A DNA stretch of 64,000 bases from Allomuricauda sp. (GTDB taxonomy: Bacteria > Bacteroidota > Bacteroidia > Flavobacteriales > Flavobacteriaceae), in the NCBI GenBank assembly GCA_002699205.1, contig PABT01000040.1, positions 139,774 through 203,773 on the forward strand, given 5' to 3'. The translations under genes were made by a program, and so were the position numbers. The notes under the pieces are model-generated. The model made no database searches. It was not told the origin of the DNA and saw only the letters and a list, made by a program, of their open reading frames with translations. Every line of letters starts with the position of its first letter. The first letter of the stretch is position 1. Shown here one piece after another: positions 1-64,000 of the stretch.

Positions 1-943
1 ACACATAAACACCACCTTGAATTTCATAGGTTGCCGATTGAGGAATTAAATAAGCCCCTTCAATAGTTCTAGGCAATTGTATGGTAGCACTATTCCCTGT
101 TCTCAATAAATTATCGGGGTTGTCAAAAATAGCACGTACATTAAACGAGCCAGTTTCTTCATCCACCTGACCGCTCACTGTTTGAATTTTCCCTTTTTGG
201 TCAAAGGAGGTATAATCGGGAAGTAGCAGGGAGACCTCGTTCATGTTGCTCAATACGCCTTCTTTTGTGAACTCCAAATATGTTTTTTCGTTGATGGAAA
301 AATAGGCGTACACCTGTTTGATATTCGACACCGTGGTCAAAGGTTCGCTAATATTGCTATTTACCAGACTCCCTAACTTATAGGGCAAAGAACCTATATA
401 ACCCGAAACCGGGGCCGTAATTTTGGTATAGCCAAAGTTGGTCTGTGCATTGGAGTAATTGGCCTGTGCCTGCTCCAAGGCCGCTTTTGCGGCGGTAAGT
501 GCATTTTCGGCGGAAGTTAACTCGAACTTGCTGATAATTTCCCGCTCAACCAAAGGCTTTGCTTTTTCAACATTGACCTCTGCAGAGCTTACATCGGCCT
601 TTGCACTGCTGATCGCGGCCTTGCTGCTCAAAAGCTCCTGTTCATATTCAGGGGCGTTCAATAAAAAAAGCGCTTGCCCTTTCTGCACATATTCTCCTTC
701 GTCTACAAGCACTTTTTCTATAAAACCTTCAATTTTAGGATAAATTTCTATGTTCTCGGTACCTTCGATCGTTACCGGAAACTCCCTATAGAGGCCTATG
801 GTCTTTGGTGCTACCGTTAACACCTTGTATTCGCCAATGCCCCCGTTGGGACGGGCTTCCTTGTTGTTGTTGCACGAGAGGGAAAGCAGGCCTACGACCA
901 GTCCGAAGCACCATGCATAAAAATTGATTTTTTTAGTTTTCAT
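1..943 (-). CDS. RND efflux periplasmic adaptor (MFP) lipoprotein, 3' end outside window
   Basis: Not in the ORF track (no stop in window). Manual translation from ATG at 943 gives MKTKKINFYAWCFGLVVGLLSLSCNNNK...FPVTIEGTENIEIYPKIEGFIEKVLVDEGEYVQKGQALF: lipobox LSC plus the AcrA/MexA lipoyl-domain motif. Confidence 0.92.
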   Translation of the reverse strand, partial: MKTKKINFYAWCFGLVVGLLSLSCNNNKEARPNGGIGEYKVLTVAPKTIGLYREFPVTIEGTENIEIYPKIEGFIEKVLVDEGEYVQKGQALFLLNAPEYEQELLSSKAAISSAKADVSSAEVNVEKAKPLVEREIISKFELTSAENALTAAKAALEQAQANYSNAQTNFGYTKITAPVSGYIGSLPYKLGSLVNSNISEPLTTVSNIKQVYAYFSINEKTYLEFTKEGVLSNMNEVSLLLPDYTSFDQKGKIQTVSGQVDEETGSFNVRAIFDNPDNLLRTGNSATIQLPRTIEGAYLIPQSATYEIQGGVYV

Positions 944-1061
944 TTCTGCTTTATTGTATTTGGAAAGTTTATGTTCAAAATATTTGGATAAAGGGCCAGT
1001 TGGGAAACTGCCTTATTCTGTTTTATTCAATGTCCCTGACCAATCTCACGTAATTGTTGAT
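923..1061 (-). repeat. Copy 2 of duplicated gene junction (DUF1566 3' end + spacer + MKTxK start)
   Basis: 1023-1061 is identical over 39 bp to 2238-2276. AATAAAGCAGAAATGAAAACTAAAAAAATCAAT matches AATAAAGCAGATATGAAAACTAGAAAACTAAAT at about 2199-2231. This spacer carries 61 extra nt. Confidence 0.9.
991..1014 (-). terminator. Weak hairpin between DUF1566 gene and MFP gene
   Basis: AAGGCAGTT-TCCC-AACTGGCCCTT stem with a bulge; short U tract. Confidence 0.35.
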
Positions 1062-2219
1062 TCGTAACGAATCTGCTGCATTTACGGACTCCATTAAATA
1101 ATCTTCAATTTTCCCCGATTTTGGGTCTGAACGTTGGGCTCCCGCACCATGCCAATCATAGTATTCGGTAGCACTACTGTTATCTTTACTATAGGCCTTG
1201 CCAAATGCTATGTAACAGGCTGTGTACTTAAAATCGCCCTGGGTCGTACTTGTCCAAAACCAACTATCCGGGTTGGTACATTCAAAGTATTCCTCATTTA
1301 TTGCCGGTATTGTTTTTTTGTCGTAGTCGACGATACTTTGTAGCTCTTTGGTATTCGGCAACCTCCAATCGGTATAGTTGGCCAGACTGCTACTATCGGC
1401 ATACTTTAATGCCTCTTTCCAGTTATAGGTATGGCCATCATCGATTTTCTGCCACATCAGTCCCGTCGCCTTATCCGTAACCGTACCATCGGTATTGTCG
1501 ACAAAATCGTTTATCCCGTAAACGTTCTCGGTACCACGAACGGCACGTACATAATTACCAGGGTTTCTCACCCCGTCACTACCATCATAATACAGTCCGG
1601 TTTCGTAGGCTTTTATATGTCCATCGGCAAAATTGAAACCAAAAGCACCTTCAATTTGTATGTTTTGGATAGGCCCCTTTACATACTTTGTGCTCGACCA
1701 ATATTGACCTGCAAATGGCATGTGTTGGTCGTATTCGAAATCGAAATATTCTGTATCTATATACGGCGTTGATTTGTCTAGATCCTTAGGGTTTAATTCT
1801 CCATTTGAATAAAGTAGCGAGTACAGTTCTTTTATCGTGGGTAAACGCCAATCGGTATACCCACCTATTTCTAAATTTTCTACATAGGTAAAGGCATCAT
1901 AGAAATTGTGACGTTTAAAATCGGGTGTTTTTTGCCACATTAGGCCGGTATTCACATCGGTTATGGTACCGTCATTATTATCTACATATGAAGATGCCAA
2001 ACCCGAAAACTGGGCATCTTGCCTGTAAAAATCCTCACCTTCTTTTGGTCTGGCAATTTCATCTCCATCATTGTTATAGAACTTGTCCTGACCTGTATCC
2101 GACAAAACAAAGCGCACTTCATTTTCTATGTTTGTTCTCTTTTTCTGTGCCGTGTTCTTACAAGCGGCAAAGATCAAGACCGCACAACAACAAAGTATAT
2201 TTAGTTTTCTAGTTTTCAT
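1023..2219 (-). CDS. DUF1566 (Lcl C-terminal-like) tandem-domain lipoprotein A
   Basis: Lipobox FAAC. Two repeats of NxDGT(I/V)TDxxTGLMWQK...DWRLP(T/N)xKEL, the DUF1566 signature. Confidence 0.88.
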   Translation of the reverse strand: MKTRKLNILCCCAVLIFAACKNTAQKKRTNIENEVRFVLSDTGQDKFYNNDGDEIARPKEGEDFYRQDAQFSGLASSYVDNNDGTITDVNTGLMWQKTPDFKRHNFYDAFTYVENLEIGGYTDWRLPTIKELYSLLYSNGELNPKDLDKSTPYIDTEYFDFEYDQHMPFAGQYWSSTKYVKGPIQNIQIEGAFGFNFADGHIKAYETGLYYDGSDGVRNPGNYVRAVRGTENVYGINDFVDNTDGTVTDKATGLMWQKIDDGHTYNWKEALKYADSSSLANYTDWRLPNTKELQSIVDYDKKTIPAINEEYFECTNPDSWFWTSTTQGDFKYTACYIAFGKAYSKDNSSATEYYDWHGAGAQRSDPKSGKIEDYLMESVNAADSLRINNYVRLVRDIE

Positions 2220-2276
2220 ATCTGCTTTATTCTGTTTTTATTCAATGTCCCTGACCAATCTCACGTAATTGTTGAT
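2197..2276 (-). repeat. Copy 1 of duplicated gene junction
   Basis: Encodes INNYVRLVRDIE* + 18-nt spacer + MKTRKLN; see 923-1061. Confidence 0.9.
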
Positions 2277-3533
2277 GCGGATCACGTCGCCTTGCGGTCC
2301 GTGACCTTCGGGGTAATCGTCGGCATTCCCGGTTTTGGGATCGCTTCGCTGCGCCCCGGCACCGTGCACGTCCATCAATACCTTGGCCTTTCTTGAGTGT
2401 GGAGGAGCAAAAAAGCCCAGGGCTTCGCCAAAGCACACGTATACGGCCGAGGAGACATTATAGATATTCTTATGGGTAGTGGAGGTCCAATAGGAAGCGT
2501 AACCCTCCGTTCCGTCCTCGATTTTTATCTTGGTCGATTCAAAAAGCGGGTCAATGGCCGGGGAATCGGTTTTCTGTGGAGATCGGTTATAATCCACGAT
2601 ACTTTGCAGTTCCTTGGCATTGGGAAGCCTCCAGTCCGAATGGCCCAAATAATTTTCTTTGTTTTTTTCTTGGGCATAGGCCAGGGCCTCTTCCCAGTTC
2701 ATTCCCTTTTTACTGTCCTCTTTCTGCCACATTAGGCCCGTGGCCCAATCGGAAATACTACCGTCTTTATTGTCCTTAAAATTGTTTTTGCCGTAGTCTT
2801 GGTTTCCCCGAACAAATCGTACGGTAAAATCTTTGACCCTGCCATTGGGAAGACTTGTAGGGTAACCTTTGATGCGACCGTCCGCTGCGTTTACCCCAAA
2901 GACCACTTCATCGCTGTTCATTGCCATGCCCTTGTAAAAAGTGGAACTTAACATTTGTACATCGATAATACGTTCGCCGTTCGCCCCGTAGTCAAAATCG
3001 AAATAATCGGTATCTATAAACGGGACGGCACCATCGGGAACCACATACATATCGGGTCCGCTCACATCCGTACCACCAAAATTGATCAATGAATACGATT
3101 CTTTTATGGTGGGCAAGCGCCAATCGCTATAACCGGCCAACTTAAAGGACTTAAGTCTTTCCATGGCTTCCGCATAGGTCATCACCTCATATGATTTCTC
3201 CCACATTAAGCCCGTAACATTGTCTGTAACCGTACCGTCCCCATTGTTGGTGTAACTTGGAAGATTCCCCGTATACTGGGCATCTTGGCCATAAAAAGCC
3301 TCGCCTTTTTGGGGCTGTGCTATTTTTTTGGAATTGTTGAAAAATTCGGTTTGTCCCGTATCCACAAGGGGGTATTGGCCTATTTTCGAAGTAGAAGAAC
3401 CCGTTTGGGTGTCTAATACTTCGGTCTGTGCGGTCGTTTTTTCGGAGGTTACACCGGTTACGGCATTTTTTATCTTGTTATTGCATGAAACCATGGTGAT
3501 GACCAGTATGGTAGAGATACCTATTTTTTTCAT
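2238..3533 (-). CDS. DUF1566 tandem-domain lipoprotein B
   Basis: Start taken at MKKIG (3533); lipobox VSC; two DGTVTDNVTGLMWEK/DGSISDWATGLMWQK...DWRLP repeats; same C-terminus as A. Confidence 0.88.
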   Translation of the reverse strand: MKKIGISTILVITMVSCNNKIKNAVTGVTSEKTTAQTEVLDTQTGSSTSKIGQYPLVDTGQTEFFNNSKKIAQPQKGEAFYGQDAQYTGNLPSYTNNGDGTVTDNVTGLMWEKSYEVMTYAEAMERLKSFKLAGYSDWRLPTIKESYSLINFGGTDVSGPDMYVVPDGAVPFIDTDYFDFDYGANGERIIDVQMLSSTFYKGMAMNSDEVVFGVNAADGRIKGYPTSLPNGRVKDFTVRFVRGNQDYGKNNFKDNKDGSISDWATGLMWQKEDSKKGMNWEEALAYAQEKNKENYLGHSDWRLPNAKELQSIVDYNRSPQKTDSPAIDPLFESTKIKIEDGTEGYASYWTSTTHKNIYNVSSAVYVCFGEALGFFAPPHSRKAKVLMDVHGAGAQRSDPKTGNADDYPEGHGPQGDVIRINNYVRLVRDIE

Positions 3534-3714
3534 TTTATCTTTTTTAAAACTGTTGGTCATTTAAATGCACACATTATTTTTCGGGTATCTATTGTACCCT
3601 AATATCGGGGGTAAAATTATAGGTAAGAAATATTATATTGTGTATTATTATTTTGGATAAAAAGATTATAATTTAGGTTTAATCGGTTATTTTTGAAAAG
3701 ATTAAGAGAAATCG

Positions 3715-4632
3715 ATGCGGATTTATAAAAACATTAAGAACTACTTTTTAAACAATGATGACGGAATCAACGATTATGGCGATCGTTTTTATATCCGATC
3801 TATAGAGGAGGACAGGAAAAGGAAGAATACCCCGGACATAATGTTCGCCTCTCCACATAAAAGGGATTTTTTTGAAATAGCTATTTTGGCACGGAATACG
3901 ACGAGTATACGGATAGGTGAACATAGCTTTGGTCAGATGGACAAGGGGCTGGCAATCGTTTCTCCATTTCAGACCATACATTATGAGAAAAAAACTTATA
4001 ATAACGAGGAGAGCAACGATATAGGATATGTGATCAATTTCAAGGCTTCCATTTTTGAGCACCTGAGCCAATCGTACGAGGTTCAGAACCAGTTTCCCTT
4101 TTTTAAGATCCATACCCTGCCCATATATCAATTGGGCGAGGAAGATTTTGATACGATCTTTCCGATTGCGGCAGAGATCTATGAGGAGGCCCGGAGCGAT
4201 AGGATGCATAATCTGGAGGTGGTACAGTCGTTGCTGCAGCTTTTTTTGTATAAGATCAAACGGGTTACCTATAACGACGAGGGCATTGTGGCCCTGAACC
4301 GGTGGGACAAGATCACGTCGAAATTCGAGCATACCATCTTGTCGGGCGGCAATGAGATCCTGTCGGTAAGCGAATATGCCTCTAAAATGAATATCAGCCC
4401 CATTTACCTTACCGAATGTGTAAAAAAGGCCACGGGCAAAAGCGCCCAAAAAGTGCTTATCGACTACAAGACCCTGCAGGCCAAAACACTTCTCAGTCAG
4501 GAAGAAATGGCCATAGGCGATGTGGCGGAAGCCTTGGGCTTTAACGAGGTGGCCAATTTTAACCAGTTCTTTAAACGCACTACGGGCATGACGGCCAGCC
4601 AGTTCCGCAAAAAGGGAAAAGGGGCGCATTGA
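3715..4632 (+). CDS. AraC-family transcriptional regulator
   Basis: C-terminal double HTH (SVSEYASKMNISPIYL...IGDVAEALGFNEVANFNQFFKRTTGMTASQFR); divergent from the DUF1566/RND operon. Confidence 0.93.
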   Translation: MRIYKNIKNYFLNNDDGINDYGDRFYIRSIEEDRKRKNTPDIMFASPHKRDFFEIAILARNTTSIRIGEHSFGQMDKGLAIVSPFQTIHYEKKTYNNEESNDIGYVINFKASIFEHLSQSYEVQNQFPFFKIHTLPIYQLGEEDFDTIFPIAAEIYEEARSDRMHNLEVVQSLLQLFLYKIKRVTYNDEGIVALNRWDKITSKFEHTILSGGNEILSVSEYASKMNISPIYLTECVKKATGKSAQKVLIDYKTLQAKTLLSQEEMAIGDVAEALGFNEVANFNQFFKRTTGMTASQFRKKGKGAH

Positions 4633-4901
4633 TTGTCCCTTTGAGGACGCTATAAATCAGCAAACCGACCAAACCATTGTTCCTGACTGGAGAGCGGCCA
4701 TTGCCAAACGAAACATAAGTAGGAATTTGATGTTTTTTCGGGCAGAGGGTATCCGCCTAATCAAGTAGCATTGGGATTTTATCAATGTAAAAGTAAAATA
4801 TGACATAGGGCTTAAAAACAAATGCCGACTCTTTGTTGCAAGTCCTGAATAGTGACCGGAATATTTTGAAATTATGGATACAGCTCGCCGACAGTTTTCC
4901 C

Positions 4902-4971
4902 CCATTGGTCTATACCAAACTTTCTTTCGACCATCGATTGGATTTTAAAAGTGATTGAATATGTTATTTTG
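4902..4971 (+). promoter_or_regulatory. Putative LytTR direct-repeat site and -7 element for the signalling operon
   Basis: CCATTGGTCTATAC at 4902; second half-site core TTCGAC at 4926 (+21); TTATTTTG at 4964 (+38), the same spacing as at 11.2 and 12.9 kb. Confidence 0.55.
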
Positions 4972-4992
4972 TTTATCCATAAATTCTGAAAT

Positions 4993-5394
4993 ATGTACAT
5001 TTTATTTATAGAGGACGATGCCATAGAGACCATGAAGTTTCAACGAACTCTTGGCAAATTGGAATCCAAACATACCCTTATTGAAGCAAAAAATGGGGAG
5101 GAAGCGTTGGAGTACCTGGAATCTGGCAAACCATTGCCCGACATTATTTTATTGGATCTCAATATGCCCAGAATGAACGGGATTGAGTTTTTGGGGATTT
5201 TAAAGCAGCACGACAAAATAAAATACCTGCCCACCGTTGTACTCACAACATCCGAGAACAGGGACGATTTGCTGGAATGTTATAAGATCGGTATTGCAGG
5301 ATATGTCATTAAACCCCTTAAATATGAGGATTACGAGGCAAAACTTAAAATTGTCTTGGAATATTGGAGCCTCAATGAACTGGTGAAGGCTTAG
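4993..5394 (+). CDS. Single-domain response regulator (Rcp1-like receiver)
   Basis: EDD, LLDLNMP phospho-Asp, LTTS, YVIKP; no output domain. Confidence 0.93.
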   Translation: MYILFIEDDAIETMKFQRTLGKLESKHTLIEAKNGEEALEYLESGKPLPDIILLDLNMPRMNGIEFLGILKQHDKIKYLPTVVLTTSENRDDLLECYKIGIAGYVIKPLKYEDYEAKLKIVLEYWSLNELVKA

Positions 5395-5446
5395 TTATAA
5401 AAACGGCGTTTCACAACAAAACTTACTTGCTGGGTAAATGTTTTCC

Positions 5447-5454
5447 TACTTTTG
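5447..5454 (+). promoter_or_regulatory. Bacteroidota -7 element upstream of the H-NOX gene
   Basis: TACTTTTG matches TAnnTTTG, 17 nt before the ATG at 5472; -33 element not convincing. Confidence 0.4.
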
Positions 5455-5471
5455 AAACTTATAAGCAGATT

Positions 5472-6017
5472 ATGAAAGGAATAGTATTTACCGAGTTTTT
5501 GGAGATGGTCGAAGACCAATTTGGATTGGAGACCGTTGATGCCATTATTGAAGCCTCCGATTTACCGTCAGAGGGCATATATACCTCTGTAGGAACGTAT
5601 GAGTTCAATGAAATGGTGGCATTGCTTCAAAGTTTAAGTCAAAAGACCAATATTTCCATAGATGATCTATTGTACGCTTTTGGTCATTATCTTTTTGTGA
5701 GTTTGGGAAAAGCACATCCCGAAGTGATCAAAAGTTATAATTCACCCATCGGTTTGCTATACTCCATAGAAGACCATATCCATGTTCACGTGCAGAAGCT
5801 TTATCCGGAAGCGGAACTGCCAACCTTTAACATCTTGGATAAAACAGATACATCAATTTCCATGGTGTACATCTCCTCAAGAGGACTTTATCGTTTGGCT
5901 CACGGACTTATTGAAAAATGTTTTGAACATTTCAATACCTCTTCCAAGGTTTCCTTTGAATTACTGAAAGAGGATGGAACCGAAGTCAAATTTGATGTTG
6001 TACAGAATGGGGAATGA
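5472..6017 (+). CDS. hnoX: H-NOX / heme-NO-binding protein
   Basis: MKGIVF N-terminus, YTSVGTY, proximal His in IHVHVQKLYP, P in ELPTF, heme-binding YxSxR (YISSR), GLIE. Confidence 0.93.
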   Translation: MKGIVFTEFLEMVEDQFGLETVDAIIEASDLPSEGIYTSVGTYEFNEMVALLQSLSQKTNISIDDLLYAFGHYLFVSLGKAHPEVIKSYNSPIGLLYSIEDHIHVHVQKLYPEAELPTFNILDKTDTSISMVYISSRGLYRLAHGLIEKCFEHFNTSSKVSFELLKEDGTEVKFDVVQNGE

Positions 6018-8040
6018 TGAAGTTGCTGTCTTAAAAAGAGCGTTGGAACGCCAAAAAAAGGCCAGGGCCCAAGCCGAAAAAATATTGGAGGAAAAATCCA
6101 AGGAACTATATGATACGGCACAGCATTTGAAAAGTGCAAATGCAAGGCTCGAAAACTTATTGGACGAGAAGTCGGATGAAGTCGATGCGGCTTTTATAAA
6201 TATTATAGATCCATACGTAGTGATGGATTTGGAGTTCAATGTAATTCGCTGTAACGAGTCGGCAAAGGAGTTTTTACAGTTTGACTACAGGAATACGTTG
6301 GTCAACCTATCTGGTTTCGTGCACCCCGAATTTGCGCAGTACACCACCGAGTCATTGCAAACACTTTTGGATACCGGAATGTTAAAAAATTACCGTGCCA
6401 AAATCATTCTTCCCGATGGCAGTGAAAAATTTGTGCAGATCAATGCAAGTCTTATCTACGATCGAAAACGATCTCCCATTGCCGCTCAAGGTATTATCAG
6501 GGACATTACCCAAGAAAAGAATATTGAAAACCTGCTCGGAAAGCAACGTGGCAAATTAAAAGAGTCCGAAAATAGATTGGCCACCTTGATAAAGAACATG
6601 GAAATGGCCGTACTGCTCGAAGATGAAAACAGAAACATAGCGCTTACCAACAAGAAGTTCTGTGAAATGTACGGGTTGCCCGCCAAGCCAGAAGATATGG
6701 TTGGAATGGATTGTGGGTGTTCGGCGGAGAAAACCCAGGACTATTATAAAAACCCTGACCGTTTTGTGGAACGTATAGAAGAAATTCTGGAAAACCGCGA
6801 ACCCGTGCTGTCCGATGAATTGGAAATGGTGGATGGCAGAATTTTGGAACGTGATTACATACCTGTCATCAGTGATGGGATCTACAAAGGCCATTTGTGG
6901 AGTTATCGGGATGTTACGCTCAACAGGACCTTTAAACGAAACCTTCAAGCAGAGAAAGATAAATACAGTGGAATTATTGCAAACATGAACCTTGGGCTGA
7001 TAGAGGTGAGCCTCGATGGTCACATTCAGACCGTCAATCAAAGTTTTTGTACTATGAGTGGGTTTGAAATGGGAGAACTTTTGGGCCATACCGTTCAAGG
7101 TTTGAGAACTACCAACAATGTTCCGGTAGTGGCCAGTAAAGACCTTCTACAATTAAAAGAGGGACAAGATTCCCATGAAATGGTGGTCTTTGACAAAATG
7201 GGCGAAAATCGGCATTGGCTGGTAAGTTCGGCGCCTCGTTTTGATGAAGCCCAACGGATGATCGGTTCGATAGGAATCCATTTGGATATAACGGAACATA
7301 AAAAGTTACAGCTCGAAAAGGAAAAATTGTTGGTCAAACTGGAACAAAGTAATGAAGGCCTTAAGGAATATGCCTATGTAGTGTCACACGACCTGAAGTC
7401 TCCGTTGCGGAGCATTGAGGCGTTGGCCAGTTGGTTGAGGAACGACTACAGCGATAAATTGGATGATGCGGGCAAAGAGTATATCGGCATGATCCAGGAC
7501 AAGATAGAATCCATGGAGAACCTTATCAGCGGGATACTGGAATACTCCACGGCAAATACCTCCGAATTGAACAATACCGAAATGAATTTACATGAGGTGG
7601 TTTCCGAAATAGTGGATAGTATTTATATACCGGAAAATGTAAAAGTAATAGTCCCGAAAAGATTGCCACAAATAATTGCGGACAGGACAAAGGTGCGACA
7701 ATTGTTCCAAAACATTATTTCCAATGCGGTGGTCCATATAGAAAAAGAGAATGGTAAGGTAGAGGTCCTTTATCAAGAGGAACCCGATTATTGGGAGTTT
7801 TGTATAAAGGACAATGGAGTGGGCATCCCAAAAAAATATCACAAGAAAATTTTTGAAATTTTCCAATCAGCTTCAAACGTTAAAAAATCAACAGGAATTG
7901 GACTTTCCATAGTAAAAAAGATCATAGACCGATACAATGGTAGGGTATGGGTGGAAAGTGAAGAAGGAAAAGGAACCGATTTTTACTTTACTATTGAAAA
8001 ACCAACCTTGAAAACCAATATCAATGAAAGAAACCCCTAA
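6007..8040 (+). CDS. Cytoplasmic 3xPAS sensor histidine kinase (HnoK-like)
   Basis: N-terminal coil LERQKKARAQAEKILEEKSKELY typical of H-NOX-partner kinases; three PAS/PAC units; H-box SHDLKSPL; DNGVGIP and STGIGLSI boxes; no TM helix; overlaps the H-NOX stop. Confidence 0.92.
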   Translation: MGNDEVAVLKRALERQKKARAQAEKILEEKSKELYDTAQHLKSANARLENLLDEKSDEVDAAFINIIDPYVVMDLEFNVIRCNESAKEFLQFDYRNTLVNLSGFVHPEFAQYTTESLQTLLDTGMLKNYRAKIILPDGSEKFVQINASLIYDRKRSPIAAQGIIRDITQEKNIENLLGKQRGKLKESENRLATLIKNMEMAVLLEDENRNIALTNKKFCEMYGLPAKPEDMVGMDCGCSAEKTQDYYKNPDRFVERIEEILENREPVLSDELEMVDGRILERDYIPVISDGIYKGHLWSYRDVTLNRTFKRNLQAEKDKYSGIIANMNLGLIEVSLDGHIQTVNQSFCTMSGFEMGELLGHTVQGLRTTNNVPVVASKDLLQLKEGQDSHEMVVFDKMGENRHWLVSSAPRFDEAQRMIGSIGIHLDITEHKKLQLEKEKLLVKLEQSNEGLKEYAYVVSHDLKSPLRSIEALASWLRNDYSDKLDDAGKEYIGMIQDKIESMENLISGILEYSTANTSELNNTEMNLHEVVSEIVDSIYIPENVKVIVPKRLPQIIADRTKVRQLFQNIISNAVVHIEKENGKVEVLYQEEPDYWEFCIKDNGVGIPKKYHKKIFEIFQSASNVKKSTGIGLSIVKKIIDRYNGRVWVESEEGKGTDFYFTIEKPTLKTNINERNP

Positions 8041-8344
8041 TCTTGAATACGTGGACAAGCTTGCCGAAGGCGATGAAGCCTTTCGTCAAAAGTTTATTGC
8101 TATATTAAAAGAGGAACTTCCTAAGGAGAAAATTGAATATCATGATACCATAAAAAGTTCCTTGTTACAAGAAGCATCTGAGCATGTACACAAGATTAAG
8201 CACAAACTAAACGTTCTAGGTATGCATAATGCCTACACCATGGCAGTACAGCACGAAAATGAACTGCGAAACGGAGAACAATCGTTTAAAGAAGAATTTT
8301 TGTCGATACTCAACGATGTAGAGCATTACCTAAAAACCATTTGA
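8024..8344 (+). CDS. Hpt (histidine phosphotransfer) protein
   Basis: LEYVDKLAEGDEAFRQKFIAI...EHVHKIKHKLNVLG; helical Hpt pattern with conserved His. Confidence 0.8.
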   Translation: MKETPNLEYVDKLAEGDEAFRQKFIAILKEELPKEKIEYHDTIKSSLLQEASEHVHKIKHKLNVLGMHNAYTMAVQHENELRNGEQSFKEEFLSILNDVEHYLKTI

Positions 8345-8346
8345 TA

Positions 8347-9057
8347 ATGAATTGTATAATAGTTGATGACGAGGCCGCTGCAAGAGCAATTGTATCACAA
8401 TTATGCTCAAAAGTACCTGAGATAAACATCATGGATGAGTTTGATAGCGCAATCGATGCCATCAAATTTCTAAATCAATATAAAGTAGATGTTATTTTCT
8501 TGGACATCCATATGCCCGGATTTACTGGAATTGATTTTATCCAGACCCTTAAGAATCCTCCCAAAATAGTAATGACCACCTCAGATACCGATTTTGCCAT
8601 TGCATCATACGAATATGAGGCCATTGTAGATTATTTGGTAAAGCCAATTACGCATGAGCGATTTCAGAAATGTGTTCAAAAGGTGAAGAACAGCTCGGTT
8701 GCCAAACCACAAGCAGATGCTTCGGAAGAACAGGAAAATGCCTCGGGAGAAGACCTCTATATAAATATAGACCGTAGACTCATTAAACTTAAATACGCAG
8801 AAATACTGCTTATTGAGGCCAAAGGGGATTACATCAACATAAAAACGGAAACCAAAGATTATTTGGTGCATACCACATTAAAGAAAATCTTGGAAAAACT
8901 ACCAGAAGATAGGTTTTTGCAGATTCACCGATCGTTCGTGATCAATTTCAATAAAATAATCGATATTGAGGATAACAGTGTCCTGATCGAGAAAAGTGTG
9001 GTTCCCATTAGTAGATCCAACCGCCCGGAGTTAATGAGACGATTGAATCTTCTCTGA
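8347..9057 (+). CDS. LytTR-family DNA-binding response regulator
   Basis: VDDE, FLDIHMP, YLVKP; LytTR domain IEAKGDYI...FLQIHRSFVIN...PISRS. Confidence 0.95.
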   Translation: MNCIIVDDEAAARAIVSQLCSKVPEINIMDEFDSAIDAIKFLNQYKVDVIFLDIHMPGFTGIDFIQTLKNPPKIVMTTSDTDFAIASYEYEAIVDYLVKPITHERFQKCVQKVKNSSVAKPQADASEEQENASGEDLYINIDRRLIKLKYAEILLIEAKGDYINIKTETKDYLVHTTLKKILEKLPEDRFLQIHRSFVINFNKIIDIEDNSVLIEKSVVPISRSNRPELMRRLNLL

Positions 9058-9081
9058 TTCCCTCCTTTTTTGCTAATTACC

Positions 9082-11136
9082 TTACTTATTTGTAGAAAAT
9101 AACGGCTGCTTTTTAAGCAACCATTTGATTTGTATCCCCATCTCCGTAAATTGAAATCCAGCTGCCGTAGCAGAGGCAATATTACTGTACTTTCCATATA
9201 AGCCACCCATCAACCGTTTGGAGAACTGATGTTTTATATTCGCTTCTGCCCTAAATATAGAAGTTATGGCATCATCTTCAACTTGTTGTAGTCCTGTTGC
9301 CGCATTGATGCTATAAGTGGATTTGTTACCGAATTTTCCAGCTAGTTCCGCAAAAAACTCACCAACTTGGTACTTTTCTGGGCTAAAATAGATGGTGGGC
9401 ACTTGCTCCGCAAAGGCCAAAAATTGGTAATTAAGCCCAAATTTCAATGTTGGTTTTCTTAAAGCAGTAAAGTACAATGAAGTAAACAACAGTTCACGCT
9501 GATTTTCATCACTCTGTTCCGTATGCATCAATTGTGTGTACCAACCTAATCCAAAGTTGGAGCCTATGTTGTAGTTCAAACCATAATGGTTCATCACGAT
9601 TTCTCGTTCAATCAAATCGGTATTAAAATTTTGCACCTCCCGCTGATAACCCACTTCCAAATTTTGCAAACGGTATGGCTCAGTAACCAATTTGGCATGC
9701 AAAATGGGTTGCGTATAACCATTACCATCAAATTGAGCGTTGTTCAATCCAGCCACTCCAACTACTTTAAGCTTGGGTAACATGGCATAAGTGATTCCTG
9801 CCGTTGCCGTATGTGTATGTGCCTTGGCTGTGGTTTCAGAATTTTCGGTAAGGCGGTACTGATAATTAAAAGTGGACTGTAGTTTGGTTGAAAATGGCAG
9901 GTTTACTGTAGTATTGGAAGCATAGGCCAAATTATTTCCATTATCAAAACTATAAGATACTTGCTCCTGAATCGTTGGACTATAAATGCCATTCATTTTT
10001 TCGAGCAGACCTTTGGCATCTTTTTGATTTTCAAAAATATCCAAGGTTTTATAGGTGGCTACATAAGCCTCATCAATTTTTCCACGGGCAAAAAGAGCGT
10101 TGGCCTTGCCCAAATTCCCATCAAACGAAATACTGTCCGTCTCCAGAATTGTATCATAATGCTTTAAACTGCTTTTAATGTTGCCCGTATACATACCCAG
10201 GGTTGCTTTTAGAGCGGACATCCAGTTACCATCCCCATAGGAGTTGGATAAGCTATCGATATAATTTCTGGCCTGTACAAATTTTCTGTTCCAGATTAAG
10301 GCTTGGGCATAGCGCTCGTAAGTTCTTTCTCTTAGTTTAATATCATCAACAGTATTGACCTTGCTTTTTGCAGTTAATGCAACCTTAAGAGCTTCTTTGT
10401 CATCTTCCCCAATATGTTCGGCAAGGGCTATACCGTTCAATGCCACAATGGAATCCTTTTTGTTTACGGCCAATGTTCTATACGTTGCTTTGGCACTGTC
10501 CACCTCTTTAGTGATCAAATAAATATTGGCAAGATTGAGCAGGGTTTCCTTATCATTTGGGAAATCACTGAAAATAGATGTCAATTTACTTTTGGCGTTA
10601 TCATAATTCTGGTTTTTCATTAAGGTATTGGCCAATCCCAAATTCATATACTTTTTAGAGGTAAGAGCACTTGGGTTTCCGGGTTCAATAGCCAATGCTT
10701 TATCAATCCAAACCAAAGCCGCATCATATTTTTGAAGATTACTGAGTGTGTTCGCATATCCTAGAACTGCGCCAAATTTGTTTGGATAATCTTCTACAAG
10801 TCCTGCGTACATCTTTTCAGCCTCCGTATAGCGTTTTCCCCATAAAAATGATTCATAATAATTGATACGTACCTCATAATCATCGGGGTTCTCTTCCATC
10901 ATACCATTAAATAAGGTATTGGCTTTGTTCGGGTTACCGTTTAGTCCCACAGCACGACCGTAGCATATCTGGGCCGTTTTATTATTGGGGTTGTCTTTAA
11001 GGAAATCACCAAAGAAGTTTTCTGCTTTAGAAAAGTCTCCATTTTCCAAAAGTTGGAAACCAGCATCCATAGAGGACTGTGCAAAAATGCCATAAGAGGC
11101 GAGTATTAAAATGACGGTGTTGACAAAGCGTTTCAT
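9082..11136 (-). CDS. Secreted TPR-repeat protein with C-terminal outer-membrane beta-barrel
   Basis: Signal peptide; about 380 aa of TPR-like helices (e.g. YDAALVWIDKALAIEPGN); about 290 aa of alternating amphipathic strands (FNYQYR, LGWYTQ, FGLNYQF, MGIQIKW). Confidence 0.75.
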   Translation of the reverse strand: MKRFVNTVILILASYGIFAQSSMDAGFQLLENGDFSKAENFFGDFLKDNPNNKTAQICYGRAVGLNGNPNKANTLFNGMMEENPDDYEVRINYYESFLWGKRYTEAEKMYAGLVEDYPNKFGAVLGYANTLSNLQKYDAALVWIDKALAIEPGNPSALTSKKYMNLGLANTLMKNQNYDNAKSKLTSIFSDFPNDKETLLNLANIYLITKEVDSAKATYRTLAVNKKDSIVALNGIALAEHIGEDDKEALKVALTAKSKVNTVDDIKLRERTYERYAQALIWNRKFVQARNYIDSLSNSYGDGNWMSALKATLGMYTGNIKSSLKHYDTILETDSISFDGNLGKANALFARGKIDEAYVATYKTLDIFENQKDAKGLLEKMNGIYSPTIQEQVSYSFDNGNNLAYASNTTVNLPFSTKLQSTFNYQYRLTENSETTAKAHTHTATAGITYAMLPKLKVVGVAGLNNAQFDGNGYTQPILHAKLVTEPYRLQNLEVGYQREVQNFNTDLIEREIVMNHYGLNYNIGSNFGLGWYTQLMHTEQSDENQRELLFTSLYFTALRKPTLKFGLNYQFLAFAEQVPTIYFSPEKYQVGEFFAELAGKFGNKSTYSINAATGLQQVEDDAITSIFRAEANIKHQFSKRLMGGLYGKYSNIASATAAGFQFTEMGIQIKWLLKKQPLFSTNK

Positions 11137-11209
11137 AGGTTAAGCTTTAAGGTTTTTTTGATGATGTAAAGTTAAAACGGGTGTAGCCACAGCGGAAGGG
11201 CGAACTATT

Positions 11210-11279
11210 CCATTCATCTACAGCAATATGCAATCCATCTACACCGACCATTTTAAGACGTCAAACAAGTGGATATTTG
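11210..11279 (+). promoter_or_regulatory. Putative LytTR direct-repeat site and -7 element (STAS-flippase operon)
   Basis: CCATTCATCTACAG (11210) and CAATCCATCTACAC (11231), period 21; GATATTTG at 11272. Confidence 0.75.
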
Positions 11280-11321
11280 TCCTAACAAGTCGAATAATAT
11301 TAACCTTATAATCTAAAAATC

Positions 11322-11600
11322 ATGGCTTTACAAATCACAGAATCTAGAAGGGTTTTTTCTGTAAATGGTAACTTGAACAGTGCCAATATCAAAATATTTG
11401 AAAGACACATGAGGAATTTTATTAAGCGTGGTGCCATCGTTGTATTGGATTTGCAAAAGGTGACCCAAATAGATGATTTGGCCGGTAAGGCATTGATTCA
11501 AATGTTTGCGAACGCCCTTATTTTGGATTGTCAATTCACTATTAAAGGAGGAGTTCCAAAAAACCTTATGCATGAACTATGCTTGGAAGCTAAGCTTTAA
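11322..11600 (+). CDS. STAS-domain protein (anti-anti-sigma-like)
   Basis: 92 aa; VNGNLNSAN...VVLDLQKVTQIDDLAG STAS pattern. Confidence 0.75.
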   Translation: MALQITESRRVFSVNGNLNSANIKIFERHMRNFIKRGAIVVLDLQKVTQIDDLAGKALIQMFANALILDCQFTIKGGVPKNLMHELCLEAKL

Positions 11601-11611
11601 TCCACTACGTT

Positions 11612-12841
11612 ATGACAGCATTAAACCTTGTAATAAAACGAGTTTCTCCCCAACAACTTTTTATGTTGAGTGCCTTATTGGTAAATGGAGGTAATTATAT
11701 ATATAACTTAATTCTTGGCCGTATTCTTGGCCCAGAAGCTTTTGCAGATGCAGCGCTACTTGTGACCCTATTATTGATTCTTTCCTTTTTGGGGATGACG
11801 TTCCAGTTGGTGACCGCAAAATTTATTGCCGCATTGCCAACACAACAATGGGAGCCATTTAGAAATAAAATTGGTGTTTTTGCGCTTTTAGTAGGATCCT
11901 TGTTGGGAGCTGTGGTGTTTTTTGCCGCACCTTTTCTTCAAAATATGTTGCATACTGAAAATGTTCTCATGTTCCGAATTTTTGGAATTGGGGTGCCATT
12001 TTACTTCGTGATGAGTGTAAATAGGGGGCAGTACCAAGGAGAAGAAGCCTTTGGAAAATTATCCATGTCATACCAATTGGAGATGTGGGGACGATTGGTG
12101 ATTACGTTTTTGGCTTTTGTGTTGATTCGTGACCACTTTGGAGCCTTGGTGTCCCTTGGAATTGTAGCCTCGTTGGCATTGGGATTGTTTCCTTTCAAAA
12201 AGTTGCGTTTTAATGTAGTCAAGACCGAGTCCACAGGTTTGGAATGGAACAAAGTTCGAACTTTTATGTTGATCACTGCCTGTTACGAACTTACCCAAAT
12301 CATTATCAACAATAGTGATATCATATTAGTGAAGCACTTTTTTAATGCTCAGGAAGCTGGTCTTTATGCTTCGTTGGCTTTGATAGGGCGTGTGGTCTAC
12401 TTTGTAGCATGGATGTTTGTGATGTTGCTGTTGCCAACAGTGGTGCGTCTAAAGAGAGAAGGTAAACCAACCAAACATGTACTTTTTAAGTATGTGGGAT
12501 ATATCGGGTTGTTGTCCGCAATTATAGTTGGTGCCTGTGTACTTTTCCCCAAATTGATCATCACCATGCTTTTTGGAGAGGCCTATATTTCCATGTCATC
12601 ATTGTTATGGCAATACGCTTTGGCAACCTCGATGTTTTCCATAGCCAACATTTTTACATATTACTTTTTATCCCTAGATCATTATAGGCCAATATGGTTT
12701 TCGGCCATTGCAGGGATATTACAAATTACTTTAATCGTTTTTCTCCATGGTAGTTTGGCCATTATTGTCCAAACACAGATTTTGGTTATGGCATCATTGC
12801 TCATATTTCAATTTCTTTATTTTTTCTCTAGGGAGAAGTGA
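11612..12841 (+). CDS. Oligosaccharide/polysaccharide flippase (Wzx/MOP superfamily)
   Basis: About 12 TM helices; NYIYNLILGRILGPEAF; NNSDIILVKHFFNAQEAGLYA. Confidence 0.88.
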   Translation: MTALNLVIKRVSPQQLFMLSALLVNGGNYIYNLILGRILGPEAFADAALLVTLLLILSFLGMTFQLVTAKFIAALPTQQWEPFRNKIGVFALLVGSLLGAVVFFAAPFLQNMLHTENVLMFRIFGIGVPFYFVMSVNRGQYQGEEAFGKLSMSYQLEMWGRLVITFLAFVLIRDHFGALVSLGIVASLALGLFPFKKLRFNVVKTESTGLEWNKVRTFMLITACYELTQIIINNSDIILVKHFFNAQEAGLYASLALIGRVVYFVAWMFVMLLLPTVVRLKREGKPTKHVLFKYVGYIGLLSAIIVGACVLFPKLIITMLFGEAYISMSSLLWQYALATSMFSIANIFTYYFLSLDHYRPIWFSAIAGILQITLIVFLHGSLAIIVQTQILVMASLLIFQFLYFFSREK

Positions 12842-12868
12842 TACATTTTTGGGTTTTTTAGATAGGTG

Positions 12869-12905
12869 AAAAGGCTGGGTACACCCATGGTACCTGGCTT
12901 TTTTT
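12869..12905 (+). terminator. Intrinsic terminator after flippase
   Basis: AAAAGGCTGGGTAC-ACCCATG-GTACCTGGCTTTTTTT. Confidence 0.7.
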
Positions 12906-12936
12906 GTTCCAATTTTATCTTGTCCCCAGAGGTTTT

Positions 12937-13006
12937 CCATTCATCTACACTTTAAGTCTGTCCATCCCGTAATGCATTTTTTTGCAAGGGTTTATGTGGA
13001 TATTTG
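12937..13006 (+). promoter_or_regulatory. Putative LytTR direct-repeat site and -7 element (GT4)
   Basis: CCATTCATCTACAC (12937), TCCATC at 12961 (+21), GATATTTG at 12999 (+38). Confidence 0.75.
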
Positions 13007-13034
13007 TATCAACAAAACAAGTAAACTTAACCTT

Positions 13035-14270
13035 ATGAAACTAGCAATTGTCACGGCCTACCCACCAAGTAAAGTTACCCTTACCGAGTATGGATACCAT
13101 CTTGTAAAACATTTTAGGCTTCAAGATAAAGTAAGCGAAATTGTTCTACTTGCCGATAAAACAGAAGCCCCCAAAGATTTGTCTTTTGAGGAAGAAGGTT
13201 GCCCCATCACCGTAAAGGAATGTTGGAACTTCAACGATATTAAAAATCTTTACAAAGTAGCAAAGGCCATTAAGCAAGAAAAACCGGATGCGGTATTGTT
13301 CAACCTTCAATTTTTGAAGTTTGGGGATAAAAAGATACCTGCCGCTCTTGGATTATTGTTGCCCTTTGTTTGTAGAATAATGGGTATCCCAACCATTTCT
13401 TTGTTGCACAATATTTTGGAACAAGTGGATTTGGAAAATGCTGGAATCACTCAAAATGGATTCCTTCAAAAAATATATAATTTTATTGGAACCACTTTGA
13501 CCCGTTTTGTTCTAGCTTCCGATGTGTTAGCGGTCACCATCAGCAAGTATAAAACCATTTTGGAGAAAAAATACAAGGTAAAGAATGTAGCATTGGTACC
13601 CCACGGGGCTTTTGAAACTCCACCAGCACCAAACTATGCTTTACCAGAAGGTCCAATGCAGATTATGGCATTTGGTAAGTTCGGAACCTACAAAAAAGTG
13701 GAGCCTTTAATAGAGGCAGTGGAACTGTTGCGTAAAAAGACCGACCTGGATTTAGAAATTGTTATTGCCGGGACCGATAGCCCTAACACTCCAGGGTACT
13801 TGGAAAACGTAAAAAACACCTACAGCCAAGTTAAAAACATGAGATTTACTGGATATGTGGCCGAGGAAGATGTACCAAAAATATTTGGTGACAGTGCAGT
13901 AGTTGTTTTCCCATACACTTCGACAACAGGTAGCTCGGGCGTATTGCACCAAGCTGGAAGTTATGGAAAAGCAGTAGTTCTGCCGGATTTGGGCGATCTT
14001 GGAATCTTGGTTAGGGAAGAAGGTTATAGAGGCGAGTTCTTTGAAACCGAAAATGCTGAATCTTTAGCATCGGCCCTTGAAAATATTTTGACCAATGAGG
14101 CTTACCGTATCCAATTGGGACAACAAAATTATGAAGCAGCTTGTTCATTGCCAATGTCCAAGATTACGGAAATGTACTTGGATCTATTTAAAGCTATTCA
14201 GCTTAAAAAAGGATTGTTGCCATTTAACGAGCAAGAAGTGAAAAAAATTAAAGAGACTACTAACGTTTAG
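13035..14270 (+). CDS. GT4 (GT-B fold) glycosyltransferase
   Basis: AFGKFGTYKKVE, FTGYVAEEDV, VVVFPY...SSGVLHQAGSYGKAVV. Start at 13035 because the promoter lies inside the longer ORF. Confidence 0.9.
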   Translation: MKLAIVTAYPPSKVTLTEYGYHLVKHFRLQDKVSEIVLLADKTEAPKDLSFEEEGCPITVKECWNFNDIKNLYKVAKAIKQEKPDAVLFNLQFLKFGDKKIPAALGLLLPFVCRIMGIPTISLLHNILEQVDLENAGITQNGFLQKIYNFIGTTLTRFVLASDVLAVTISKYKTILEKKYKVKNVALVPHGAFETPPAPNYALPEGPMQIMAFGKFGTYKKVEPLIEAVELLRKKTDLDLEIVIAGTDSPNTPGYLENVKNTYSQVKNMRFTGYVAEEDVPKIFGDSAVVVFPYTSTTGSSGVLHQAGSYGKAVVLPDLGDLGILVREEGYRGEFFETENAESLASALENILTNEAYRIQLGQQNYEAACSLPMSKITEMYLDLFKAIQLKKGLLPFNEQEVKKIKETTNV

Positions 14271-14288
14271 GTTTTTAGGTTGAGTGTG

Positions 14289-14322
14289 AAAAGGGGGGTG
14301 ACTATTTTAGTTGTCCCCTTTT
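14289..14322. terminator. Bidirectional terminator between convergent GT4 and GH genes
   Basis: AAAAGGGGGGTGACTATTTTAGTTGTCCCCTTTT. Confidence 0.6.
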
Positions 14323-15839
14323 CTTTTTGTAGTAACCTCCCCGTATGCAGGTTTTCGGTTGCCATCGGAATCTATAAGGCCATAATGCTTTTGAGGAGCC
14401 CTTCGCCAAGGTTTTCGACCTACGACTTGCGTTGGTACAGTTCCAAAATCATGCAAGGTCCACATAAAATAAGGGAGCTGCTCTTTGGACAATACTTTCT
14501 GCATTTTATTATAATAGGCCGCTTGAGAATTTTCTGAATTGGTGAACAAATTCCATACACAGCTGTAGCTGGACTTTCCATATTCCCCTAAAACCAAAGG
14601 TTTATGCCCTACAGCATCCTTCAATACCAAAAAACGATCCATTAAATGTTCAGGAGCCTCATAATAGTGGAAAGAAACAAAATCCACGGTTTTTACCAAG
14701 TTAACAGCAGCTTCAGGCGTAGCCCAACCAATGGTTACGGGATGTAAACCATCAATCTTTTTAATCTGTGCTGCCATTTCGGACAACCAGTTCAATACAT
14801 TGTTCTTGCCCCGAGATTCAAAATCCAAATCTGGTTCGTTTTTAATATCCCAACCTAGTAGAGCTTTATGAGTTTTTAAATGGGAAACAATAGTTTCGGC
14901 ATGTCTATGGGTCAGTGTCCAGTCTAAAATGTCATAATTACCATAAAAATCAAAAAGGGTGACCAAAACTTTGAGCTCATGTTCCGCTGCTATATCCAAT
15001 AATTTCGATAATTGTTGGAGGTATTCATCCTTAACGTTAGCTTTCCCAAAAGTTTCGTACGGTACAAAAACACGAACCGTATTTAATCCCATGTTATGTA
15101 TCGTTTCAAAATCATCAGAGATCGGAGAAGCATCAAAATGGTTCCCGAACATATCCCATGGATGGTCTTTTGGGTAATAGTTGATTCCTTTCCAACTTTT
15201 GGCGTTGAATGTAATCTCTTCGGCTTGCTTTTCATGGATAGTGGTGGTGGGCAGTTTTACCATTTGACGGATTCTCCAAAACCCATCTTCCAACAATAGA
15301 ATCACTTTATAGGAACTTATTGTTTTTTGTTGGTGCAACAGTTCTCCGGAAGCATATATTTTTTCAAACTGAGATACATTTTTATCCGTGAGCACGGCAA
15401 GTTTGCCATCCAAACTGTAAAATTCAAGCTTAGGCTCGTGCGATAGGGTAGTGGTCTCTATTGTAATAGCGTTGTCTTGGTTGTTTTTGATCAAGGCATG
15501 TATTTGGGACCGGGCATCCTGGGTGTAATAATCCTCAACGCCCAAATGATTGTAAGAGTTAAGGGCAATGCTCTTAACATACCAAGCGTTCACATAGTCT
15601 TTCTCTAGTTCGCCAAGTGCCTGATCGGAAATTTTTCTACCCCGTTGTTCTTTTAAATCCCAAGTAATCTTGGGTTGGTACGCTTTTTCAATGGCTCCGC
15701 CAATATGAAGAATGGTAGATTTATCGGCACCAGTGTTCAAAAAACTCCAAGCAGCAGCCAATCCATAAATAATCCCGGCATTTATGGCCAAAAAGCTCAA
15801 AAGGAGCAAAGCACGGTATGTGTTTTTCTTTACCATCAT
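14307..15839 (-). CDS. Membrane-anchored clan GH-A (GH5-like) glycoside hydrolase
   Basis: N-terminal TM helix; KGINYYP, GLNTVRVF, WDIKNEP (acid/base), SFHYY, VLGEYG (nucleophile), WTLHD. Confidence 0.85.
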   Translation of the reverse strand: MMVKKNTYRALLLLSFLAINAGIIYGLAAAWSFLNTGADKSTILHIGGAIEKAYQPKITWDLKEQRGRKISDQALGELEKDYVNAWYVKSIALNSYNHLGVEDYYTQDARSQIHALIKNNQDNAITIETTTLSHEPKLEFYSLDGKLAVLTDKNVSQFEKIYASGELLHQQKTISSYKVILLLEDGFWRIRQMVKLPTTTIHEKQAEEITFNAKSWKGINYYPKDHPWDMFGNHFDASPISDDFETIHNMGLNTVRVFVPYETFGKANVKDEYLQQLSKLLDIAAEHELKVLVTLFDFYGNYDILDWTLTHRHAETIVSHLKTHKALLGWDIKNEPDLDFESRGKNNVLNWLSEMAAQIKKIDGLHPVTIGWATPEAAVNLVKTVDFVSFHYYEAPEHLMDRFLVLKDAVGHKPLVLGEYGKSSYSCVWNLFTNSENSQAAYYNKMQKVLSKEQLPYFMWTLHDFGTVPTQVVGRKPWRRAPQKHYGLIDSDGNRKPAYGEVTTKRKGDN

Positions 15840-17056
15840 TTTGGAGTGCCCTGGATTGTTTTAGTGATACCGGCTACCGTTGTTGTTAAGATAATCTCAT
15901 CTACGTTGATGCTGTTGGGTACAATAAAGGTCCCCATACCTTTTCTAGAGCTGGTGTTGAAGGTTCGTATGGTTTGTCCTTCGAATGTTTTGATATCCAA
16001 CCTCATATTCATGCCATCTGGTACCCACTGGTTCATGTAGCTTAGAATGGGGCCAACAGTAATTGTTTTGCCATCCTTGGCCATATGGATAGCGTAATCC
16101 AAGACTGCAGCTTCAAAATCCAGTTCCAAAAGATTGCTTATGGATGTGCCGCTGATGTTCGCATTTACCTTCCAATGGCTCGGTACCTCTGGATGCAACA
16201 TTTTCCCCTCGGCCATACCATTTAGGGTTTGTCCATAGGTTTGATATTGGTTTCCAGAGTTGTCTTTGATTATAAAATTGACCAAAGTGCCGTCCGCAAC
16301 CATATTCCCGTGCACATCGTTTATGGTAGACGTTTTAAAGGAAACAATCTGGTTGCCATCCGCAAAACGGTGCTGTCTGTCCATTTGTATGATAAAATCA
16401 TCCGCTCTTGTGGGTAGCACATTCACGGTAAATTCTTTGGAAACTTGTTTTTCTAAGGTGGTGGTGATAAAAATGTCACCAACTTTTTTTCTAGCTCCAA
16501 CGTAATCGTGGGCAATCAAGTCTAGTAGTTCAATTGGACTGCTTTGTTGTTCTTCCTTGAATTTTTCGGTCAGATTTAGTTTTGTGCCTTCTGGTAATGG
16601 GTTCCCAAATTCATCTTGTGGTAATGTAACCACCATAGATCGGTCCTTGTTGTCCGCAAAAATGCTGGTAGGCCCAATGTACGTTTCCATCTCTTTTGAT
16701 GAATTGTGGCTTGGAAGTATGTTGAGGTCCCCCTCAGACATTATGGAGCTATTAGATATCAATTTCCAATGGGCCTCCCCACTTTTTTGAGCAACGGATG
16801 TGGGCAGAGTAAAAGACAATTGTATTTCGGTAGTATCCGGTTGAAGGCCAAATGTCCCCCACGCATTTTGAATCAAGAGTATTTGATTGCTGGGTTTTCC
16901 ATCAAACCGTAGGTTTATGGCTTCGCCAGCAACAAACTCCTTTTGTTTGGTCAATAGATCAATAGGCTTTGGTACTGAAGCGGTCTCTGTATCCACTGAA
17001 TTGGAACAACCAGCAAGTGCCAAACAAAAAATCCATATGTAATAATATAGTTTCAT
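15836..17056 (-). CDS. Lipoprotein with repeated Ig-like (Big_1/invasin-like) domains
   Basis: Lipobox LAGC; three related motifs DEFGNPLPEGT, DVHGNMVADGT, YMNQWVPDGM; ATGA overlap with the GH gene. Confidence 0.7.
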   Translation of the reverse strand: MKLYYYIWIFCLALAGCSNSVDTETASVPKPIDLLTKQKEFVAGEAINLRFDGKPSNQILLIQNAWGTFGLQPDTTEIQLSFTLPTSVAQKSGEAHWKLISNSSIMSEGDLNILPSHNSSKEMETYIGPTSIFADNKDRSMVVTLPQDEFGNPLPEGTKLNLTEKFKEEQQSSPIELLDLIAHDYVGARKKVGDIFITTTLEKQVSKEFTVNVLPTRADDFIIQMDRQHRFADGNQIVSFKTSTINDVHGNMVADGTLVNFIIKDNSGNQYQTYGQTLNGMAEGKMLHPEVPSHWKVNANISGTSISNLLELDFEAAVLDYAIHMAKDGKTITVGPILSYMNQWVPDGMNMRLDIKTFEGQTIRTFNTSSRKGMGTFIVPNSINVDEIILTTTVAGITKTIQGTPK

Positions 17057-20000
17057 TTATTTGGGGTTGCCTATATAATTGTTCAATTCAATTTGAAAAT
17101 ACGTATAGCCTTTGCCTGTATAAGGTTTCATCATTTCCCATTTTAAATCCTCGTTTCTTTCACCAAAATAGCTGTTTGAAATATCAGAGTTCGGCATGCC
17201 GTTCACATAACAATTGTCCAGTCCATCAGCTATAATCTCCAAGTTGGTCAAATCCCTCATGGTAATTTCGAAAGACTGTTTTCGCTGAATTCGAATACCA
17301 TCCAGCGTAAAATGATGCTCCACCCATAAAAGTTCACCTTCTTCTGTGTAATATGAAGTCAAAACCTGTGGAATGGTTACTTCTTGGGCGCCATAGTTGA
17401 AAAGCGTTCCCTTTAAAAAATCTTGCTCCAGTGTCCATTCTTGCAGGGCGACCGATTTATATAAATCTGTAGTGGCCACATTTCCGGCACATTGTAGATC
17501 AAAGGTAACAGGTTGTTCATCGAGACTGATAGGGGTAAACTGGTCTGGATTAAAAGTTGGCGGCAAAGTATCTTTGGTGGATGACCATGCAATTCCTTCA
17601 AAATCTACTCGAAACGTAGTGGTTTCCTTGGGCATTAATTTATGCTTTGCATGAAATTTAGCATCGTATTGTGCCAATTGTGTATTGTTCTTATTGTACA
17701 GGGTGCCTTTTATGGAGACATCTGCAGGTACATTATCAATATTCTGAAGTTTTCCAATAATACTGTAGCTTCCTTGATACTTTACCAATTTGGCGGATAA
17801 AACCTCTAAAAGTGGTTGCCGCAGAATATCCTCATGATAGGTTTGCTGGGTGGTTATACGCCTACGTCCATGGTTGTAATACTGGGTTTTGTTGGAGGTT
17901 ATCAACTGGTTGGGCGGAATATCGGCATCCACTTTTTTGGGTTTGATATACCATCTGCCTTTCTTTTTGACCAACGTGTGTTGATACGATCTGTCCACTT
18001 TTTCCAGTGGGGTAATCCATTTGGTGTCCACTTGCATCTCCACAGAACTCTCGGATTTTTTTTGGACAGTGATTCCCATGGAATCCAATTTGGCATAAGA
18101 ACTCAATAATCCATCTGTTACCGAAACTTCCAACATATATTGGGAGAGGTCTACGTTTTCATCGGGGTCAAGATAGGAGTGTGCTCTTTCAAATTCTTTA
18201 AAATCCAAGGCGTCATAATAGGCTTTTACCACATTTTCGGCACTTATTTGGCTGGCATTGTCCAGATAGAAATGATAAATTCCGAAAATAAAAATCCCAA
18301 TTACCGCTATGGCCCAAGCTCCATTGATCAAGGAAAGCCCTTTGGAGATTCCGTTAAACTTTGGGGCATGTAAAAAATAGTCATCCGTTTTTTGGGAATG
18401 TCCTTTTAATTTTTTGTACCACGGTACTTGAATATTGATAATGAATGCCAAAATCAAAGTTCCCACGGGAATCAATCCCCACATCAATTTTAAAAAATTA
18501 GGGACATCGTCTTTGGGAATTACTTTGGGCAACGGAGAAATATTGAGCCGCTCCCATACCATAATGCCATTTTCCAGTTGCTGTAGCCGTTGCCATCCGC
18601 AGAAATAGAGGATAGGGTCGTAAAACTTATCGTTGGAAAAAATATATTTTAAATTGTATTTCTCGGGAACGGTTAAAAACTGTTGTAGGGACCCAATTCC
18701 TTCAACCCCTCTAAATTTTGAATTTTCCAATCGTTCAATGGCTCTAGTGGTCAGTTCGGGAAGCCTCCTTGCCGAGTGGTAATTGCCATCAACGGTCATG
18801 GCATTGGTTTGTGCGGAAAGCCATGCCATTTGATCTCCAAAACCAAGCGGTAGATATCGCCATTTATCGTGCTGATCCTGGTTCAAAAAATTAACGATCG
18901 GCAGCATATTGATTTTCTGGGGTTGCGATGGCCTAAAATAATTTAAGCTCATGGTAAATATGGCGACCACAATAAAAGAAATTCCCAGACCACCGGCCAA
19001 TACGTAGTGCAATGGTTTTTTAAAAGCTTTTAGCAATTGTTCACGTATATCGCCCTCTACCAAACGATAAACAAATTCCCCGAAAATGGGTAATGACATT
19101 ATGGTGGCCCAAAGTGTGAACCGGTCCAAAGTGAGGATGTTAAAGGCAGTATCTCCAAGTAACATTTTTGGCAGGGGAGTGGTGCCTCCCGTTCCCAATA
19201 AGGTCAACATGGAAAACGAGAGTCCAAAAAATAATAGCCTTTTACTATAAAAACGATAGAAAAAATATGGTAAAATGAACAACAGTATTCCCCAAGGTAT
19301 CAAGAAAAAGACCAGACCGGAGGAGGTGACTTCCAGAAAATTGTCCCTAGAGCCATGTGGAATAGGAACCTGTGTAATCGGGTTTTTCTTGGAGTTGATC
19401 CAATAGGGCAGAATACAGAACACAATGGCAACCAAAGATCCTCCGCCAAAAATGACAATGCGCCAGAACAATCTTTTGAATTGCTGAAAGAATACTTTAA
19501 AGGTAATCCGGGTGTTTATTTGTACCGCTTCTTTGGCGGCGTCCATGATCACCAGTCCGATAAGTGGAAAGATAAAGAAGATCATCCCAAAAATAGGGGT
19601 AACGTGGTGGGAGGCCACGGTGACCGCAATCATGGAAAGCGAAGAAAGTAATTTAAACTTTCTCCCTGTTTTTATCCAACTGTAAATTTCTGGTAGTGCA
19701 TGCAGAAGAATGGAAATCCCCATTAAACTGGGCAGTTGGCCAAATATGTGCAAAGTCTCCAAGAACATGGATGAAAAAGCAGCGAGTAGCGCTGTATATC
19801 CAGCAATTTTAGTATTTGCCGTAATGACCAACGCAAAACGATATGCCCCGGTTATGAACAATGCTATAATAAGGAGTGCCATGGTGAACATCCCGAACTT
19901 TAATCCACCGATGTACGAAAGCAGGGCAATGCATTGATGCACCAGTGGGGGATAGCCCTGTACCGTAAATCCAGTGTACCAGCGGTAATCCCATGGTTCG

Positions 20001-20152
20001 AACCAACTGTTGGCATAGTGGTCGGCAAAGAAAAGGTGTATGAGCGCATCATAGGTGGATTCCAAAGTAAAAAAGATGGTTGCCCCATGAAAAATAAGCC
20101 CAAAAACCAGCGCAATTGCCAGTGTTATGTTGGTTTGTTTTTGCATTAACAT
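17057..20152 (-). CDS. GT-C-fold membrane glycosyltransferase (YfhO/PTPS-related type) with large periplasmic C-terminus
   Basis: TYDALIHLFFADHY...WDYRWYTG...GYPPL loop after TM1; about 13 TM helices; C-terminal NTF2-like segment (AENVVKAYYDAL) and FxLYD/Ig-like segments (GKLQNIDNVPADVSIKGTLYN). Confidence 0.72.
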   Translation of the reverse strand: MLMQKQTNITLAIALVFGLIFHGATIFFTLESTYDALIHLFFADHYANSWFEPWDYRWYTGFTVQGYPPLVHQCIALLSYIGGLKFGMFTMALLIIALFITGAYRFALVITANTKIAGYTALLAAFSSMFLETLHIFGQLPSLMGISILLHALPEIYSWIKTGRKFKLLSSLSMIAVTVASHHVTPIFGMIFFIFPLIGLVIMDAAKEAVQINTRITFKVFFQQFKRLFWRIVIFGGGSLVAIVFCILPYWINSKKNPITQVPIPHGSRDNFLEVTSSGLVFFLIPWGILLFILPYFFYRFYSKRLLFFGLSFSMLTLLGTGGTTPLPKMLLGDTAFNILTLDRFTLWATIMSLPIFGEFVYRLVEGDIREQLLKAFKKPLHYVLAGGLGISFIVVAIFTMSLNYFRPSQPQKINMLPIVNFLNQDQHDKWRYLPLGFGDQMAWLSAQTNAMTVDGNYHSARRLPELTTRAIERLENSKFRGVEGIGSLQQFLTVPEKYNLKYIFSNDKFYDPILYFCGWQRLQQLENGIMVWERLNISPLPKVIPKDDVPNFLKLMWGLIPVGTLILAFIINIQVPWYKKLKGHSQKTDDYFLHAPKFNGISKGLSLINGAWAIAVIGIFIFGIYHFYLDNASQISAENVVKAYYDALDFKEFERAHSYLDPDENVDLSQYMLEVSVTDGLLSSYAKLDSMGITVQKKSESSVEMQVDTKWITPLEKVDRSYQHTLVKKKGRWYIKPKKVDADIPPNQLITSNKTQYYNHGRRRITTQQTYHEDILRQPLLEVLSAKLVKYQGSYSIIGKLQNIDNVPADVSIKGTLYNKNNTQLAQYDAKFHAKHKLMPKETTTFRVDFEGIAWSSTKDTLPPTFNPDQFTPISLDEQPVTFDLQCAGNVATTDLYKSVALQEWTLEQDFLKGTLFNYGAQEVTIPQVLTSYYTEEGELLWVEHHFTLDGIRIQRKQSFEITMRDLTNLEIIADGLDNCYVNGMPNSDISNSYFGERNEDLKWEMMKPYTGKGYTYFQIELNNYIGNPK

Positions 20153-20206
20153 CTGTCAGAAAATATAACAGAATAAAGGTCTGAATATTGTTATAAAACC
20201 AATGAA

Positions 20207-20273
20207 CTATTCATCGCTTCGGTTTAACCATTCGTCTACACTTAATTGATTTCCAACTTTTTTGAGCTATTTG
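20207..20273 (+). promoter_or_regulatory. Putative LytTR direct-repeat site (receiver-GT2 gene)
   Basis: TTCATC at 20210 and CCATTCGTCTACAC at 20228 (core 20231, +21); GCTATTTG at 20266 (+35); an exact TAGATTTG also at 20290. Confidence 0.68.
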
Positions 20274-20332
20274 GGACAGCAATGTGGGGTAGATTTGCTT
20301 CAAATATTGTTCAAAAACGTAAACCTTAACCT

Positions 20333-21466
20333 ATGAAAATTTTAGCAATTGATGATCAGCAGTTGATACTGCTTTCTGTACAAAGAAAACTTAAAGAGAT
20401 TGGCTATTTGGTAAAAACGGCCGCCACAGGACAACAAGGCATCGAGATTTATAAAGAATTTACGCCAGATTTGGTAATCATGGACATGAACATGCCTGAG
20501 ATGAATGGATTGGAGGTGATTAGCCAACTTAGAGATATTGACTTGAACACACCTATTATGGTGATGTCAGGTAACAACGATGAAAATGTGATTCTTAATG
20601 GATTTGAATTGGGCATTGTTGATTATATGAAAAAACCCATTGGCCTAGATGAAATGGTGGCCAGGGTGAAACGAACCATTGGACCTCCAATTTTGGAGAA
20701 ACAATCAGTTAAAAAAGAAACCCAAATCATACAAAAGAACTGCGTTGGCGTTGTAATTCCGTGTTATAATGAAGAAGACCGATTGAGTGGCAAGGAGTTT
20801 CAGGATTTTGCGAGGCGTCATCCAGGGTACCACCTATGTTTTGTAAATGACGGCAGTACGGACAATACATTGCAGGTACTTGAAGAAATCAGAAAAGGAA
20901 ACGAAGATAGCATCAGCGTGTACAATTGTGAGCAAAATGGAGGCAAGGCAGAAGCCGTACGACAAGGAATCCTTCACTTGGCAAAAGATGGACAGTTCGA
21001 TTATATGGGGTATTTGGATGCGGACCTTTCTACCGATTTTACTGATTTTGATGAATTGGTACGAACCATTGAAGGTTCAAAGTTTGATATTGTCAGTGGT
21101 TCAAGAATTAGCAGAATGGGTGCTGATATTACTAAGGAATCAGCAAGAAAAATTATTAGTAAAACCATTAACTGGATCATTCAGAAAATTCTTGGAATGC
21201 CTTTCAAGGACACTCAATGTGGTGCCAAAGTAATGCGACCAAGTACTGTGGCATCCGTTTTCGAAACGCCTTTTAAAACGAGATGGTTGTTTGATGTGGA
21301 AATTTTTATCAGAATGCGAAAGATGTATGGGAAAGAAAAAGCGACCGCTTTAATTTGTGAGCAGCCTCTAAAAAGATGGATTCACGCCGATGGTTCAAAA
21401 TTATCCATGAAAGATTCCATAAAAATTATTTGGCAATTGGGACAGTTGTCGATTATGTATAGGTAG
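20333..21466 (+). CDS. Receiver domain fused to GT2 polyprenyl-phosphate glycosyltransferase (DPG/DPM-synthase-like)
   Basis: REC: IDD, IMDMNMP, VMSG, MKKP. GT2: VVIPCYNEE, VNDGSTD, NGGKAEAVRQG, YLDADLS, DTQCGAK, WLFDVE. Confidence 0.9.
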   Translation: MKILAIDDQQLILLSVQRKLKEIGYLVKTAATGQQGIEIYKEFTPDLVIMDMNMPEMNGLEVISQLRDIDLNTPIMVMSGNNDENVILNGFELGIVDYMKKPIGLDEMVARVKRTIGPPILEKQSVKKETQIIQKNCVGVVIPCYNEEDRLSGKEFQDFARRHPGYHLCFVNDGSTDNTLQVLEEIRKGNEDSISVYNCEQNGGKAEAVRQGILHLAKDGQFDYMGYLDADLSTDFTDFDELVRTIEGSKFDIVSGSRISRMGADITKESARKIISKTINWIIQKILGMPFKDTQCGAKVMRPSTVASVFETPFKTRWLFDVEIFIRMRKMYGKEKATALICEQPLKRWIHADGSKLSMKDSIKIIWQLGQLSIMYR

Positions 21467-21603
21467 ATTGGACTATGCGACCATTTAACCCTTTAAAAGA
21501 AGAAAGAGGTCACCCCGACCCTGTCCCTGTTCCTGAAATGGGATGGTTGTTGGGGTAGAACTGGGCCAATGCCGTGTTGGTATTTTTATTGGGTGGGTTC
21601 ACT

Positions 21604-21897
21604 TCAACGTTGTTCCTTTCTTTTTTTTCCGGTGGCGGATAGGTACCTCTTCAATTCCTCTATATCGATAAATTCGTCCGAATTGGTATCTAGGACATCA
21701 AAATCCTCGGCCAATTTTCCCCTAGGGGCTTTGGAGACCTCCTCCCTGACCAATTTTTTATCCTGATCAACATCCAATCGCTCCATTATTTTATCAGGGA
21801 AGGAAGCCTGTCTTTTGCCTGTTTTTTGAATATGCATACCGATGCCGGTGTACAAGGTTACTAGAAAAATTCCTAAGTATATGGTCTTTGATCTCAT
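21604..21897 (-). CDS. Small exported EF-hand protein
   Basis: Signal/TM segment, then LDVDQDKKLVREE and LDTNSDEFIDIEE loops; start taken at MRSKT. Confidence 0.7.
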   Translation of the reverse strand: MRSKTIYLGIFLVTLYTGIGMHIQKTGKRQASFPDKIMERLDVDQDKKLVREEVSKAPRGKLAEDFDVLDTNSDEFIDIEELKRYLSATGKKRKEQR

Positions 21898-21957
21898 GGG
21901 TCGGTCGTTGATTTGATCGTTTGCTTTTGCCTTTTGGGTCAAAAGAAGGTTTACTTG

Positions 21958-22503
21958 TCAATCTTCTATGATTCCAACAACCTCATATGCCCTTGTACCG
22001 TCCACTTGGATTTTTTCGTAGAGGACATTGTTACTCTCATAGTACGTCAATCCGTCCACTTCGACCTTTTCGTAATCTTCGGGAAGCTCATAGATGATGG
22101 TCCCTAATTCAGGATAGACCACTTCATATTCATCACCGTCCTTTTCATAGTAGACCCCCTGAAACATATAATAATTTCTGTTACCGAAAACTACGTTTAC
22201 ATAACCTTGCGGTAGAAATGACAAACGCACTCCGATTTTTGGTGCAACGACAATATATCTGCCATTGTAGTAACGGTAATATCTGTTGTTGGCAAAATAG
22301 AGCTTGGTTCCTTTGTGCAAAATGACCCTCCTTGTATGGGGCAAGGTCCTTACGGCCACCACTTTGGTCCTGGGCCTTTTATAAACTACCTTTACTCTGG
22401 ACACCCTTGCTGGCTTGACCGGTTTTCGGTGTTGTGCATGCCCTTCGTTGGTAGAAACCAATAACACAATGAGTCCCATTAGTATAATTCCAAGTCTTTT
22501 CAT
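21958..22503 (-). CDS. DUF6515-like exported protein
   Basis: Signal peptide; basic N-terminus; repeated YYxxxGxYY...YxVVxP motifs. Confidence 0.7.
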   Translation of the reverse strand: MKRLGIILMGLIVLLVSTNEGHAQHRKPVKPARVSRVKVVYKRPRTKVVAVRTLPHTRRVILHKGTKLYFANNRYYRYYNGRYIVVAPKIGVRLSFLPQGYVNVVFGNRNYYMFQGVYYEKDGDEYEVVYPELGTIIYELPEDYEKVEVDGLTYYESNNVLYEKIQVDGTRAYEVVGIIED

Positions 22504-22731
22504 AATTGTAATTTTTAATAGGATTATAATTCCTTCCTAGGACTCCAATAAGGGGTTTTGGTTTATTTCATTTCGTTTTTTTAACATATGTGGCACGGAC
22601 GAACACTCGATATAGAGGACATTGGTATACCGGAATTTTCATTTCCCCCACTTTTTTACGGTTCAAGAGGTATGGTATTGCCAATAGTTCAGGAACGATC
22701 TTAAAATTATTGGCCCGGGTGATTTTGAGGA

Positions 22732-24270
22732 CTATACATCGCCCACAATAAGTACCGGAAGGGACAGGACAACTTTGGTCCCCTTGGCCATTCCAGTTGT
22801 TTCGTCCTTAAGGTCGATTATTTTTACATGGAAATCATCCTTGAACTTTTTTGAGAAAAATTCCAATCGATCCTTTATGATGGAAAGTCCCAATGATTTG
22901 CCCTTCAATGGATTTTGAAGGTTTCTTAATTGGGATGCCTCTCGGCCAATGCCATTATCCTCAATGGTAATCCGAAGCCGATTGGTGCTTTTTATGGTTT
23001 TGAACCCGATTTCCAATCTTTTTTCTCCTTCTTTGGTAGTTAGGCCATGCCAAATGGAGTTTTCCACGAAGGGTTGGAGCAGCAAGGAGGGAACCAATAC
23101 CTGATCTGGTTTCAAGTTTTCTTCGATTCGGCATATATAGGTGATGTTGTTTTTGAAGCGATCTCCTTCTATTTCGACATACATGTCAATTGTATTGATT
23201 TCTTCTTCCAATGTAATCAGGTCCTTTCGGGAACTTTCCAATATGGCTCGGATGAGTTTGGAAAACCTGCCCAAATAATAAATGGCCTTTTCCTGGTTGT
23301 TTTCTATCAAGTAGGATTTGATGGAGTTCAGGGCGTTGAATATGAAATGGGGGTTCATTTGGCTCCGGAGGGCATCTAAACGAAGTTGGATAAACCTGTT
23401 CTCCATTTTCATGGTGAGCTTTTCCGTCCGTTCTTTTTGTGCCTCCGTACTCAACCCTTCCACCTCTGTTTTGACCTGTAGTAATTCGTCCGACAATGTA
23501 CGGTTGATACTTTCTTTGATCACTTGGTTCTCCTCCAATTGATCAATGTATTTTTTCTGCACAATGGCCTTCTCCCTATAAGCCATTTTTTGCTCCAGAC
23601 CAATGGCGAGCGCAAACAATAGGTTTTCGATCAAAACCCCTAGATAAAAAATAAAAATAACTTCTTTAATGCTTTTTCTCCCAAATGAAAAATAGGTGAT
23701 GGTCAGATAAGAAACAAAAAGAAAGGACATGCCGCTTAGAATATACCATTTGATCATTCGCTCCTCTTTGCTCACGATATAAAAGACCAATGTGAACATG
23801 GCAAGGTTAAGGGGTAGAAAGATATATACATGGAAGTGATCGATCCAATGTGATTGATGGTTGCCCACTTGCATTGCCCATAGCAAAAGATAAATAGGGG
23901 AAATCCCGGTATAGGTCCAATATATCCATTTGACAACATTTGTGTGTTCTTTTTTTAGATGCATAATGTCCAGGATAAAAAAGCAGAACAACATGGATGC
24001 CAACAATTGTGAGGGGTAATGCGTCCAATACATAAATTCCCACCCTGCAGGCGAATAGAAGAAACTGGAGAAGAAAACCCCGTCGATATACTGGAGCAGA
24101 TTGATTCCGTTGATCAATGCGTATAGGCTGTAGAACAGGTAAAATCTTTTTTTGTGCTGGAAGAACTGGATCAAAAAGAAGACAAAAAGATAGAACAGTA
24201 CGGACACTACGAAAAAGCCAAATCCGTTTTGGTTGCTCTCCTTAAAAAACTCTATAATATCCTTTAACAT
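22732..24270 (-). CDS. 7TM LytS-type sensor histidine kinase
   Basis: 7 TM helices (7TMR-DISM-like); LRSQMNPHFIFNALNSI; LLQPFVENSIWHGL; IEDNGIGR. Confidence 0.9.
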   Translation of the reverse strand: MLKDIIEFFKESNQNGFGFFVVSVLFYLFVFFLIQFFQHKKRFYLFYSLYALINGINLLQYIDGVFFSSFFYSPAGWEFMYWTHYPSQLLASMLFCFFILDIMHLKKEHTNVVKWIYWTYTGISPIYLLLWAMQVGNHQSHWIDHFHVYIFLPLNLAMFTLVFYIVSKEERMIKWYILSGMSFLFVSYLTITYFSFGRKSIKEVIFIFYLGVLIENLLFALAIGLEQKMAYREKAIVQKKYIDQLEENQVIKESINRTLSDELLQVKTEVEGLSTEAQKERTEKLTMKMENRFIQLRLDALRSQMNPHFIFNALNSIKSYLIENNQEKAIYYLGRFSKLIRAILESSRKDLITLEEEINTIDMYVEIEGDRFKNNITYICRIEENLKPDQVLVPSLLLQPFVENSIWHGLTTKEGEKRLEIGFKTIKSTNRLRITIEDNGIGREASQLRNLQNPLKGKSLGLSIIKDRLEFFSKKFKDDFHVKIIDLKDETTGMAKGTKVVLSLPVLIVGDV

Positions 24271-24273
24271 AGC

Positions 24274-25011
24274 CTATTGGCTCATTCTTTCCAAAAACGC
24301 GTCTTTTTTGTTTCTGGAAATAGGTATTTTGATTCGATTGGACAAGACAAGGTATCCCTCAGAGCGCAGATACTCGTTTACCTTCATCAAATGTACAATG
24401 TAGGAATTGTGGACCCTGAAAAAAAGTCCGATGGGCAACAGTTCTTCCAAGTCCTTGAGCTTCTTGGATACCATCAGCTGTTCTCCCGATTCCAAAAACA
24501 CTTTGGAGTAATTGCCGTCGGATTCACAATATACAATTTCTTCCACACGAAGGAACAATATCTTCCCACTTGCAGGAATCTTCACAACCTGAGGGGTGCT
24601 TGCTTTGGACAGTGCCTCAAAAGTCTCTTCAAATTGAAGTCGAAAGTGGTGTGTGCCATCCATTTTTTTCAATTTTTCAATAACGCTGGCTATATCATCC
24701 CCGTCCACAGGTTTCAGTAAATAATCAATGGCACTTTCCTTTATGGCTTTTAAGGCATATTGGTTGTAAGCCGTGGTGATGACAACCGCGAAATCCCGAT
24801 ATTCAAGCCTGTCCAGAAGGGAAAAACCGCTCATTTCCGGCATTTCGATATCCAAAAAAACGCAATCTGGCTTGAGGTAGTTGATTCCAGATATTGCTTC
24901 TTTGGGAGACGTAAAGGTTTCTATGATATCAATCACGTCCGGGTATTTTCGCAGTTCCCATGACAAACTGTTTATGGCGGCAATTTCATCGTCCACAATA
25001 ATCGTTCTCAT
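24274..25011 (-). CDS. LytTR-family response regulator
   Basis: VDDE, FLDIEMP, YLLKP, CESDGNYS, FFRVHNSY. Confidence 0.95.
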   Translation of the reverse strand: MRTIIVDDEIAAINSLSWELRKYPDVIDIIETFTSPKEAISGINYLKPDCVFLDIEMPEMSGFSLLDRLEYRDFAVVITTAYNQYALKAIKESAIDYLLKPVDGDDIASVIEKLKKMDGTHHFRLQFEETFEALSKASTPQVVKIPASGKILFLRVEEIVYCESDGNYSKVFLESGEQLMVSKKLKDLEELLPIGLFFRVHNSYIVHLMKVNEYLRSEGYLVLSNRIKIPISRNKKDAFLERMSQ

Positions 25012-25269
25012 CCTAAGGGGTTATTTTTTCCAAAATTAAATATTGATGGCCTGCCACTCCATTACATCATGATACTTGGTATACATTGTTGTGTGTGCTG
25101 CATAGATATCGTATCGTTTGCAATTCCAGTCTAAAGATCACCCTCATACGCCGGTTATACAAAAAAAATGACCGTAGGCGAAACCGATGTAACCTACAAT
25201 AACCAAGTCGGGTCACTTGTGTGGCACGGGCCATTATTTTCGCTCCTCAAAATTTAAAACAACAACAAA

Positions 25270-26049
25270 ATGAAAACAAGTTTTTTCTCATTTAGAGTAC
25301 TGTCCCACATGATATTTCAGGGGCGAAGATTTGATGGCCTTAATGTTAAGCTGTTAAAAAGTCAATTGCTCATGATGTCCATGTTGCTATTGGCAATAGG
25401 TTTTGTTTCCTGTTCTGGTGAAGACGGGGAAATGGGACCCCAAGGTCCCCAGGGAGTTGCCGGTGCCGATGGTGCAGATGGATTGGATGGTGCCGATGGT
25501 ATAAACTGTTGGGACCTCAACGGAAATGGCATCGGGGATATTACCGAAGATGATTCCAATGAAGACATCAATCTGGATGGTGTTGTGGATGCGTTGGACT
25601 GTCAGGGCATGGATGGCCAAGATGGGGTGGATGGCAATGCCAATGTGAAATTGTACAAATACAACCTTGATGTGTTCTATGATTACACCCAACTCATCCT
25701 GGATATGACGGGCTATATCGATGATGACCTTGAAAACTATGCCTATCTTTTCTATATTGACCATAAATCCGGACTGAGATATTCCATCCCTGGAAATTTG
25801 TACAACAACAATTTCTATGCAAGGGTCTATACCAATCTTGAACTTGGAAATTTACATGTCAATTTTTATGATTTGAATGATGATGCCGCCCAGGTCCCCG
25901 GTGGAGAATATACCCATCTGGTCATGGTGGCCATAGAACTTAGCAATACGGCAAAAAACGGTGGAGATCCATTGGCAGAGTTAAAAGCTGCCGGGGTGGA
26001 TACTTCAGACTATAATGCCGTGGCCGCCTACTTTGGTCTGGAGGAATAA
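25270..26049 (+). CDS. Collagen-like lipoprotein (start uncertain)
   Basis: Lipobox FVSC, 10 Gly-X-Y triplets, Cys-bracketed acidic insert, 4 more triplets, globular C-terminus. Confidence 0.8.
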   Translation: MKTSFFSFRVLSHMIFQGRRFDGLNVKLLKSQLLMMSMLLLAIGFVSCSGEDGEMGPQGPQGVAGADGADGLDGADGINCWDLNGNGIGDITEDDSNEDINLDGVVDALDCQGMDGQDGVDGNANVKLYKYNLDVFYDYTQLILDMTGYIDDDLENYAYLFYIDHKSGLRYSIPGNLYNNNFYARVYTNLELGNLHVNFYDLNDDAAQVPGGEYTHLVMVAIELSNTAKNGGDPLAELKAAGVDTSDYNAVAAYFGLEE

Positions 26050-26091
26050 ATAAGTTGCATTTCGCGATAAAAGGCTATCGTCAATACATGG

Positions 26092-26119
26092 AAAAGAGCC
26101 GGGCAACAGCCCGGCTTTT
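26092..26119 (+). terminator. Intrinsic terminator
   Basis: AGCCGGGC-AACA-GCCCGGCT followed by TTT. Confidence 0.8.
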
Positions 26120-26339
26120 GGATTTAAAATCAATGGATATCCATCGATATGGAAAAGATAGAAAAGGACCCTCGATTTGGGCTCTTTCCCATTTTGGAGA
26201 CAATCCGATGTTCTCCCATTTTTCTGAAAGGATTGGATATAAACCCTTGCAGTGAATCTAGGATAATGTAACAATTGGTGACCGGAACCAAAAATCACAG
26301 TATTTTTACGGTATCCATTTTTTGGCCAAAACCAAAACC

Positions 26340-27230
26340 ATGTTCGATTTCAGACTAAAAGTGTTCCAAACCGTTGCCCATCGGCTCAACTTTACCAAGG
26401 CAGCGAGGGAACTCTTTATTACCCAGCCCGCAGTGACCAAGCACATCAAGGAACTGGAGGCCTATTTTGGCCTTAAACTGTTTGATAGGAACGGAAGCCG
26501 TATCAGGCTTACAGCTGCAGGAAGGCGGTTGTTGGGCCATGCGGACCAAGTGTCCAAGCTCTACCGAACCATGGAAATGGACATGGCCGAACTCAAAAAT
26601 GAACATTCCGGGGAACTTTACATTGGGGCAAGCACCACAGCTGCACAATATATATTGCCCCCTATAATGGCTGGGTTCCATCAGCGTTTCCCCAACGTTT
26701 CCATTAGCCTGAAAAGTGGGAATACCGAGGAAATTGAGCAATGTTTGCTCTCTGGGGAAATCGATGTTGGATTCATCGAAGGGCAGAGTAGGAAATCTGG
26801 GATTTCCTATACTACTTTTCTCAAGGATGAGATTGTTCTGGTCTGTAGCGCAAATTCCCCATTGGCCAGGGATTCAGTGGAGCTTTTGGAAATCAAGGAC
26901 ATTCCTCTGGTTCAGCGGGAACAGGGCTCCGGGACCTTGGAGGTGGTCAACCATGCCCTCAAAGACCACGGTATCGACCCCGGGGAGATCAAGGTGTCCA
27001 TGGAACTGAACAGTACCGAGAGCATCAAGGGATATGTGCTCAATTCCCATTGTATGGCTTTTCTGTCCATCCATTCCATACTCAAGGAGCTCGCAGGAAA
27101 TGAACTGTTGGTCGTGGATGTACAGGATCTCGATATTGAACGTTATTTCTATCGGATACAACTTCAGGGCGAGCCAAATACGTTATCAAAACTCTTCATC
27201 AATTTTGCCCATACCTATAACCTGAAGTAA
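26340..27230 (+). CDS. yeiE: LysR regulator, YeiE/CysL type
   Basis: FDFRLKVFQTVAHRLNFTKAARELFITQPAVTKHIKELE; REQGSGT; STESIK; directly upstream of yeiH. Confidence 0.9.
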   Translation: MFDFRLKVFQTVAHRLNFTKAARELFITQPAVTKHIKELEAYFGLKLFDRNGSRIRLTAAGRRLLGHADQVSKLYRTMEMDMAELKNEHSGELYIGASTTAAQYILPPIMAGFHQRFPNVSISLKSGNTEEIEQCLLSGEIDVGFIEGQSRKSGISYTTFLKDEIVLVCSANSPLARDSVELLEIKDIPLVQREQGSGTLEVVNHALKDHGIDPGEIKVSMELNSTESIKGYVLNSHCMAFLSIHSILKELAGNELLVVDVQDLDIERYFYRIQLQGEPNTLSKLFINFAHTYNLK

Positions 27231-27251
27231 TCGTGGATTACCAAAGACAAT
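27217..27251 (+). promoter_or_regulatory. Tandem LysR boxes upstream of yeiH
   Basis: ATAA-N7-TAAT (27217) and ATTA-N7-CAAT (27237), each one mismatch from the CysL-type ATTA-N7-TAAT. Confidence 0.6.
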
Positions 27252-27437
27252 TTCCCTAAGGGAACAGGGTTTCGGAATTTTGCGCAGTAATAATGGCAAT
27301 GGGTTTGGGTATCCACAATTTGTGGAACCAATTCAAACGGAGAGGGATTCCATTTCTGTACCTATTGGACCTGACCATTCCTTGATGGTCGGTACTCTGC
27401 CATATTGATGCGGTCCAAACACCTAAAACCAAAAAAT

Positions 27438-28418
27438 ATGAACCTATATGTCAAAAAAGGCTACGAAGCCTTTCAGAGAACCTTGGAAAACCGAGTATCG
27501 TTCCGTGAGATCATCTTTGTACTTGCCATGTTGGCTTGCCTTTCCAGAACCCTGTCCCCATCATTGGCCTTGGTGTTGGGCATTATGGTTGCACAGTTCA
27601 TAGGCCACCCGTATTTGCACCTCAACCATAGGGCCACCCATTTTTTGTTACAGGTATCGGTGGTCGGCCTTGGTTTCGGCATGAATGTTCACCGTGCGGC
27701 CGAGGCGGGAAAGGATGGGATACTGTTCACCATAGCCTCTATTTTGGGTACGTTGGTGTTGGGCTATCTCTTGGGTAAGTTGTTCAAATTGGAACGGACC
27801 ACTTCGTTTTTGATCAGTATAGGTACTGCAATCTGTGGTGGAAGTGCCATAGCTGCCGTATCCCCGGTCATCAAGGCAAAGGAGGGGCACATCTCCGTTG
27901 CCTTGGGTACAGTGTTCATACTCAATTCGCTCGCCCTGTTCATTTTTCCCTTCATTGGCCATTTGTTGGATCTGTCACAGAATCAGTTCGGACTTTGGAG
28001 CGCTATTGCCATTCACGATACGAGTTCCGTGGTAGGGGCAGCCTCTAGATTTGGGGGCGATGCCCTTGAGATTGCCACTACCGTGAAGCTGACCCGGGCC
28101 CTGTGGATTATTCCCGTTGCGCTTGGTTCCGCTGTTATCTTTAAAACTGGAAAGGGTAAGATAAAGGTGCCCTATTTCATTGGTCTTTTTGTATTGGCCA
28201 TGGTCCTGAACACCTATCTTCCAGGAATGGAGAGTTTCGGCCATCATATTGTGGACCTTTCAAAATCTGGATTGACGTTGACCCTATTTTTGATTGGAAG
28301 TGGACTTTCCGGGAGTGTGCTCAAATCGGTAGGGTACAGACCCTTATTGCAAGGGGTGGTCTTGTGGGTTGTCATTTCGACCACCGCCCTGTGGGCCATA
28401 GTGATGTTGGGTGGGTAA
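27438..28418 (+). CDS. yeiH: YeiH/UPF0324 putative sulfate/sulfite exporter
   Basis: GTAICGGSAIAAV, AIHDTSSVVGA, VKLTRALW motifs; about 10 TM helices. Confidence 0.92.
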   Translation: MNLYVKKGYEAFQRTLENRVSFREIIFVLAMLACLSRTLSPSLALVLGIMVAQFIGHPYLHLNHRATHFLLQVSVVGLGFGMNVHRAAEAGKDGILFTIASILGTLVLGYLLGKLFKLERTTSFLISIGTAICGGSAIAAVSPVIKAKEGHISVALGTVFILNSLALFIFPFIGHLLDLSQNQFGLWSAIAIHDTSSVVGAASRFGGDALEIATTVKLTRALWIIPVALGSAVIFKTGKGKIKVPYFIGLFVLAMVLNTYLPGMESFGHHIVDLSKSGLTLTLFLIGSGLSGSVLKSVGYRPLLQGVVLWVVISTTALWAIVMLGG

Positions 28419-28495
28419 TTGGAACCGTTCAAAACGCCAAATTTAAGTTATTCGGTATTTGCCATAGTGAAAAGTAGTAGTGTCAGGTATTATTT

Positions 28496-29260
28496 CTAGA
28501 ATGGATTTTTAATCGCTATGTCAAGTGCCAGGTAATGGACGTCTGTTATGGATGATTTTCCCAGTAAGTTGTTCATATAGCCTAAATTAAGCGTAATTTT
28601 TTGTTTTGGGAATGCAACGGAATAATACAAACAAAGTCGAGTTTCTTGATATTCAAATTTACTCCAGTTATCTGTTTTTGTTGTGGAAAACAATAGCTCT
28701 GCCGTTGTTATGATCTTCTGGGTTTTTAATGGATTTAAATTAAAGGATGCTTTTCCTCGAAATCGAGAACGAAACTGTGTATTTTTTGTCGCAGTACTAA
28801 AATCGGGATTATAGAAAAATCGGATTTCCGGACGATAGCTAAAGGAATAATCAAATTTTCCAAGAGAGTTGAGATAAGAAAATCGACCGTAAATCCTTAA
28901 TTCCTGTCGGGCATCTGGTGTGTCCAATTCATAGGGAGGTGTGTCCATGTATCTGTTCTGCCAACGATAACTTAATGCCACGGCATATTTCCAATTTTTA
29001 TGAAACCTGTGTGAAACTTCTTCGTTTACAACATAAATGGATTGTTTTTTTACCAAGTTGTAATCATCGGGGTCGCTTACTCTTCCCAATCCAAAATATG
29101 TGGCAGAACTGATCATTTCATTTTTGTCGAGATTTTGCTCAAGACCGATGGCAAACCAAGAAGCTGTATTTGCCTTGCCCAATCCTGGTGGGGAGAACTG
29201 GGCGAGGCAATTTGAACTTATAAATATTCCCAAAAGGGTGATCATGGAGGTTCGTAACAT
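28496..29260 (-). CDS. DUF2490-family outer-membrane beta-barrel protein
   Basis: Signal peptide; amphipathic strands; ELRIYGRF, RFRSRF, RLCLYYS, LGYMN. Confidence 0.75.
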   Translation of the reverse strand: MLRTSMITLLGIFISSNCLAQFSPPGLGKANTASWFAIGLEQNLDKNEMISSATYFGLGRVSDPDDYNLVKKQSIYVVNEEVSHRFHKNWKYAVALSYRWQNRYMDTPPYELDTPDARQELRIYGRFSYLNSLGKFDYSFSYRPEIRFFYNPDFSTATKNTQFRSRFRGKASFNLNPLKTQKIITTAELLFSTTKTDNWSKFEYQETRLCLYYSVAFPKQKITLNLGYMNNLLGKSSITDVHYLALDIAIKNPF

Positions 29261-29273
29261 AAGAGGAAGGATT

Positions 29274-29720
29274 TTAGTCCGCTATTTTGCTTAATATTTT
29301 ACCCTTTGAATCCACAACAACGTCAAAATCTTGTAGTGTTAAAGCATCAAGTTCCATCTTGTAGACCACTTTTCCGTTGTCGCTTATGCGTTCCAAATCG
29401 TCTATTGAATAGCCTTTAAAATCTGTTTTTATCCTATCGATCACGGCTTTGGGCAATTCGCTTTTGGAAATGTCCTCTTTGTGTTTGACCACTTTTCCTT
29501 CGGCATTGTACCATACTTCGTGGTCAATGTTCCAACCTATTTCAAACTCTACATTGTACAAACTGCCATCCATCTCCCATTCCACATCCGTTGCTTTTGG
29601 AAATTGCTTGTTGAATTCGTTTACAATGACCGAAGGGACTTGACTTTGCGGAATGTCTTGTGCCTGTGTGGTAAGGGCGATCGCCAATGTTGTTCCGAAC
29701 ACTAATAATTGCTTCTTCAT
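29274..29720 (-). CDS. PepSY-like (BLIP-like/DUF2874) periplasmic protein
   Basis: VPSVIVNEFNKQFPKATDVEWE...YNVEF; second repeat LPKAVIDRIKTDFKGY. Confidence 0.85.
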   Translation of the reverse strand: MKKQLLVFGTTLAIALTTQAQDIPQSQVPSVIVNEFNKQFPKATDVEWEMDGSLYNVEFEIGWNIDHEVWYNAEGKVVKHKEDISKSELPKAVIDRIKTDFKGYSIDDLERISDNGKVVYKMELDALTLQDFDVVVDSKGKILSKIAD

Positions 29721-29776
29721 CTTGTATATTTTTTTTAGATTAAAATTTAATTACAAGACAAAGGAAAGACCCGAAT

Positions 29777-29793
29777 TTGGAAAGATTTGGGAA
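29777..29793 (-). promoter_or_regulatory. OmpR-type direct repeat upstream of PepSY gene
   Basis: + strand TTGGAA-N5-TGGGAA; same pattern at 31780. Confidence 0.65.
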
Positions 29794-29799
29794 AGGGTT

Positions 29800-31083
29800 T
29801 CAGGTATTGGGGAATTCGATTTGGAAACAATGCACAGCCTTGTCGAATGAATAGGAGATTTTAAGGTTGTACAGATCTGAAATTGCTTTTACAATGGCCA
29901 GGCCGAGCCCTGTGCCCTTTGAGTTATTGGGTTTGTAAAAGCGTGTGAAGATAAGGTCACCATCAAGTTCTTGGCTACTGCCCGTATTGCATATTCTAAA
30001 AGAATCGGCAATGATTTCTACGGATACTTTTCCGTTGGGAATATTATGAAAAACGGCATTTCTGATTAGGTTGGAAACAAGTACATTGGCAAGTGAGATA
30101 TCCATTTGGACGGATAGTTCGGCCTTTTCATTTACACTGAATTCCACTTTTTTGAACCTTGCCATTTCTTCCAAATCATGTATGTTTTTTTGAACAACTT
30201 CGTTGAGAGAGACCGATCGATTGTCCAAAAAATGCTTGTTTTCTATTTTACTTATGAGCAACAGGGATTTGTTCAAGCGTACCAATCGATTGATAATCTC
30301 CATTACCTCTGCAATGTTCTCAGCTTGTTCGTGTTGCAGGTTACCATTTTCAATTAGTAGTTCCAGTTTGTTGATGGCAATGGCCAATGGGGTCTGTAGT
30401 TCGTGGGAGGCATTCCCGATGAACTGTTTTTGCCGATTGAAAGCCGTGATGTTTTCTTCCAGTAAAGTGTTCACAGCTACTTTTAGATCATTGAATTCCT
30501 TGATATTGGAATTTGCATCGGGAAGGTGTTGACTGTTTCCAAGTCTGAATTTTTTTAGCTGATCCAGAAAATCATAAAACGGTTTCCAAAGCTTTTTGAG
30601 GGCAACATTGTTGATCAATACAATACCTAAAATAAGAACAATATATAACCAAATCACATCCCATAGCAGTTCTTTTATCAAGTCGTCTTCCTCTACCATG
30701 GAGTTGGCCACTTTAAGCTCGTAATATTCGTCATTGAGCTCAAATGCGGTGACAAGCATGCGCACAGGTTCCGGTTCCGGCTTGTCATCATCGGCATCCT
30801 GCATGTACAGTACGGTGTCAAAGTACTTGTCCTTTATTGAAAGGGCTTTTTGTTTGTTGATTCGTTGAATGGCAAAAAAGCTTTCATCAAAATAGTTCTT
30901 GGTCAATAGGGTTGAATCTTGTTGTGCATTTTGAATGATCAATCGTTTGTAATTCTCAAGCCCTTCGTCAATGCTGCTTTTTATCTCATTGAGCATATTG
31001 AAATAAAATACCATTGCCCAAATGGTAACAATGGCCAATATGGAGATGGACAGATATTTTAAGGATTGGTTGAGCAGTTTCAT
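29800..31083 (-). CDS. Membrane sensor histidine kinase (2 TM)
   Basis: ASHELQTPL, NLIRNAVFHN, GTGLGLAIV. Confidence 0.93.
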   Translation of the reverse strand: MKLLNQSLKYLSISILAIVTIWAMVFYFNMLNEIKSSIDEGLENYKRLIIQNAQQDSTLLTKNYFDESFFAIQRINKQKALSIKDKYFDTVLYMQDADDDKPEPEPVRMLVTAFELNDEYYELKVANSMVEEDDLIKELLWDVIWLYIVLILGIVLINNVALKKLWKPFYDFLDQLKKFRLGNSQHLPDANSNIKEFNDLKVAVNTLLEENITAFNRQKQFIGNASHELQTPLAIAINKLELLIENGNLQHEQAENIAEVMEIINRLVRLNKSLLLISKIENKHFLDNRSVSLNEVVQKNIHDLEEMARFKKVEFSVNEKAELSVQMDISLANVLVSNLIRNAVFHNIPNGKVSVEIIADSFRICNTGSSQELDGDLIFTRFYKPNNSKGTGLGLAIVKAISDLYNLKISYSFDKAVHCFQIEFPNT

Positions 31084-31757
31084 ATTTCAACCAATTTGTA
31101 CCCAATGCCATAAATGGATTGGATTTCTATTTCTGCATTGGCCGATTGGAGTTTCTTTCGCAGGTTTTTTATTTGATAATATACAAAGTCAAAATTGTCT
31201 GCATTATCAGAATTGTCGCCCCACACATGTTCTGCCAAGGCAGATTTGGTGACCAATCGGTCTTTGTTGAGCATAAAATAGTTTAAAATGTCAAATTCCT
31301 TTCGGTTAAGGGCGATCAATTTATTGTTTGCCCAAAACTGCCTATTGTCAACGTCCAACTTCGTATTGCCCAATTCAATCGCATTGTTTCCGTTTAAGTC
31401 CTTTCTGCGTAACACGGCTTTGATCCTTGCATTGAGTTCCGCTAGGTGAAATGGTTTGGTAAGATAATCGTCGGCCCCAAGTTCCAGTCCATTGAGTTTG
31501 TCGTCAAGCGAATCCTTGGCCGAAATGATAATGACGTTTTCACTTTTACCTTCTTTTTTTAGTTGTGCAAGTATATCCAATCCGCTCCCACGGGGCAACA
31601 TAATGTCCAATAGGACGCAGTCGTAGTCGTAAACAAATACTTTTTCAATGGCACTGTGGTAATCAGTGGCGGTCTCGACCAAAAAATTTTCCTTTTCCAG
31701 CGATGCTTTTATGTTACTGAGTAACTGGGTTTCGTCTTCAATCACTAAAATCTTCAC
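31080..31757 (-). CDS. OmpR/PhoB-family response regulator
   Basis: GTG start; LLDIMLP, GADDYLTKPF, YGIGY winged helix; ATGA overlap with the kinase. Confidence 0.95.
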   Translation of the reverse strand: MKILVIEDETQLLSNIKASLEKENFLVETATDYHSAIEKVFVYDYDCVLLDIMLPRGSGLDILAQLKKEGKSENVIIISAKDSLDDKLNGLELGADDYLTKPFHLAELNARIKAVLRRKDLNGNNAIELGNTKLDVDNRQFWANNKLIALNRKEFDILNYFMLNKDRLVTKSALAEHVWGDNSDNADNFDFVYYQIKNLRKKLQSANAEIEIQSIYGIGYKLVEI

Positions 31758-31779
31758 GCTATAAATTTACTTTAAGATC

Positions 31780-31796
31780 TTGGAAAAAAATGGGAA
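31780..31796 (-). promoter_or_regulatory. OmpR-type direct repeat upstream of the response regulator
   Basis: + strand TTGGAA-N5-TGGGAA. Confidence 0.65.
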
Positions 31797-32059
31797 TTAT
31801 AGCCGTTTTTATATTGGAACAGGGCTATGGACTGGCACTGGTGAATCTCTGTAATCGTATTTAACAGAATCATTGGTATTTGATAATTTATTGTGATAAA
31901 ATAATTGTATTATTGAACTCTACTAAATTTTATAAAAACACTACTGATAAGATAGTTGTTCTTTTATCGAAACAATGATATTGGTTAAAAGCATTGATTC
32001 ATTTTAAAGAATGGATTCGTTCATTGGTCTGGGATAAGAAATGGAAACCTGAAATAGTT

Positions 32060-35000
32060 ATGTTCACTTACTGCCGAATTACGATTATATTGTTTGTCCT
32101 TTCTTTTCAGGTGTATGGACAAGATTTTGAAAGATTTTCCAACGCAGAGGGGTTTAATCAAAACACCATCAATTCCATTGTTCAGGATTGTTATGGTTTT
32201 ATATGGTTGGGAACTCCCAATGGGCTTATTCGATATGATGGATATGAATTCAGGACCTTTACCACCCAGTCAAATATAGAAGGGGAAATCTTAAGCAACT
32301 TTATAACTCGTTTATATAATGATGCCCGAGGGGTGCTATGGATAGGAACGAATCTGGGCTTAAATTTCTATGTTCCATCCTTGGAAAGGTTTTATACCGT
32401 GCCATTATCCAAAAGGTTAAGGGTAAATACCATTGATACAGGTTCGGATAATACTATCTGGTTTGCGGCCGATGACGAACTCTATGTTGGTCAATTGGAG
32501 GACAAGGAAAAAGGTATATTCAATATTTCGGACAACCTCTTGGAATCCATACCGGATATTTCTACCATCAATGATATAGCCTTTAAAGATTCACTGTCGA
32601 TGGTCTTGGCTACGGAAAAGGGATTGAAAAAATTGAACTTTACTAAAGCATCGGGGGACCGTTTATTTAAGGTGGAATCCGCAATATCCCTAAAAACTTT
32701 CGAAAATGATGAGGTCACCAATATCCTGGTACAGGACAATCTATTTTGGATAAGCACCGATAATGGGCTGTACAAGACAACTTTTGAAGGGGATATTATG
32801 CATGTTATTGATGTTTTTGATGATTTGGGTGATTCGGAAACATCCGATGGGGGAATAGCGGTTAGGACCATATATGAAGATCATTCGGGCTCCCTTTGGA
32901 TAGGAACAAAGGAACACGGCCTTTTTAAATATGAAGAAAAAGGATTCAAGCACTTTGCACATGATCCAAAGAATGATCTGGGGTTGAGCAGTCCCCAGGT
33001 CAATGCCATATATCAAGATGATTTTGGTGTATTATGGATTGGTACCGCCCAAGCTGGGTTGAACAAACTGGATTTGTCCCAAAAACAATTTTATGGCTAC
33101 TCTAATAATCCATATGAACCCAATTCCCTATCCGATAATCTATTGATGGCTGTTTTGGAAGACAACAAGGGGCGGTTATGGTTGTCCGGATATAATGAGG
33201 AACTGTATAGGAGTACAACCTCAGTGAACGATTCCACCGTAAGGTCGCTCCGGTTTGAGGTTTTGGAAGGAAAGTTGGAATTGAGTGATTCTGATGTTGT
33301 TAGGAGTATTTCTGAGGATAGGAACGGTTTTTTATGGTTTGGTACGGATTATAAAATTATTGTATATAATCCTGAAGACGGACGATACAAGGATATTTCG
33401 TTTGAAAAAGATGAAAAGCCATATCACATAGGGGAAATCAGGGAAGTTTATCAAATAGATGATAGCCATGTACTTATTGCAGGCTCTTCCATTGCCATTG
33501 TTTCCAATCCTTGGCCAATTATCAGGACAAGCACGAATCCACAATTGTCGGTGTTGTCCTGTGTGGGCTTTGAATCTGAAAGGGTACAGGCCTTGGTGGA
33601 AAACCAAAAAGGATCATTTTGGTTTGGAACCAACAAGGGATTATTGCACGGGAATTTTAACGGTAAGGAAATCAAGATAGACCATCGAATTTCAGAGGAG
33701 GTCACTGATGGATTAAAGTTGACTTACAGAAATGTATTCTCTTTGTTGAGCAGTGGAAACAATGTTATTTGGATCGGTACTTTTGGAGGTGGGTTAAATA
33801 AAATGACGTTGGATGAGCAGGGAGCCCCAAAGAAAATGGAGTATTTTAGAAAAAATGATTTTCTACCAGATGATGCTATTTACGGTCTGCTACAAGTGGA
33901 AGATGAACACATTTGGATGAGTACCGATATGGGGCTGGTTAGGATGGATGTAAGAAACCATGCAGTGGATGTGTTCGATGTTCGTGATGGTCTTCCCCAG
34001 AATAATTTTAGGCAAGGGGCATATTTTAAAGGAAATTCAGGCTACCTATATTTTGGGGGATTAAACGGATTGACAATTTTTAAGCCTGAAAATATAGTAC
34101 TGAACGAGCAGCCTCCCAATGTATTGATAACGGACTTGCTTATCAACAATGAACGGGTGGAAATAGGCGAGAAGTTAAGGAAAAAGATTGTACTTGACAG
34201 GTCGATTTCGGAAACGGACAGCATAACGGTCAACAAGACACAACAACAAAGTATTGCATTCAATTTGGTGGTGGAACACACCACAAGCCCATCCAAAAAC
34301 AAATTGGCGTACAAGCTTGAGAATTTTAACGATGAATGGATAGAGGAGGATACCGGTAAGGCCACGATAACCTATACCAATCTGGCTGCCGGTAGTTATA
34401 CTTTCAAAGTGCGGGCAGCGAATGGGGACGGTTTTTGGGCAACCGAGGCAAAAACATTGCATTTGGAAATACTACCACCATGGTACCAAACATGGTGGAG
34501 CTATGTACTGTTCATTATTTTAATTGTTAGTGCGGGCATTGGTGTCGTGGTGTATTTTAGCCAACACGAGAAATTAAAACAACGACTAAAATTTGAAAAA
34601 CTTGATAAGGAAAGGCAACAAACGATCAATCAAGGGAAGTTCCGTTATTTTACGAACCTTTCCCATGAGTTTAGAACACCGCTGACATTGATATCGGGTC
34701 CATTGGAGCATATCATGGCCCAGAACAAGGATCCTGAGAACAGAAAATATTTGGAGATAATCAGAAAAAACACAAAGAGACTCTTGAGTTTGGTGGATCA
34801 GCTGATTACCTTTCGACAAGCGGAACAAGGGCATTTGAATTTACAGCTCAGCAAGGATACTTTGGGAGGGTTTATGTATCCTACCACCGAAGCCTTTGAG
34901 AATTACGCTAAAGAGAAGGATATCAATTTTTATTATAAGGTCAGTTCCCCGGATGAGGAAATCATCATTGATGTAGAAAAAACAGAGCGTATTATCTTTA

Positions 35001-36199
35001 ACTTACTATCCAATTCCTTTAAGAACACCCCTCCAAAGGGTAGCATCAGCGTAGAGGCAAAAATCACTGTCGATTCCGGAAAAAAAATGATACATATCGA
35101 TGTAATCGATAATGGAAAAGGAATTCCTCCCGAGGATCTAGACAATATTTTTGAACGCTTTTATCAACTTGGAAACAAATTGGGTAAGGTCAGTGGTGGA
35201 GGAATAGGCTTATCTTTTTGTAAATCACTTGTCAACCTATTGGAAGGTGAAATTTCAGCAAAAAGCGATCCTGGTGTGGAGACTCGGTTTTCTGTGGTTA
35301 TTCCATCAAAATCGATCTCGGAATATGGTGCTGATAATATAGGCCCTTCTGGCCAATCCTTTATCAAAGATTGGGTTCCTCTCGGAACTGAAATTACCAA
35401 AGATGTCGTGACAACCGATAAAACGGTAGGGGACAAGGATTTTAGTGTGCTTATTGTAGAGAATGAAGTGGATGTGCAGACATTTTTGACCAGTACACTA
35501 TCCAAAAAATATAATTTAAGAGTAGCCAACAATGGGGTGGAGGGTTTAGCCAAAATCAAGGAAAAACATCCTGACTTGGTAATAAGTGATGTTATGATGC
35601 CCGAAATGGACGGTTTTGAATTATGTGAAAGAATAAAATCAGATGTGGAGTTGAGCCATATTTCTGTTTTATTGTTGACGGCATTGGGAGACCAGGAAGA
35701 CATAATCAAGGGCTTGGAGTTTGGGGCCGATGAATATTTGAGCAAGCCTTTTTCCATCAGGCATTTGGAACTTCGTATTGAAAGGCTTATTCAAAATAAA
35801 ACGAAGTTGCTGCAACATTTTTCCAAAAAAAGTGAATTGCCCAAGGAAGATATCCAAATTTCCAAACGGGACAAGGAATTTTTGAATAAGGTGATAGAGG
35901 CCATAGAAAACAATCTCTCTGATTCCAATTTCGGGGTAGAAGAACTGGCCTTACAAGTGGGATTGAGCACATCCCATTTTTATAGACGTCTAAAACAGCT
36001 GACAGGACAAGTGCCCAATGTGTACCTACGGAATTTTAGACTTCAACGGGCGGCTGAATTATTGGGTAACAATGAGGGCTACAATGTAACTGAGGTTATG
36101 TATCAAATAGGAATAGAATCAAATTCCTATTTCTCCACATCATTTAAAAAACTTCACGGAATGTCTCCTTCCGAATTTGTCAAACAAAAAAAGGCCTAA
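32060..36199 (+). CDS. Hybrid two-component sensor-regulator (HTCS)
   Basis: Reg_prop propeller repeats, Y_Y_Y domain, TM helix, SHEFRTPLT, HATPase, REC (DVMMP), AraC HTH. Confidence 0.96.
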   Translation: MFTYCRITIILFVLSFQVYGQDFERFSNAEGFNQNTINSIVQDCYGFIWLGTPNGLIRYDGYEFRTFTTQSNIEGEILSNFITRLYNDARGVLWIGTNLGLNFYVPSLERFYTVPLSKRLRVNTIDTGSDNTIWFAADDELYVGQLEDKEKGIFNISDNLLESIPDISTINDIAFKDSLSMVLATEKGLKKLNFTKASGDRLFKVESAISLKTFENDEVTNILVQDNLFWISTDNGLYKTTFEGDIMHVIDVFDDLGDSETSDGGIAVRTIYEDHSGSLWIGTKEHGLFKYEEKGFKHFAHDPKNDLGLSSPQVNAIYQDDFGVLWIGTAQAGLNKLDLSQKQFYGYSNNPYEPNSLSDNLLMAVLEDNKGRLWLSGYNEELYRSTTSVNDSTVRSLRFEVLEGKLELSDSDVVRSISEDRNGFLWFGTDYKIIVYNPEDGRYKDISFEKDEKPYHIGEIREVYQIDDSHVLIAGSSIAIVSNPWPIIRTSTNPQLSVLSCVGFESERVQALVENQKGSFWFGTNKGLLHGNFNGKEIKIDHRISEEVTDGLKLTYRNVFSLLSSGNNVIWIGTFGGGLNKMTLDEQGAPKKMEYFRKNDFLPDDAIYGLLQVEDEHIWMSTDMGLVRMDVRNHAVDVFDVRDGLPQNNFRQGAYFKGNSGYLYFGGLNGLTIFKPENIVLNEQPPNVLITDLLINNERVEIGEKLRKKIVLDRSISETDSITVNKTQQQSIAFNLVVEHTTSPSKNKLAYKLENFNDEWIEEDTGKATITYTNLAAGSYTFKVRAANGDGFWATEAKTLHLEILPPWYQTWWSYVLFIILIVSAGIGVVVYFSQHEKLKQRLKFEKLDKERQQTINQGKFRYFTNLSHEFRTPLTLISGPLEHIMAQNKDPENRKYLEIIRKNTKRLLSLVDQLITFRQAEQGHLNLQLSKDTLGGFMYPTTEAFENYAKEKDINFYYKVSSPDEEIIIDVEKTERIIFNLLSNSFKNTPPKGSISVEAKITVDSGKKMIHIDVIDNGKGIPPEDLDNIFERFYQLGNKLGKVSGGGIGLSFCKSLVNLLEGEISAKSDPGVETRFSVVIPSKSISEYGADNIGPSGQSFIKDWVPLGTEITKDVVTTDKTVGDKDFSVLIVENEVDVQTFLTSTLSKKYNLRVANNGVEGLAKIKEKHPDLVISDVMMPEMDGFELCERIKSDVELSHISVLLLTALGDQEDIIKGLEFGADEYLSKPFSIRHLELRIERLIQNKTKLLQHFSKKSELPKEDIQISKRDKEFLNKVIEAIENNLSDSNFGVEELALQVGLSTSHFYRRLKQLTGQVPNVYLRNFRLQRAAELLGNNEGYNVTEVMYQIGIESNSYFSTSFKKLHGMSPSEFVKQKKA

Positions 36200-36331
36200 G
36201 GTTTCTCTAAAGTTGTAACCGTAAACCTTGATTATCTTCCTTCCGTTACTTTACCGATAAGGATTGATATCGAATCTTCTTTACTATCAAAATTTAAAAC
36301 GAGCCACTTGTTTTATTCGAATAAATGGGGG

Positions 36332-36402
36332 TTTTGAGTGATAATAGCAAGGGAATGATCGAATCGAGAACGCTTTGAAAGCTCATCACAACTAGCTTTG
36401 TT
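36332..36402 (+). promoter_or_regulatory. HTCS-type PUL promoter, copy 1
   Basis: 39-bp motif, 22 nt, then TAGCTTTGTT; same spacing at 38491 and 61282. Confidence 0.75.
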
Positions 36403-36650
36403 CACAAATAGAATCAAACCTAAACCCATTCACCAGGGAAAGATGTAAACCTTGTTTCCTTGTCCATGGGGATAGACTAAGCTTAAGGTGGAACCCCTTA
36501 ATTATGATGAACCCTGACCTAGGGTCATTTGCAAATGTTAAGGAGAGCCGCTTATCTCTTGATTTTTCGGTTTGCCATATCATTGGTTTGATCAGTGGGT
36601 TCAAGGCGCGTCGTATCGGCCTTTTGGACATAAATTTTAAATAATTGAAA

Positions 36651-38420
36651 ATGCGAATTAAAGTTCTCTTAGTTGTATTGCTGTTTCATAGTGTGTTTCT
36701 GATGGCACAAGAAAAACAGGAAATGGATGAAATGTGGGGTAATCAAACTACAAAACAAAAGGATGTGCCATTGGAGCGTTCGGCCATGTTTGACCAAGGG
36801 AATTATTCAATGTTCATTCATTGGGGGCTATATTCCAATATTGGCAATAAATGGAAGGATAGTACCTACTACGGCATTAGTGAATGGATCATGCACCCTA
36901 AGAGGGCGGGGATACCTGTAGCCGAATATAAGGCAGAAGCAAAGAAGTTTAATCCTGTAAATTTTGATGCGAGGGCTATTGCAAAATTGGCCAAGGATGC
37001 TGGAATGAAATATATTGTCATTACCAGCAAACACCATGATGGTTTTGCGATGTACGATTCCAAGGTCAACGACTTTAATATCGTTAAGGCAAGCCCTTAC
37101 GGAATAGATCCCATGAAAGAATTGGCAAAAGCCTGTAAAGAATTGGGTCTAGGTTTTGGTTTTTATTATTCACACAATCAAGATTGGACTTTTCCAGGTG
37201 GTAATGGCGGGCCAACGGTCAATGATCAGGGTAAAGAAGTTGGTTTTGATCATTATTTTAAAGAAAAATGTTTGCCACAGGTAAAGGAAATCGTGACCAA
37301 ATATGGCGATATAGACTTGGTTTGGTTCGATACACCCGGAGATATGAAAAAAGAGTACGTGGAAAAATTGGTCAATGTGGTCAGAAAGCATCAGCCCAAT
37401 GCCATGATTTCAGGAAGAGCTGGGCATGGACTCGGAGATTACGAGTCATTGGGAGATATGAACATTCCCGTAAAAAACTTGCCAGGTCTTTGGGAGACAG
37501 TGGATGTAACCAATGATTCTTGGGGCTATGCTTGGTATGATGAAAATTGGAAAAGCCCTGAACAGATATTAAGAAATCTTATTTCAACGGTAGCTAGGGG
37601 AGGTACATATATGCTTAATGTGGGTCCTACCCCTGACGGGAGCGTACCTGTACAGGCACAAAAGGCATTGGAGGCCTCTGGTAAATGGATAGCCAAGTAT
37701 CCACAAGTTATCTATGGAGCAGGTTCATCACCATGGGGGAGAGCACTTCCTTGGGGGGATGTCACGGTTGCTTCTGACGGAAAAATGAACATTGCCGTGT
37801 ACAAATGGCCCTTGGATGGTACACTGTGGCTTCCGGGATTGAAGAACAAGATTACTTCAGCCGTTCTTTGGGTTGATGGAAAAGGTAAGGCCCTCGAATA
37901 TGGAAGGAAGGGAGATTGGGTCAATCTGGCTCTTCCGGCAAAACGTCCCGAAAAATTGGTTTCTGTCATTGAACTTCAAGTAGAGGGAACCCCGAAAATC
38001 ACTACCAAAAACAGTATCGATCCCGTTTATATAACTGAAATTCCTGTAGATTTTGCGACTGCATCAGGATGTACCATCACCGAAAAAAGATGGATGGAAA
38101 AATTTGGGGAATGGAAACATATTACCCAAGCTCAAGATTGGAATAAGTCTGGTACTGTGACTTGGGAAATAGAAATTTTGGAAGCAGGTACTTATCAAAC
38201 AAAACTTAATTATGCGGGAGAAGGTCGTTTGGTCTGGAAAATTCTGTCCGATGAGGGATATACGGTTCAGAACCAACAGAATTCTTCGAGTATATACGAA
38301 TATCACGAAATGGGGGTGATGAAGTTTGATAAACCGGGTAAACATACCATAACAGTTTCATTGGTCAATGGGGACAGGGACAAGGTAAGTTTGAACGCTA
38401 TAAGCTTCACTCCTTGGTAA
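36651..38420 (+). CDS. GH29 alpha-L-fucosidase with C-terminal CBM-like domain
   Basis: FIHWGLYS, SEW, TSKHHDGF, VWFD nucleophile, YMLNVGP. Confidence 0.93.
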   Translation: MRIKVLLVVLLFHSVFLMAQEKQEMDEMWGNQTTKQKDVPLERSAMFDQGNYSMFIHWGLYSNIGNKWKDSTYYGISEWIMHPKRAGIPVAEYKAEAKKFNPVNFDARAIAKLAKDAGMKYIVITSKHHDGFAMYDSKVNDFNIVKASPYGIDPMKELAKACKELGLGFGFYYSHNQDWTFPGGNGGPTVNDQGKEVGFDHYFKEKCLPQVKEIVTKYGDIDLVWFDTPGDMKKEYVEKLVNVVRKHQPNAMISGRAGHGLGDYESLGDMNIPVKNLPGLWETVDVTNDSWGYAWYDENWKSPEQILRNLISTVARGGTYMLNVGPTPDGSVPVQAQKALEASGKWIAKYPQVIYGAGSSPWGRALPWGDVTVASDGKMNIAVYKWPLDGTLWLPGLKNKITSAVLWVDGKGKALEYGRKGDWVNLALPAKRPEKLVSVIELQVEGTPKITTKNSIDPVYITEIPVDFATASGCTITEKRWMEKFGEWKHITQAQDWNKSGTVTWEIEILEAGTYQTKLNYAGEGRLVWKILSDEGYTVQNQQNSSSIYEYHEMGVMKFDKPGKHTITVSLVNGDRDKVSLNAISFTPW

Positions 38421-38490
38421 ACCCGGTTACATTAGGTTGCGATAATACCTGAAAATAATTAACAAAACCGATTTTGTGTCCTTTGTGCCT

Positions 38491-38561
38491 ATTTGATGAA
38501 AAAAAGCAAAAGAATGATGGAACAGAGAAATTGGATTTTGCTTTTAACAACTAGGTTTGTT
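38491..38561 (+). promoter_or_regulatory. HTCS-type PUL promoter, copy 2
   Basis: 33/39 identity to copy 3; TAGGTTTGTT at 38552. Confidence 0.8.
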
Positions 38562-38733
38562 TATGGTTCTATGAATATATAATCGTATTCCCGTCATATG
38601 GTTCTGTACGGATTTTTGGCCGGAATCATGAAAATAAGGGATTCCCGATGGGACTCGGACTAGTCCGAAACCTATGATTACTTGATGGGAACAGGGAATT
38701 GAAATTTGAGCCATGAACAATGCTATTTGATAC

Positions 38734-40218
38734 ATGATAAAACAAATTTTTATATCCATACCTATTTTGTTGTGCACCATAGTTGGTCTGGGACAGAAAT
38801 CACCGAATGTCCCTCCTGACCTCGTGGCACCCGATTGGGAATCGATCGCAGATCATTACAAGGTGCCAGATTGGTTGCAGGATGCCAAATATGGGGTTTG
38901 GTTCCATTGGGGCATTCCATCGGCGACGGACGAAAATAGACCGAACGATGGATCATGGTATGGAAGAAATATGTATGGGGGAGCTAAAAAACAGGCCAAG
39001 GTATTGTCTGCTTGGCATACCGAGCACTATGGCCCTCCAGAAGAATTCGGTTATGAAAAATTAATCCCTCTGTTCAAGGGTGAAAATTGGGATCCAGATG
39101 CCTTGACTGCATTTGTAAAGGAAAATGGTGCCCGTTTTATTATGCCCGTTGCCACCCATCACGATAATTTTGATATGTACGATTCCTTCCATCCTTGGAA
39201 TTCCGTAGATATGGGACCAAAACGGGATGTACTCGGGGAATGGAAGTCCGCTGCTACAAAGTATGGGCTTAAGTTCGGGGTTTCTACCCATCTCTATTGG
39301 TCACCCGGATGGTGGAGACCGGCCCGTAAATACCAAACAGAGGGGACCTTGGAGTGGAAGCTGTTCAATATGGACTACGACCCGGAAAATTATGCCCACC
39401 AAGACAGCTGGAACAAACATTGGTATGCCCGCAGTTGGGAAATTGTTGAAAAGTATGACCCGGATATTTTCAATCACGATAGCGGCTCTTACCCAGAAAA
39501 GGAATTCCCTTTGTTCATTTCGGAATATCTCAATCGGGATTTGAAGGAAAACAACGGAGAACAAACGGTGGTTTTCTCTACCAAGAACCCTTCCCTGAAC
39601 CGTAAGGCCTTTACCTATAATTTGGAACGTGGTGGTGCAGATGAAATTAAAGAAGAGATTTGGTTGTGGGCAACGGATCTCTCCGGAAATTGGTTTTATC
39701 GAAAAAATGCGGTCAACAAAATGAGTATCCCCGTAATGGTGTCAAATGCTGTGGATGCGATAAGTAAGAATGGTATTGTGATGCTCAATATAGCGCTTCG
39801 TGGAGACGGTACAATTCCTGAAAAACAAATTGAATACTTGACCGCTTTTGGAGACTTCCTAAAAATCAATGGGGAAGGAATTTACGGTTCCCGTCCTTGG
39901 AAAACCTTTGGGGAAGGAACTTTGCAAATTAAGGATGGCAGGCAAGGGGAGAACCACAATAAGTACTCCCAAGCAGATATCCGATTTACCACCAAAGATG
40001 GGGTATTATATGCTTTTGTACTTGCTCCGCCAACCGATGACATTGTTATAAATACGTTGGCCAAAAATGGATTGCTGGACCAAAAAATAACCCATATAGC
40101 ATTAATGGGCAGTGATGAAAAAATAAAATGGAAACGGAACAAAAAAAACTTGACCATCCAACTGCCCGAACAGTTGCCTGGCAAAATTGTCAATGGATTT
40201 AAGATAACTGTGAAATAA
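38734..40218 (+). CDS. GH29 alpha-L-fucosidase-family enzyme
   Basis: DAKYGVWFHWG, ATHHDNF, IFNHD, MLNI, DIRFTTK C-terminal domain. Confidence 0.88.
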   Translation: MIKQIFISIPILLCTIVGLGQKSPNVPPDLVAPDWESIADHYKVPDWLQDAKYGVWFHWGIPSATDENRPNDGSWYGRNMYGGAKKQAKVLSAWHTEHYGPPEEFGYEKLIPLFKGENWDPDALTAFVKENGARFIMPVATHHDNFDMYDSFHPWNSVDMGPKRDVLGEWKSAATKYGLKFGVSTHLYWSPGWWRPARKYQTEGTLEWKLFNMDYDPENYAHQDSWNKHWYARSWEIVEKYDPDIFNHDSGSYPEKEFPLFISEYLNRDLKENNGEQTVVFSTKNPSLNRKAFTYNLERGGADEIKEEIWLWATDLSGNWFYRKNAVNKMSIPVMVSNAVDAISKNGIVMLNIALRGDGTIPEKQIEYLTAFGDFLKINGEGIYGSRPWKTFGEGTLQIKDGRQGENHNKYSQADIRFTTKDGVLYAFVLAPPTDDIVINTLAKNGLLDQKITHIALMGSDEKIKWKRNKKNLTIQLPEQLPGKIVNGFKITVK

Positions 40219-40235
40219 AAACTACCTCCGACCAA

Positions 40236-41834
40236 ATGATATTGAAACCAAAAAAAAGTATAATCCTATTGTTTGTTGGGTTTTTGAGCCTTCTAGGAAG
40301 ATCTCAGACCCATTCGTCCTCGGATAATGCCCCGAACATTATCTATATTTTGGCGGATGACCTTGGAATTGGGGATTTGAGCATCTATAACGAAAATAGC
40401 AAGATCAAAACTCCAAATCTCGACCAAATGGGGGGCCAGGGAATGATGTTCACGGACGCCCATACCTCTTCGTCGGTCTGTACCCCTACGCGATATGGAA
40501 TTTTGACTGGCAGATATAATTGGAGAACACCTTTGAAACAATTTGTGACCTGGGGCAATTCCCCCATGCTGATCAAGGATGACCGTCTAACCGTTGCGGA
40601 TATGTTGAAACAACATGGTTACAAAACAGCGGTCGTTGGGAAATGGCATCTAGGTCTTAACTGGAGCATGAAGGAAGGGGGGAAGGAATATGAGAACTAT
40701 ACGGGTATTGAAGATCGTTTTGATCCAAGTCTGATCAATTATGAAAAACCGCTGAAAAAAGGAGCGTTGGATCTGGGGTTTGATTACTCTTACTTAATAT
40801 CCGCATCCCTTAACATGCCTCCCTATGTTTACATTGAAAATGACCAGGTGGTAAGACAGCCCTATCAGGTTTCAGAAAGAAAAAAGGATGAATACCCTTA
40901 TGCAAATTGGATAAAAGGGGATATATCCCCTGATTTTAAACATGAGGAGGTCTTGCCGGTTTTTGTGGATAAAGCTGTTTCTTATATACAGGAGAATGGA
41001 AGAAAACAGAAACCTTTTTTCCTTTATATACCGCTTCCCGCACCCCATAATCCCATCTTGCCTATAGCACCGTGGAAAGGGAAAAGTAAAATCAATCCCT
41101 ATGCCGATTTTGTTTTGATGATAGATGATTTGGTAGGTAAAATATTTGAAGCAATCGAAAAAAGTGGCATAGCGGAAAATACTATGGTGATTTTTACCAG
41201 TGATAATGGCTGCGCTAAAAATGCCAACTTTTCGGTTTTAAAGGCGAAAGGACATAACCCAAGTTATATCTATAGGGGCAGCAAAGGTAGCTATTATGAA
41301 GGGGGGCACCGCGTGCCCTTTTTGGTAAAGTGGCCCGAAAAGATTAAACCTGGCAGCATATCCGATACGGCTGTGTGCACCACGGATTTCATGGCAACTT
41401 GTGCAGAAATTGTAGGCTATCGGCTTCAAGATGACGAGGGAGAGGATAGCTATAGCATGATGCCATTGTTTCAGCAAAGAGAAGGATACCAAAGAACTTC
41501 TATAGTCCATCACAGTCTGCGAGGTATTTTCGCCATCCGTAAGGGGAATTGGAAATTGATCCTATCTCCGAATTCAGGTATTTTACCAAACGGGAAGCCT
41601 GAAAAATTACCTGAAAAGTTACCCGAATACATGTTATATAATCTAGAAGAGGATATTGGCGAAACAAAGAATGTTGCCGCGCAATACCCTGATAAAGTTC
41701 GGGAACTGAAAGAGTTGCTCATTCGGCAAATTCATGACGGTAGGAGCACTCCTGGAAAAAAACAAGCCAACGATTCGATAAGTTTTCCTTGGGTACAGGC
41801 CCAATTTGCCTTTCAAGGGGTATCGGATAAATGA
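40236..41834 (+). CDS. Cys-type S1 sulfatase (S1_15-like)
   Basis: LADDLG, VCTPTRYGILTGR, GKWHLG, FTSDNG, EGGHRVP. Confidence 0.93.
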   Translation: MILKPKKSIILLFVGFLSLLGRSQTHSSSDNAPNIIYILADDLGIGDLSIYNENSKIKTPNLDQMGGQGMMFTDAHTSSSVCTPTRYGILTGRYNWRTPLKQFVTWGNSPMLIKDDRLTVADMLKQHGYKTAVVGKWHLGLNWSMKEGGKEYENYTGIEDRFDPSLINYEKPLKKGALDLGFDYSYLISASLNMPPYVYIENDQVVRQPYQVSERKKDEYPYANWIKGDISPDFKHEEVLPVFVDKAVSYIQENGRKQKPFFLYIPLPAPHNPILPIAPWKGKSKINPYADFVLMIDDLVGKIFEAIEKSGIAENTMVIFTSDNGCAKNANFSVLKAKGHNPSYIYRGSKGSYYEGGHRVPFLVKWPEKIKPGSISDTAVCTTDFMATCAEIVGYRLQDDEGEDSYSMMPLFQQREGYQRTSIVHHSLRGIFAIRKGNWKLILSPNSGILPNGKPEKLPEKLPEYMLYNLEEDIGETKNVAAQYPDKVRELKELLIRQIHDGRSTPGKKQANDSISFPWVQAQFAFQGVSDK

Positions 41835-41864
41835 TAGGTTAAAACAAACTAGGTTCAAAAATTA

Positions 41865-42929
41865 ATGCCCTATAAATATATGAAACCATACACATTATTG
41901 TTTTTTGCCGTAGTCACTTTGTTGTTTTATTCAGCAAAACCGGATAAGAGAATAAAGGAATCTTCTTTCGCGAAGTCACTGGTTCCTGGAGAATATATAC
42001 TTCCTGCGGAGGAAGGATGGTGGAATTGGGGCATGGCGCCCATTTATGACGAAAAGGGAAAGTTGCATGTGTTTATGTCCACAATCCCTAATGAGGGTAG
42101 TTGGATACGCGATAGTAAGATAGTCCATTTTATGGCGGATGGTCCAGAGGGACCCTATACATTTGTGGATACCACATTTGCAAGTCCCAAATTCACCTAT
42201 CACAACCCACAAGTATCCAAAGTGGGAGATACCTATGTAATGGTCTATTTGCGCAAGGATAGGACAACGCCAAGAATTCGGCAGGAAATCGGCATTGCTA
42301 CCACGGAATCCTTGGACAAACCCTGGGTGGAAAGTCCCCATAACCCCATCATTAAAGCTACGGGAAGTATGGGTGGGGCTAATATCATTCATGCATCAAA
42401 CCCTACCTTTTTAGTGGATGAGAATGGAAAATTCAGAATCTATTATAAATCCATCACCGATAAACATAAACCTAAGCTATACAGGGAGATCTCTATGGCC
42501 ATGAGCGATAAGATAGAAGGGCCTTATGAAAATTACAAGGAAAATCCCCTGATATCCTATGCGGATATGGGATTGGACATTGAAGATCCTTACGCATTTT
42601 ACTATAAGGGAATGTACTATATGATCGTAGAGGACCGAATGGATGTAAAAAGTGCCTTGGAAGGGAATCCAACACCGAAAAATGAAATTAAGTTGGGAGG
42701 AAACCGGCCAGGGTTGATCTATAAATCTAAAGATGGGATAGACTGGGGAAGACCGGAAATCGGGTACAATACCAATGCATATTACTTCAAACAAGAATTG
42801 GCAAGAACCGAGAGGCCTAATATTCTATGGAAGGACGGAAAGCCCGAATGTCTTTTCCTTGCGTGTCATGACAAAGACCCTACCGCTGGATTTTTCTTGA
42901 AAATTGAAGGATGGGAAGAACTGGAATAA
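41865..42929 (+). CDS. Five-bladed beta-propeller glycoside hydrolase (GH43/117-like clan)
   Basis: WGMAPIYD, HNPQV, ASNPT, IEDPY, ERPNI blade motifs; signal peptide. Confidence 0.7.
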   Translation: MPYKYMKPYTLLFFAVVTLLFYSAKPDKRIKESSFAKSLVPGEYILPAEEGWWNWGMAPIYDEKGKLHVFMSTIPNEGSWIRDSKIVHFMADGPEGPYTFVDTTFASPKFTYHNPQVSKVGDTYVMVYLRKDRTTPRIRQEIGIATTESLDKPWVESPHNPIIKATGSMGGANIIHASNPTFLVDENGKFRIYYKSITDKHKPKLYREISMAMSDKIEGPYENYKENPLISYADMGLDIEDPYAFYYKGMYYMIVEDRMDVKSALEGNPTPKNEIKLGGNRPGLIYKSKDGIDWGRPEIGYNTNAYYFKQELARTERPNILWKDGKPECLFLACHDKDPTAGFFLKIEGWEELE

Positions 42930-42996
42930 ATGGGATACATGAAGATGTCAATATAAAAAAATGGATTGTCAATATATCTACTCAAAATAACCACCT

Positions 42997-44889
42997 ATGA
43001 AGATTTTTATTTATTTATTTGTTTGTTTCACGATTTTCACCTCCTGCAAAGATTCAAAACAGGAGAAAGATGCCATTCTCGGGGATGGTGAGAGACCCAA
43101 TATACTTTGGATTAGAAGTGAGGACAATGGCACTTACATTGGTCCTTACGGGGACAAAATAGCTCAAACCCCCAATTTGGACAAATTAGCGGAACAAGGG
43201 GTGCGCTATTCCAATGCTTTTGCCAATGCACCGGTCTGTGCAGTGAACAGGAGCTCCATAATCCTTGGCGTTCCGGCCATTACGACGGGGACCCATCACA
43301 TGCGGAGCAGATATCGGGTTCCAGATTCACTTGTACCATACCCAACACTTTTAAAAGAAGCAGGGTACTACCTCACCAGCTATGGTAGGACAGATTATAA
43401 TAATTCCAGTTTCGATAGCGAAATTTATGATGAATATGGTAAGAAGGCACATTATAGAAACCGACCAGAAGGAAAACCGTTCTTTCACGTATTTAACATA
43501 TTGTCCACCCATGAAGGACAGATATTCGAACGACATTATCCTGAAAAATATCCAGAGGCCCAGACACCCGCAGAGGGTATCGTAGTACCTCCCTACCAAG
43601 TCAATACCCCTGAGAACATTAAAGACTGGCAGCGGGTTTATGACAGGGTTGCCGATATGGATAAGAAAGTAGGGGAATTCCTTGCCGACCTTGAGGAATC
43701 TGGTGAAGCCGAAAATACGATAGTAATCTATTCCCCGGACCATGCCGGAATCACACTTCGCTCCAAACGTTATATTTATGACAGTGGGACACGGGTGCCC
43801 CTGATTATTTATTTTCCGGAGAAATGGAAGCATCTGGCCCCTGGTAAACCGGGGTCTGTCATTGAACGTCTTGTTCAAATGACCGATATACCACCAACAT
43901 TGCTTTCGCTTGCCGGTGCAAAAGTGCCCGACTATATGACCGGACATATTTTTTTGGGTCCGTCAGTTGAACCAGCACCGGAAACCGTATTGCTTTTCTC
44001 CGATCGTTTTGTCTCTGCACCGGAAATGAGGAGAGGTCTTACCGATGGGCGTTGGAAATACATCCGAAACTATGAGCCAGACCGTCCAAGATTTCAAATG
44101 ATCACCTACCCCTTGTACCACCCAGGGCAACTTTCCCAGGTAAGGGAATATCAGGCGGGAAGAACGACTCCTGCCCAATCGGCATTTTTCCTTCCCCAAC
44201 CTCCCGAAGAACTTTATGACACCCAGGCAGATCCACATGAAATTGAAAATCTTGCAGGTCTTCCAGAATATGCGGACAAACTTGAGGACATGGGCCAGAA
44301 ACTGAACAAACAATTGTTGGCAGCCCGTGATGCAGGGTTTATTCCCGAGCCAATGATGGAAGCTATTGATAAGGATAGTTCCACAACGATCTATGATTTT
44401 GGCCAATCGACAAAACAATATCATCTCGATGAAATTTTTGCTGTTGCCAACAAGGCCCAGAAGAAGGATCCGAGCCTGATTCCGGATTTGGTTGAGAACG
44501 TGAAAGCGGATGATCCCATAATTCGGTACTGGTCTATCCTGGGACTTCGAGCATTGGGTAAGGAAGCCAAACCAGCCCTTAAAGAGATAGAAACGGCATT
44601 GGAAGATCCAGAAATAAGTGTTCGTATAACGGCTATGATCGCCTTGGGAAATATAGGCCAACGTAGTAGGGCTTTGGAATTACTTGTCAAAGAGGCAAAA
44701 GATGCAACCACGGATGTCCAGGCTAACTGGGCACTGCATGCTATAAAATATCTTGATGCCCCCGAGGCAATTGAGGGTTTTGATGAAAAAGAGCTTGTCA
44801 AAGGTTCTGATTCCCGAAGAACCTTCCTGGACCTTGCACATGGGGGTACCATGTATCAACCCGCTGTTTATGACGAGCTTCAATATTAA
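42997..44889 (+). CDS. S1 sulfatase lipoprotein with C-terminal HEAT repeats
   Basis: Lipobox FTSC; SEDNG; VCAVNRSS; PDHAG; HEAT-like DPIIRYWSILGL, DPEISVRITAMIAL. Confidence 0.85.
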   Translation: MKIFIYLFVCFTIFTSCKDSKQEKDAILGDGERPNILWIRSEDNGTYIGPYGDKIAQTPNLDKLAEQGVRYSNAFANAPVCAVNRSSIILGVPAITTGTHHMRSRYRVPDSLVPYPTLLKEAGYYLTSYGRTDYNNSSFDSEIYDEYGKKAHYRNRPEGKPFFHVFNILSTHEGQIFERHYPEKYPEAQTPAEGIVVPPYQVNTPENIKDWQRVYDRVADMDKKVGEFLADLEESGEAENTIVIYSPDHAGITLRSKRYIYDSGTRVPLIIYFPEKWKHLAPGKPGSVIERLVQMTDIPPTLLSLAGAKVPDYMTGHIFLGPSVEPAPETVLLFSDRFVSAPEMRRGLTDGRWKYIRNYEPDRPRFQMITYPLYHPGQLSQVREYQAGRTTPAQSAFFLPQPPEELYDTQADPHEIENLAGLPEYADKLEDMGQKLNKQLLAARDAGFIPEPMMEAIDKDSSTTIYDFGQSTKQYHLDEIFAVANKAQKKDPSLIPDLVENVKADDPIIRYWSILGLRALGKEAKPALKEIETALEDPEISVRITAMIALGNIGQRSRALELLVKEAKDATTDVQANWALHAIKYLDAPEAIEGFDEKELVKGSDSRRTFLDLAHGGTMYQPAVYDELQY

Positions 44890-44910
44890 TAATTAAGAAG
44901 AAATTATACT

Positions 44911-45930
44911 GTGAAAAAGTCAATCTTAGCATCAATCTTGTTTGTGTTTATTTTATATGCAAGCATCCAAATGGCTGATCAGGAACAGAGTTCTTCTGGT
45001 GAGAAAGATTATGCTTTGCTAGAGCTCGGTTTGATTGATTCCAGTATAAAAAGCGAGATAAAATCAATAAATAAAGCATCACATATTGATCGATCAGAGG
45101 GAGGTGAATACGATTTGGGGGATTATCCGGATACCCTAACCGCATATTTGGGCGCAACCCCTACCCTTGATGGTTTCATCGGAGAAGGTGAATATGATGA
45201 TGCTGAAAAAATATTGGGTGTCTCAGGTTGGCACAGCGACACTCCCCCAGCTTCTGAAAACACCAAGGACCTCTCCGTTGTTGGTTGGGTAAAACACGAC
45301 GGCAATAGCTTGTATTTGGCATTCGATGTCACGGATGACGTTATTTATGGTTTTGATACGGAGCGTTGGTTGCCTTCAGGTAATCCCGATGCAAATAAAT
45401 TGAACTATGATAAAGGATGGCCATTTTGGGGAGATGGCATTGAGCTTATGATGAATTCGACCTATAAATGGGATGATGGTAGTAGATGTGTGGGAGATGG
45501 TAGAAGCTGGCAATTCTGTTGTAGTACCAATAAATCTGTTCTTGGTGGTTTGGGGGTTGGAGGACTGTCTTCAGGACTGCCACTTAATGAGGAAGTTTGG
45601 AATCGTTATGAGAGTTGGATAAGAAATGGAGATATGGAAGCCGCTGTCCGTTTAAAGGATAAGGAGGAGGGGCGAGGCTATGTTTTTGAGTGGCGGATTA
45701 ACCCAAATCCATGTATGATGATTGATGATACAACCTATGTGGATTTGTCCAAGGAAACTAAAGTAGGGTTCAATATTGAACTTCAGGATCTTGATGAGAA
45801 AGAAAAAGGCAAAGGTAATTTCTCCAATATGCATCACATTGATTATTGGGCCAAGGTTGCGTCTAACAGAAAAACCGATCTCAAATCATTCGGTACATTA
45901 ATAATAAAACCAGAAAAGAAAGAACATTGA
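44911..45930 (+). CDS. Stand-alone CBM9/DOMON-like sugar-binding protein
   Basis: GTG start; PTLDGFIGEGEY, LYLAFDVTDD, GDGIEL, GYVFEWRI, VGFNIELQD. Confidence 0.7.
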   Translation: MKKSILASILFVFILYASIQMADQEQSSSGEKDYALLELGLIDSSIKSEIKSINKASHIDRSEGGEYDLGDYPDTLTAYLGATPTLDGFIGEGEYDDAEKILGVSGWHSDTPPASENTKDLSVVGWVKHDGNSLYLAFDVTDDVIYGFDTERWLPSGNPDANKLNYDKGWPFWGDGIELMMNSTYKWDDGSRCVGDGRSWQFCCSTNKSVLGGLGVGGLSSGLPLNEEVWNRYESWIRNGDMEAAVRLKDKEEGRGYVFEWRINPNPCMMIDDTTYVDLSKETKVGFNIELQDLDEKEKGKGNFSNMHHIDYWAKVASNRKTDLKSFGTLIIKPEKKEH

Positions 45931-46000
45931 ATTTAGCGAAGCCCAAAATAGGGTGGAGAATATGATAATAAAAAACCATACCAACAGAGTCATATAAAAA

Positions 46001-48259
46001 ATGAAAACACCTTTAAAATTTATCAAAAACACCCAGGTCATTGCTCTGGGCATGTTGATTTTATTTACCATTTCAGCATGCCATACAGATCGATCTACAG
46101 AGTTGTATGTTTCTGTTGAGGGAAGTGAAAACGCGGACGGCAGTCTGGAAGATCCGTTTGCCAGTATACACCAAGCGGTGGCTGCCGTCCGTGAGATGCG
46201 CAAAAACGGTATCACCGAGCCGGTCACCATTTACTTAAGGGAGGGGCGACACCAAATTACGGAAACCTTGGTCCTGGGCATGGAGGATGGGGCGGATGGT
46301 CCGGTGGAAGCAGTGCCCTTTGAGGAGTACGGTGCTGGGGAACTGGCCCCTGCCCATCTGACCTTCGCCGCCTACGCGGATGAAAAACCGGTATTGAGCG
46401 CGGGAGTTCCCGTGGACGGATGGACATTGATGGATTCCGAGGCCACGGACCTGCCCAAAACCTCGGAAGGAAAGGTCTGGGTGGCCGATATTCCGGAAGG
46501 GCTCAATAAATTTTATACACTATACAATCAGGAAGGGCGCTTGAAGCGTGCCAGGGCAGAGGGCTTTGTCCCCACAAAGCCCGGGGACAAAAAAACGGTG
46601 TACTTTCCTAAAGGAAAAATCAAGAACTGGGACAACCTCGCCGATGTGGAGCTGAACATCCGACCTGGCAGGGCCTGGATGATCAACATGTTGCCATTGG
46701 GGTCGGTGGATGAAGAAAACGGTGTGGCCACCACCAGCGTTTCCGCAACTTATAAAATTGGCAAATTGGCCGATTGGGTGCACACCAAGGACGGCAACTC
46801 CGCATGGATCGAAAATACTTTGGAAGCCTTGGATGAGCCCGGGGAATGGGTCATCGATTCCAAAAAGAGGAAAATTTACCTGTGGCCCAAGAATCCTGCG
46901 GCCGATGGATCCCCTGAAGGCATCCTTGCGCCTGCCATTGTCGAGTTGGTCCGTGTGGAAGGGAATATAGATTATGAAGGTTCCGTTGATCGGCCGGTCA
47001 GGGGAATCTCTTTCTCGGGAATAACCTTTTCACATGCGGATAGAAGACCATGGGTCAATGATGACGATCAATTGGGATGGGGCATGCAGCACGATTGGGA
47101 TATGTTCGACAGGCCTACGGCCATGCTACGGTTCAGAGGGGCCGAAAACTGTGTGGTGAGCAACTGTACTTTTACTAATTCTGGGGGGACCGGGGTCCGT
47201 TTTGACCTGTACGCACAGCGCAACAAGGTAGAAAACTCCGAGTTTGCCCATTTGGGCGAGGCCGGGATTCTCTTGGCCGGCTATGGACCGGGCACCAAGG
47301 ACGTGAACCATCACAATGAGGTCATAAACAATCACATCCACCATTTCAGTGAGATCACCTGGCATTCCCCAGGGGTATGGGCCTGGCAGAGCGGGCACAA
47401 TCGCATCGCCAACAATTACATCCACCACAGTGGATACTCCGCCGTACTCATCACCAATCGGATAAGTCCTGACAGAAGTTTAAATGGTGAAGGAGGAAGA
47501 ACGGTAAGAAGACATGAGATAGACACCACTGTTATGAAACCGTCCAATGAACACTATGCCGATTGGAAAATGAGGGAAAAGTACAATCACTCGCGTCACA
47601 ATCTTTTGGAATACAATGAAATAACCCATTCGGTGCAATTGCTTTCCGATGGTAACTGTATTTATGTTTCAGGTGCGGGGACAGGGAATATTGTGAGGTA
47701 CAATTACCTACACGATAATTTGGAGCATTCCATGCCAGCTCCCATCCGTTGTGATGACGATCAACATGAGACCTTGATCTATGGAAATATCATTTATAAC
47801 AATTACGCTTTTTCGGCAGGTATTGCATCAAAAGGGGTCAATGATATTGTTAACAACGTTATTGCAGCACCACGGGTAGCTCCTCGTTGGGGATATATCA
47901 GTTTTGAATGGGTTCCCGTAACGGGTTCCAAGGTATTTAAAAATATTATCATATCTCATCCTGATGGAGGGAATGCGTATGCGGAAAGAGCGCGAAGGGG
48001 ACAAACCACTGGCCTTCCTGATCTCATACAAACAGAAATGGACTCCAATTTATATTATCACCCGACCGATCCAAATTGGATGGAAGCACATTTTACCAGA
48101 ATGCGGGCTGCCGGTAAGGAAGAAGCCAGTCTATTTGCCGATCCTATGTTCAAAGATCCGGCAAACGGGGATTTTGGGTTTAAAGAGGGAAGTCCAGCCC
48201 TAAAATTGGGAATAGAACCCTTGAATGTTTCTAAAATGGGCATTCAATCTGAAAACTAA
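46001..48259 (+). CDS. Right-handed beta-helix glycoside hydrolase, GH141-like lipoprotein
   Basis: Lipobox ISAC; TIYLREG, RLKRAR, LDEPGEW, repeated Asn-ladder turns (NNHIHH, NNYIHH, YNYLHD), SDGNCIY and IRCDD. Confidence 0.72.
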   Translation: MKTPLKFIKNTQVIALGMLILFTISACHTDRSTELYVSVEGSENADGSLEDPFASIHQAVAAVREMRKNGITEPVTIYLREGRHQITETLVLGMEDGADGPVEAVPFEEYGAGELAPAHLTFAAYADEKPVLSAGVPVDGWTLMDSEATDLPKTSEGKVWVADIPEGLNKFYTLYNQEGRLKRARAEGFVPTKPGDKKTVYFPKGKIKNWDNLADVELNIRPGRAWMINMLPLGSVDEENGVATTSVSATYKIGKLADWVHTKDGNSAWIENTLEALDEPGEWVIDSKKRKIYLWPKNPAADGSPEGILAPAIVELVRVEGNIDYEGSVDRPVRGISFSGITFSHADRRPWVNDDDQLGWGMQHDWDMFDRPTAMLRFRGAENCVVSNCTFTNSGGTGVRFDLYAQRNKVENSEFAHLGEAGILLAGYGPGTKDVNHHNEVINNHIHHFSEITWHSPGVWAWQSGHNRIANNYIHHSGYSAVLITNRISPDRSLNGEGGRTVRRHEIDTTVMKPSNEHYADWKMREKYNHSRHNLLEYNEITHSVQLLSDGNCIYVSGAGTGNIVRYNYLHDNLEHSMPAPIRCDDDQHETLIYGNIIYNNYAFSAGIASKGVNDIVNNVIAAPRVAPRWGYISFEWVPVTGSKVFKNIIISHPDGGNAYAERARRGQTTGLPDLIQTEMDSNLYYHPTDPNWMEAHFTRMRAAGKEEASLFADPMFKDPANGDFGFKEGSPALKLGIEPLNVSKMGIQSEN

Positions 48260-48264
48260 ATGCC

Positions 48265-49242
48265 ATGAAGAAGACGGTTCTATTATTAACTATAATCGGG
48301 ATGTTTTTATCACAAGATAATTGCAAGGCCCAAAATATTGATTTTGATAAATATCCCCATGTTATTCTCTCTAATAAAGACGTGAGTATGAAGGTGTATC
48401 TTCCGGATCCGGAAAAGGGATTTTATCGTGCAACCAGGTACGATTGGACAACTGCAATAGGAAGTCTTCAATATAAAGGACATGAATATTTCAAGTTTGA
48501 AAGTGAAACCTATGACCCAACTGCCACTCATAGAATGGTAGGTCCTGCAAGTACGTTCAAAAAGCCTGGATTAGGATACGATGAAGCAAAAGTTGGAGAT
48601 GAATTTATCAGGATCGGAGTCGGTTTTATAAAAAAAATAGAGGAGCCGGTTTATGATTACCATACGCACTACAAGCTTTCTAGGCCGGGGGAATGGTCAA
48701 CCGAGCAGGGTAAGGATTGGATTTCGTTCAAGCACATTATCAATAGTGATTTTGGCTATGGCTATGTTTATGAGAAAACCATTCGTCTGAAAGATGATGG
48801 ATTTACCATGGAGAGTAAATTGCAAAACACAGGGGAAAAGCTTATTGAAACCGATCAGTATAACCATAACTTTTTTGAGATCGATGGTAAAAGATGTAAT
48901 CCTTCCATACAAATCAGCTATCCATTTCCAATCACCACCGACAGTGATTTGGACGGTAAGGTAGTGTTGAAGGATAATACCATTCACTTTACTAGGGAAT
49001 TGGAACCCGGTCAAGTTTTTATGAGTCTAAAGGGCTTTGGCAAAAAATCGCAAGACAATCAATTTACAATTGAAGACACGGACTCGGGTGCCGGGGTTAC
49101 CGTGCGGGTCGATCAGCCCCTTACTAAAATGGAATTCTATTCAAACGGCAAGATGATATGTCCTGAGCATAATATGCGGATATATGTAAAGCCAGGAGAG
49201 GAACAAATGTGGACTTCCAGTTATTCTTTTTTTGTTAAATAG
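48265..49242 (+). CDS. Exported protein of unknown function, galactose-mutarotase-like fold
   Basis: Signal peptide; beta-rich; YLPDPEKGFYRATRYDW, YNHNFF, ICPE near the C-terminus as in aldose-1-epimerase relatives. Confidence 0.55.
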   Translation: MKKTVLLLTIIGMFLSQDNCKAQNIDFDKYPHVILSNKDVSMKVYLPDPEKGFYRATRYDWTTAIGSLQYKGHEYFKFESETYDPTATHRMVGPASTFKKPGLGYDEAKVGDEFIRIGVGFIKKIEEPVYDYHTHYKLSRPGEWSTEQGKDWISFKHIINSDFGYGYVYEKTIRLKDDGFTMESKLQNTGEKLIETDQYNHNFFEIDGKRCNPSIQISYPFPITTDSDLDGKVVLKDNTIHFTRELEPGQVFMSLKGFGKKSQDNQFTIEDTDSGAGVTVRVDQPLTKMEFYSNGKMICPEHNMRIYVKPGEEQMWTSSYSFFVK

Positions 49243-49256
49243 GTAAATCATTAAAA

Positions 49257-50798
49257 ATGAACATAAAAACATTACTTTATTCAATCTTTCAAATAGGCCT
49301 TATCTTATTGGTTGCGGTATTTATTTTCGGATTTGAGGATAAAAAACCTGAACCGCAAAGGCCGAATGTAATTGTGATTATGCCCGATGATGCAGGGTAT
49401 GGTGATTACGCAAGTCTTGGTAATCCCATTATACGTACCCCCTCGGTAGATGCATTCAAAAAAGAGAGCTTACTTTTTACACAATTTCATGTTAGTCCAA
49501 AGTGTTCCCCGACCCGAGCAGCCTTGTTGGGTGGTCGTCATGAGTTCAAAAGTGGTGTAACCCACACTGTATTTGAACGTGAGCGCTTGAGTCTGCAAAC
49601 GGTTACGATTGCGGATATGCTCAAAGGAGCGGGCTATGCTACGGGTATTTTTGGAAAATGGCACCTTGGGGACGAAAAGGCCTATCGCCCCGAGAATCGA
49701 GGGTTTGATGAAGTCTATTCCCATGGTGGCGGTGGCATAGGACAAACCTTTCCTGGATCTTGTGGAGATGCCCCTGGTAACAGTAATATAGATCCTGTTC
49801 TTTGGCACAACGGAAAATGGGTGAAGACCACGGGTTATAGCACCGACTTATTTTTTGATCAAGCGATCAAGTGGATGGACACCAAACGTAAGGAGAAGAA
49901 ACCTTTCTTTGCTTACATTCCGCTCAATGCAGCTCACGGTCCCTATGTAGTACCGGAAAAATACTATAAACAATACCTTGGAAAACCCGGTGTGGACGAG
50001 CAAACGGCGAAGTTTTTTGGGATGATTGAAAATATCGATACAAACTTTGGCAAAATGCTCGGGAAACTTGAAGAGATGGGTATCGATGATAACACACTCG
50101 TCATTTTTCTCGGTTCTGACAATGGAGGTACTAAAGGAGTGAAAATATTCAATGCCGGTATGAAAGGTGGCAAAGGGTCTCCTTATCAGGGTGGTACCAG
50201 GGTGCCGTGTTTTGTTCGTTGGCCCGCTGGCGGTATTCAGGGAGGTGTAGAGACGGATGCTTTAACCGCTCACCTAGATATTTTCCCAACCCTTGCTGAA
50301 TTGGCAGGAGTCAAACTTTCTGGGAAAATACAGAGCCAGATTGATGGAATCAATTTGGTACCCCTATTTAAAAATCCTAACGGACAATGGCCAGATCGTA
50401 CACTTGTACATCACTTTGGTAATTGGGCCCAGGGCGATGCGGCCAAATCAAAATATCGAAGATCGGCAATTCAAAACTCCCGTTTCTCACTTGTTAACAA
50501 TACTGAGCTTTATGATATTAAAGCAGATCCGGGAGAAACCAAAAATATTATAGACCACCATCCCCTAGTGGTCAAGAAACTACGTGCCTTATATGATCAA
50601 TGGTGGGAAGATGTGCAACCACTTCTTGTGAATGAAAATTTGGTCGGCCCCAAAGTAAACCCCATGAAGGAAACATATTGGGAACAATTTGGAGGTGGCC
50701 CCGATGAGCAGATGTTAAGACGGATGGACCCGGCCAATGCGGTTAAAATGAGTAGGGAAATTGCGGCACGTAACGAGAGCAACTGGAAAAAAAGATAA
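49257..50798 (+). CDS. Cys-type S1 sulfatase (S1_17-like)
   Basis: MPDDAG, KCSPTRAALL, GKWHLGD, GSDNG. Confidence 0.93.
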   Translation: MNIKTLLYSIFQIGLILLVAVFIFGFEDKKPEPQRPNVIVIMPDDAGYGDYASLGNPIIRTPSVDAFKKESLLFTQFHVSPKCSPTRAALLGGRHEFKSGVTHTVFERERLSLQTVTIADMLKGAGYATGIFGKWHLGDEKAYRPENRGFDEVYSHGGGGIGQTFPGSCGDAPGNSNIDPVLWHNGKWVKTTGYSTDLFFDQAIKWMDTKRKEKKPFFAYIPLNAAHGPYVVPEKYYKQYLGKPGVDEQTAKFFGMIENIDTNFGKMLGKLEEMGIDDNTLVIFLGSDNGGTKGVKIFNAGMKGGKGSPYQGGTRVPCFVRWPAGGIQGGVETDALTAHLDIFPTLAELAGVKLSGKIQSQIDGINLVPLFKNPNGQWPDRTLVHHFGNWAQGDAAKSKYRRSAIQNSRFSLVNNTELYDIKADPGETKNIIDHHPLVVKKLRALYDQWWEDVQPLLVNENLVGPKVNPMKETYWEQFGGGPDEQMLRRMDPANAVKMSREIAARNESNWKKR

Positions 50799-50871
50799 CA
50801 CAAATAGGAAGCAGCTAAACATTGGTGTTTCATCGGTTATCCTATTCAATAAAGAGATGTAAACATAAAAA

Positions 50872-52362
50872 ATGGACAAAAAACTAAAAATATTGGCACT
50901 ATCGTTACTTCTGGGAATCATCAGTGGATTTTCCCAAAGTTCATCCATGGCTGGCAGTAGGCCCAACATCATTTTGGTTTTGACCGATGATCAAGGGATG
51001 GGGGATTTGTCATGTATGGGAAATGAAATTTTGAGAACTCCCCATATTGATGAGTTTTATGAAAAATCCACTCGATTTACCGATTTTCATGTAAGTCCTA
51101 CCTGTGCGCCTACCCGTGCGGCCTTGATGAGCGGACGGGTTCCTTTTAAAAATGGTGTAACCCATACTATTTTACAAAGGGAAAGGATGGCCTTGGATGT
51201 TTTTACGCTACCGCAAGCTTTGAAAACCTCGGGGTATACAACCGGACTTTTTGGAAAATGGCATTTAGGGGACGAACTGGCCTACTTGCCCGTAAATCGT
51301 GGTTTTGATGAGGTGCTTATGCACGGTGCGGGCGGCATTGGGCAGTTGAAATATGGTGATTTTCCTCCTAATGCGGGAGAAAACAGTTACTTCGACAATG
51401 TTTTATTGCACAATGATACGATTGTTCAGACGAAAGGGTTTTGTACAGATTTGTTCTTTAATGCATCACTGGCATGGATCAAGAAACAACATCAGGCCAA
51501 TAAACCCTATTTTGCCTATGTATCCCTAAATGCACCTCACGGCCCCTTTAACAATAATGCCCCGGAAGAATATCAAAAGCGTTTTTTGGATGCTGGTTAT
51601 GACAAAAAGACGGCCGTACGTTATGGGATGATTGAGAACATTGATGATAATTTTGGGGAGATGATGGCAAAGCTTGAAGCTTGGGGAGCCCTTGACAATA
51701 CCATAGTCATATTTATGACGGACAATGGTATGTCCATGCCTCCCATTACCCATAATGGAGAAAAAGAATACCCCTTTAATGCGGGATTGAAAGGAAGAAA
51801 AAACACTCCTCATGAGGGTGGAACCCATGTTCCTTTTTTTGTGCAATGGAAAGGTGTCCTAGGTCAAGGGGTAGATATAGATGGCCTAGCGTCCCATATA
51901 GACTTGTACCAAACCTTCTGTGAACTGGCGGGAGTGAATCTCCCCAAAAGCATACAGAAAATGGATGGCCGTTCCTTTGTGCCCCTATTGGAAAACCCCA
52001 ATGCTCCATGGGAAGACCGAAACTTATTTTTTCATTGTGGCCGTTGGGCAGCAGGTGAAAGGGAACAGGCAAAATATATCAAGTGTGCCGTACGTACAGA
52101 ACAATGGAGGTTTGTGAACAATTCCCAATTGTACGATATATCGAAAGATCCATTTGAGGAACAAGATGTCTCCGCAAACAACCCAAAGGTTATTGAACAA
52201 TTTAGGGAGGTATATGATCGCTGGTGGGCATCGACCCTGCCCTTTATGGTGAATGAGGATCTACCTTCGGTAGAACCGGAAGACCAACCCCTTGTCAAGC
52301 GTTATTATGAACAATTGGAGAAATACGGTATTCCAGATTGGGCGCCAGAATCAATAAAATAA
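50872..52362 (+). CDS. Cys-type S1 sulfatase (S1_17-like)
   Basis: [36 protein letters not shown]. Confidence 0.93.
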   Translation: MDKKLKILALSLLLGIISGFSQSSSMAGSRPNIILVLTDDQGMGDLSCMGNEILRTPHIDEFYEKSTRFTDFHVSPTCAPTRAALMSGRVPFKNGVTHTILQRERMALDVFTLPQALKTSGYTTGLFGKWHLGDELAYLPVNRGFDEVLMHGAGGIGQLKYGDFPPNAGENSYFDNVLLHNDTIVQTKGFCTDLFFNASLAWIKKQHQANKPYFAYVSLNAPHGPFNNNAPEEYQKRFLDAGYDKKTAVRYGMIENIDDNFGEMMAKLEAWGALDNTIVIFMTDNGMSMPPITHNGEKEYPFNAGLKGRKNTPHEGGTHVPFFVQWKGVLGQGVDIDGLASHIDLYQTFCELAGVNLPKSIQKMDGRSFVPLLENPNAPWEDRNLFFHCGRWAAGEREQAKYIKCAVRTEQWRFVNNSQLYDISKDPFEEQDVSANNPKVIEQFREVYDRWWASTLPFMVNEDLPSVEPEDQPLVKRYYEQLEKYGIPDWAPESIK

Positions 52363-52368
52363 ACAAAG

Positions 52369-53643
52369 ATGTTAATCTCAGGTACTTTTAAGAGTTGTGC
52401 GAAGTATATTTTAAGTGGATTATTGACTGCTACTTGTTTTTCACTGATAGCACAGAACAATCAAAAATCATTGGTTGATATATTGGAGCCTAAGGTGTTC
52501 CGTGCACCCAAGATTTTTTGGGAACCAACCAAAGACCAAGGGAAGGTTAAAGCCTTGTTTTATGAAACCCTCGATTATAAAGGAAAACCAACCAGGGCTT
52601 TTGCCTATCTGGGGATTCCCGACGGGGATACTCCTGTCCCCGCAATGGTACTGGTGCATGGCGGTGGAGGCAAGGCATTTTACGAATGGGTGAAAATATG
52701 GAACGATAGAGGTTATGCGGCAATTTCAATGAGCTTGGAAGGGCACCGGCCAGATGAAGAGGGCAATGGCAAACATCGTCATGAATTTAGTGGCCCTACT
52801 CGGGTTGGACGTTTCGAAGATGTCGAAAAACCAATAAAGGAGCAATGGATGTACCATGCTGTTTCAGACATTTTATTGGCACATTCATTATTGGCTTCAT
52901 TACCCGAAGTTGATGCCGATCGCATAGGAATTACCGGCATCTCATGGGGTGGAATTTTGAGCAGTCTCGTATCGGGGGTGGACAGTAGATTAAAATGTGC
53001 GATTCCTGTTTATGGTGCGGGATTCTTGAATGAATCAAAAGGTCATTTCGGAGACCATGGGGATGCCACCGCCGAATATATTGAAAAGAAGAAATTTTGG
53101 GACCCAGCGAACCAGTTTGCGAATGGTAATGTACCGACACTATGGGTAAATGGAGATTCCGACGGACATTTTTCCCTTAATATTACCTCTCGTTCTTTTC
53201 AGGTAACTGCAGACCATGCCTATATGAGTATCCATCCAGGTATGCGACATGGACATCCACCAGGGTGGAACCCTGAGGAAGTACCGGAAATTTATGCGTT
53301 TGCAGATTATGAGTTGAAAAAATCAGGATATCCCTTGGCTCGGATTGTAAAACAACCATCCGGTAAAAAGCTTAGATTAAAGTATAGGTCGGAATTACCA
53401 ATAATAGAGGCCAAAGTATATTACCTCAATGAAGAATTGACCTATAGAAAAGAATCTGAATCAGATAAGCACGCAAGACCAAGTACATGGCAAAGTATTA
53501 CGGCAGATATCGATGAATCAAAACAAATGGTCAAGGCAAAACTGCCCAAAAGTGCCCGAACATATTATGTGAATCTAAAAGATTCAAGAGGGTTGATAAT
53601 TTCATCCATTTTAGTGCAATTAAAAGATAATCAAAGAAACTAA
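52369..53643 (+). CDS. Alpha/beta-hydrolase carbohydrate esterase (deacetylase candidate)
   Basis: VHGGGG oxyanion loop, GISWGG nucleophile elbow, D in GDSDGHF, H in MRHGH; signal peptide. Confidence 0.8.
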   Translation: MLISGTFKSCAKYILSGLLTATCFSLIAQNNQKSLVDILEPKVFRAPKIFWEPTKDQGKVKALFYETLDYKGKPTRAFAYLGIPDGDTPVPAMVLVHGGGGKAFYEWVKIWNDRGYAAISMSLEGHRPDEEGNGKHRHEFSGPTRVGRFEDVEKPIKEQWMYHAVSDILLAHSLLASLPEVDADRIGITGISWGGILSSLVSGVDSRLKCAIPVYGAGFLNESKGHFGDHGDATAEYIEKKKFWDPANQFANGNVPTLWVNGDSDGHFSLNITSRSFQVTADHAYMSIHPGMRHGHPPGWNPEEVPEIYAFADYELKKSGYPLARIVKQPSGKKLRLKYRSELPIIEAKVYYLNEELTYRKESESDKHARPSTWQSITADIDESKQMVKAKLPKSARTYYVNLKDSRGLIISSILVQLKDNQRN

Positions 53644-53646
53644 AGT

Positions 53647-55503
53647 ATGGGAACAAGAAGAATCGGAACAAGAATAGCATCTGTAATAACATTGGTATTG
53701 ATGTTTTCATCAGGTTTGGCAAGGGCTCAGAACAAAAGTGAAGCCAAACTGTGCAATGATGAATCTATGGACTGGTTTCGGGAAGCAAAATTTGGGATGT
53801 TCATCCATTTTGGGGCGGAAACCCCAGAGCGATTAGAGCACAGTGATTTGACCCGAACGGAAAAATATGAAATTGCGGTAAAAGAATTTAACCCTGTTGA
53901 TTTTGATGCAAAAGAATGGGTTAAAATAGCCAAAGATGCGGGAATGAAGTACATCGTATTTACTACCAAACATCATGATGGGTTCTGTAAATGGGATTCA
54001 AAATTAACGGATTGGGATGTAATGGATCAAACCTCCTTCAAACGGGATATTGTGGGAGAATTGGCCGAAGCCTGCAAAGAAGCGGGAATTGAACTTGGAT
54101 TCTACTATTCCATAGCAGATTGGCATCACCCCGAATACGACCCGGTTTACAGCAATCGCAACGGATTCCATTTTAACCCCAATCCCGATGCGGATATTAC
54201 CAAGTATATGGATTATATGTATGGCCAAATAAGGGAATTGTGCGAAAATTATCAACCCCGTCTATTTTGGTTCGATGGCTCTGGTGGTTTTAGAAATCCG
54301 AACAAGAAGCGCATATTGGGACAACAAGAGATGATGGATTTGTTGAGTTCTTATGGGGCGATAAGCAATAGTCGCTATGGGGATGACGATTCCTTAAAAT
54401 ATGTCAATTACCTATCAATGGGTGATAATATGTCTCCATCAGGAAATATAGGAGTGCCTTTTGAGACAGCCCAAACCATGAACAACTCTTGGCATTTTGA
54501 AGCAAGTGACGAGGATTGGAAATCGGCAGATACCTTGTTGGAATATCTGGTCAAAATTGTTGGGAACGGAGGAAATTATTTGTTGAATGTAGGTCCGGAT
54601 CGCAATGGGGTAATTCCCGAAGCGTCCCAAAACAGGCTTAAAATAATGGGAGATTGGCTTAAAACAAATGGAGAAGCCATATACGGGACCAAGGCGGGCC
54701 CTTATCCCTACGAATTAAATTGGGGGTCAATGACCCAACGAAAGAAGGGAGATAGAACAATACTTTATTTGAATGTGGTAGACTGGCCACAGGATGGAAC
54801 CTTTAAATTATATGGCCTTATGAACAAGGTCTTAAAGGCAAGCCTTTTAGCTGACCGAACCGAGCTTTCTACATCAAATGAATTCAATGCTTCGGCAGGG
54901 TTGAATGTTGTATCGATACAAGTTCCTAAAACGGCACCTGACCCCTATGTTTCGGTTATTTCTTTGGAAATAGAAGGGGAGCCGGTGATTGATGGACATT
55001 TTTTGCAGCAAAATGACGACACGGTCTTATTGGATGCATTCTATTCCACGATTCATGATGAAAAACTCGTGCCGAACAAGCCACTACGACCAGTAGACCA
55101 AAAAATATTCACTGTAATGCAAAAAGGGGAGGGAATTATGCCCACAAGGGGGATGACCGTAGGTTTGAATAAAACGGGACAGGCCTTGACATGGGATTTT
55201 AGAATGGTTAACCCTGGAACTTATGAAGTCGCAGTAGTTTGTAATGCAGGAGAAAACCAAAAATGGGAAGCGGATGGAAAAATGAAAGTGACCGTGGCAG
55301 GTCAATCGGTTGAAAACAAACTTAGGGAAGATGAAAGAAAAGAGAACCGATGGATGGCACACAATATGAAAAGTGTGGTCTCCAAAATAGGAAAAATAAC
55401 GATTAACACGGCTGGGATGAAAACCCTGACCTTGGAAGTTACATCTGATTTTAATGATTTAAAACCCAATGTTCGATACGTTCAACTTGTACCGATCAAA
55501 TAA
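53647..55503 (+). CDS. GH29 alpha-L-fucosidase-family enzyme with C-terminal CBM-like domain
   Basis: [31 protein letters not shown]. Confidence 0.9.
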
Positions 55504-55525
55504 ACCTACAAATTTATATAAGCAA

Positions 55526-57385
55526 ATGAAAAAATACAGTTTACAAAGTGCTATCATCGCCCTGACCTTACTATTGGGTAGTTGTGGAGACAGGGCACAA
55601 AAGGCAACGGAAAAAGTGGAAGAGCCAGGGAGGGCCCCCAATGTGCTGATCGTGGTCACCGATGACCAGGGGTATGGGGATTTTGGTTTTACGGGAAACC
55701 CCGCGATCAAGACCCCCACGATAGACAAACTCAGTAAGGAGGGAACGCTGTTGAACAATTTCCATGTGGATCCCACATGCGCGCCAACCCGTGCGGCCCT
55801 GATGACGGGGCGTTATTCTGACCGGGTCGGTGTTTGGCACACCGTTCAAGGACGTAACATGTTGCGCAGGCGCGAAACCACTATGGCAGATGTATTCGGC
55901 GCCAATGGTTATGCCACAGGGCTATTTGGTAAATGGCACCTTGGGGATTGTTACCCCTACCGACCTGAAGACCGAGGTTTCCAGTACAGTGTTTACCATA
56001 AGGCCGGGGGCGTGGGCCAGGCCCCGGATTATTGGGGGAACGATTATTTTGATGACACGTACATCGTCAATGGCAAGCACCAGCGTTTTGAAGGTTATTG
56101 CACCGATATTTGGTTCAACGAAGGGATGAAGTTTATCAAGAAAAACAAGGATAATCCATTTTTTGCCTATATCTCGCTCAATGCTCCGCATAAACCCCTT
56201 TACTGCCCCGAAGAATATGTCAAGCCCTATGTGAATGACCCCAGGGTATCTTTTCCGGAATTTTATGGTATGATAACCAATATCGATGATAATATGGCAC
56301 GTCTGTTGAAAATGTTGGATGACGAGGGCATTGCGGACAACACTATACTCATCTTTATGACGGACAATGGTACCGCAAGCGGGATCGTTGACGGTAGGGG
56401 CTACGATGGTGGCATGCGCGGGATGAAAAATTCGGAATATGAGGGAGGACACCGTGTGCCCTTCATTATCCGTTGGCCAAATGGAAAAATAGCGGAGGGA
56501 AAATCGATTGAGGAGCTCACCGCACATATTGATATTCTCCCTACGCTCATTGATCTATGTGGGCTCGATGCACCTGAAATCGAATACGATGGCACCAGCA
56601 TTAGGGAACTTCTATATTCAGAAAACCCAGATTGGCCCAAGCGTTCCTTGGTGGTAGAGTCGCAAAGGGTGGTAGACCCCATCAAATGGCGTAAAAGTGC
56701 AGTGATGTACGATCGCTGGCGTTTGGTCAATGGGAAAGAACTGTACCAACTGGACCAAGACCCCAAACAGACTACGGACGTTGCAGAGGTAAATCCAGAG
56801 GTGTTTAAACAGTTACAAGGGGAATACAATACATTTTGGGACGATGTCTCACAAGAACACGACCTGACCAGCTATATGGTCATCGGGTCCGATCGTTCGC
56901 CTATTGTCTCTCTTTCCTCACATGATTGGTTGATCGATAGACTTCCACCATGGAACCAAGGACATATCATCAACGGAGAGGTGGCCGAAGAATCCTTTTG
57001 GGCCATTGAAGTGGAGCATGACGGCGAATATGAAATTTCACTTAGGCGCTGGCCGGTTGAAGCGGACAAGGGAATCAATGACGGTACTTATGGCAAGGCT
57101 TTCAATTACCAGCAGGCCCGTATGCGAATCGGGGATTTTGATGAAACCGTTGACATTCCCGAAGGAGCCAAGGAGGTTACCTTTAGGGTGAACCTGAAAA
57201 AGGGCGTCACCAAACTGGCCCCTTTGTTCATCGGTCCGGATTTGACCGCCACCCCTTATTATGCCTATGTTACACATAAACCCAAACCGGGTTGGCAAAC
57301 ACCCGAGGGAATGGGGATTCCAGTGTACGATCCATCTTATGGAAGAGTGCCGCCCCAGAAAAAACAAATAAATATTTCCGAGTAA
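55526..57385 (+). CDS. Cys-type S1 sulfatase lipoprotein (S1_17-like) with C-terminal extra domain
   Basis: Lipobox LGSC; [32 protein letters not shown]. Confidence 0.93.
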
Positions 57386-57395
57386 TTAAGAACGG

Positions 57396-59252
57396 ATGCA
57401 AGACATTTTGACAAAAATTGTAATCGCTGTGGTTGCTGCGATTGGATTACTCCATTCCTGTGAACCCCATTCGAACTTGGTTGTCCAGGACGCTAGCTTT
57501 TGGGTGGTTCTTGAAGCTGAAGAGGCAAAAGAAACAGGGAATGAATTGTTTTGGGAGTTTCAACTAAACAGACCAGGGATCTATAACATCCAAATTTTAA
57601 GGGATGGGGAGCAGGTTGCTCCTTTGCCCAAGGTTTCCCTGTCCAGTGCTGGCGTTAGCATGGAAGAAGAACCTCCAAACATTTTTGTAATTCAAGAAGC
57701 AGGGGAACAAAAAACGGTTTCACAGTTTAACAAAACCATACAATATGATACTGCCGGATTGCACAACTTGGTTCTAAAAGTGGATGTTCCAATTGATAAG
57801 GTTCGCATTACTCCTCTCTATAGCAAGAATCTTGGTTTTGGGACTGATACGTATTATGGGGAATGGTTGCAAATGCACCAATCCCCGGAGAAACAAGCAG
57901 CCTTGGAATGGTTTAAAGATGCTAAATATGGCATGTTCATCCATTGGGGGCTGTATTCCCAAGCCGGGGGCATTTGGAAGGGGGAGCGAATGGAAGATTC
58001 GAAAAACCCCGGCCCCAACGTTTCGGAATGGTTGATGCATAAATTTCAGATACCTAGAAAGGAGTATGCCGAAATGGCCAAAACCTTTGACCCGGATAAC
58101 ACTTTTGCCAAAAATATCGCCAAACTGGCGAAAGATGCCGGGATGAAATATGTGGTCATTACCACGAAGCACCATGACGGATTTGCTTTGTTTGATTCAA
58201 AATGTTCGGAGTATGATATGGTGGATGCCACGCCGTATAAGGCAGATGCCGTAAAGGAATTATATGAAGCCTGTTTGGCGGAAGGTTTGGCTTTTGGGGT
58301 ATATTACTCACATGGTAATGATTGGTACGACGGTACAGATGGCAATTACGCAAATGTTAAAAAGCGCAATGATTCTCTGGGGATTCTGACCCATGCCAGT
58401 GGGAAAAACCTTTGGGATCCCAGTCCGAACACACACGCTGGGTACATAGAGAACAAAGCATTGCCACAAGTTCAAGAGCTCCTGGATTTGCTCCCAAAGT
58501 TGCGCTTGTTCTGGTTTGATGGAGATGGTTTTATAACCGAAGCCCAAGCTTTTAAGTTCTATAAGCTCGTCTACGAAAACAATCCAAGTATTTTGGTAAA
58601 TCGTAGGGTTGGTTTTGATTTTGGGGATTATTTGGACGCAGGAGACAATAAAATCCCAGCTGTATCCGATCAATTGACCAAGTATTTCGAAACATGTGGG
58701 ACAACCAACAATTCTTGGGCATACAAATCTTATGACAATGATTGGAAAAGCACCAAAGAACTCCTTTATTACCTTGTTGACATAGCTTCCAAAGGGGGTA
58801 ATTACTTGTTGAATATTGGACCGGATGGTAAAGGAAATGTGCCGGAACAAAGTCAAATACGACTTAGGGCAATTGGAGAATGGTTGGATGTATATGGTGA
58901 TGCGATCTATGGGACTACCCGATGGAAGATCACAAAAGAAGGTGGGGATGAAACCTTACTGGGAGGAACGGAGCATAGGGCCAAGAAAGGCTTCTCCCGT
59001 ACTTTTTCATCGAATGATTTTTGGTTTACTACGAAAGGAAACAAGGTATATGTCATTTCCTTGGTAAATCCGGATAAATCCATCAATATAAAATCTTTAA
59101 ACGTTGACCAGGGGGAAGTTCAGGATGTGAGGTTGCTTGGCAATACCGTTGATCTTCAATGGGCGCAAAGTAACACTGGGTTAACGGTGGATTTGACAGG
59201 AATTTCTGTGAACGATAACGGATATGCCCTTGAAATAACTTTAAAAAAATAA
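57396..59252 (+). CDS. GH29 alpha-L-fucosidase lipoprotein with N-terminal CBM-like domain
   Basis: Lipobox LHSC; about 150-aa N-terminal beta domain; [27 protein letters not shown]. Confidence 0.92.
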   Translation: MQDILTKIVIAVVAAIGLLHSCEPHSNLVVQDASFWVVLEAEEAKETGNELFWEFQLNRPGIYNIQILRDGEQVAPLPKVSLSSAGVSMEEEPPNIFVIQEAGEQKTVSQFNKTIQYDTAGLHNLVLKVDVPIDKVRITPLYSKNLGFGTDTYYGEWLQMHQSPEKQAALEWFKDAKYGMFIHWGLYSQAGGIWKGERMEDSKNPGPNVSEWLMHKFQIPRKEYAEMAKTFDPDNTFAKNIAKLAKDAGMKYVVITTKHHDGFALFDSKCSEYDMVDATPYKADAVKELYEACLAEGLAFGVYYSHGNDWYDGTDGNYANVKKRNDSLGILTHASGKNLWDPSPNTHAGYIENKALPQVQELLDLLPKLRLFWFDGDGFITEAQAFKFYKLVYENNPSILVNRRVGFDFGDYLDAGDNKIPAVSDQLTKYFETCGTTNNSWAYKSYDNDWKSTKELLYYLVDIASKGGNYLLNIGPDGKGNVPEQSQIRLRAIGEWLDVYGDAIYGTTRWKITKEGGDETLLGGTEHRAKKGFSRTFSSNDFWFTTKGNKVYVISLVNPDKSINIKSLNVDQGEVQDVRLLGNTVDLQWAQSNTGLTVDLTGISVNDNGYALEITLKK

Positions 59253-59253
59253 C

Positions 59254-60696
59254 ATGAAAAACTCACTTATTTACTTCTTGATTTTTATGTCCGTTTTTGC
59301 CCATGCGCAAGAAGGGCAAAAGGGAAACAAGCCAGAAAAGAAGAAAAGGGATATAAGTTTCGAGTATCGTTTTCCTGAAGACTTAAAACAGACTCCAGAT
59401 TCGGAACGGCGATTGGATCAATGGTTCCGAGATGCCAAATTTGGCGCCTTTATCCATTTCGGGGTTTATTCCACCTTGGAAGGGGAGTACAAAGGACGTG
59501 GGTCTGACTTTCGCTATAGTGAATGGATTCAAGTTTCTGCAAAGATTCCTGCCAATGAATATCATGGGATAGCCGCACAATTTAACCCCGTTGATTTTGA
59601 TGCCGAAGCTTGGGTCAAAGTTTTTAAGGATGCAGGGATGCGTTATGTGGTCATCACTTCTAAACACCATGATGGATTTGCCTTGTTTAAGTCTGAGGTA
59701 AGTAATTACAATATAGTTGATTATACCCCTTTTAAGCGTGATATCATTAAAGAATTGAGTGAAGCCTGTCATAAAAATGGATTGAAGTTTGGGGTCTATT
59801 ATTCCCAGGCCCAGGATTGGGATGAGCCCAATGCTCCCTTTTTGAACAAAAAAGCATCCGCGTTTGACCTTCACCCAGAGTTGCCCGAGGACTTTGAACC
59901 GGATATGGATAGTTATATTATGGGGAAATCCCTTCCTCAGGTAGAGGAACTGGTTAAAAATTATGAAATTGATTTGTTGTGGTTTGATACTCCGGTTGGA
60001 ATGACCTATGAACGGGCCAAATTGTTTTCGGACATGGTTCGGAAATACCGCCCCAATTGCGTAATCAATTCACGAATCATCCATAATGGAAAATCAAGAA
60101 TCGAAGCTAAAAATTTACCTTTATTTGACTATGTGTCCATTGGAGATAAGGAAGTGCCCACAAAAAAGCTTCCCCTTTATGTTGAATCCCCTGATTGTGT
60201 TAGCTCATCCTTTGGCTACAAAACACATGGCAAGGTATATTATCACGATGTTAAAGAGTTGATCCATCGTATGGTGAGTACAGTATGTGTTGGTGGAAAT
60301 TATTTGTTGAACAACGGACCAATGGGTAACGGAAGATTGGATCCGGAAGCCGTTCGTTTGTATGGGGAAATCGGCCAGTGGATGAAATTGAACAGTGAAT
60401 CTATTCTGGATACACGTCCCAATCCTTTTCCATATAAACCCGAATGGGGAGGCATTAGTATGAACAAGGATGGATCAATATTATACCTTCATGTTCTTAA
60501 TATGCCAGAATCAGGGACTATTTCGCTAAAGGGATTACCTGTGACCGTGACTTCGGCAAAATATCTTTCCAATGATAGTATGGTAAACTTTGTGCAAGAC
60601 GGGGATCATGTTCGTTTCACAGAACTTCAACATACAATTGATCCCATTGATGTTGTGGTCAAGGTTGTGTTGAAGACCCCCTGGTTTAAAGATTAA
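59254..60696 (+). CDS. GH29 alpha-L-fucosidase
   Basis: DAKFGAFIHFG, SEW, TSKHHDGF, LWFDT, YLLN. Confidence 0.93.
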   Translation: MKNSLIYFLIFMSVFAHAQEGQKGNKPEKKKRDISFEYRFPEDLKQTPDSERRLDQWFRDAKFGAFIHFGVYSTLEGEYKGRGSDFRYSEWIQVSAKIPANEYHGIAAQFNPVDFDAEAWVKVFKDAGMRYVVITSKHHDGFALFKSEVSNYNIVDYTPFKRDIIKELSEACHKNGLKFGVYYSQAQDWDEPNAPFLNKKASAFDLHPELPEDFEPDMDSYIMGKSLPQVEELVKNYEIDLLWFDTPVGMTYERAKLFSDMVRKYRPNCVINSRIIHNGKSRIEAKNLPLFDYVSIGDKEVPTKKLPLYVESPDCVSSSFGYKTHGKVYYHDVKELIHRMVSTVCVGGNYLLNNGPMGNGRLDPEAVRLYGEIGQWMKLNSESILDTRPNPFPYKPEWGGISMNKDGSILYLHVLNMPESGTISLKGLPVTVTSAKYLSNDSMVNFVQDGDHVRFTELQHTIDPIDVVVKVVLKTPWFKD

Positions 60697-60822
60697 AAGA
60701 CATAGGTAATCCTATTCAAAATAAATCGGGAAACAATTGTATTATTTATTGGGCCTGTAGTGGTAAAACAAAGAACCATTGGTGGATAATAAATAACTTC
60801 TTTCTTAATTCGGAGTACAACG

Positions 60823-60932
60823 GTTCCTGTCCCTTAGATTCAAAAAACGTATTCTTTGCACTTTTCCGGTCTATTTGTTCGCCGACCATTAAGGAAAACA
60901 AAAAACATAAGCTTCATCTTAGGGACAGGCAC
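60823..60932. repeat. Imperfect 17-bp inverted repeat enclosing 76 bp
   Basis: GTTCCTGTCCCTTAGAT (60823-60839) / ATCTTAGGGACAGGCAC (60916-60932), 2 mismatches. Confidence 0.55.
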
Positions 60933-61281
60933 TCGATTGTAGTCAGGAAATATCTACACCAAAAACCATACTGGAAGGAGTAATGGGAACCATTCATAAG
61001 TAGATAATTTTAATTGGAAATAAACGGCACTTGCTGTTATAGTGACACAGGATGGAGGCGTAGTTGTTGCTCCAGGGTTTAATGCATTTGTAATTGGGTG
61101 ATTAATCTAAAATGAAAGAAAAACAACCTTTTAGGAACAACTTTTTTTCACCTTACTGTTTTCAATTCAATAGCGTCAATTCCGTATGGACTCTGTTTAA
61201 AAAATGCGGCGAAATATAAATTGTACAAATATTGACGCCCATTTTTGTTGCTTTATCGTTTATTCGGTCATGTTTTTGGCA

Positions 61282-61352
61282 TTTTGATGGAAATAAGCAA
61301 AAGAAAGATGGATGAGAGAAATATGAACGAATATCAGGTGGGTAGGTTTGTT
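61282..61352 (+). promoter_or_regulatory. HTCS-type PUL promoter, copy 3 (susC)
   Basis: 39-bp motif, 22 nt, then TAGGTTTGTT at 61343. Confidence 0.8.
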
Positions 61353-61518
61353 CAACGCTGCAATGATGGCCGTAACGATTGTTGTGCTCATTGGCAAGAT
61401 AATTCAATAATCAATTTCAAAATAGTTCATATGATAAAATGAAAAAGTATAAAAATCAACAATAAAAATGACTGACAACTTATGTGCACTAAACTAAATA
61501 CTAATGCAAACTAAAATT

Positions 61519-64000
61519 ATGAAACAAATATTAAGTGTTTTTTTGATGTTTTTATCGGTTTCGGTCCTTGCCCAACAGAGGAATGTAACAGGTACCGTAA
61601 CAGATGAAATGGGCGTTCCTTTGGCAGGAGCGACCTTAGTGGTCAAGGGGACCACGAATGGGACTATGACCGATTTTGACGGTAATTATTCTTTAACAGC
61701 CAATATTGGTGATGTTATTTCCTTTTCATTCGTTGGAATGGAATCCAAGGAAGTTGTGGTTGAATCGGACATCTTGAATGTAACCTTGAATACCTCGCAA
61801 CAGCAACTGGATGAAGTTGTGGTAATTGGTTACGGAACGGCCAAAAAAAGTGATTTGACAGGTGCGGTGGCTACCGTGGATGCCCAAGAGGCCTATGTAG
61901 CACCAACTGCAAGTTTGGATAATGGCCTTCAAGGAAGGGCATCAGGAGTTCAGGTAACTACCGCGAATGGCGAACCTGGCAGTTCTGCAACCATTAGAAT
62001 ACGTGGAGGAAACTCCATAACCGCAGGAAACGAACCTCTTTATGTAATAGATGGATTTGTGGGCGCTGGGGATCTTTCTACATTGAATCCCAATGATATA
62101 GAATCCATTCAGATTTTGAAGGACGCGTCCTCAACTGCTATCTATGGTGCCAGGGGTACTAATGGTGTTGTATTGATTACCACCAAAAAAGGTCGGGTCG
62201 GTAAGATGCAAGTGAATTTTAAAGCTTCTTCCGGGATGCAGAAATTACCAAGTAAGATAGACGTGCAAACAGGACGCGAATTTGCTGAATTTATTAATAA
62301 TGCAGATCCCGATCCAAGTGATGGTTTACCCTTTGACTTGAACAACCTTCCAGGAGAAGAAACAGATTGGCAGGATGAAATGATTCAGACGGCCCCAATG
62401 TCCGATTATCAATTATCGGTGCGTGGAGGTTCGGAAGCGGCTACCTATTTTGCTTCAATGGGATACCTTGATCAGGAAGGTATTGTAAAAGGAACAGGTT
62501 TTGAACGAATCAGTTTGCGTACAAACGTGGATTTTCAGATTTCGAAAGTTTTTAAAGCAGGAGTGAACCTATCACTTTCAAAAACGAAAAGCGACAACAA
62601 CAGTGTGGATTTTATCGATTTGATACGACAAGATCCCAGAAAGCCGGTTTATGATAGTGAAGGGAACTATACTTTGGACAATGTTCCTTTTCTGACAACC
62701 AATTCAGCAACGCACCCATTGGCACAGAATACCTTGAACGAGAACCAAACCCGTAGACATAGAGCATTGATAAATACTTATGTACAGGCCCAGTTTGGTG
62801 GTTTTACCGTGAAATCAACTTTTGGAGGTGATTTCCTTTTTAGTAAACAACATCAGTTTTCACCTTCTTCTTACCCAACCAACATTGTAAACGGGCGACT
62901 CGCATCTGCTAATATCAATCGTTTTGATGATGTTGATTTGCTCAATGAAAATACCATTAACTATACCAACACATTTGGGGACCATACAATTAGCGCTTTG
63001 GGAGGTGTTACGATACAGTCCCAGAATCGAGAAACCTTAATTGTCAATGCAAATGAAATACCGAGTGACGGGGTAGGGGTCAATGCCGTGGAATTGGCTC
63101 CGTTGGAGGAAACTTCCATGAACTCTGACTACTCAGAGTTTTCCTTGTTCTCTTTGTTGGGAAGGGTTGATTACTCCTATAAGGATAAATATTTGATTAC
63201 TGGTACAATAAGAAGGGACGGATCTTCAAGGTTGGGTGAAAACAATAGATTTGCGATTTTTCCATCTGCGGCGGTGGCATGGAAAATATCGGAAGAGCCG
63301 TTTCTTCAAAATGTGGAGGCCATAAACCAGTTAAAGTTAAGAGCTAGTTATGGGGTGACAGGTAATCAGGGCATAGACCCGTTTAGTACACTGTCTACCT
63401 TCAATACGTTGAATACGGCCGTCATTTTAAATGGAGTACCGGTATCTGGCGTACAGCAGGGAAGTCTTTCAAACCCCAATTTGAAATGGGAAACCACGAC
63501 CCAATATGATGTGGCACTGGAATTTTCACTGTTCAACAATAGACTTTCTGGTGAAGTGGACTTCTACTCCAAGAAAACGGAAGACCTATTATTGGCCGCG
63601 GAAGTGCCATTCTTTACAGGTTTCACCACTACGATTCAGAATGTAGGGTCACTTGAAAACAAGGGTTTCGATGTAAACCTAAAGGGTGTTCTTGTCAACT
63701 CGGAAGATTTTGGTTTGACCACTTCGCTTAACATTTCAACCTATAAGAACAAGGTTCTGGATTTAGGGGACAAAACATTCATAGAGACCAATAGGCTGGC
63801 AGCACCCGCCAATGATGTGAACAGTCAATTAATGGTTGGTGAACCCGTGGGTATTTTTTGGGGGGCCGTATATGAGGGAATAGACCCAGCGACGGGAGAT
63901 GCTATTTTTGCCGATATCAGCGGACCAGATGGTGTGCCAGATGGTGTATATAGTCCTGAGTACGACAAAACCGTCATTGGTGATTCCAATCCTGATTTTT
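61519..64000 (+). CDS. susC: SusC/RagA TonB-dependent transporter, 3' end outside window
   Basis: Not in the ORF track (no stop). MKQILSVFLMFLSVSVLAQQRNVTGTVTDEMG...LDEVVVIGYG...LQGRASGV...IRIRG...PLYVIDG...SIQILKDASSTAIYGARGTNGVVLITTKKG. Confidence 0.97.
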   Translation, partial: MKQILSVFLMFLSVSVLAQQRNVTGTVTDEMGVPLAGATLVVKGTTNGTMTDFDGNYSLTANIGDVISFSFVGMESKEVVVESDILNVTLNTSQQQLDEVVVIGYGTAKKSDLTGAVATVDAQEAYVAPTASLDNGLQGRASGVQVTTANGEPGSSATIRIRGGNSITAGNEPLYVIDGFVGAGDLSTLNPNDIESIQILKDASSTAIYGARGTNGVVLITTKKGRVGKMQVNFKASSGMQKLPSKIDVQTGREFAEFINNADPDPSDGLPFDLNNLPGEETDWQDEMIQTAPMSDYQLSVRGGSEAATYFASMGYLDQEGIVKGTGFERISLRTNVDFQISKVFKAGVNLSLSKTKSDNNSVDFIDLIRQDPRKPVYDSEGNYTLDNVPFLTTNSATHPLAQNTLNENQTRRHRALINTYVQAQFGGFTVKSTFGGDFLFSKQHQFSPSSYPTNIVNGRLASANINRFDDVDLLNENTINYTNTFGDHTISALGGVTIQSQNRETLIVNANEIPSDGVGVNAVELAPLEETSMNSDYSEFSLFSLLGRVDYSYKDKYLITGTIRRDGSSRLGENNRFAIFPSAAVAWKISEEPFLQNVEAINQLKLRASYGVTGNQGIDPFSTLSTFNTLNTAVILNGVPVSGVQQGSLSNPNLKWETTTQYDVALEFSLFNNRLSGEVDFYSKKTEDLLLAAEVPFFTGFTTTIQNVGSLENKGFDVNLKGVLVNSEDFGLTTSLNISTYKNKVLDLGDKTFIETNRLAAPANDVNSQLMVGEPVGIFWGAVYEGIDPATGDAIFADISGPDGVPDGVYSPEYDKTVIGDSNPDF

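Follow-up and report, generated by a model that had tools for sequence, protein, structure and literature searches.

A SusC/SusD-type polysaccharide utilisation locus (PUL) of ~45 kb, contained in one stretch of Allomuricauda contig PABT01000040.1, is best explained as a fucoidan PUL specialised on the sulfated alpha-L-fucose backbone, in which GH141 proteins would act as the sole endo-fucanases (probability roughly 0.8). The target polymer is probably of the alternating (1->3;1->4) Fucus/Sargassum type. Within the analysed stretch of 64,000 nucleotides (the window), Pfam scans placed all genes of the locus on the plus strand and confirmed each item listed in the initial annotation, namely an HTCS, five GH29, five S1 sulfatases, a GH141-like protein, an esterase and a SusC. 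Examination of the contig showed that the locus passes the window end at position 64,000 by ~12.5 kb, to a window-equivalent position of ~76,481. Inspection of this downstream sequence, which the initial annotation had called for, found a SusD, three sulfatases, two GH29 and a second GH141, followed at the contig end by genes for PEP synthase and then formylglycine-generating enzyme (FGE). In total, the locus encodes seven GH29, eight sulfatases and two GH141, representing 7/7, 8/9 and 2/2 of these genes in the 4.47-Mb assembly (a 53-contig draft, 95% complete), a degree of clustering far beyond chance.

To cut fucoidan chains internally, the locus would depend on its GH141 proteins. Wf141_4 and Wf141_1 of Wenyingzhuangia fucanilytica were reported in late 2025 to be endo-fucanases without alpha-L-fucosidase activity (PMC12786026); the proof for Wf141_4 is qualitative only, and Wf141_1 and Wf141_2 are the only ones for which a preference in linkage and sulfation was established. 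These references were picked out in the W. fucanilytica genome via published primer-encoded termini. GH141_a (46001..48259, + strand; Pfam GH141_M and Beta_helix) shares 70.6% identity with Wf141_4 over 741 residues, and GH141_b, in the downstream half of the locus (L001:9423-11699), shares 67.4% with Wf141_1, 62% with Wf141_2 and ~70% with PDB 9RX2, the source of which is the fucoidan degrader Mariniflexile fucanivorans. In a tree of 143 homologs, divided into two deep clades (support at least 0.999), GH141_a and Wf141_4 fell within one 7-member subclade (support 0.88), and GH141_b and Wf141_1 within one 14-member subclade (support 1.0). The motifs QHDWDMxD, DGNxIY and IRxD are common to both locus proteins and the Wf141 references (QHDWDMFD, DGNCIY and IRCD in GH141_a), and the published active-site residues Trp, Asn and Arg (PMC12786026) are spaced in the locus enzymes as in the references. 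For example, the W-to-R spacing of 217 and N-to-R spacing of 31 in GH141_a equal those of Wf141_4. GH141_a is thus predicted to be a surface-lipoprotein endo-alpha-L-fucanase and Wf141_4 ortholog, its surface placing resting on a lipobox (ISAC, compared with FISC in Wf141_4) and a single acidic residue following the Cys, and GH141_b is an ortholog of Wf141_1 that has an ordinary signal peptide. The GC content of GH141_a is 0.49 versus 0.39-0.45 in adjoining genes. The description of the enzyme set as exo-acting in the initial annotation is not supported, given this close orthology to endo-fucanases and the retention of their active-site motifs.

Fucoidan as the substrate type was supported by eight W. 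fucanilytica orthologs at identities of at least 67% and, in particular, by the sulfatases. SWF1 is the S1_17 fucoidan exo-2-O-sulfatase of W. fucanilytica (PMC6315715) and was found in that genome by published primers (PMC6315715). The five window S1 sulfatases all match PF00884, and Sulf_d (50872..52362, +) is the SWF1 ortholog, with 67.8% identity over 494 residues. Two others are S1_17-related: Sulf_c (49257..50798, +; FGly motif CSPTR), 47% identical to SWF1, and the lipoprotein Sulf_e (55469..57385, +; E 2e-59), 40% identical to SWF1. Sulf_e, the real start of which is probably internal Met 20, has a GC content of 0.48 and is 81-84% identical to genes of Arenibacter, Novipirellula and Haloferula. 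Past the window, Sulf_f (L001:4998-6506) is S1_25-like, being 49% identical to SWF4 (S1_25) and carrying the GKFG hallmark. For subfamilies outside S1_17 and S1_25 the assignment follows the nearest PDB match alone, and on this basis Sulf_g (L001:6415-7866; S1_16 structures as best matches) and Sulf_h (L001:11865-13382) look S1_16-like, and Sulf_a (40236..41834, +; FGly motif CTPTR) looks S1_15-like, with S1_15 enzymes (6S20, and 9BAS, 'S1_15A') as its best matches. Sulf_a also shares 70% identity with the sulfatase adjoining Wf141_4 in W. fucanilytica. Sulf_b (42997..44889, +; PF00884 + HEAT_2) is a lipoprotein (lipobox FTSC, then KDSKQEKD) fused to C-terminal HEAT repeats, has the non-canonical FGly motif C-A-V-N-R, and is rare in related loci, only L104 reaching 68% identity. 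A homolog search identified the adjacent gene (L001:18597-19700, - strand) as the only close FGE homolog in the genome.

No galactosidase, xylosidase, mannosidase or glucuronidase families were found in the locus, and this absence of side-chain enzymes suits a specialist for the backbone (fucose/sulfate) as PMC13668718 uses the term. It would also suit a nearly pure sulfated fucan, and the same machinery might instead serve another fucose-rich sulfated glycan, for example a diatom fucose-containing sulfated polysaccharide, a fucan sulfate from echinoderms or sea cucumbers, or an exopolymer of bacterial origin. Sets of GH29, GH141 and S1_15/16/17 have also been reported from degraders of diatom sulfated methyl-pentose polymers, and sea-cucumber fucans are among the substrates of W. 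fucanilytica (PMC6315715). However, the assays of Wf141_1, Wf141_2, Wf141_4, SWF1 and SWF4, which are the closest tested enzymes, all used brown-algal (1->3;1->4) fucoidans or fragments of these, and families of cutters of 1->3-linked echinoderm fucans, such as GH168 FunA types, are absent, leaving such a substrate unlikely, though the strongest of the alternatives to a brown-algal fucoidan.

The absence of GH107, GH168 and GH95, first recorded for the window, extends to the whole 95%-complete assembly, for GH95 within the limits of the tests. The proposal that an endo-enzyme lies beyond susC holds in part: a second GH141 is located there, but neither GH107 nor GH168 is found anywhere in the assembly. 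The GH141 enzymes would then be the only endo-fucanases of the locus, supplying predicted chain-cutters that had been thought missing. A genome without GH107 and GH168 could also belong to an exo-only scavenger that imports oligosaccharides from the work of other community members and uses its GH141 as BT1002-like exo-alpha-L-fucosidases; fucoidan degraders are known to divide their labour (PMC13668718), and the GH141 exo-fucosidase BT1002 is a PDB match for both locus proteins (E 1.7e-14 and 9e-11). That match is weak compared with the 67-71% identity to Wf141_4 and Wf141_1, which cut fucoidan internally without fucosidase activity (PMC12786026), and the locus proteins possess the Trp, Asn and Arg that set the Wf141 branch apart from BT1002. 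Scavenging, which the initial annotation had offered as one option, is consequently improbable, and it is no longer needed as a reading because the GH141 proteins are orthologous to demonstrated endo-fucanases. Canonical L-fucose catabolism, likewise noted as missing from the window, was not found genome-wide within the limits of the test on this 53-contig, 95%-complete draft: FucI, FucU, an Amidohydro_2 lactonase and a FucD-type dehydratase were absent from the assembly, and the sole FucP match was sub-threshold, which counts against the main reading.

Each of the seven GH29 retains the HHD motif and the nucleophile Asp, and the five in the window match PF01120 (E 1e-66 to 1e-85). The alpha-L-fucosidase GH29_a (36645..38420, +; E 1e-74) carries a signal peptide and shares 55-56% identity with the GH29 adjoining the HTCS in W. 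fucanilytica. GH29_b (38734..40218, +; PF01120 + Fucosidase_C) is the most divergent, with 23-25% identity to the other six and its nucleophile Asp in a variant motif, IFNHD; it has orthologs (62-76% identity) in loci of Planctomycetota and Verrucomicrobiota. The alpha-L-fucosidase GH29_c (53647..55503, +; E 3e-85) belongs to a module with Sulf_d and the esterase that is kept in loci L042 and L054 and partly in L053 and L056. GH29_d (57396..59252, +) is a lipoprotein alpha-L-fucosidase (lipobox LHSC) with an N-terminal extension of ~150 aa, PF01120 at residues 162-502 and Fucosidase_C, and the pairing of the alpha-L-fucosidase GH29_e (59254..60696, +; E 4e-82) with Sulf_e is kept in loci L085, L065, L038 and L105, which belong to Verrucomicrobiota and Planctomycetota. 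Past the window, GH29_f (L001:7800-9353) shares 74% identity with one GH29 of W. fucanilytica, and GH29_g (L001:13399-15255) is 76-77% identical to the GH29 adjoining the Unk1 ortholog.

The acetyl esterase (52369..53643, +) is an AXE1/CE7-like S9/DLH alpha/beta-hydrolase (PF05448 at 38.9 bits, PF00326, PF01738), and its orthologs (67-69%) adjoin those of Sulf_d and GH29_c in L042, L054, L008 and L018. Three window proteins lack a Pfam assignment, and their folds or nearest relatives speak against the suggestion that one of them is the endo-enzyme. Unk1 (41865..42929, +; sub-threshold GH43 match only) is a GH117/GH43-like five-bladed beta-propeller, the family profile of which matches GH117 3,6-anhydro-alpha-L-galactosidases (3P2N, E 6e-12), with an invariant Asn at the position equivalent to GH117 Asp252. 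It shares 76% identity with AXE80_07375 of W. fucanilytica, 78% with the M. fucanivorans homolog across most of its length and 78-79% with Formosa algae and F. haliotis homologs, and it is present in 11/127 GH141-centred loci from three phyla, with esterase fusions in L046 and P0286. Unk2 (44911..45930, +) has no Pfam or PDB sequence match; its AlphaFold model (pLDDT 86) has CBM9 modules 1I82 and 7NWN and BACUNI_03838 as best Foldseek matches (E 7e-10 to 6e-8), which suggests a CBM9-like carbohydrate-binding protein without a catalytic fold, and some relatives carry T9SS sorting domains. No Pfam domain occurs in any of the 438 homologs of Unk3 (48265..49242, +), and the Unk3 model (pLDDT 84) best matches aldose 1-epimerases 3NRE, 3Q1N and 1L7K (E 1e-10), consistent with a periplasmic galactose-mutarotase-like protein; its 75%-identical homolog belongs to a fucoidan-type locus and 46%-identical relatives to mannan-type loci. 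GH29 and GH117 members are reported to free alpha-L-galactose from desulfated oligo-porphyran and PULs with GH29/GH117 to act on glycosaminoglycans (both bioRxiv 10.64898/2026.05.19.726164), and PDB relatives of the S1_15 and S1_16 types act on GalNAc-6S and carrageenan, but a non-fucan substrate with fucose or L-galactose (mucin-type or host glycans, fucosylated glycosaminoglycan, or porphyran with GH29/GH117 as alpha-L-galactosidases) is very improbable indeed, as Pfam scans found no GH2, GH16, GH20, GH33, GH86, GH88, polysaccharide lyase or beta-galactosidase in the locus and the nearest characterised orthologs are fucoidan-specific.

The locus is headed by the HTCS (31994..36199, +; likely true start at an internal ATG, 32060), with Reg_prop, Y_Y_Y, HisKA, HATPase_c, Response_reg and HTH_18/AraC domains, which is 63% identical to a partial Mariniflexile gromovii match (L044). 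The SusC-like TonB-dependent transporter (997 aa; CarboxypepD_reg, Plug and barrel domains) starts at 61504 on the plus strand and runs past 64000 (full ORF L001:278-3271), and SusD (L001:3301-4848) follows. We infer every step of the mechanism proposed here from the gene content, orthology, motifs and genome-wide family presence or absence observed, with activities being those published for the W. fucanilytica orthologs. The HTCS would sense a periplasmic breakdown oligosaccharide and switch the locus on, lipoprotein GH141_a would make internal cuts in the polymer at the cell surface, possibly helped there by the CBM9-like Unk2 and by lipoprotein sulfatases (the HEAT-fused Sulf_b, for instance), and the fragments would be bound by SusD and imported through SusC. 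In the periplasm, GH141_b may further shorten 2-O-sulfated fragments, and the CE7-like esterase would remove acetyl groups. Exo-sulfatases, matured by the adjacent FGE, would then act at the non-reducing end, the SWF1 ortholog (S1_17) on 2-O-sulfate and the S1_25-like enzyme on 3-O-sulfate, together with the S1_15- and S1_16-like enzymes, before the seven diverged GH29 release L-fucose. The GH117-like propeller (Unk1) and mutarotase-like Unk3 may have accessory roles.

Gene modules of the locus recur at 60-82% identity in GH141-bearing loci of Bacteroidota, Planctomycetota and Verrucomicrobiota, and no GH141 relative was found in the 24 congeners searched; the locus appears to be an accessory gene set that is laterally shared. 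Its HTCS is 41% identical to that at the head of the W. fucanilytica fucoidan cluster, and eight of its proteins have orthologs at 67-78% identity in that cluster, which has been dissected experimentally. Compared with the W. fucanilytica cluster, to which it is related, the locus is streamlined, and it is an ordinary example of a kind already known.

Fucoidan is among the most recalcitrant marine polysaccharides and is relevant to carbon sequestration. Pfam scans of every long plus-strand ORF from position 31994 to the window end bore out the initial inventory of an HTCS regulator (31994-36199), five GH29 fucosidases (GH29_a to GH29_e, starting at 36645, 38734, 53647, 57396 and 59254), five S1 sulfatases (Sulf_a to Sulf_e, starting at 40236, 42997, 49257, 50872 and 55469), one GH141-like β-helix protein (GH141_a, 46001-48259), an esterase (52369-53643), here typed as AXE1/S9, and SusC (from 61504). 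Three ORFs in this stretch, Unk1 (41865-42929), Unk2 (44911-45930) and Unk3 (48265-49242), received no family assignment in these scans. To the left of the HTCS lie regulator and transporter genes with no relation to the locus, which therefore begins on that side with the HTCS. Inspection of downstream sequence in the assembly (4.47 Mb, 53 contigs, 95% complete; the window is C43:139774-203773), as the initial annotation had proposed, revealed that the locus runs on in the 17 kb past the window (L001), where the rest of SusC is followed by SusD, two sulfatases, a GH29, a second GH141-like gene (GH141_b, L001:9423-11699), a further sulfatase and a further GH29. In total, the locus holds seven GH29, eight sulfatases, two GH141, one esterase, three accessory proteins, SusC/D and the HTCS. 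Its 23 co-oriented genes, with the HTCS at the 5' end, are mostly separated by gaps of less than 75 bp, and the larger intergenic gaps after the HTCS (445 bp), after GH29_a (313 bp) and before susC (807 bp) suggest that it would be transcribed as three or four units. Beyond the last PUL gene the contig carries a PEP synthase gene and then a formylglycine-generating enzyme gene, 186 bp from the contig end. The PEP synthase/PPDK-like gene (L001:15550-18033) has a second copy in the genome (C44:935-3373, 82% identity), and the congeners have one ortholog (83-84% identity).

The gene content is that of a Bacteroidota SusC/SusD PUL: adjacent susC and susD genes 29 bp apart (SusC with CarboxypepD_reg, Plug and barrel domains, SusD with SusD_RagB), co-oriented CAZymes and a dedicated regulator. 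An operational definition of fucoidan PULs specifies four or more CAZymes within a stretch of 12 genes and two or more members of the families GH29, GH95, GH107, GH141, GH168, S1_15, S1_16, S1_17, S1_22 or S1_25, without carrageenase families (PMC13668718); the locus falls within it, with seven GH29, two GH141 and eight S1 sulfatases that include an S1_17 ortholog and an S1_25-like member. GH16, GH82, GH150 and GH167 domains were not found in the locus, and mucin, carrageenan and porphyran were rejected as substrates because of the enzyme content. Orthology to experimentally tested enzymes gives good support to the assignment as a fucoidan-type PUL.

The initial annotation had described the enzyme set as exo-acting. 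Two proteins of the locus are orthologs of demonstrated GH141 endo-fucanases and its predicted chain-cutters, so that this reading is superseded. The four GH141 enzymes of the Wenyingzhuangia fucanilytica fucoidan cluster (Wf141_1 to Wf141_4) lack α-L-fucosidase activity and depolymerise (1→3;1→4)-fucoidans; Wf141_1 and Wf141_2 are endo-1→4-α-L-fucanases, and Wf141_1, Wf141_2 and Wf141_4 are assigned to EC 3.2.1.212 and CUPP branch GH141*6 (PMC12786026; IJMS, 31 December 2025). Sichert et al. 2026 (PMC13668718) already count GH141 enzymes as endo-fucoidanases. In the W. fucanilytica genome, found by way of a homolog of Unk1, Wf141_1 to Wf141_4 were recognised by the peptides encoded in the published cloning primers. 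GH141_a is 70.6% identical to Wf141_4 over 741 residues, while for GH141_b the identities are 67.4% with Wf141_1 and 62% with Wf141_2; the two share just 40% identity with each other. Placed in the two deep clades of a FastTree phylogeny of 143 homologs, GH141_a groups with Wf141_4 (seven members, support 0.88) and GH141_b with Wf141_1 (14 members, support 1.0).

The motifs QHDWDMxD, DGNxIY and IRxD are common to both proteins and the Wf141 references, with active-site residues at W366, D550-G-N552 and R583-x-D585 in GH141_a and at W372, D551-G-N553 and R585-x-D587 in GH141_b. The W-to-R and N-to-R spacings of GH141_a (217/31) are those of the Wf141_4 type, while GH141_b has 213/32 compared with 214-215/32 in the Wf141_1/2 type. 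This comparison was based on the residues numbered in PMC12786026 rather than on its printed pattern, as the printed signature strings (xHQxW..., DG-x24-N) have no literal match in GH141_a or GH141_b, and the xHQxW string has none in the Wf141 sequences either. Both proteins match PF13229 and PF21231, with GH141_M below the cut-off for GH141_b, and both match the structures PDB 9RX2 and 5MQP. GH141_b is about 70% identical to 9RX2, whose source, identified by scanning genomes with its sequence, is the fucoidan degrader Mariniflexile fucanivorans; a full-text search found no paper describing the structure. M. fucanivorans carries two tandem GH141 genes (L049:10001-14366), one encoding 9RX2 and the other a protein 71% identical to GH141_b. 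The lipobox of GH141_a, also present in Wf141_4, and the ordinary signal peptide of GH141_b suggest that the former is a surface enzyme and the latter periplasmic.

Across the families searched (GH107, GH141 and GH168), the genome offers no endo-fucanase candidates other than GH141_a and GH141_b, and every remaining ORF of the locus has an assignment of another kind. The four large paralogs of the W. fucanilytica cluster belong to GH107, one of them matching MfFcnA (PDB 6DLH, E 6e-168); used as tblastn queries, they returned just one partial 44-bit match in the Allomuricauda genome, and an HMM built from them, which did detect its positive control, matched none of the 7664 ORFs at E ≤ 10. The GH168 enzyme FWf5 of W. 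fucanilytica (AXE80_07365, L137:12678-13847) carries Pfam GHL15 (PF14885). Because this characterised enzyme is the GHL15-labelled protein, PF14885 ('hypothetical glycosyl hydrolase-like 15') can be used as a GH168 detector. In the genome, the PF14885 search gave only a sub-threshold match of 21.5 bits, and tblastn and HMM searches for GH168 were empty. Similarly, PF22124 found no GH95 in the genome, the control being positive in Bacteroides thetaiotaomicron, and tblastn with the W. fucanilytica GH95 was empty. The lack of GH107, GH168 and GH95 first noted for the window therefore holds genome-wide by tblastn, custom HMMs and Pfam-based searches. The suggestion that an endo-enzyme lies beyond susC stands in so far as the second GH141 is encoded there, but not for GH107 or GH168, as neither is present in the genome.

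The proposal that one of the three unassigned proteins is the endo-enzyme is not supported, as Unk1 is a GH117-like propeller, Unk2 CBM9-like and Unk3 mutarotase-like, and none resembles an endo-fucanase. For Unk2 the reading as a hidden endo-fucanase was rejected on its CBM9-like fold (model pLDDT 86), and for Unk3 on its galactose-mutarotase-like fold (pLDDT 84); Unk3 has a signal peptide and belongs to a large family without a Pfam domain that occurs in fucoidan-type and mannan-type loci. Unk1 belongs to a family annotated just as 'glycoside hydrolase family protein', and its homologs in W. fucanilytica, M. fucanivorans, Formosa algae and F. haliotis (the last at 79%) are 76-79% identical to it. 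At 60-80% identity it adjoins GH141, GH29 and sulfatase genes in W. fucanilytica, M. fucanivorans and Formosa algae; it was found in 11 of the 127 GH141-centred loci, and the family also occurs in PVC bacteria (Verrucomicrobiota and Planctomycetota). The family profile matched GH117 structures (E 6e-12), a match limited to blades 2-3. Within the alignment, an invariant Asn179 lies opposite GH117 Asp252, the blade-1 'DP' position is, as judged by eye, Ala or Ser followed by Pro, and a Glu240-Asp241-Pro motif is invariant. Of the three carboxylates canonical for GH117/GH43, two thus appear to be missing from Unk1. Members fused in frame to an esterase occur in a Puniceicoccaceae MAG (L046:13338-15509) and in the homologous protein P0286. 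Most homologs have a lipobox Cys (LFSC-K), which is Ala in the window protein (YSA-K). Published fucoidan PULs include 'GH117' proteins, and for some GH117 members weak α-L-fucosidase activity is reported in a 2026 preprint. A tentative and rather doubtful proposal is that Unk1 has an uncharacterised fucoidan-specific activity; it could be a fucosidase that acts on acetylated or sulfated fucose by an altered mechanism, or a non-hydrolytic enzyme.

The sulfatases and fucosidases that would act alongside the predicted GH141 chain-cutters are diverse. SWF1 (S1_17, exo-2-O) and SWF4 (S1_25, exo-3-O) were placed in the W. fucanilytica cluster by means of published primers. Sulf_d is 67.8% identical over 494 of 495 residues to SWF1, to which Sulf_c and Sulf_e show 47% and 40% identity, and Sulf_f, encoded in L001, is 48.9% identical to SWF4. 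Sulf_f carries GKFG, compared with GKWH or no such motif in the other seven sulfatases; K-F-G, a HisA-to-Gly substitution, is typical of S1_25 (PMC6315715). The best structure matches were to S1_15 for Sulf_a and to S1_16 for Sulf_g, also in L001, and the eight sulfatases form at least five groups. All eight carry the PF00884 domain, and seven have the FGly motif C-x-P/A-x-R, the exception being Sulf_b with a non-canonical C-A-V-N-R. The formylglycine-generating enzyme (PF03781, E 9e-79) is encoded past the PEP synthase gene, at a distance of about 3.1 kb from the final PUL gene. Sulf_b (42997-44889) is a sulfatase with fused C-terminal HEAT repeats and a lipobox followed by an acidic stretch resembling a surface-export signal; such a protein is seldom found in related loci, with 68% identity reached only by one locus (L104). 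All seven GH29 match PF01120 (E ≤ 1e-66), and their alignment shows no variation in HHD or in the nucleophile Asp of (W/Y/H)(F/Y/H)D. Their mutual identities of 23-52% point to a diversified set rather than recent duplicates. GH29_g and GH29_f, both in L001, have relatives in W. fucanilytica at 76% and 74% identity, which from accession order are probably FucWf3 and FucWf2.

As to the fate of fucose, searches of the draft assembly found no FucI, FucU, Amidohydro_2-type lactonase or FucD-type dehydratase, so that the initial observation of no fucose catabolic gene in the window extends to the draft genome, in which no canonical L-fucose pathway was seen. The sole FucP-like match is sub-threshold and lies in an unrelated PUL on contig C42; it was rejected as a fucose gene, being weak and sited in what reads from the sequences as a PUL of GlcNAc type, to judge by its ROK kinase and LmbE-type deacetylase. 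This PUL (C42:11557-22426), with roles assigned from translations, comprises ECF sigma/anti-sigma genes, SusC/D, an LmbE-like deacetylase, an MFS transporter, a ROK kinase and an 885-aa protein, and probably targets an amino-sugar glycan. MR_MLE matches of 341, 366 and 432 aa were taken, from their lengths, as MenC/epimerase-like proteins and enolase. The FucD-like gene of another locus (L130) has no homolog in the genome, and the region beside the W. fucanilytica cluster, considered as a site for fucose genes, contains recN. Contig C12 (31449-46936; L129) encodes two lactonase-like proteins and, downstream of them, an ECF anti-sigma factor and SusC/D followed by a PQQ sugar dehydrogenase-cytochrome c fusion, an SDR and a FAH hydrolase, and ends 166 bp after the SDR/FAH pair. 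These genes could form an oxidative sugar-acid or a non-phosphorylative deoxy-sugar route; the SDR/FAH pair has no counterpart in the fucoidan loci examined, and nothing links the C12 genes to fucose. Tentatively, fucose may be handled by an unrecognised route, of which the C12 genes with their periplasmic PQQ dehydrogenase would be one example, or left to other organisms.

All GH29, all GH141 and eight of the nine sulfatases of the genome lie inside the locus. GH141 relatives were found neither in 24 congeneric species nor in 16 genomes drawn from the order's other families, whereas Bacteroidota, Planctomycetota and Verrucomicrobiota have gene modules of the locus at 60-82% identity. GH141_a (GC 0.49, GC3 0.53) and Sulf_e (55469-57385; GC 0.48, GC3 0.52) are in the top 5% of the genome's long ORFs by GC, compared with 0.39-0.46 for the remaining locus, and Sulf_e is 81-84% identical to Arenibacter, Novipirellula and Haloferula genes; these two genes look as if they were recently replaced laterally, gene by gene, inside the locus. 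Absence from congeners, recurrence of modules across phyla and the two high-GC genes together suggest that the locus is probably a laterally acquired accessory gene set, shared in the same way. The flanks are not conserved neighbours and gave no empty-site comparison for island insertion: just two congeners have an ortholog of the histidine kinase on the upstream side, and on the downstream side the PEP synthase is one of two paralogs.

The endo-fucanases that the initial annotation found missing would thus be accounted for by GH141 enzymes. Current concepts are unchanged by this result but extended to another genus; what remains of interest is the accessory family of GH117-like proteins and what becomes of fucose. 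The locus is a compact example, with about 25 genes, one SusC/D system and GH141 enzymes as apparently the sole chain-cutters. It therefore offers a convenient minimal system in which to ask whether a GH141-only endo set suffices for growth on fucoidan, what roles the conserved accessories play (the GH117-like, mutarotase-like and CBM9-like proteins and the HEAT-fused sulfatase), and whether a degrader can do without classical fucose catabolism.

Among known systems, the closest counterpart is the cluster of W. fucanilytica CZ1127 (CP014224, about 1,786,000-1,846,300), which like the locus is headed by an HTCS, has one central SusC/SusD pair and lies on a single strand. Orthologs at 67-78% identity comprise Wf141_4, Wf141_1, SWF1, S1_15-like and S1_16-like sulfatases, two GH29 and the GH117-like AXE80_07375, while SWF4 has a 49% relative in the locus. 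Local adjacencies are common to both, for example Sulf_g-GH29_f; in W. fucanilytica, Wf141_4, the Sulf_a ortholog and SWF1 lie in a row. Missing from the locus are the four GH107, the GH168 FWf5, the GH95 FucWf5, Wf141_3 and a Wf141_2-type paralog; conversely, its AXE1-type esterase, sulfatase-HEAT fusion, CBM9-like and mutarotase-like proteins have no counterpart in the 140 kb examined in W. fucanilytica. That genome has more than 80 sulfatases (PMC6315715) compared with nine in Allomuricauda. With Wf141_1, Wf141_2, Wf141_4 and 9RX2, the two GH141 proteins share 62-71% full-length identity and the same domain layout, their activity being predicted from sequence. By gene content, the locus reads as a streamlined, backbone-specialised relative of the W. 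fucanilytica cluster.

The founding GH141 enzyme, BT1002 of B. thetaiotaomicron, is an exo-α-L-fucosidase acting on rhamnogalacturonan-II. It shares with GH141_a and GH141_b a β-helix with a GH141 insertion domain and, plausibly, the catalytic Asp pair (the Asp of DG(N) and that of RxD). However, the similarity is remote (56 and 44 bits), the active-site Trp, Asn and Arg of the two proteins contrast with Gln and small or aromatic residues in BT1002 (PMC12786026), and substrate and mode of action would also differ. The backbone-specialist degraders of Sichert et al. 2026 (PMC13668718) resemble the locus in having nearly all enzymes in sulfate- or fucose-targeting families and in showing signs of lateral acquisition. 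Those specialists are Verrucomicrobiota and one gammaproteobacterium without SusC/D, while the flavobacterial isolates of that study were mostly rare-sugar specialists; the Allomuricauda locus, in contrast, combines a flavobacterial SusC/D system with a backbone-only enzyme set.

Follow-up and report, generated by a model that had tools for sequence, protein, structure and literature searches.

A two-part element at three fucoidan-cluster promoters and its probable recognition by an adjacent hybrid two-component regulator

A fucoidan-degrading gene cluster of a marine flavobacterium carries the same two-part DNA site at three promoters, each time at a fixed distance from the promoter. We consider it probable that this 39-nt element is the operator of the AraC-type hybrid two-component sensor/regulator (HTCS) encoded beside it, through which fucoidan sensing would activate three transcription units. 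How bacteria switch on very large fucoidan degradation loci is the question that such an operator addresses. Fucoidan is among the most degradation-resistant algal glycans and is relevant to marine carbon storage, and PUL regulation is described as worked out almost solely in gut Bacteroides (PMC7641319). The window, meaning the whole stretch of DNA analyzed, comprises 64,000 nt of Allomuricauda sp. (GCA_002699205.1, contig PABT01000040.1, 139,774 to 203,773 of the forward strand).

Architecture of the three promoters

The features under discussion, in window coordinates, are as follows.

31994..36199, + strand: HTCS, 1401 aa, TTG start, assigned by its Pfam domains
36332-36370, + strand: operator 1, half-sites 36335-36350 (TGAGTGATAATAGCAA) and 36356-36371 (TGATCGAATCGAGAAC)
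36393..36400, + strand: promoter 1 -7 box TAGCTTTG, predicted transcription start ~36405
36651..38420, + strand: GH29 alpha-L-fucosidase, ATG at 36651 leading into a signal-peptide-like N terminus, predicted leader ~245 nt
38491-38529, + strand: operator 2, half-sites 38494-38509 and 38515-38530
38552..38559, + strand: promoter 2 -7 box TAGGTTTG, predicted transcription start ~38564
38734..60696, + strand: 14 tightly spaced enzyme genes (ORF list, Pfam), largest gap 74 nt
61282-61320, + strand: operator 3, half-sites 61285-61300 and 61306-61321
61343..61350, + strand: promoter 3 -7 box TAGGTTTG, predicted transcription start ~61355
61504..63999, + strand: SusC-like TonB-dependent transporter, running off the window, no STN domain

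All three copies of the 39-bp motif that a sequence-only reading had placed at 36332, 38491, and 61282 are present on the + strand with the letters it quoted, and the constant 22-nt gap to TAG[C/G]TTTG that it described holds for each. Compared pairwise, the 39-mers match at 28/39, 27/39, and 33/39 positions. The 22-nt spacer leads to TAGCTTTGTT at 36393 after operator 1 and to TAGGTTTGTT at 38552 and 61343 after operators 2 and 3; its sequence varies among the three copies while its length is constant. Every one of these promoters has the Bacteroidota sigma-A -7 box, TAnnTTTG.

The motif is a direct repeat in which TGATnGA-N4-AG[C/A]AA (AGmAA) recurs after exactly 21 bp, giving two 16-bp half-sites per operator, 21 bp centre to centre. 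Across 33 sites from many genomes, the self-match at offset 21 is 0.58, with all other offsets between 8 and 29 giving 0.24-0.38. The internal period, earlier called weak, is thus real and stronger than described (0.58 against at most 0.38 over the 33 sites). Conservation covers 25 motif positions and the length of the spacer, with spacer and flanking sequences variable.

Flavobacterial -7 boxes are positioned at -12..-5 (PMC9723704). With TAnnTTTG so placed, the operator would reach from about -73 to -35, its half-sites centred on -62.5 and -41.5, and its end, 22 nt before the box, would fall at -35; the start positions themselves are predicted. A TTG at -33 (17-21 nt upstream of the -7 box) is found at 2/33 sites, and at 1/3 of those in the window. 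The usual -33 TTG is therefore missing at 31/33 sites, leaving the upstream core element weak or absent, which suggests that these promoters depend on an activator. A scan for sigma-70 promoters stayed at background level, and three metatranscriptomes from the same samples had no contig on 35800-39200.

The operators precede, and point at, the GH29 gene, the enzyme genes, and susC. The 14-gene run encodes four GH29 enzymes, five sulfatases, a GH43-like enzyme, a GH141-like beta-helix protein, an esterase, and two proteins without a Pfam match. It probably forms one operon, and a matrix scan found no further operator inside 38734..60696. Gene spacing is consistent with three transcription units, these being GH29 alone, a 22-kb enzyme operon, and susC onward. 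A terminator scan behind GH29 stayed at background level and found none there.

The HTCS gene ends 133 nt before operator 1, and its product has the Pfam domains Reg_prop, Y_Y_Y, HisKA, HATPase_c, Response_reg (REC), and HTH_18/HTH_AraC, identifying an AraC-type hybrid two-component regulator encoded at the locus. Orthologues, at 54-82% identity, align from approximately residue 25, so its true start may lie later than the TTG. The predicted phospho-acceptor is D1199, a latch-like S1221-H1222 ('SHIS') can be read in the sequence, and the C terminus is an AraC-type double helix-turn-helix. The fetched orthologues share 70-87% identity in this DNA-binding domain, compared with ~35% in paralogues, and its segments STSHFYRRLKQ and SNSYFSTSFKK are near-invariant among those orthologues.

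Recurrence in the genome and across the family

The 4.47-Mb genome has only the window's three sites of this type. We built a matrix from any two of them, and the held-out third ranked 3rd of the 8,928,614 positions scanned, with only the two sites used to build the matrix above it. A matrix from nine sites of other genera ranked the window's three sites 1-3 at 39.4-41.9 bits; the next best position in the genome scored just 14.6 bits. The recurrence of the three sites is far beyond chance. The genome-wide motif scan for distant sites that had been proposed with the sequence-only reading thus returned none outside the window.

We then applied a matrix made solely from the window's three sites to orthologous HTCS loci, which were obtained by a homologous-protein search followed by retrieval of the encoding contigs (one locus, L084, stops just past the HTCS). 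The top matches in Allomuricauda, Kriegella, Aurantibacter, Arenibacter, Flagellimonas, and Winogradskyella have the 22-nt gap to TAnnTTTG and are oriented toward downstream fucoidan genes. Overall, motif, spacing, and orientation are repeated beside HTCS orthologues of 42-82% identity, from many genera, in >15 Flavobacteriaceae genomes. Flagellimonas eckloniae, Kriegella aquimaris, and Arenibacter palladensis are cultured species that have the orthologue. Genes downstream of the motif in these relatives encode GH29 fucosidases, sulfatases, esterases, SusC, and fucose catabolism. Loci of paralogous HTCSs, ~30% identical to the window HTCS, served as negative controls, and the motif with its 22-nt gap occurred in 0 of 79. 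The motif is thus kept beside orthologous and missing beside paralogous regulators, with a single exception, the genome G332: there a strong site, at 46.8 bits, persists in a syntenic block of fucoidan genes, but the genome has no HTCS orthologue, its best HTCS match being 36% identical.

The family-wide scan used a sequence-only covariance model, and co-occurrence was assessed in a sample of 400 other genomes. The motif was found in 13 of these, an HTCS orthologue in 12, and both in 9, against ~0.4 expected (Fisher p = 2.3e-13). Site and HTCS lie on one contig, <=37 kb apart, in 8/9 of the co-occurring genomes, and two of the genomes counted as having the HTCS only have weak motif matches on the HTCS contig. 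In genomes outside the training set, the downstream genes encode esterases, sulfatases, GH29, SusC, GH2, GH43-like, and GHL15 proteins, aldehyde dehydrogenase, and a cupin-AraC regulator. The R1 model contained the -7 box, so the spacing in R1-selected matches is partly built in; secondary matches from an operator-only matrix likewise have the box at 22 nt.

Because the site is found together with one membrane sensor-regulator gene in many genera, it is very probably the docking site of that HTCS. The proposal that the element is an HTCS operator gains support from its recurrence beside orthologues, its absence from the 79 paralogue loci, and its Bacteroides-like 21-bp layout.

Competing readings and the proposed mechanism

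The element could be a real operator that is bound by a different regulator of fucoidan loci, the candidates being a free-standing cupin-AraC protein and the OmpR-type response regulator nearby. What speaks for this is G332, which lacks an HTCS orthologue and whose syntenic block with the strong site begins with a cupin-AraC gene; similar cupin-AraC genes occur in the Aurantibacter and Winogradskyella loci, and in the window an OmpR-type two-component pair is divergent from the HTCS (response regulator 31080-31757, minus strand). However, no close homologue of the cupin-AraC protein is encoded in the window's genome, the best match being 36% identical and encoded ~105 kb upstream on the same contig, outside the window, and neither type was called in the fetched Kriegella, Arenibacter, and Flagellimonas loci with strong sites. 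The HTCS is the only regulator gene beside the motif in nearly all cases, and the conservation of its DNA-binding domain parallels that of the motif. The 21-bp period fits AraC-type domains, whereas the repeat unit of OmpR-type sites is usually 10-11 bp. We regard binding by another such regulator, whether the OmpR-type neighbour or cupin-AraC, as quite improbable. ECF-sigma/anti-sigma control of the promoters is likewise unlikely, as the SusC N terminus consists of CarboxypepD_reg and Plug only, with no STN, and none of the 19 ORFs between 29800 and 64000 has a sigma-factor domain. A leader RNA element was also rejected: the three predicted 5' leaders show no convincing structure (z-scores -2.2, -1.2, and +1.4), and an Rfam search of the window gave no match.

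Common descent, by promoter duplication or as a repeated mobile sequence without regulatory role, is conceivable in principle, since all three copies lie in a 25-kb part of the genome. Yet flanks and spacers vary while 25 motif positions and the spacer length are conserved, the pattern precedes non-homologous genes in distant genera, and we found neither inverted-repeat ends nor copies elsewhere in the genome. The cross-genus conservation effectively refutes this explanation, which we find barely credible.

The HTCS might instead bind and repress, or work both ways, as a constitutively active response-regulator fragment of BT4124 lowered target PUL gene expression in Bacteroides (PMC13292587). 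Against this, the operator lies entirely upstream of the -7 box, ending at ~-35; the -33 element is absent from nearly all of these promoters, the usual mark of activator dependence; and most studied HTCSs activate PULs (PMC7641319). A repressing or dual role therefore seems improbable to us. Computed site predictions for BT4124 were also incomplete in Bacteroides (PMC13292587), so that, with the repression also in mind, both the sign of regulation and the full extent of the site list are provisional here.

Returning to the HTCS as activator, we infer its binding to the element, activation rather than repression, the start positions, the ligand, and the operon limits. The periplasmic sensor of the HTCS would detect a fucoidan-derived ligand, leading to phosphorylation of the receiver domain and release of the DNA-binding domains. 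The freed domains would then bind the three operators, one AraC-type domain of the HTCS dimer per half-site and both on the same face of the DNA, with the operator standing in for the -33 TTG element that these promoters lack. There they would recruit RNA polymerase as a class II, AraC-I1/I2-type activator, switching on the three transcription units named above.

Known systems and wider reading

E. coli AraC at araI1-I2 and XylS/RhaS-type promoters use two direct-repeat half-sites 21 bp apart, at ~-72 to -35. In these promoters, the proximal half-site abuts or overlaps the -35 region and the upstream element is weak. The 21-bp direct repeat and a weak or absent upstream core element recur in our case, and the predicted span is similar. 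Those regulators are soluble one-component proteins at sigma-70 -35/-10 promoters, whereas the regulator here is a membrane-tethered HTCS at a Bacteroidota -7/-33 promoter.

Operators of Bacteroides thetaiotaomicron HTCSs were predicted in 2013 as direct repeats ~21 bp apart (Ravcheev et al., PMC3878776; RegPrecise), that of HTCS_Man being two 16-bp sites with a 5-bp spacer (PMC3878776). Common to those predictions and ours are an AraC-type HTCS at the locus, two directly repeated half-sites at a 21-bp period, placement before the susC and enzyme operons of the same PUL, and discovery through cross-genome conservation. Our case differs in its host family, the marine Flavobacteriaceae, in half-site sequence, and in substrate (fucoidan or another fucose-rich sulfated glycan), and it adds a constant 22-nt distance from the -7 box as well as the missing -33 element. 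DNA binding has been shown from 2024 for two Bacteroides HTCSs, with response-regulator fragments of BT4124 and BT4663 binding the bt4114/bt4108 and bt4662 promoters in vitro (PMC11253607, PMC13292587). Tandem half-sites for HTCS AraC-type domains are shared with these systems, recognition here being predicted. In BT4124 and BT4663 a latch from receiver to DNA-binding domain gates binding; the consensus is C/SHIP, compared with a similar 'SHIS' in the window HTCS, and in BT4124 the latch pair was changed to A-D. Their evidence is experimental and ours sequence based, and repression by the active BT4124 fragment contrasts with the activation that the geometry suggests here. In the alginate loci of Zobellia galactanivorans, the GntR regulator AusR represses from sites that overlap the -7 box (PMC7641319). 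AusR operators resemble ours as conserved elements tied to a TAnnTTTG -7 box in marine flavobacterial PUL promoters and found by comparative genomics; our element instead lies upstream of the box, has another structure, and belongs to another regulator family.

The operator type is already known from Bacteroides, and the result is useful more than surprising: it would carry the HTCS rule of tandem half-sites at 21 bp beyond gut Bacteroides, to fucoidan loci of marine Flavobacteriaceae. An operator with a defined promoter register offers a direct handle for EMSA and reporter tests, and it allows regulon prediction in hundreds of marine genomes, proteins of unknown function included. More tentatively, and as a possibility that we would not favor, the sites may mark a family-wide fucoidan/fucose regulon in marine Flavobacteriaceae, with a functional placement of the operator beside the HTCS. 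If so, the polysaccharide sensor would stand at the head of a cascade leading to cupin-AraC regulators and to lactaldehyde dehydrogenase. The operator could then reveal uncharacterized fucoidan-active proteins, such as a 630-aa Winogradskyella protein without a Pfam match and small proteins bearing a type IX secretion sorting domain. The placement beside the HTCS, if functional and not mere operon layout, would keep target DNA near the membrane insertion point of the tethered regulator. In at least eight genera, an operator is found ~200 nt or less from the stop codon of the HTCS gene.

Predicted operator copies in the fucoidan locus

The window comes from a marine metagenome-assembled genome and contains a locus whose substrate is fucoidan or another sulfated glycan rich in fucose:

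29800-31757 (-): OmpR-type response regulator and histidine kinase, divergent from the HTCS
31994-36199 (+): HTCS, an AraC-type hybrid two-component sensor/regulator of 1401 aa, with periplasmic Reg_prop/Y_Y_Y sensor, HisKA, HATPase, receiver and AraC-type HTH_18 domains
36332 (+): operator 1
36651-38420: GH29 fucosidase, downstream of the HTCS
38491 (+): operator 2
38734-60696: closely packed 14-gene run of 22 kb (GH29s, sulfatases, GH141-like beta-helix, GH43-like, esterase)
61282 (+): operator 3
from 61504: SusC-like transporter without an STN domain

A sequence-only reading had proposed that three promoters here share a 39-nt motif at a fixed distance from a -7 element. We confirmed the three 39-mers on the + strand (pairwise identities 28/39, 27/39, and 33/39), each separated from a downstream TAGCTTTGTT or TAGGTTTGTT by a spacer of 22 nt. 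The three spacers are unrelated in sequence. The consensus of 33 sites is tTGat.GAaat.AGCAAa..aaTGat.gA.tAgAGAA, then N22, then TAnnTTTG; the operator is a 16-bp half-site, TGATnGA-N4-AG[C/A]AA, present twice as a direct repeat with a 5-bp spacer. The proposed internal 21-bp period was also recovered, with a self-match of 0.58 at offset 21 versus 0.24 to 0.38 at other offsets from 8 to 29 (33 sites).

The motif is confined to this locus in its genome, as a scan of all 4.47 Mb with the three-site position matrix gave 54 to 58 bits for the window's sites and found no distant ones (next score, 16 bits). When each site was left out of the matrix in turn, it ranked third of 8.9 million positions every time, after the two training sites. 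A matrix built from nine foreign sites ranked the window's sites 1 to 3 in this genome, at 39 to 42 bits (next, 14.6).

In flavobacteria, TAnnTTTG, the sigma-A box, occupies -12 to -5 (PMC9723704), which would place the operator at -73 to -35 and its half-site centers at -62.5 and -41.5. Transcription starts are predicted at about 36405, 38564, and 61355. TTG occupies the usual -33 place in only 2/33 sites; thus, these promoters lack the upstream core element, which is typical of activator-dependent promoters. The gene spacing is consistent with three transcription units. A terminator scan detected none after GH29 or after the 22-kb operon, so read-through is possible. Metatranscriptomes from the same samples contained no transcript of this region.

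Long 5' leaders of about 245, 170, and 149 nt are predicted (window 36405-36650, 38564-38733, and 61355-61503), and none has an Rfam match. Compared with shuffled sequences, the first leader folds slightly better (z = -2.2); the other two do not. A 585-nt noncoding gap (60697-61281) separates the last GH29 from operator 3 and contains a 17-nt inverted repeat (60823-60839/60916-60932, 88% complementary, 76 nt apart).

Association with the HTCS

Many HTCS orthologues (54-82% identity) occur in marine Flavobacteriaceae. We scanned the loci of several with the matrix from the window's three sites alone, and the best matches all lay 22 nt from a TAnnTTTG box and faced the downstream gene. They precede a sulfatase divergent from the HTCS in Allomuricauda (43.5 bits), an esterase and a sulfatase in both Kriegella and Arenibacter, GH29 in Aurantibacter, susC in Flagellimonas eckloniae, and several genes in Winogradskyella arenosi. 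The same scan of 79 loci of paralogous HTCSs (~30% identity, ~1.3 Mb) reached at best 16.3, with no operator-box layout. Fetched orthologues, which are 55-73% identical overall to the window HTCS, share 70-87% identity in the C-terminal DNA-binding domain, whose STSHFYRRLKQ and SNSYFSTSFKK segments are near-invariant; in paralogous HTCSs, domain identity is ~35%.

We then searched 400 other Flavobacteriaceae genomes (302 genera) with a sequence-only model (A1, R1) of operator, spacer, and -7 box (E <= 1e-4) and for HTCS orthologues (E <= 1e-250). The model matched in 13/400 and an orthologue was present in 12/400. Both occurred together in nine genomes, against ~0.4 expected (Fisher p = 2.3e-13), and in eight of these the match and HTCS share a contig, <37 kb apart. 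In G176 and G127, the match directly follows the HTCS stop codon. Two genomes scored as having only the HTCS carry weak matches on its contig, and G295, of the same genus as the window's genome, has neither. The G176 orthologue (G176:C97:10347-14471, locus L140; 70% identity) contains one in-frame TAA, which may reflect recent pseudogenization or an error in sequencing, yet retains two strong operators (50-51 bits) downstream.

Other regulators were considered as binders. None lies consistently beside the motif, and gene calling in the fetched loci of HTCS orthologues did not recover the OmpR-type pair (29800-31757). Cupin-AraC proteins occur in some loci only; their DNA-binding domain is unrelated (28/117 identical), and a close homologue is absent from the window's genome. 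One genome, G332, has a strong site (46.8 bits; position 10001 of L141, G332:C84:24308-44307) and a second, weaker operator at 4779. The strong site sits in a syntenic block ordered cupin-AraC (1679-2566), sulfatase, GH29, SASA esterase, sulfatase, site, sulfatase. G332 has no HTCS orthologue (best HTCS match, 36% identical), and the HTCS on the site's contig is only 42/124 identical in its DNA-binding domain. Either the regulator was recently lost, leaving an "orphan" operator, or another protein is able to use the site and has taken it over.

Proposed mechanism and known HTCS systems

In the proposed mechanism, a fucoidan-derived oligosaccharide would be sensed in the periplasm, and an HTCS dimer would place each AraC-type domain on one half-site, on the same DNA face. 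The proximal domain would abut the -35 region and replace the missing -33 contact. AraC at araI1-I2 has this geometry.

Every motif predicted for 16 HTCSs of B. thetaiotaomicron (Ravcheev et al., PMC3878776) is a direct repeat, with an average distance of 21 bp; one example has two 16-bp sites separated by 5 bp. HTCS response-regulator fragments have since been shown to bind such promoters (PMC11253607, PMC13292587). For one Bacteroides regulator, BT4124, the activated fragment acted as a repressor of its targets, and the computational predictions of sites turned out to be incomplete (PMC13292587). The window element shares the direct-repeat architecture but belongs to another lineage and another substrate. 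Our literature search found no description of this operator element. The element thus adds a further example to an architecture already known for HTCSs, a result that is solid and useful, not surprising.

The receiver-domain latch (window 35650-35665, HTCS residues 1221-1224) is SHIS, the Bacteroides consensus being C/SHIP; it has the S-H pair that was replaced by A-D in BT4124.

Predicted regulon

Rescanning 20-kb regions around the family-wide matches with an operator-only matrix gave further sites, some of them in divergent pairs ~180 bp apart that precede susC and GH29. Nearly all the further sites are followed after exactly 22 nt by a TAnnTTTG-like box. Genes downstream of sites encode esterase, sulfatases, GH29, SusC, GH2, GH43-like, GHL15, aldehyde dehydrogenase, a type IX secretion sorting-domain protein, and a cupin-AraC regulator; the predicted regulon is thus functionally coherent.

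Divergent operators lie at about 10030(-) and 10210-10280(+) in loci L144, L147, and L150 and at 15074(-) and 15208(+) in L151. The two operators of a pair, one per promoter, are ~130-250 bp apart; one promoter faces susC and its partner faces GH29 or, in L151, GHL15. Half-site 1 in these genera, which are more distant, is TGCAnAA, not TGATnGA.

Flagellimonas eckloniae (G404), a known fucoidan degrader, has moderate matches at C1:271584-271656(-) and C1:313747-313814(+) (28.8 and 23.9 bits), both 1.2 Mb from its HTCS orthologue; these matches could belong to a second fucoidan locus or to a distant member of the regulon.

Operator-like sites with poor -7 boxes also precede a gene for a cupin-AraC regulator and, in two genera, one for an aldehyde dehydrogenase, probably acting on lactaldehyde: L146 (G039:C3) 10034(-), L004 4521(-), and L148 (G018:C1) 10013(-). 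These sites suggest a cascade from polysaccharide sensor to fucose catabolism.

Follow-up and report, generated by a model that had tools for sequence, protein, structure and literature searches.

Two GH29 enzymes with an altered −1 subsite in an Allomuricauda fucoidan locus may act on substituted fucose

The GH29 genes and their locus

The window, that is, the whole stretch of DNA analysed, comprises 64,000 nucleotides from Allomuricauda sp. (GCA_002699205.1 PABT01000040.1:139774-203773), and its GH29 genes were found via open reading frames and Pfam matches to PF01120. The whole genome holds seven GH29 genes, all within one locus and five of them inside the window; the locus also encodes eight sulfatases, two GH141-like enzymes and one esterase, and is a fucoidan or sulfated-fucan utilisation locus. 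The relevant genes, numbered from the first nucleotide of the window, are the following.

36645-38420, + strand: GH29 gene 1, with the canonical S-E-W at residues 79-81
38734-40218, + strand: GH29 gene 2 (P0002; the '38734 enzyme'), 494 aa, with a signal peptide, a GH29 catalytic barrel and a Fucosidase_C domain
40236-41834, + strand: sulfatase directly 3' of GH29 gene 2 (Pfam), resembling subfamily S1_15
52369-53643, + strand: alpha/beta-hydrolase esterase (AXE1/S9-like), which stops 4 nt before GH29 gene 3
53647-55503, + strand: GH29 gene 3 (P0003; the '53647 enzyme'), 618 aa, with a signal peptide, a catalytic barrel and two C-terminal beta-sandwich regions
57396-59252, + strand: GH29 gene 4, with the canonical S-E-W at residues 210-212 and W-F-D
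59254-60696, + strand: GH29 gene 5, with the canonical S-E-W at residues 89-91 and W-F-D

Genes 1, 4 and 5 are thus the three for which the initial annotation had claimed an intact S-E-W. Both GH29 genes outside the window carry A-E-W, and the canonical (S/A)-E-W after HWG or HFG is accordingly present in five of the seven GH29s of the locus, the exceptions being the 38734 and 53647 enzymes. The product of gene 1 is a close homologue of the solved structure 9RZX (1028 bits) and probably its orthologue. For the sulfatase at 40236-41834, the top solved matches are S1_15 6-O-sulfatases, and in five flavobacterial loci the orthologue of gene 2 is followed by that of this sulfatase. The gene order esterase, gene 3, gene 2 is repeated in locus L020.

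Pocket residues of the 38734 enzyme

In TfFuc1, Glu60 and Trp61 contact O3 and O2 of the sugar and Trp206 lines the C6 pocket, and the three are kept in all GH29A structures compared in PMC11796335; the equivalents of the Glu-Trp pair, which follows strand 1, are Glu66 and Trp67 in TmFuc, where the O4- and O2-binding histidines are His34, His128 and His129 (PMC11796335). In the exo-alpha-L-galactosidase BpGH29, Asp327 hydrogen-bonds O6 of L-galactose and Glu80 contacts O3 (PMC9774334). Sequence alignment of the acid/base residues is poor in GH29A (PMC10154630).

The 38734 enzyme matches PF01120 over the whole catalytic domain (1e-69, 235.9 bits against a cut-off of 25.2) and also matches PF16757. 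Its AF2 model has a pLDDT of 94.5, and the best solved match is BpGH29 (7LK7; Foldseek TM 0.86, 35% identity), in line with the (beta/alpha)8 barrel and C-terminal beta-sandwich of solved GH29 structures. The pocket features of the enzyme are listed below.

38905-38913, + strand: H58-W-G; His58 corresponds to the His that binds O4 (TmFuc His34, BpGH29 His68; HMMER alignment and PMC9774334)
38926-38958, + strand: loop T65-W75, with a five-residue clade-specific insertion (Glu67, Arg69, Pro70, Asp72, Gly73) followed by Ser74-Trp75
39157-39171, + strand: H142-H143-D-N145-F; the His pair binds O4/O3 and O2, and a clade-invariant Asn145 takes the place of the Gly of HHDGF
39469-39480, + strand: F246-N247-H248-D249; Asp249 is the putative nucleophile, equivalent to TmFuc Asp224, and Asn247 replaces the C6-pocket Trp (TfFuc1 Trp206)
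39616-39627, + strand: Y295-N296-L-E298; Glu298 is the putative acid/base, and Asn296 replaces the Asp of 54 of 59 outgroup sequences
39661-39678, + strand: W310-L-W312-A313-T-D315; Ala313 lies at the position of the O6-binding Asp327 of BpGH29 (HMMER alignment), and Trp312 and Asp315 are clade-specific

As the initial annotation had read it, Glu is exchanged for Ser: the HMMER alignment pairs Ser74 of G-S74-W75-Y with the Glu of the BpGH29 sequence G-S-E-W-Y. Of 121 clade members, 120 have Ser74 and all have His58, while position 75 is occupied about equally often by Trp and His. A specificity-position scan found Arg69, Asp72 and Ser74 invariant across the clade and none of them in the outgroup; Glu67 of the inserted loop is also invariant in the clade. 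Altogether, 46 clade-specific invariant positions cluster at the C-terminal ends of the barrel strands.

The W-F-D motif is absent from the 38734 enzyme, which has F-N247-H-D249 there instead and so no Trp at the position two residues ahead of the nucleophile, where that residue lines the C6-methyl pocket. Asp249 is invariant (92 of 92 and 121 of 121 sequences) and is paired by family alignments with the FD of relatives, which argues that the nucleophile is kept. One pairwise alignment set Asn247 under the nucleophile, a two-residue mis-register, as the family alignments place Asp249 there. Asn247 itself occurs in 121 of 121 clade members versus 0 of the 59 sequences in the outgroup. For Glu298, conservation is at least 90%, and the residue precedes the BpGH29 Asp327 position by 15 residues, a spacing equal to that of Glu403 and Cys418 in ClAgl29B (PMC9774334).

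The 38734 type forms a tight and widespread clade

Members of the 38734 clade are at least ~58-60% identical to each other and the next relatives at most 43%; among representatives, scores fall from 737 and 644 bits (62-66% identity) directly to 318 bits (40%). The clade was found in at least 191 species representatives from Bacteroidota, Planctomycetota, Verrucomicrobiota, Kiritimatiellota, Proteobacteria and others, with homologues in Wenyingzhuangia, Lentimonas and Rhodopirellula, and in just 3 of 201 genomes of the host's own family. Natural fusions join the type to esterases, GH141-like domains, a sulfatase and GHL15. In the loci examined, sulfatases, other GH29 genes and GH141-like genes were always around; each of these loci was fucoidan-like by this content, and no agar or porphyran enzymes were present in any of them. 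Nor did they share a single constant neighbour, so the genomic context favours no one substituent.

In the wider branch (138 representatives), only 50 carry Glu at position 74, and 45 of these 50 have Gly after HHD; a residue other than Glu at this position covaries with Asn after HHD (Asn145).

A shortened loop without Trp in the 53647 enzyme

The 53647 enzyme likewise matches PF01120 over the whole catalytic domain (3e-85, 287.2 bits against a cut-off of 25.2), with an AF2 pLDDT of 92.9 and 6GN6 as its nearest solved relative (1.5e-72). Its pocket features are listed below.

53806-53856, + strand: H54-F-G and the shortened loop A57-R70, which replaces the Glu-Trp loop
53971-53985, + strand: H109-H110-D-G-F; the His pair is invariant in the clade
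54268-54276, + strand: W208-F-D210; the C6-pocket Trp and the nucleophile Asp, both canonical, align with BF3242 Trp204 and Asp206 (PMC11796335)
54367-54468, + strand: R243, D260 and E273; the Arg that GH29A enzymes have between their catalytic residues, and two candidate acid/bases, in invariant alignment columns

The loop contains no Trp, and its Glu61 and Glu64 are placed under the canonical Glu inconsistently by pairwise alignments. Among 121 relatives the loop is variable, with Trp in none and the whole loop deleted in ~43. Thus, of the short loop without Glu-Trp that had been claimed for this enzyme, the loss of Trp extends to the entire clade, yet an acidic residue is often retained near the position of the canonical Glu. 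The remaining −1 subsite residues are all kept in the clade: His54 is invariant and W208-F-D210 is found in 121 of 121 members. In 43 of the 121, the more distant members, Val, Ala or Asn stands in for the Asp of HHD. D260 lies one residue off the acid/base Glu239 of aLfuk1 in pairwise alignment.

HHD and the nucleophile Asp, both of which the initial annotation had read as kept in the two enzymes, are present as HHDNF and Asp249 in the 38734 enzyme (with Asn in place of the Trp two residues before) and as HHDGF and Asp210 in the 53647 enzyme. Since Ser74 is found in 120 of 121 sequences, Asn247 and Asp249 in 121 of 121 and a Trp-bearing loop in none of the 121 relatives of the 53647 enzyme, both deviations are lineage traits and not chance. 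The altered −1 subsite proposed in the initial annotation is therefore well supported for both enzymes, and on firmer ground than that annotation had given it: in the two conserved clades the Glu and Trp (plus Trp206 in the 38734 type) are replaced or deleted, with the catalytic residues retained.

Comparison with characterized enzymes

No characterized member of the 38734 or the 53647 clade was found in the literature. The family, fold and, as predicted, the retaining mechanism and His/Asp/Glu core of TmFuc (1HL8/1ODU), TfFuc1, BF3242, aLfuk1, BT2970, AlfC and FucA1 are common to both enzymes; relative to the GH29A set of Glu60, Trp61 and Trp206, the 53647 enzyme is without the Glu-Trp loop and the 38734 enzyme without the Glu and Trp206. 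The 53647 enzyme is nearest aLfuk1 (6GN6) and BF3242 (9EU1) and retains 10 of 12 of their pocket residues.

BpGH29 (Bacple_01702; PDB 7LJJ/7LK7/7LNP; E 4e-80), from the porphyran locus of Bacteroides plebeius, has the two-domain layout of the 38734 enzyme, in which its His68, His pair, nucleophile Asp264, Trp335 and, putatively, acid/base Glu have counterparts. However, its O6/O3 signature is absent, as Asp327 is Ala313 and Glu80 is Ser74; furthermore, N-H/N stands where BpGH29 has W-F ahead of the nucleophile, Trp265 is changed to Ser/Ala alongside a three-residue deletion, and the five-residue insertion with Arg69 is gained. The two enzymes are 35% identical and belong to a porphyran-type and a fucoidan-type locus, respectively.

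The alpha-L-glucosidases ClAgl29A and ClAgl29B of Cecembia lonarensis (7XSF/7XSG/7XSH) provide a precedent in which changes at Glu66 and His34 re-target the −1 subsite to another L-sugar. They are distant matches of the 38734 enzyme (E 1e-23, TM ~0.7) and have Asp for both residues, whereas the 38734 enzyme keeps His58 and has Ser74. This signature is also absent from the 53647 enzyme, in which His54 is kept and no Asp is aligned. In ecological role and locus type, the two enzymes are like the GH29 sets of Wenyingzhuangia fucanilytica (Alf1_Wf and the FucWf series), Lentimonas sp. CC4 and Planctomycetota; in the published descriptions used for this comparison, those enzymes release unsulfated terminal fucose from sulfated oligosaccharides after exo-sulfatases have acted.

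Possible substrates of the two enzymes

From the family membership, catalytic-residue retention, clade-level conservation and genomic context observed here, we infer how the changes affect the pocket and which sugar is accepted. Both proteins would be catalytically competent, periplasmic, retaining exo-alpha-L-glycosidases of GH29 A-type that act in the fucoidan locus, each from a conserved marine lineage in which the −1 pocket may have been rebuilt on the side where fucose is normally bound through O2 and O3. In the 38734 type, Ser stands for the O3-binding Glu, the inserted loop brings in an invariant Arg and Glu, Asn stands for the C6-pocket Trp before the nucleophile, and the strand that carries the O6-binding Asp in BpGH29 reads W-A-T-D. 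The 53647 type has an otherwise canonical pocket in which the Glu-Trp loop as a whole is shortened (and deleted in relatives). Such enzymes would cut off terminal fucose still substituted at O3 and/or O2, by sulfate or, less likely, acetyl, which the five canonical paralogues could not bind. If so, the locus could get past points at which neither the exo-sulfatases nor the esterase have acted beforehand. Our leading guess for the accepted sugar is fucose with a substituent at O3 or O2, and the whole explanation, covering both enzymes, is put forward tentatively, as somewhat short of probable.

Three published observations support it. The fucoidan-type GH141 enzymes are endo-fucanases whose cleavage leaves a new non-reducing end carrying 2,3-di-sulfated fucose (PMC12786026); atypical GH29s of the marine Verrucomicrobium Coraliomargarita akajimensis are nearly inactive on unsubstituted pNP-glycosides (PMC9774334); and old reports, as cited in PMC11943901, describe exo-type fucoidanases that release sulfated fucose, with no gene assigned. 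The explanation is weakened by the acidic residue often found near the Glu position in the 53647 clade, and by the eight sulfatases and the esterase, which may fully strip terminal fucose first, in keeping with the stepwise model given in the introduction of PMC12786026, where sulfatases act before fucosidases.

That model also suits the possible, though doubtful, alternative that the two act as ordinary exo-alpha-L-fucosidases on terminal fucose without substituents and build a functionally equivalent pocket from other residues, the seven paralogues differing in linkage or aglycone (+1 subsite, neighbouring sulfates). The covariation of Glu with Gly or Asn hints that most of the branch binds O3 in another, equally valid manner; Asn145 may simply assume the O3 contact, which counts against the substituted-fucose explanation. 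Moreover, Glu67, Asp72 and Trp312, gained as invariant residues by the 38734 clade, could restore an ordinary fucose pocket; the O4/O2 His and the platform residue are retained, as is the pocket wall of Trp320/Trp282; and 17 of 31 soluble GH29s were fucosidase-active in a marine/gut screen (bioRxiv 10.64898/2026.05.19.726164). However, Asn247 in place of the C6-pocket Trp is unique to the 38734 clade, and strict conservation across phyla points to a distinct, selected specificity. The 53647 clade, for its part, keeps the Gly of HHD-Gly, so that the Asn route is closed to it, and the loop is altogether absent from many of its members.

It is unlikely that the 38734 type acts on another galacto-series L-sugar, such as alpha-L-galactose (possibly 6-O-sulfated), and not on fucose. 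L-galactosidases and L-glucosidases are known in GH29 (PMC9774334), and the nearest solved relative of the enzyme is one of the former. The C6 pocket would be roomier and more polar with Asn247 in place of Trp, and the adjoining downstream sulfatase resembles 6-O-sulfatases of S1_15. Yet L-galactose, which the initial annotation had offered alongside sulfated or acetylated fucose, is disfavoured for this enzyme, as Ala313 takes the place of the O6-fixing Asp of BpGH29, and the low identity to BpGH29 and the uniformly fucoidan-like loci, free of agar and porphyran enzymes, also argue against it. Furthermore, the galactose of fucoidan is the D-form.

That either enzyme, or the pair, has lost catalysis and is now a binding protein or a decayed paralogue, as the loss of residues kept in all solved GH29A structures might suggest, is very improbable, given intact reading frames, high-confidence models, and a nucleophile Asp, acid/base candidates, His pair and Arg/Lys between the catalytic residues that are invariant over hundreds of sequences from several phyla.

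Locus content

Pfam annotation of the called open reading frames revealed a Bacteroidota-type polysaccharide utilisation locus on the + strand, reaching from 31994 to the end of the window and including five GH29 genes and five S1 sulfatases. On the same contig beyond the window end (L080), the locus goes on with SusD, three sulfatases, two GH29, a second GH141-like gene and a formylglycine-generating enzyme. Screened in full with the family profile, the 4.47-Mb assembly yielded seven GH29 genes, all of them within this fucoidan locus.

Genes of the locus (coordinates, strand, product)
31994-36199, +, hybrid two-component sensor
36645, +, GH29 (the canonical first GH29)
38734, +, GH29 (the 38734 enzyme)
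40236, +, S1 sulfatase
41865-42929, +, weakly GH43-like protein, 354 aa (sub-threshold GH43 match)
42997, +, S1 sulfatase
44911-45930, +, open reading frame without a Pfam family
46001-48259, +, GH141-like beta-helix protein
48265-49242, +, open reading frame without a Pfam family
49257, +, S1 sulfatase
50872, +, S1 sulfatase
52369, +, alpha/beta-hydrolase esterase
53647, +, GH29 (the 53647 enzyme)
55469, +, S1 sulfatase
57396, +, GH29
59254, +, GH29
61504, +, SusC
L080:1-17886, in order: SusC tail, SusD, two sulfatases, sixth GH29, second GH141-like gene, sulfatase, seventh GH29, pyruvate phosphate dikinase
L080:1-17886, strand opposite to the locus: formylglycine-generating enzyme

Two GH29 enzymes with a rebuilt −1 subsite

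The initial annotation had assigned the Glu-Trp pair that contacts fucose (Glu66/Trp67 of TmFuc) to three GH29s of the window and an altered −1 subsite to the other two. In the translations, S-E-W does follow HWG or HFG in those three, and A-E-W is found in the two GH29s past the window end. The proposed Glu-to-Ser exchange in the 38734 enzyme was borne out: the sequence reads H58-W-G ... D-G-S74-W75-Y, with Ser74 placed by HMMER alignment under the Glu of G-S-E-W-Y in BpGH29, an exo-alpha-L-galactosidase. For the 53647 enzyme, which had been described as having a short loop with no Glu-Trp, the loop (H54 then [14 protein letters not shown]) is indeed 3-4 residues shorter than in 6GN6 (aLfuk1) and 9EU1 (BF3242) and holds no Trp, but a Glu does align to the canonical Glu, with two pairwise alignments disagreeing on whether it is Glu 61 or 64.

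Retention of HHD and of the nucleophile Asp in both enzymes, as originally stated, was likewise evident from the translations, the nucleophile lying in W-F-D210 of the 53647 enzyme and in F-N247-H-D249 of the 38734 enzyme. The register of one pairwise alignment, which made Asn247 a dead nucleophile, was ruled out, as Asp249 is invariant (one of only twelve such columns in a 92-sequence alignment) and aligns with the family nucleophile in broader alignments. One change had been overlooked: the Trp two residues N-terminal to the nucleophile is gone in the 38734 enzyme. Conservation within the respective clades upheld the altered subsite itself: in each of two widespread lineages, the rebuilding of the −1 subsite is conserved. 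The original interpretation is thereby supported in part, its proposals on the accepted sugar being treated below as inference.

Extent and pocket of the 38734 clade

The 38734 enzyme is a member of a sharply defined clade. Its best 120 database relatives are 64-95% identical, with hosts among Flavobacteriia, Cytophagia, Rhodopirellula and other Planctomycetota, Lentimonas, Haloferula, Akkermansiaceae, Phycisphaerae and others. Clustering of a protein library at 50% identity leaves the clade with just two full-length representatives (737 and 644 bits), besides fragments, and the next protein follows at 318 bits and 40% identity. A scan of one genome per species found at least 191 encoded relatives in several phyla (the best 80 of the 191 being 58-80% identical), adding Pontiella, Pseudoalteromonas, Pseudocolwellia, Litorimonas and an Anaerolineales bin to the hosts. 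Only 3 of 201 sampled genomes of the window's own family carry the type; this patchy occurrence within the family, together with the breadth across phyla, fits spread together with fucoidan loci.

Among 121 clade sequences, His58-Trp-Gly, Asp72-Gly-Ser74 (then Trp or His), His142-His143-Asp-Asn145-Phe and Phe246-Asn247-(Asn/His)-Asp249 are invariant or nearly so. When 33 clade members were set against 59 outgroup sequences, 46 positions proved fixed in the clade and rare outside; in the predicted model (pLDDT 94.5; best solved neighbours the BpGH29 entries, TM 0.83-0.86) these cluster at the C-terminal strand ends of the barrel. They include Arg69, Asp72 and Ser74 after strand 1, with Arg69 in a five-residue insertion absent from the outgroup; Thr185, Tyr188, Trp189 and Pro191, which follow the strand ending in the invariant His186; Asn247 ahead of the nucleophile (in none of the 59 outgroup sequences); Tyr295 and Asn296 ahead of Glu298; and Trp312, Ala313 and Asp315.

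Published residue roles, combined with this conservation, allow the pocket to be read. In GH29A, Glu60 and Trp61 bind O3 and O2, His49 and His108 bind O4, His109 binds O2, and the C6 methyl is enclosed by Trp206, Trp292 and Phe47, with Glu60, Trp61 and Trp206 conserved in all structures compared (PMC11796335); in BpGH29, Glu80 contacts O3, His68 contacts O4 and Asp327 fixes O6 (PMC9774334). On this reading, the 38734 clade keeps the O4 and O2 histidines, carries Ser for the O3 Glu and Asn for one wall of the C6 pocket, and has Ala at the O6-binding Asp position, with a newly gained Trp and Asp on either side. Glu298 sits 15 residues ahead of this position (Ala313), the same spacing as that between the acid/base Glu403 and Cys418 of the alpha-L-glucosidase ClAgl29B, and was on that ground taken as the putative acid/base.

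The Glu-to-Ser exchange in the wider branch

At the Glu position, 138 full-length representatives related to the 38734 enzyme carry Glu (50), Asp (44), Gly (22) or Ser (4), among others. Glu is accompanied by Gly after HHD in 45 of 50 cases, and a residue other than Glu by Asn there in roughly 74 of 85, counts that come from related sequences and do not amount to a formal test. This covariation suggests that the two positions are in mutual contact, and Asn145 may replace the O3 contact of the Glu; seen this way, Glu-to-Ser alone is no evidence of a new specificity. Unique to the 38734 clade is still the combination of Ser74, the Arg69 insertion, Asn247 and the W-A-T-D strand.

The survey also brought up a large, apparently uncharacterised GH29 branch (proteins P0246-P0395) with HHD-Asn and with the O3-binding Glu replaced by Asp, Gly or others, typically as G-D-W-Y-A-R together with L-L-Y-x-D at the nucleophile.

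The 53647 clade

The best 120 relatives of the 53647 enzyme are 50-95% identical, are found in marine Flavobacteriia, Verrucomicrobiota, Planctomycetota and Kiritimatiellota, and often share genomes, even contigs, with the 38734 type. The least conserved part of the clade is the segment between H-F-G and a conserved E-F-N-P: about 78 members have a loop whose sequence varies and which often places an acidic residue close to where the canonical Glu would lie, and never a Trp, and about 43 have neither the loop nor the first helix. Val, Ala or Asn takes the place of the HHD Asp in 43 distant members. The distant relatives P0197-P0245 have lost both the entire loop and the first helix that follow strand 1, and many have the HHD Asp replaced.

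The rest of the pocket is canonical and invariant (Phe52, His54, His109, His110, Tyr153, Trp208, Asp210, Arg243 and Trp282). Candidates for the acid/base, residues that align poorly in sequence across GH29A (PMC10154630), are Asp260, one residue off the aLfuk1 acid/base in the alignment, and Glu273, both invariant. In the predicted model (pLDDT 92.9), the short loop stands at about 93. As HHD-Gly is kept, the Asn compensation route is unavailable to this clade, which makes the 53647 type the stronger candidate for a pocket that is truly open towards O2 and O3.

Genomic context and fusions

The locus proteins were searched by tblastn against 79 loci holding a 38734-type gene. Each window sulfatase has relatives in about 23-25 of the 79. 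GH141-like genes occur in 23 loci and first-GH29 orthologues in 20, and esterases as well as orthologues of the GH43-like protein (41865), the latter adjoining the 38734-type gene, in 10 each. The adjoining gene varies (S1_15-like sulfatase, other sulfatases, GH141-like, other GH29, GH43-like), and in the 79 loci no fixed partner gene naming a substituent was found. Five flavobacterial loci have, as this neighbour, the orthologue of the S1_15-like sulfatase located next downstream in the window, and in many Verrucomicrobiota and Planctomycetota loci a GH141-like gene lies directly upstream.

The 38734 clade is also a frequent fusion partner, of GHL15 domains (PF14885) at either terminus and of a BD-FAE esterase. 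Single frames join the 38734-type GH29 with an AXE1 esterase and a GH141-like beta-helix (L016:2-4588), with a GH141-like helix and GHL15 (L015:5889-10532), with an S1 sulfatase (L044:5777-8701) and with an alginate-lyase-like domain (L079:7974-10616); these four are stop-to-stop frames from single metagenome bins, in which read-through by assembly error is possible. Fucoidan-type GH141 enzymes are endo-fucanases whose cuts expose a 2,3-di-sulfated fucose as the new non-reducing terminus (PMC12786026), so the fusions would put the 38734 type physically beside enzymes that make or trim substituted chain ends. Such an arrangement is compatible with action on substituted fucose and equally with action on residues from which the fused esterase or sulfatase has already removed the substituent.

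The 53647 type is fused to GHL15 as well. This TIM-barrel domain is uncharacterised, with no functional literature found in our search, and occurs at either end, in both atypical clades and in several phyla (for example, proteins P0058, P0117 and P0214, and frames L004:3478-6189, L029:6780-9461 and that at L015). Its fusion to both clades suggests that GHL15 is probably another fucoidan-pathway enzyme.

The accepted sugar

Fucoidan degraders carry many GH29 paralogues, few of them with an assigned role of their own. The two lineages singled out here are defined by sequence and widely distributed, with sugar pockets unlike those of every solved fucosidase and an intact catalytic machinery; a search of the PDB and the literature found no paper on, or solved structure of, a member of either. 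The pair is not a new system; it is a well-defined enzymology target.

Our leading, though tentative, reading of these pockets is that both enzymes could tolerate or require a substituent at O3 or O2 of the terminal fucose. Acceptance of substituted fucose would explain part of the multiplicity of GH29 paralogues, revise the order in which desulfation and glycoside cleavage are taken to occur, and provide tools to cut defined sulfated fuco-oligosaccharides. In a more specific form, which we consider rather unlikely, one or both clades would be 'sulfo-fucosidases', that is, exo-enzymes that take fucose-3-sulfate and/or fucose-2-sulfate into the −1 subsite and release the sulfated monosaccharide; the sulfate site would then be formed by Arg69 and Ser74 in the 38734 type, or by the space of the deleted loop in the 53647 type. 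Exo-type fucoidanases of Vibrio sp. N-5 yield mainly sulfated fucose, according to a review (PMC11943901). Sulfo-fucosidases would supply the missing genes for such enzymes and extend the current sulfatase-first model of fucoidan turnover by a route that needs no prior desulfation.

Functionally ordinary pockets are a possible, somewhat less likely alternative: Asn145 would serve the 38734 type, and the 53647 type has no such route. Were the pockets ordinary, they would represent a second way to build the GH29 fucose pocket, with Asn after HHD replacing Glu.

GH29 is no longer a pure fucosidase family, as BpGH29 and two Cellulophaga enzymes are alpha-L-galactosidases (PMC9774334; bioRxiv 10.64898/2026.05.19.726164) and ClAgl29A/B are alpha-L-glucosidases (PMC9774334). 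That the 38734 type, whose best solved neighbours are the BpGH29 entries, acts on another L-sugar is nevertheless improbable; the Asp that fixes O6 in BpGH29 is Ala in the clade. A 3,6-anhydro-L-galactose substrate, which would agree with the O3 binder and the C6-pocket Trp being lost together, was ruled out since all loci examined are fucoidan-type and none holds agar enzymes.

Of 31 soluble GH29 enzymes screened from marine and gut loci, 17 had fucosidase activity, two more released alpha-L-galactose and the other 12 were without reported activity (bioRxiv 10.64898/2026.05.19.726164). Five atypical GH29 of Coraliomargarita akajimensis reached only nmol/min/mg rates on pNP-fucoside, -galactoside and -glucoside (PMC9774334). 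Inactivity of the two clades, in which the catalytic residues are retained, is very improbable.

Other features of the locus

The first GH29 (36645-38420) is a close homologue of the solved 9RZX (1028 bits, full length) and also matches 9RZY (725 bits) and 9S00, entries that are apparently unpublished and for which the literature search found no citing paper; 9RZX, 9RZY and 9S0X were ruled out as orthologues of the atypical enzymes. The 46001-48259 protein resembles the GH141-like type recently shown to be endo-fucanases, not fucosidases (PMC12786026). The two open reading frames without a family gave a faint CBM9 match in one of them, and a PDB search found no solved relative of that at 48265. 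The 41865-42929 protein has a single weak PDB match (5TA7), yet its orthologues in different phyla are 59-74% identical. With the first ATG taken as its start, the 55469 sulfatase overlaps the 3′ end of the 53647 gene by 35 nt (55469-55503), and its real start may lie further downstream.
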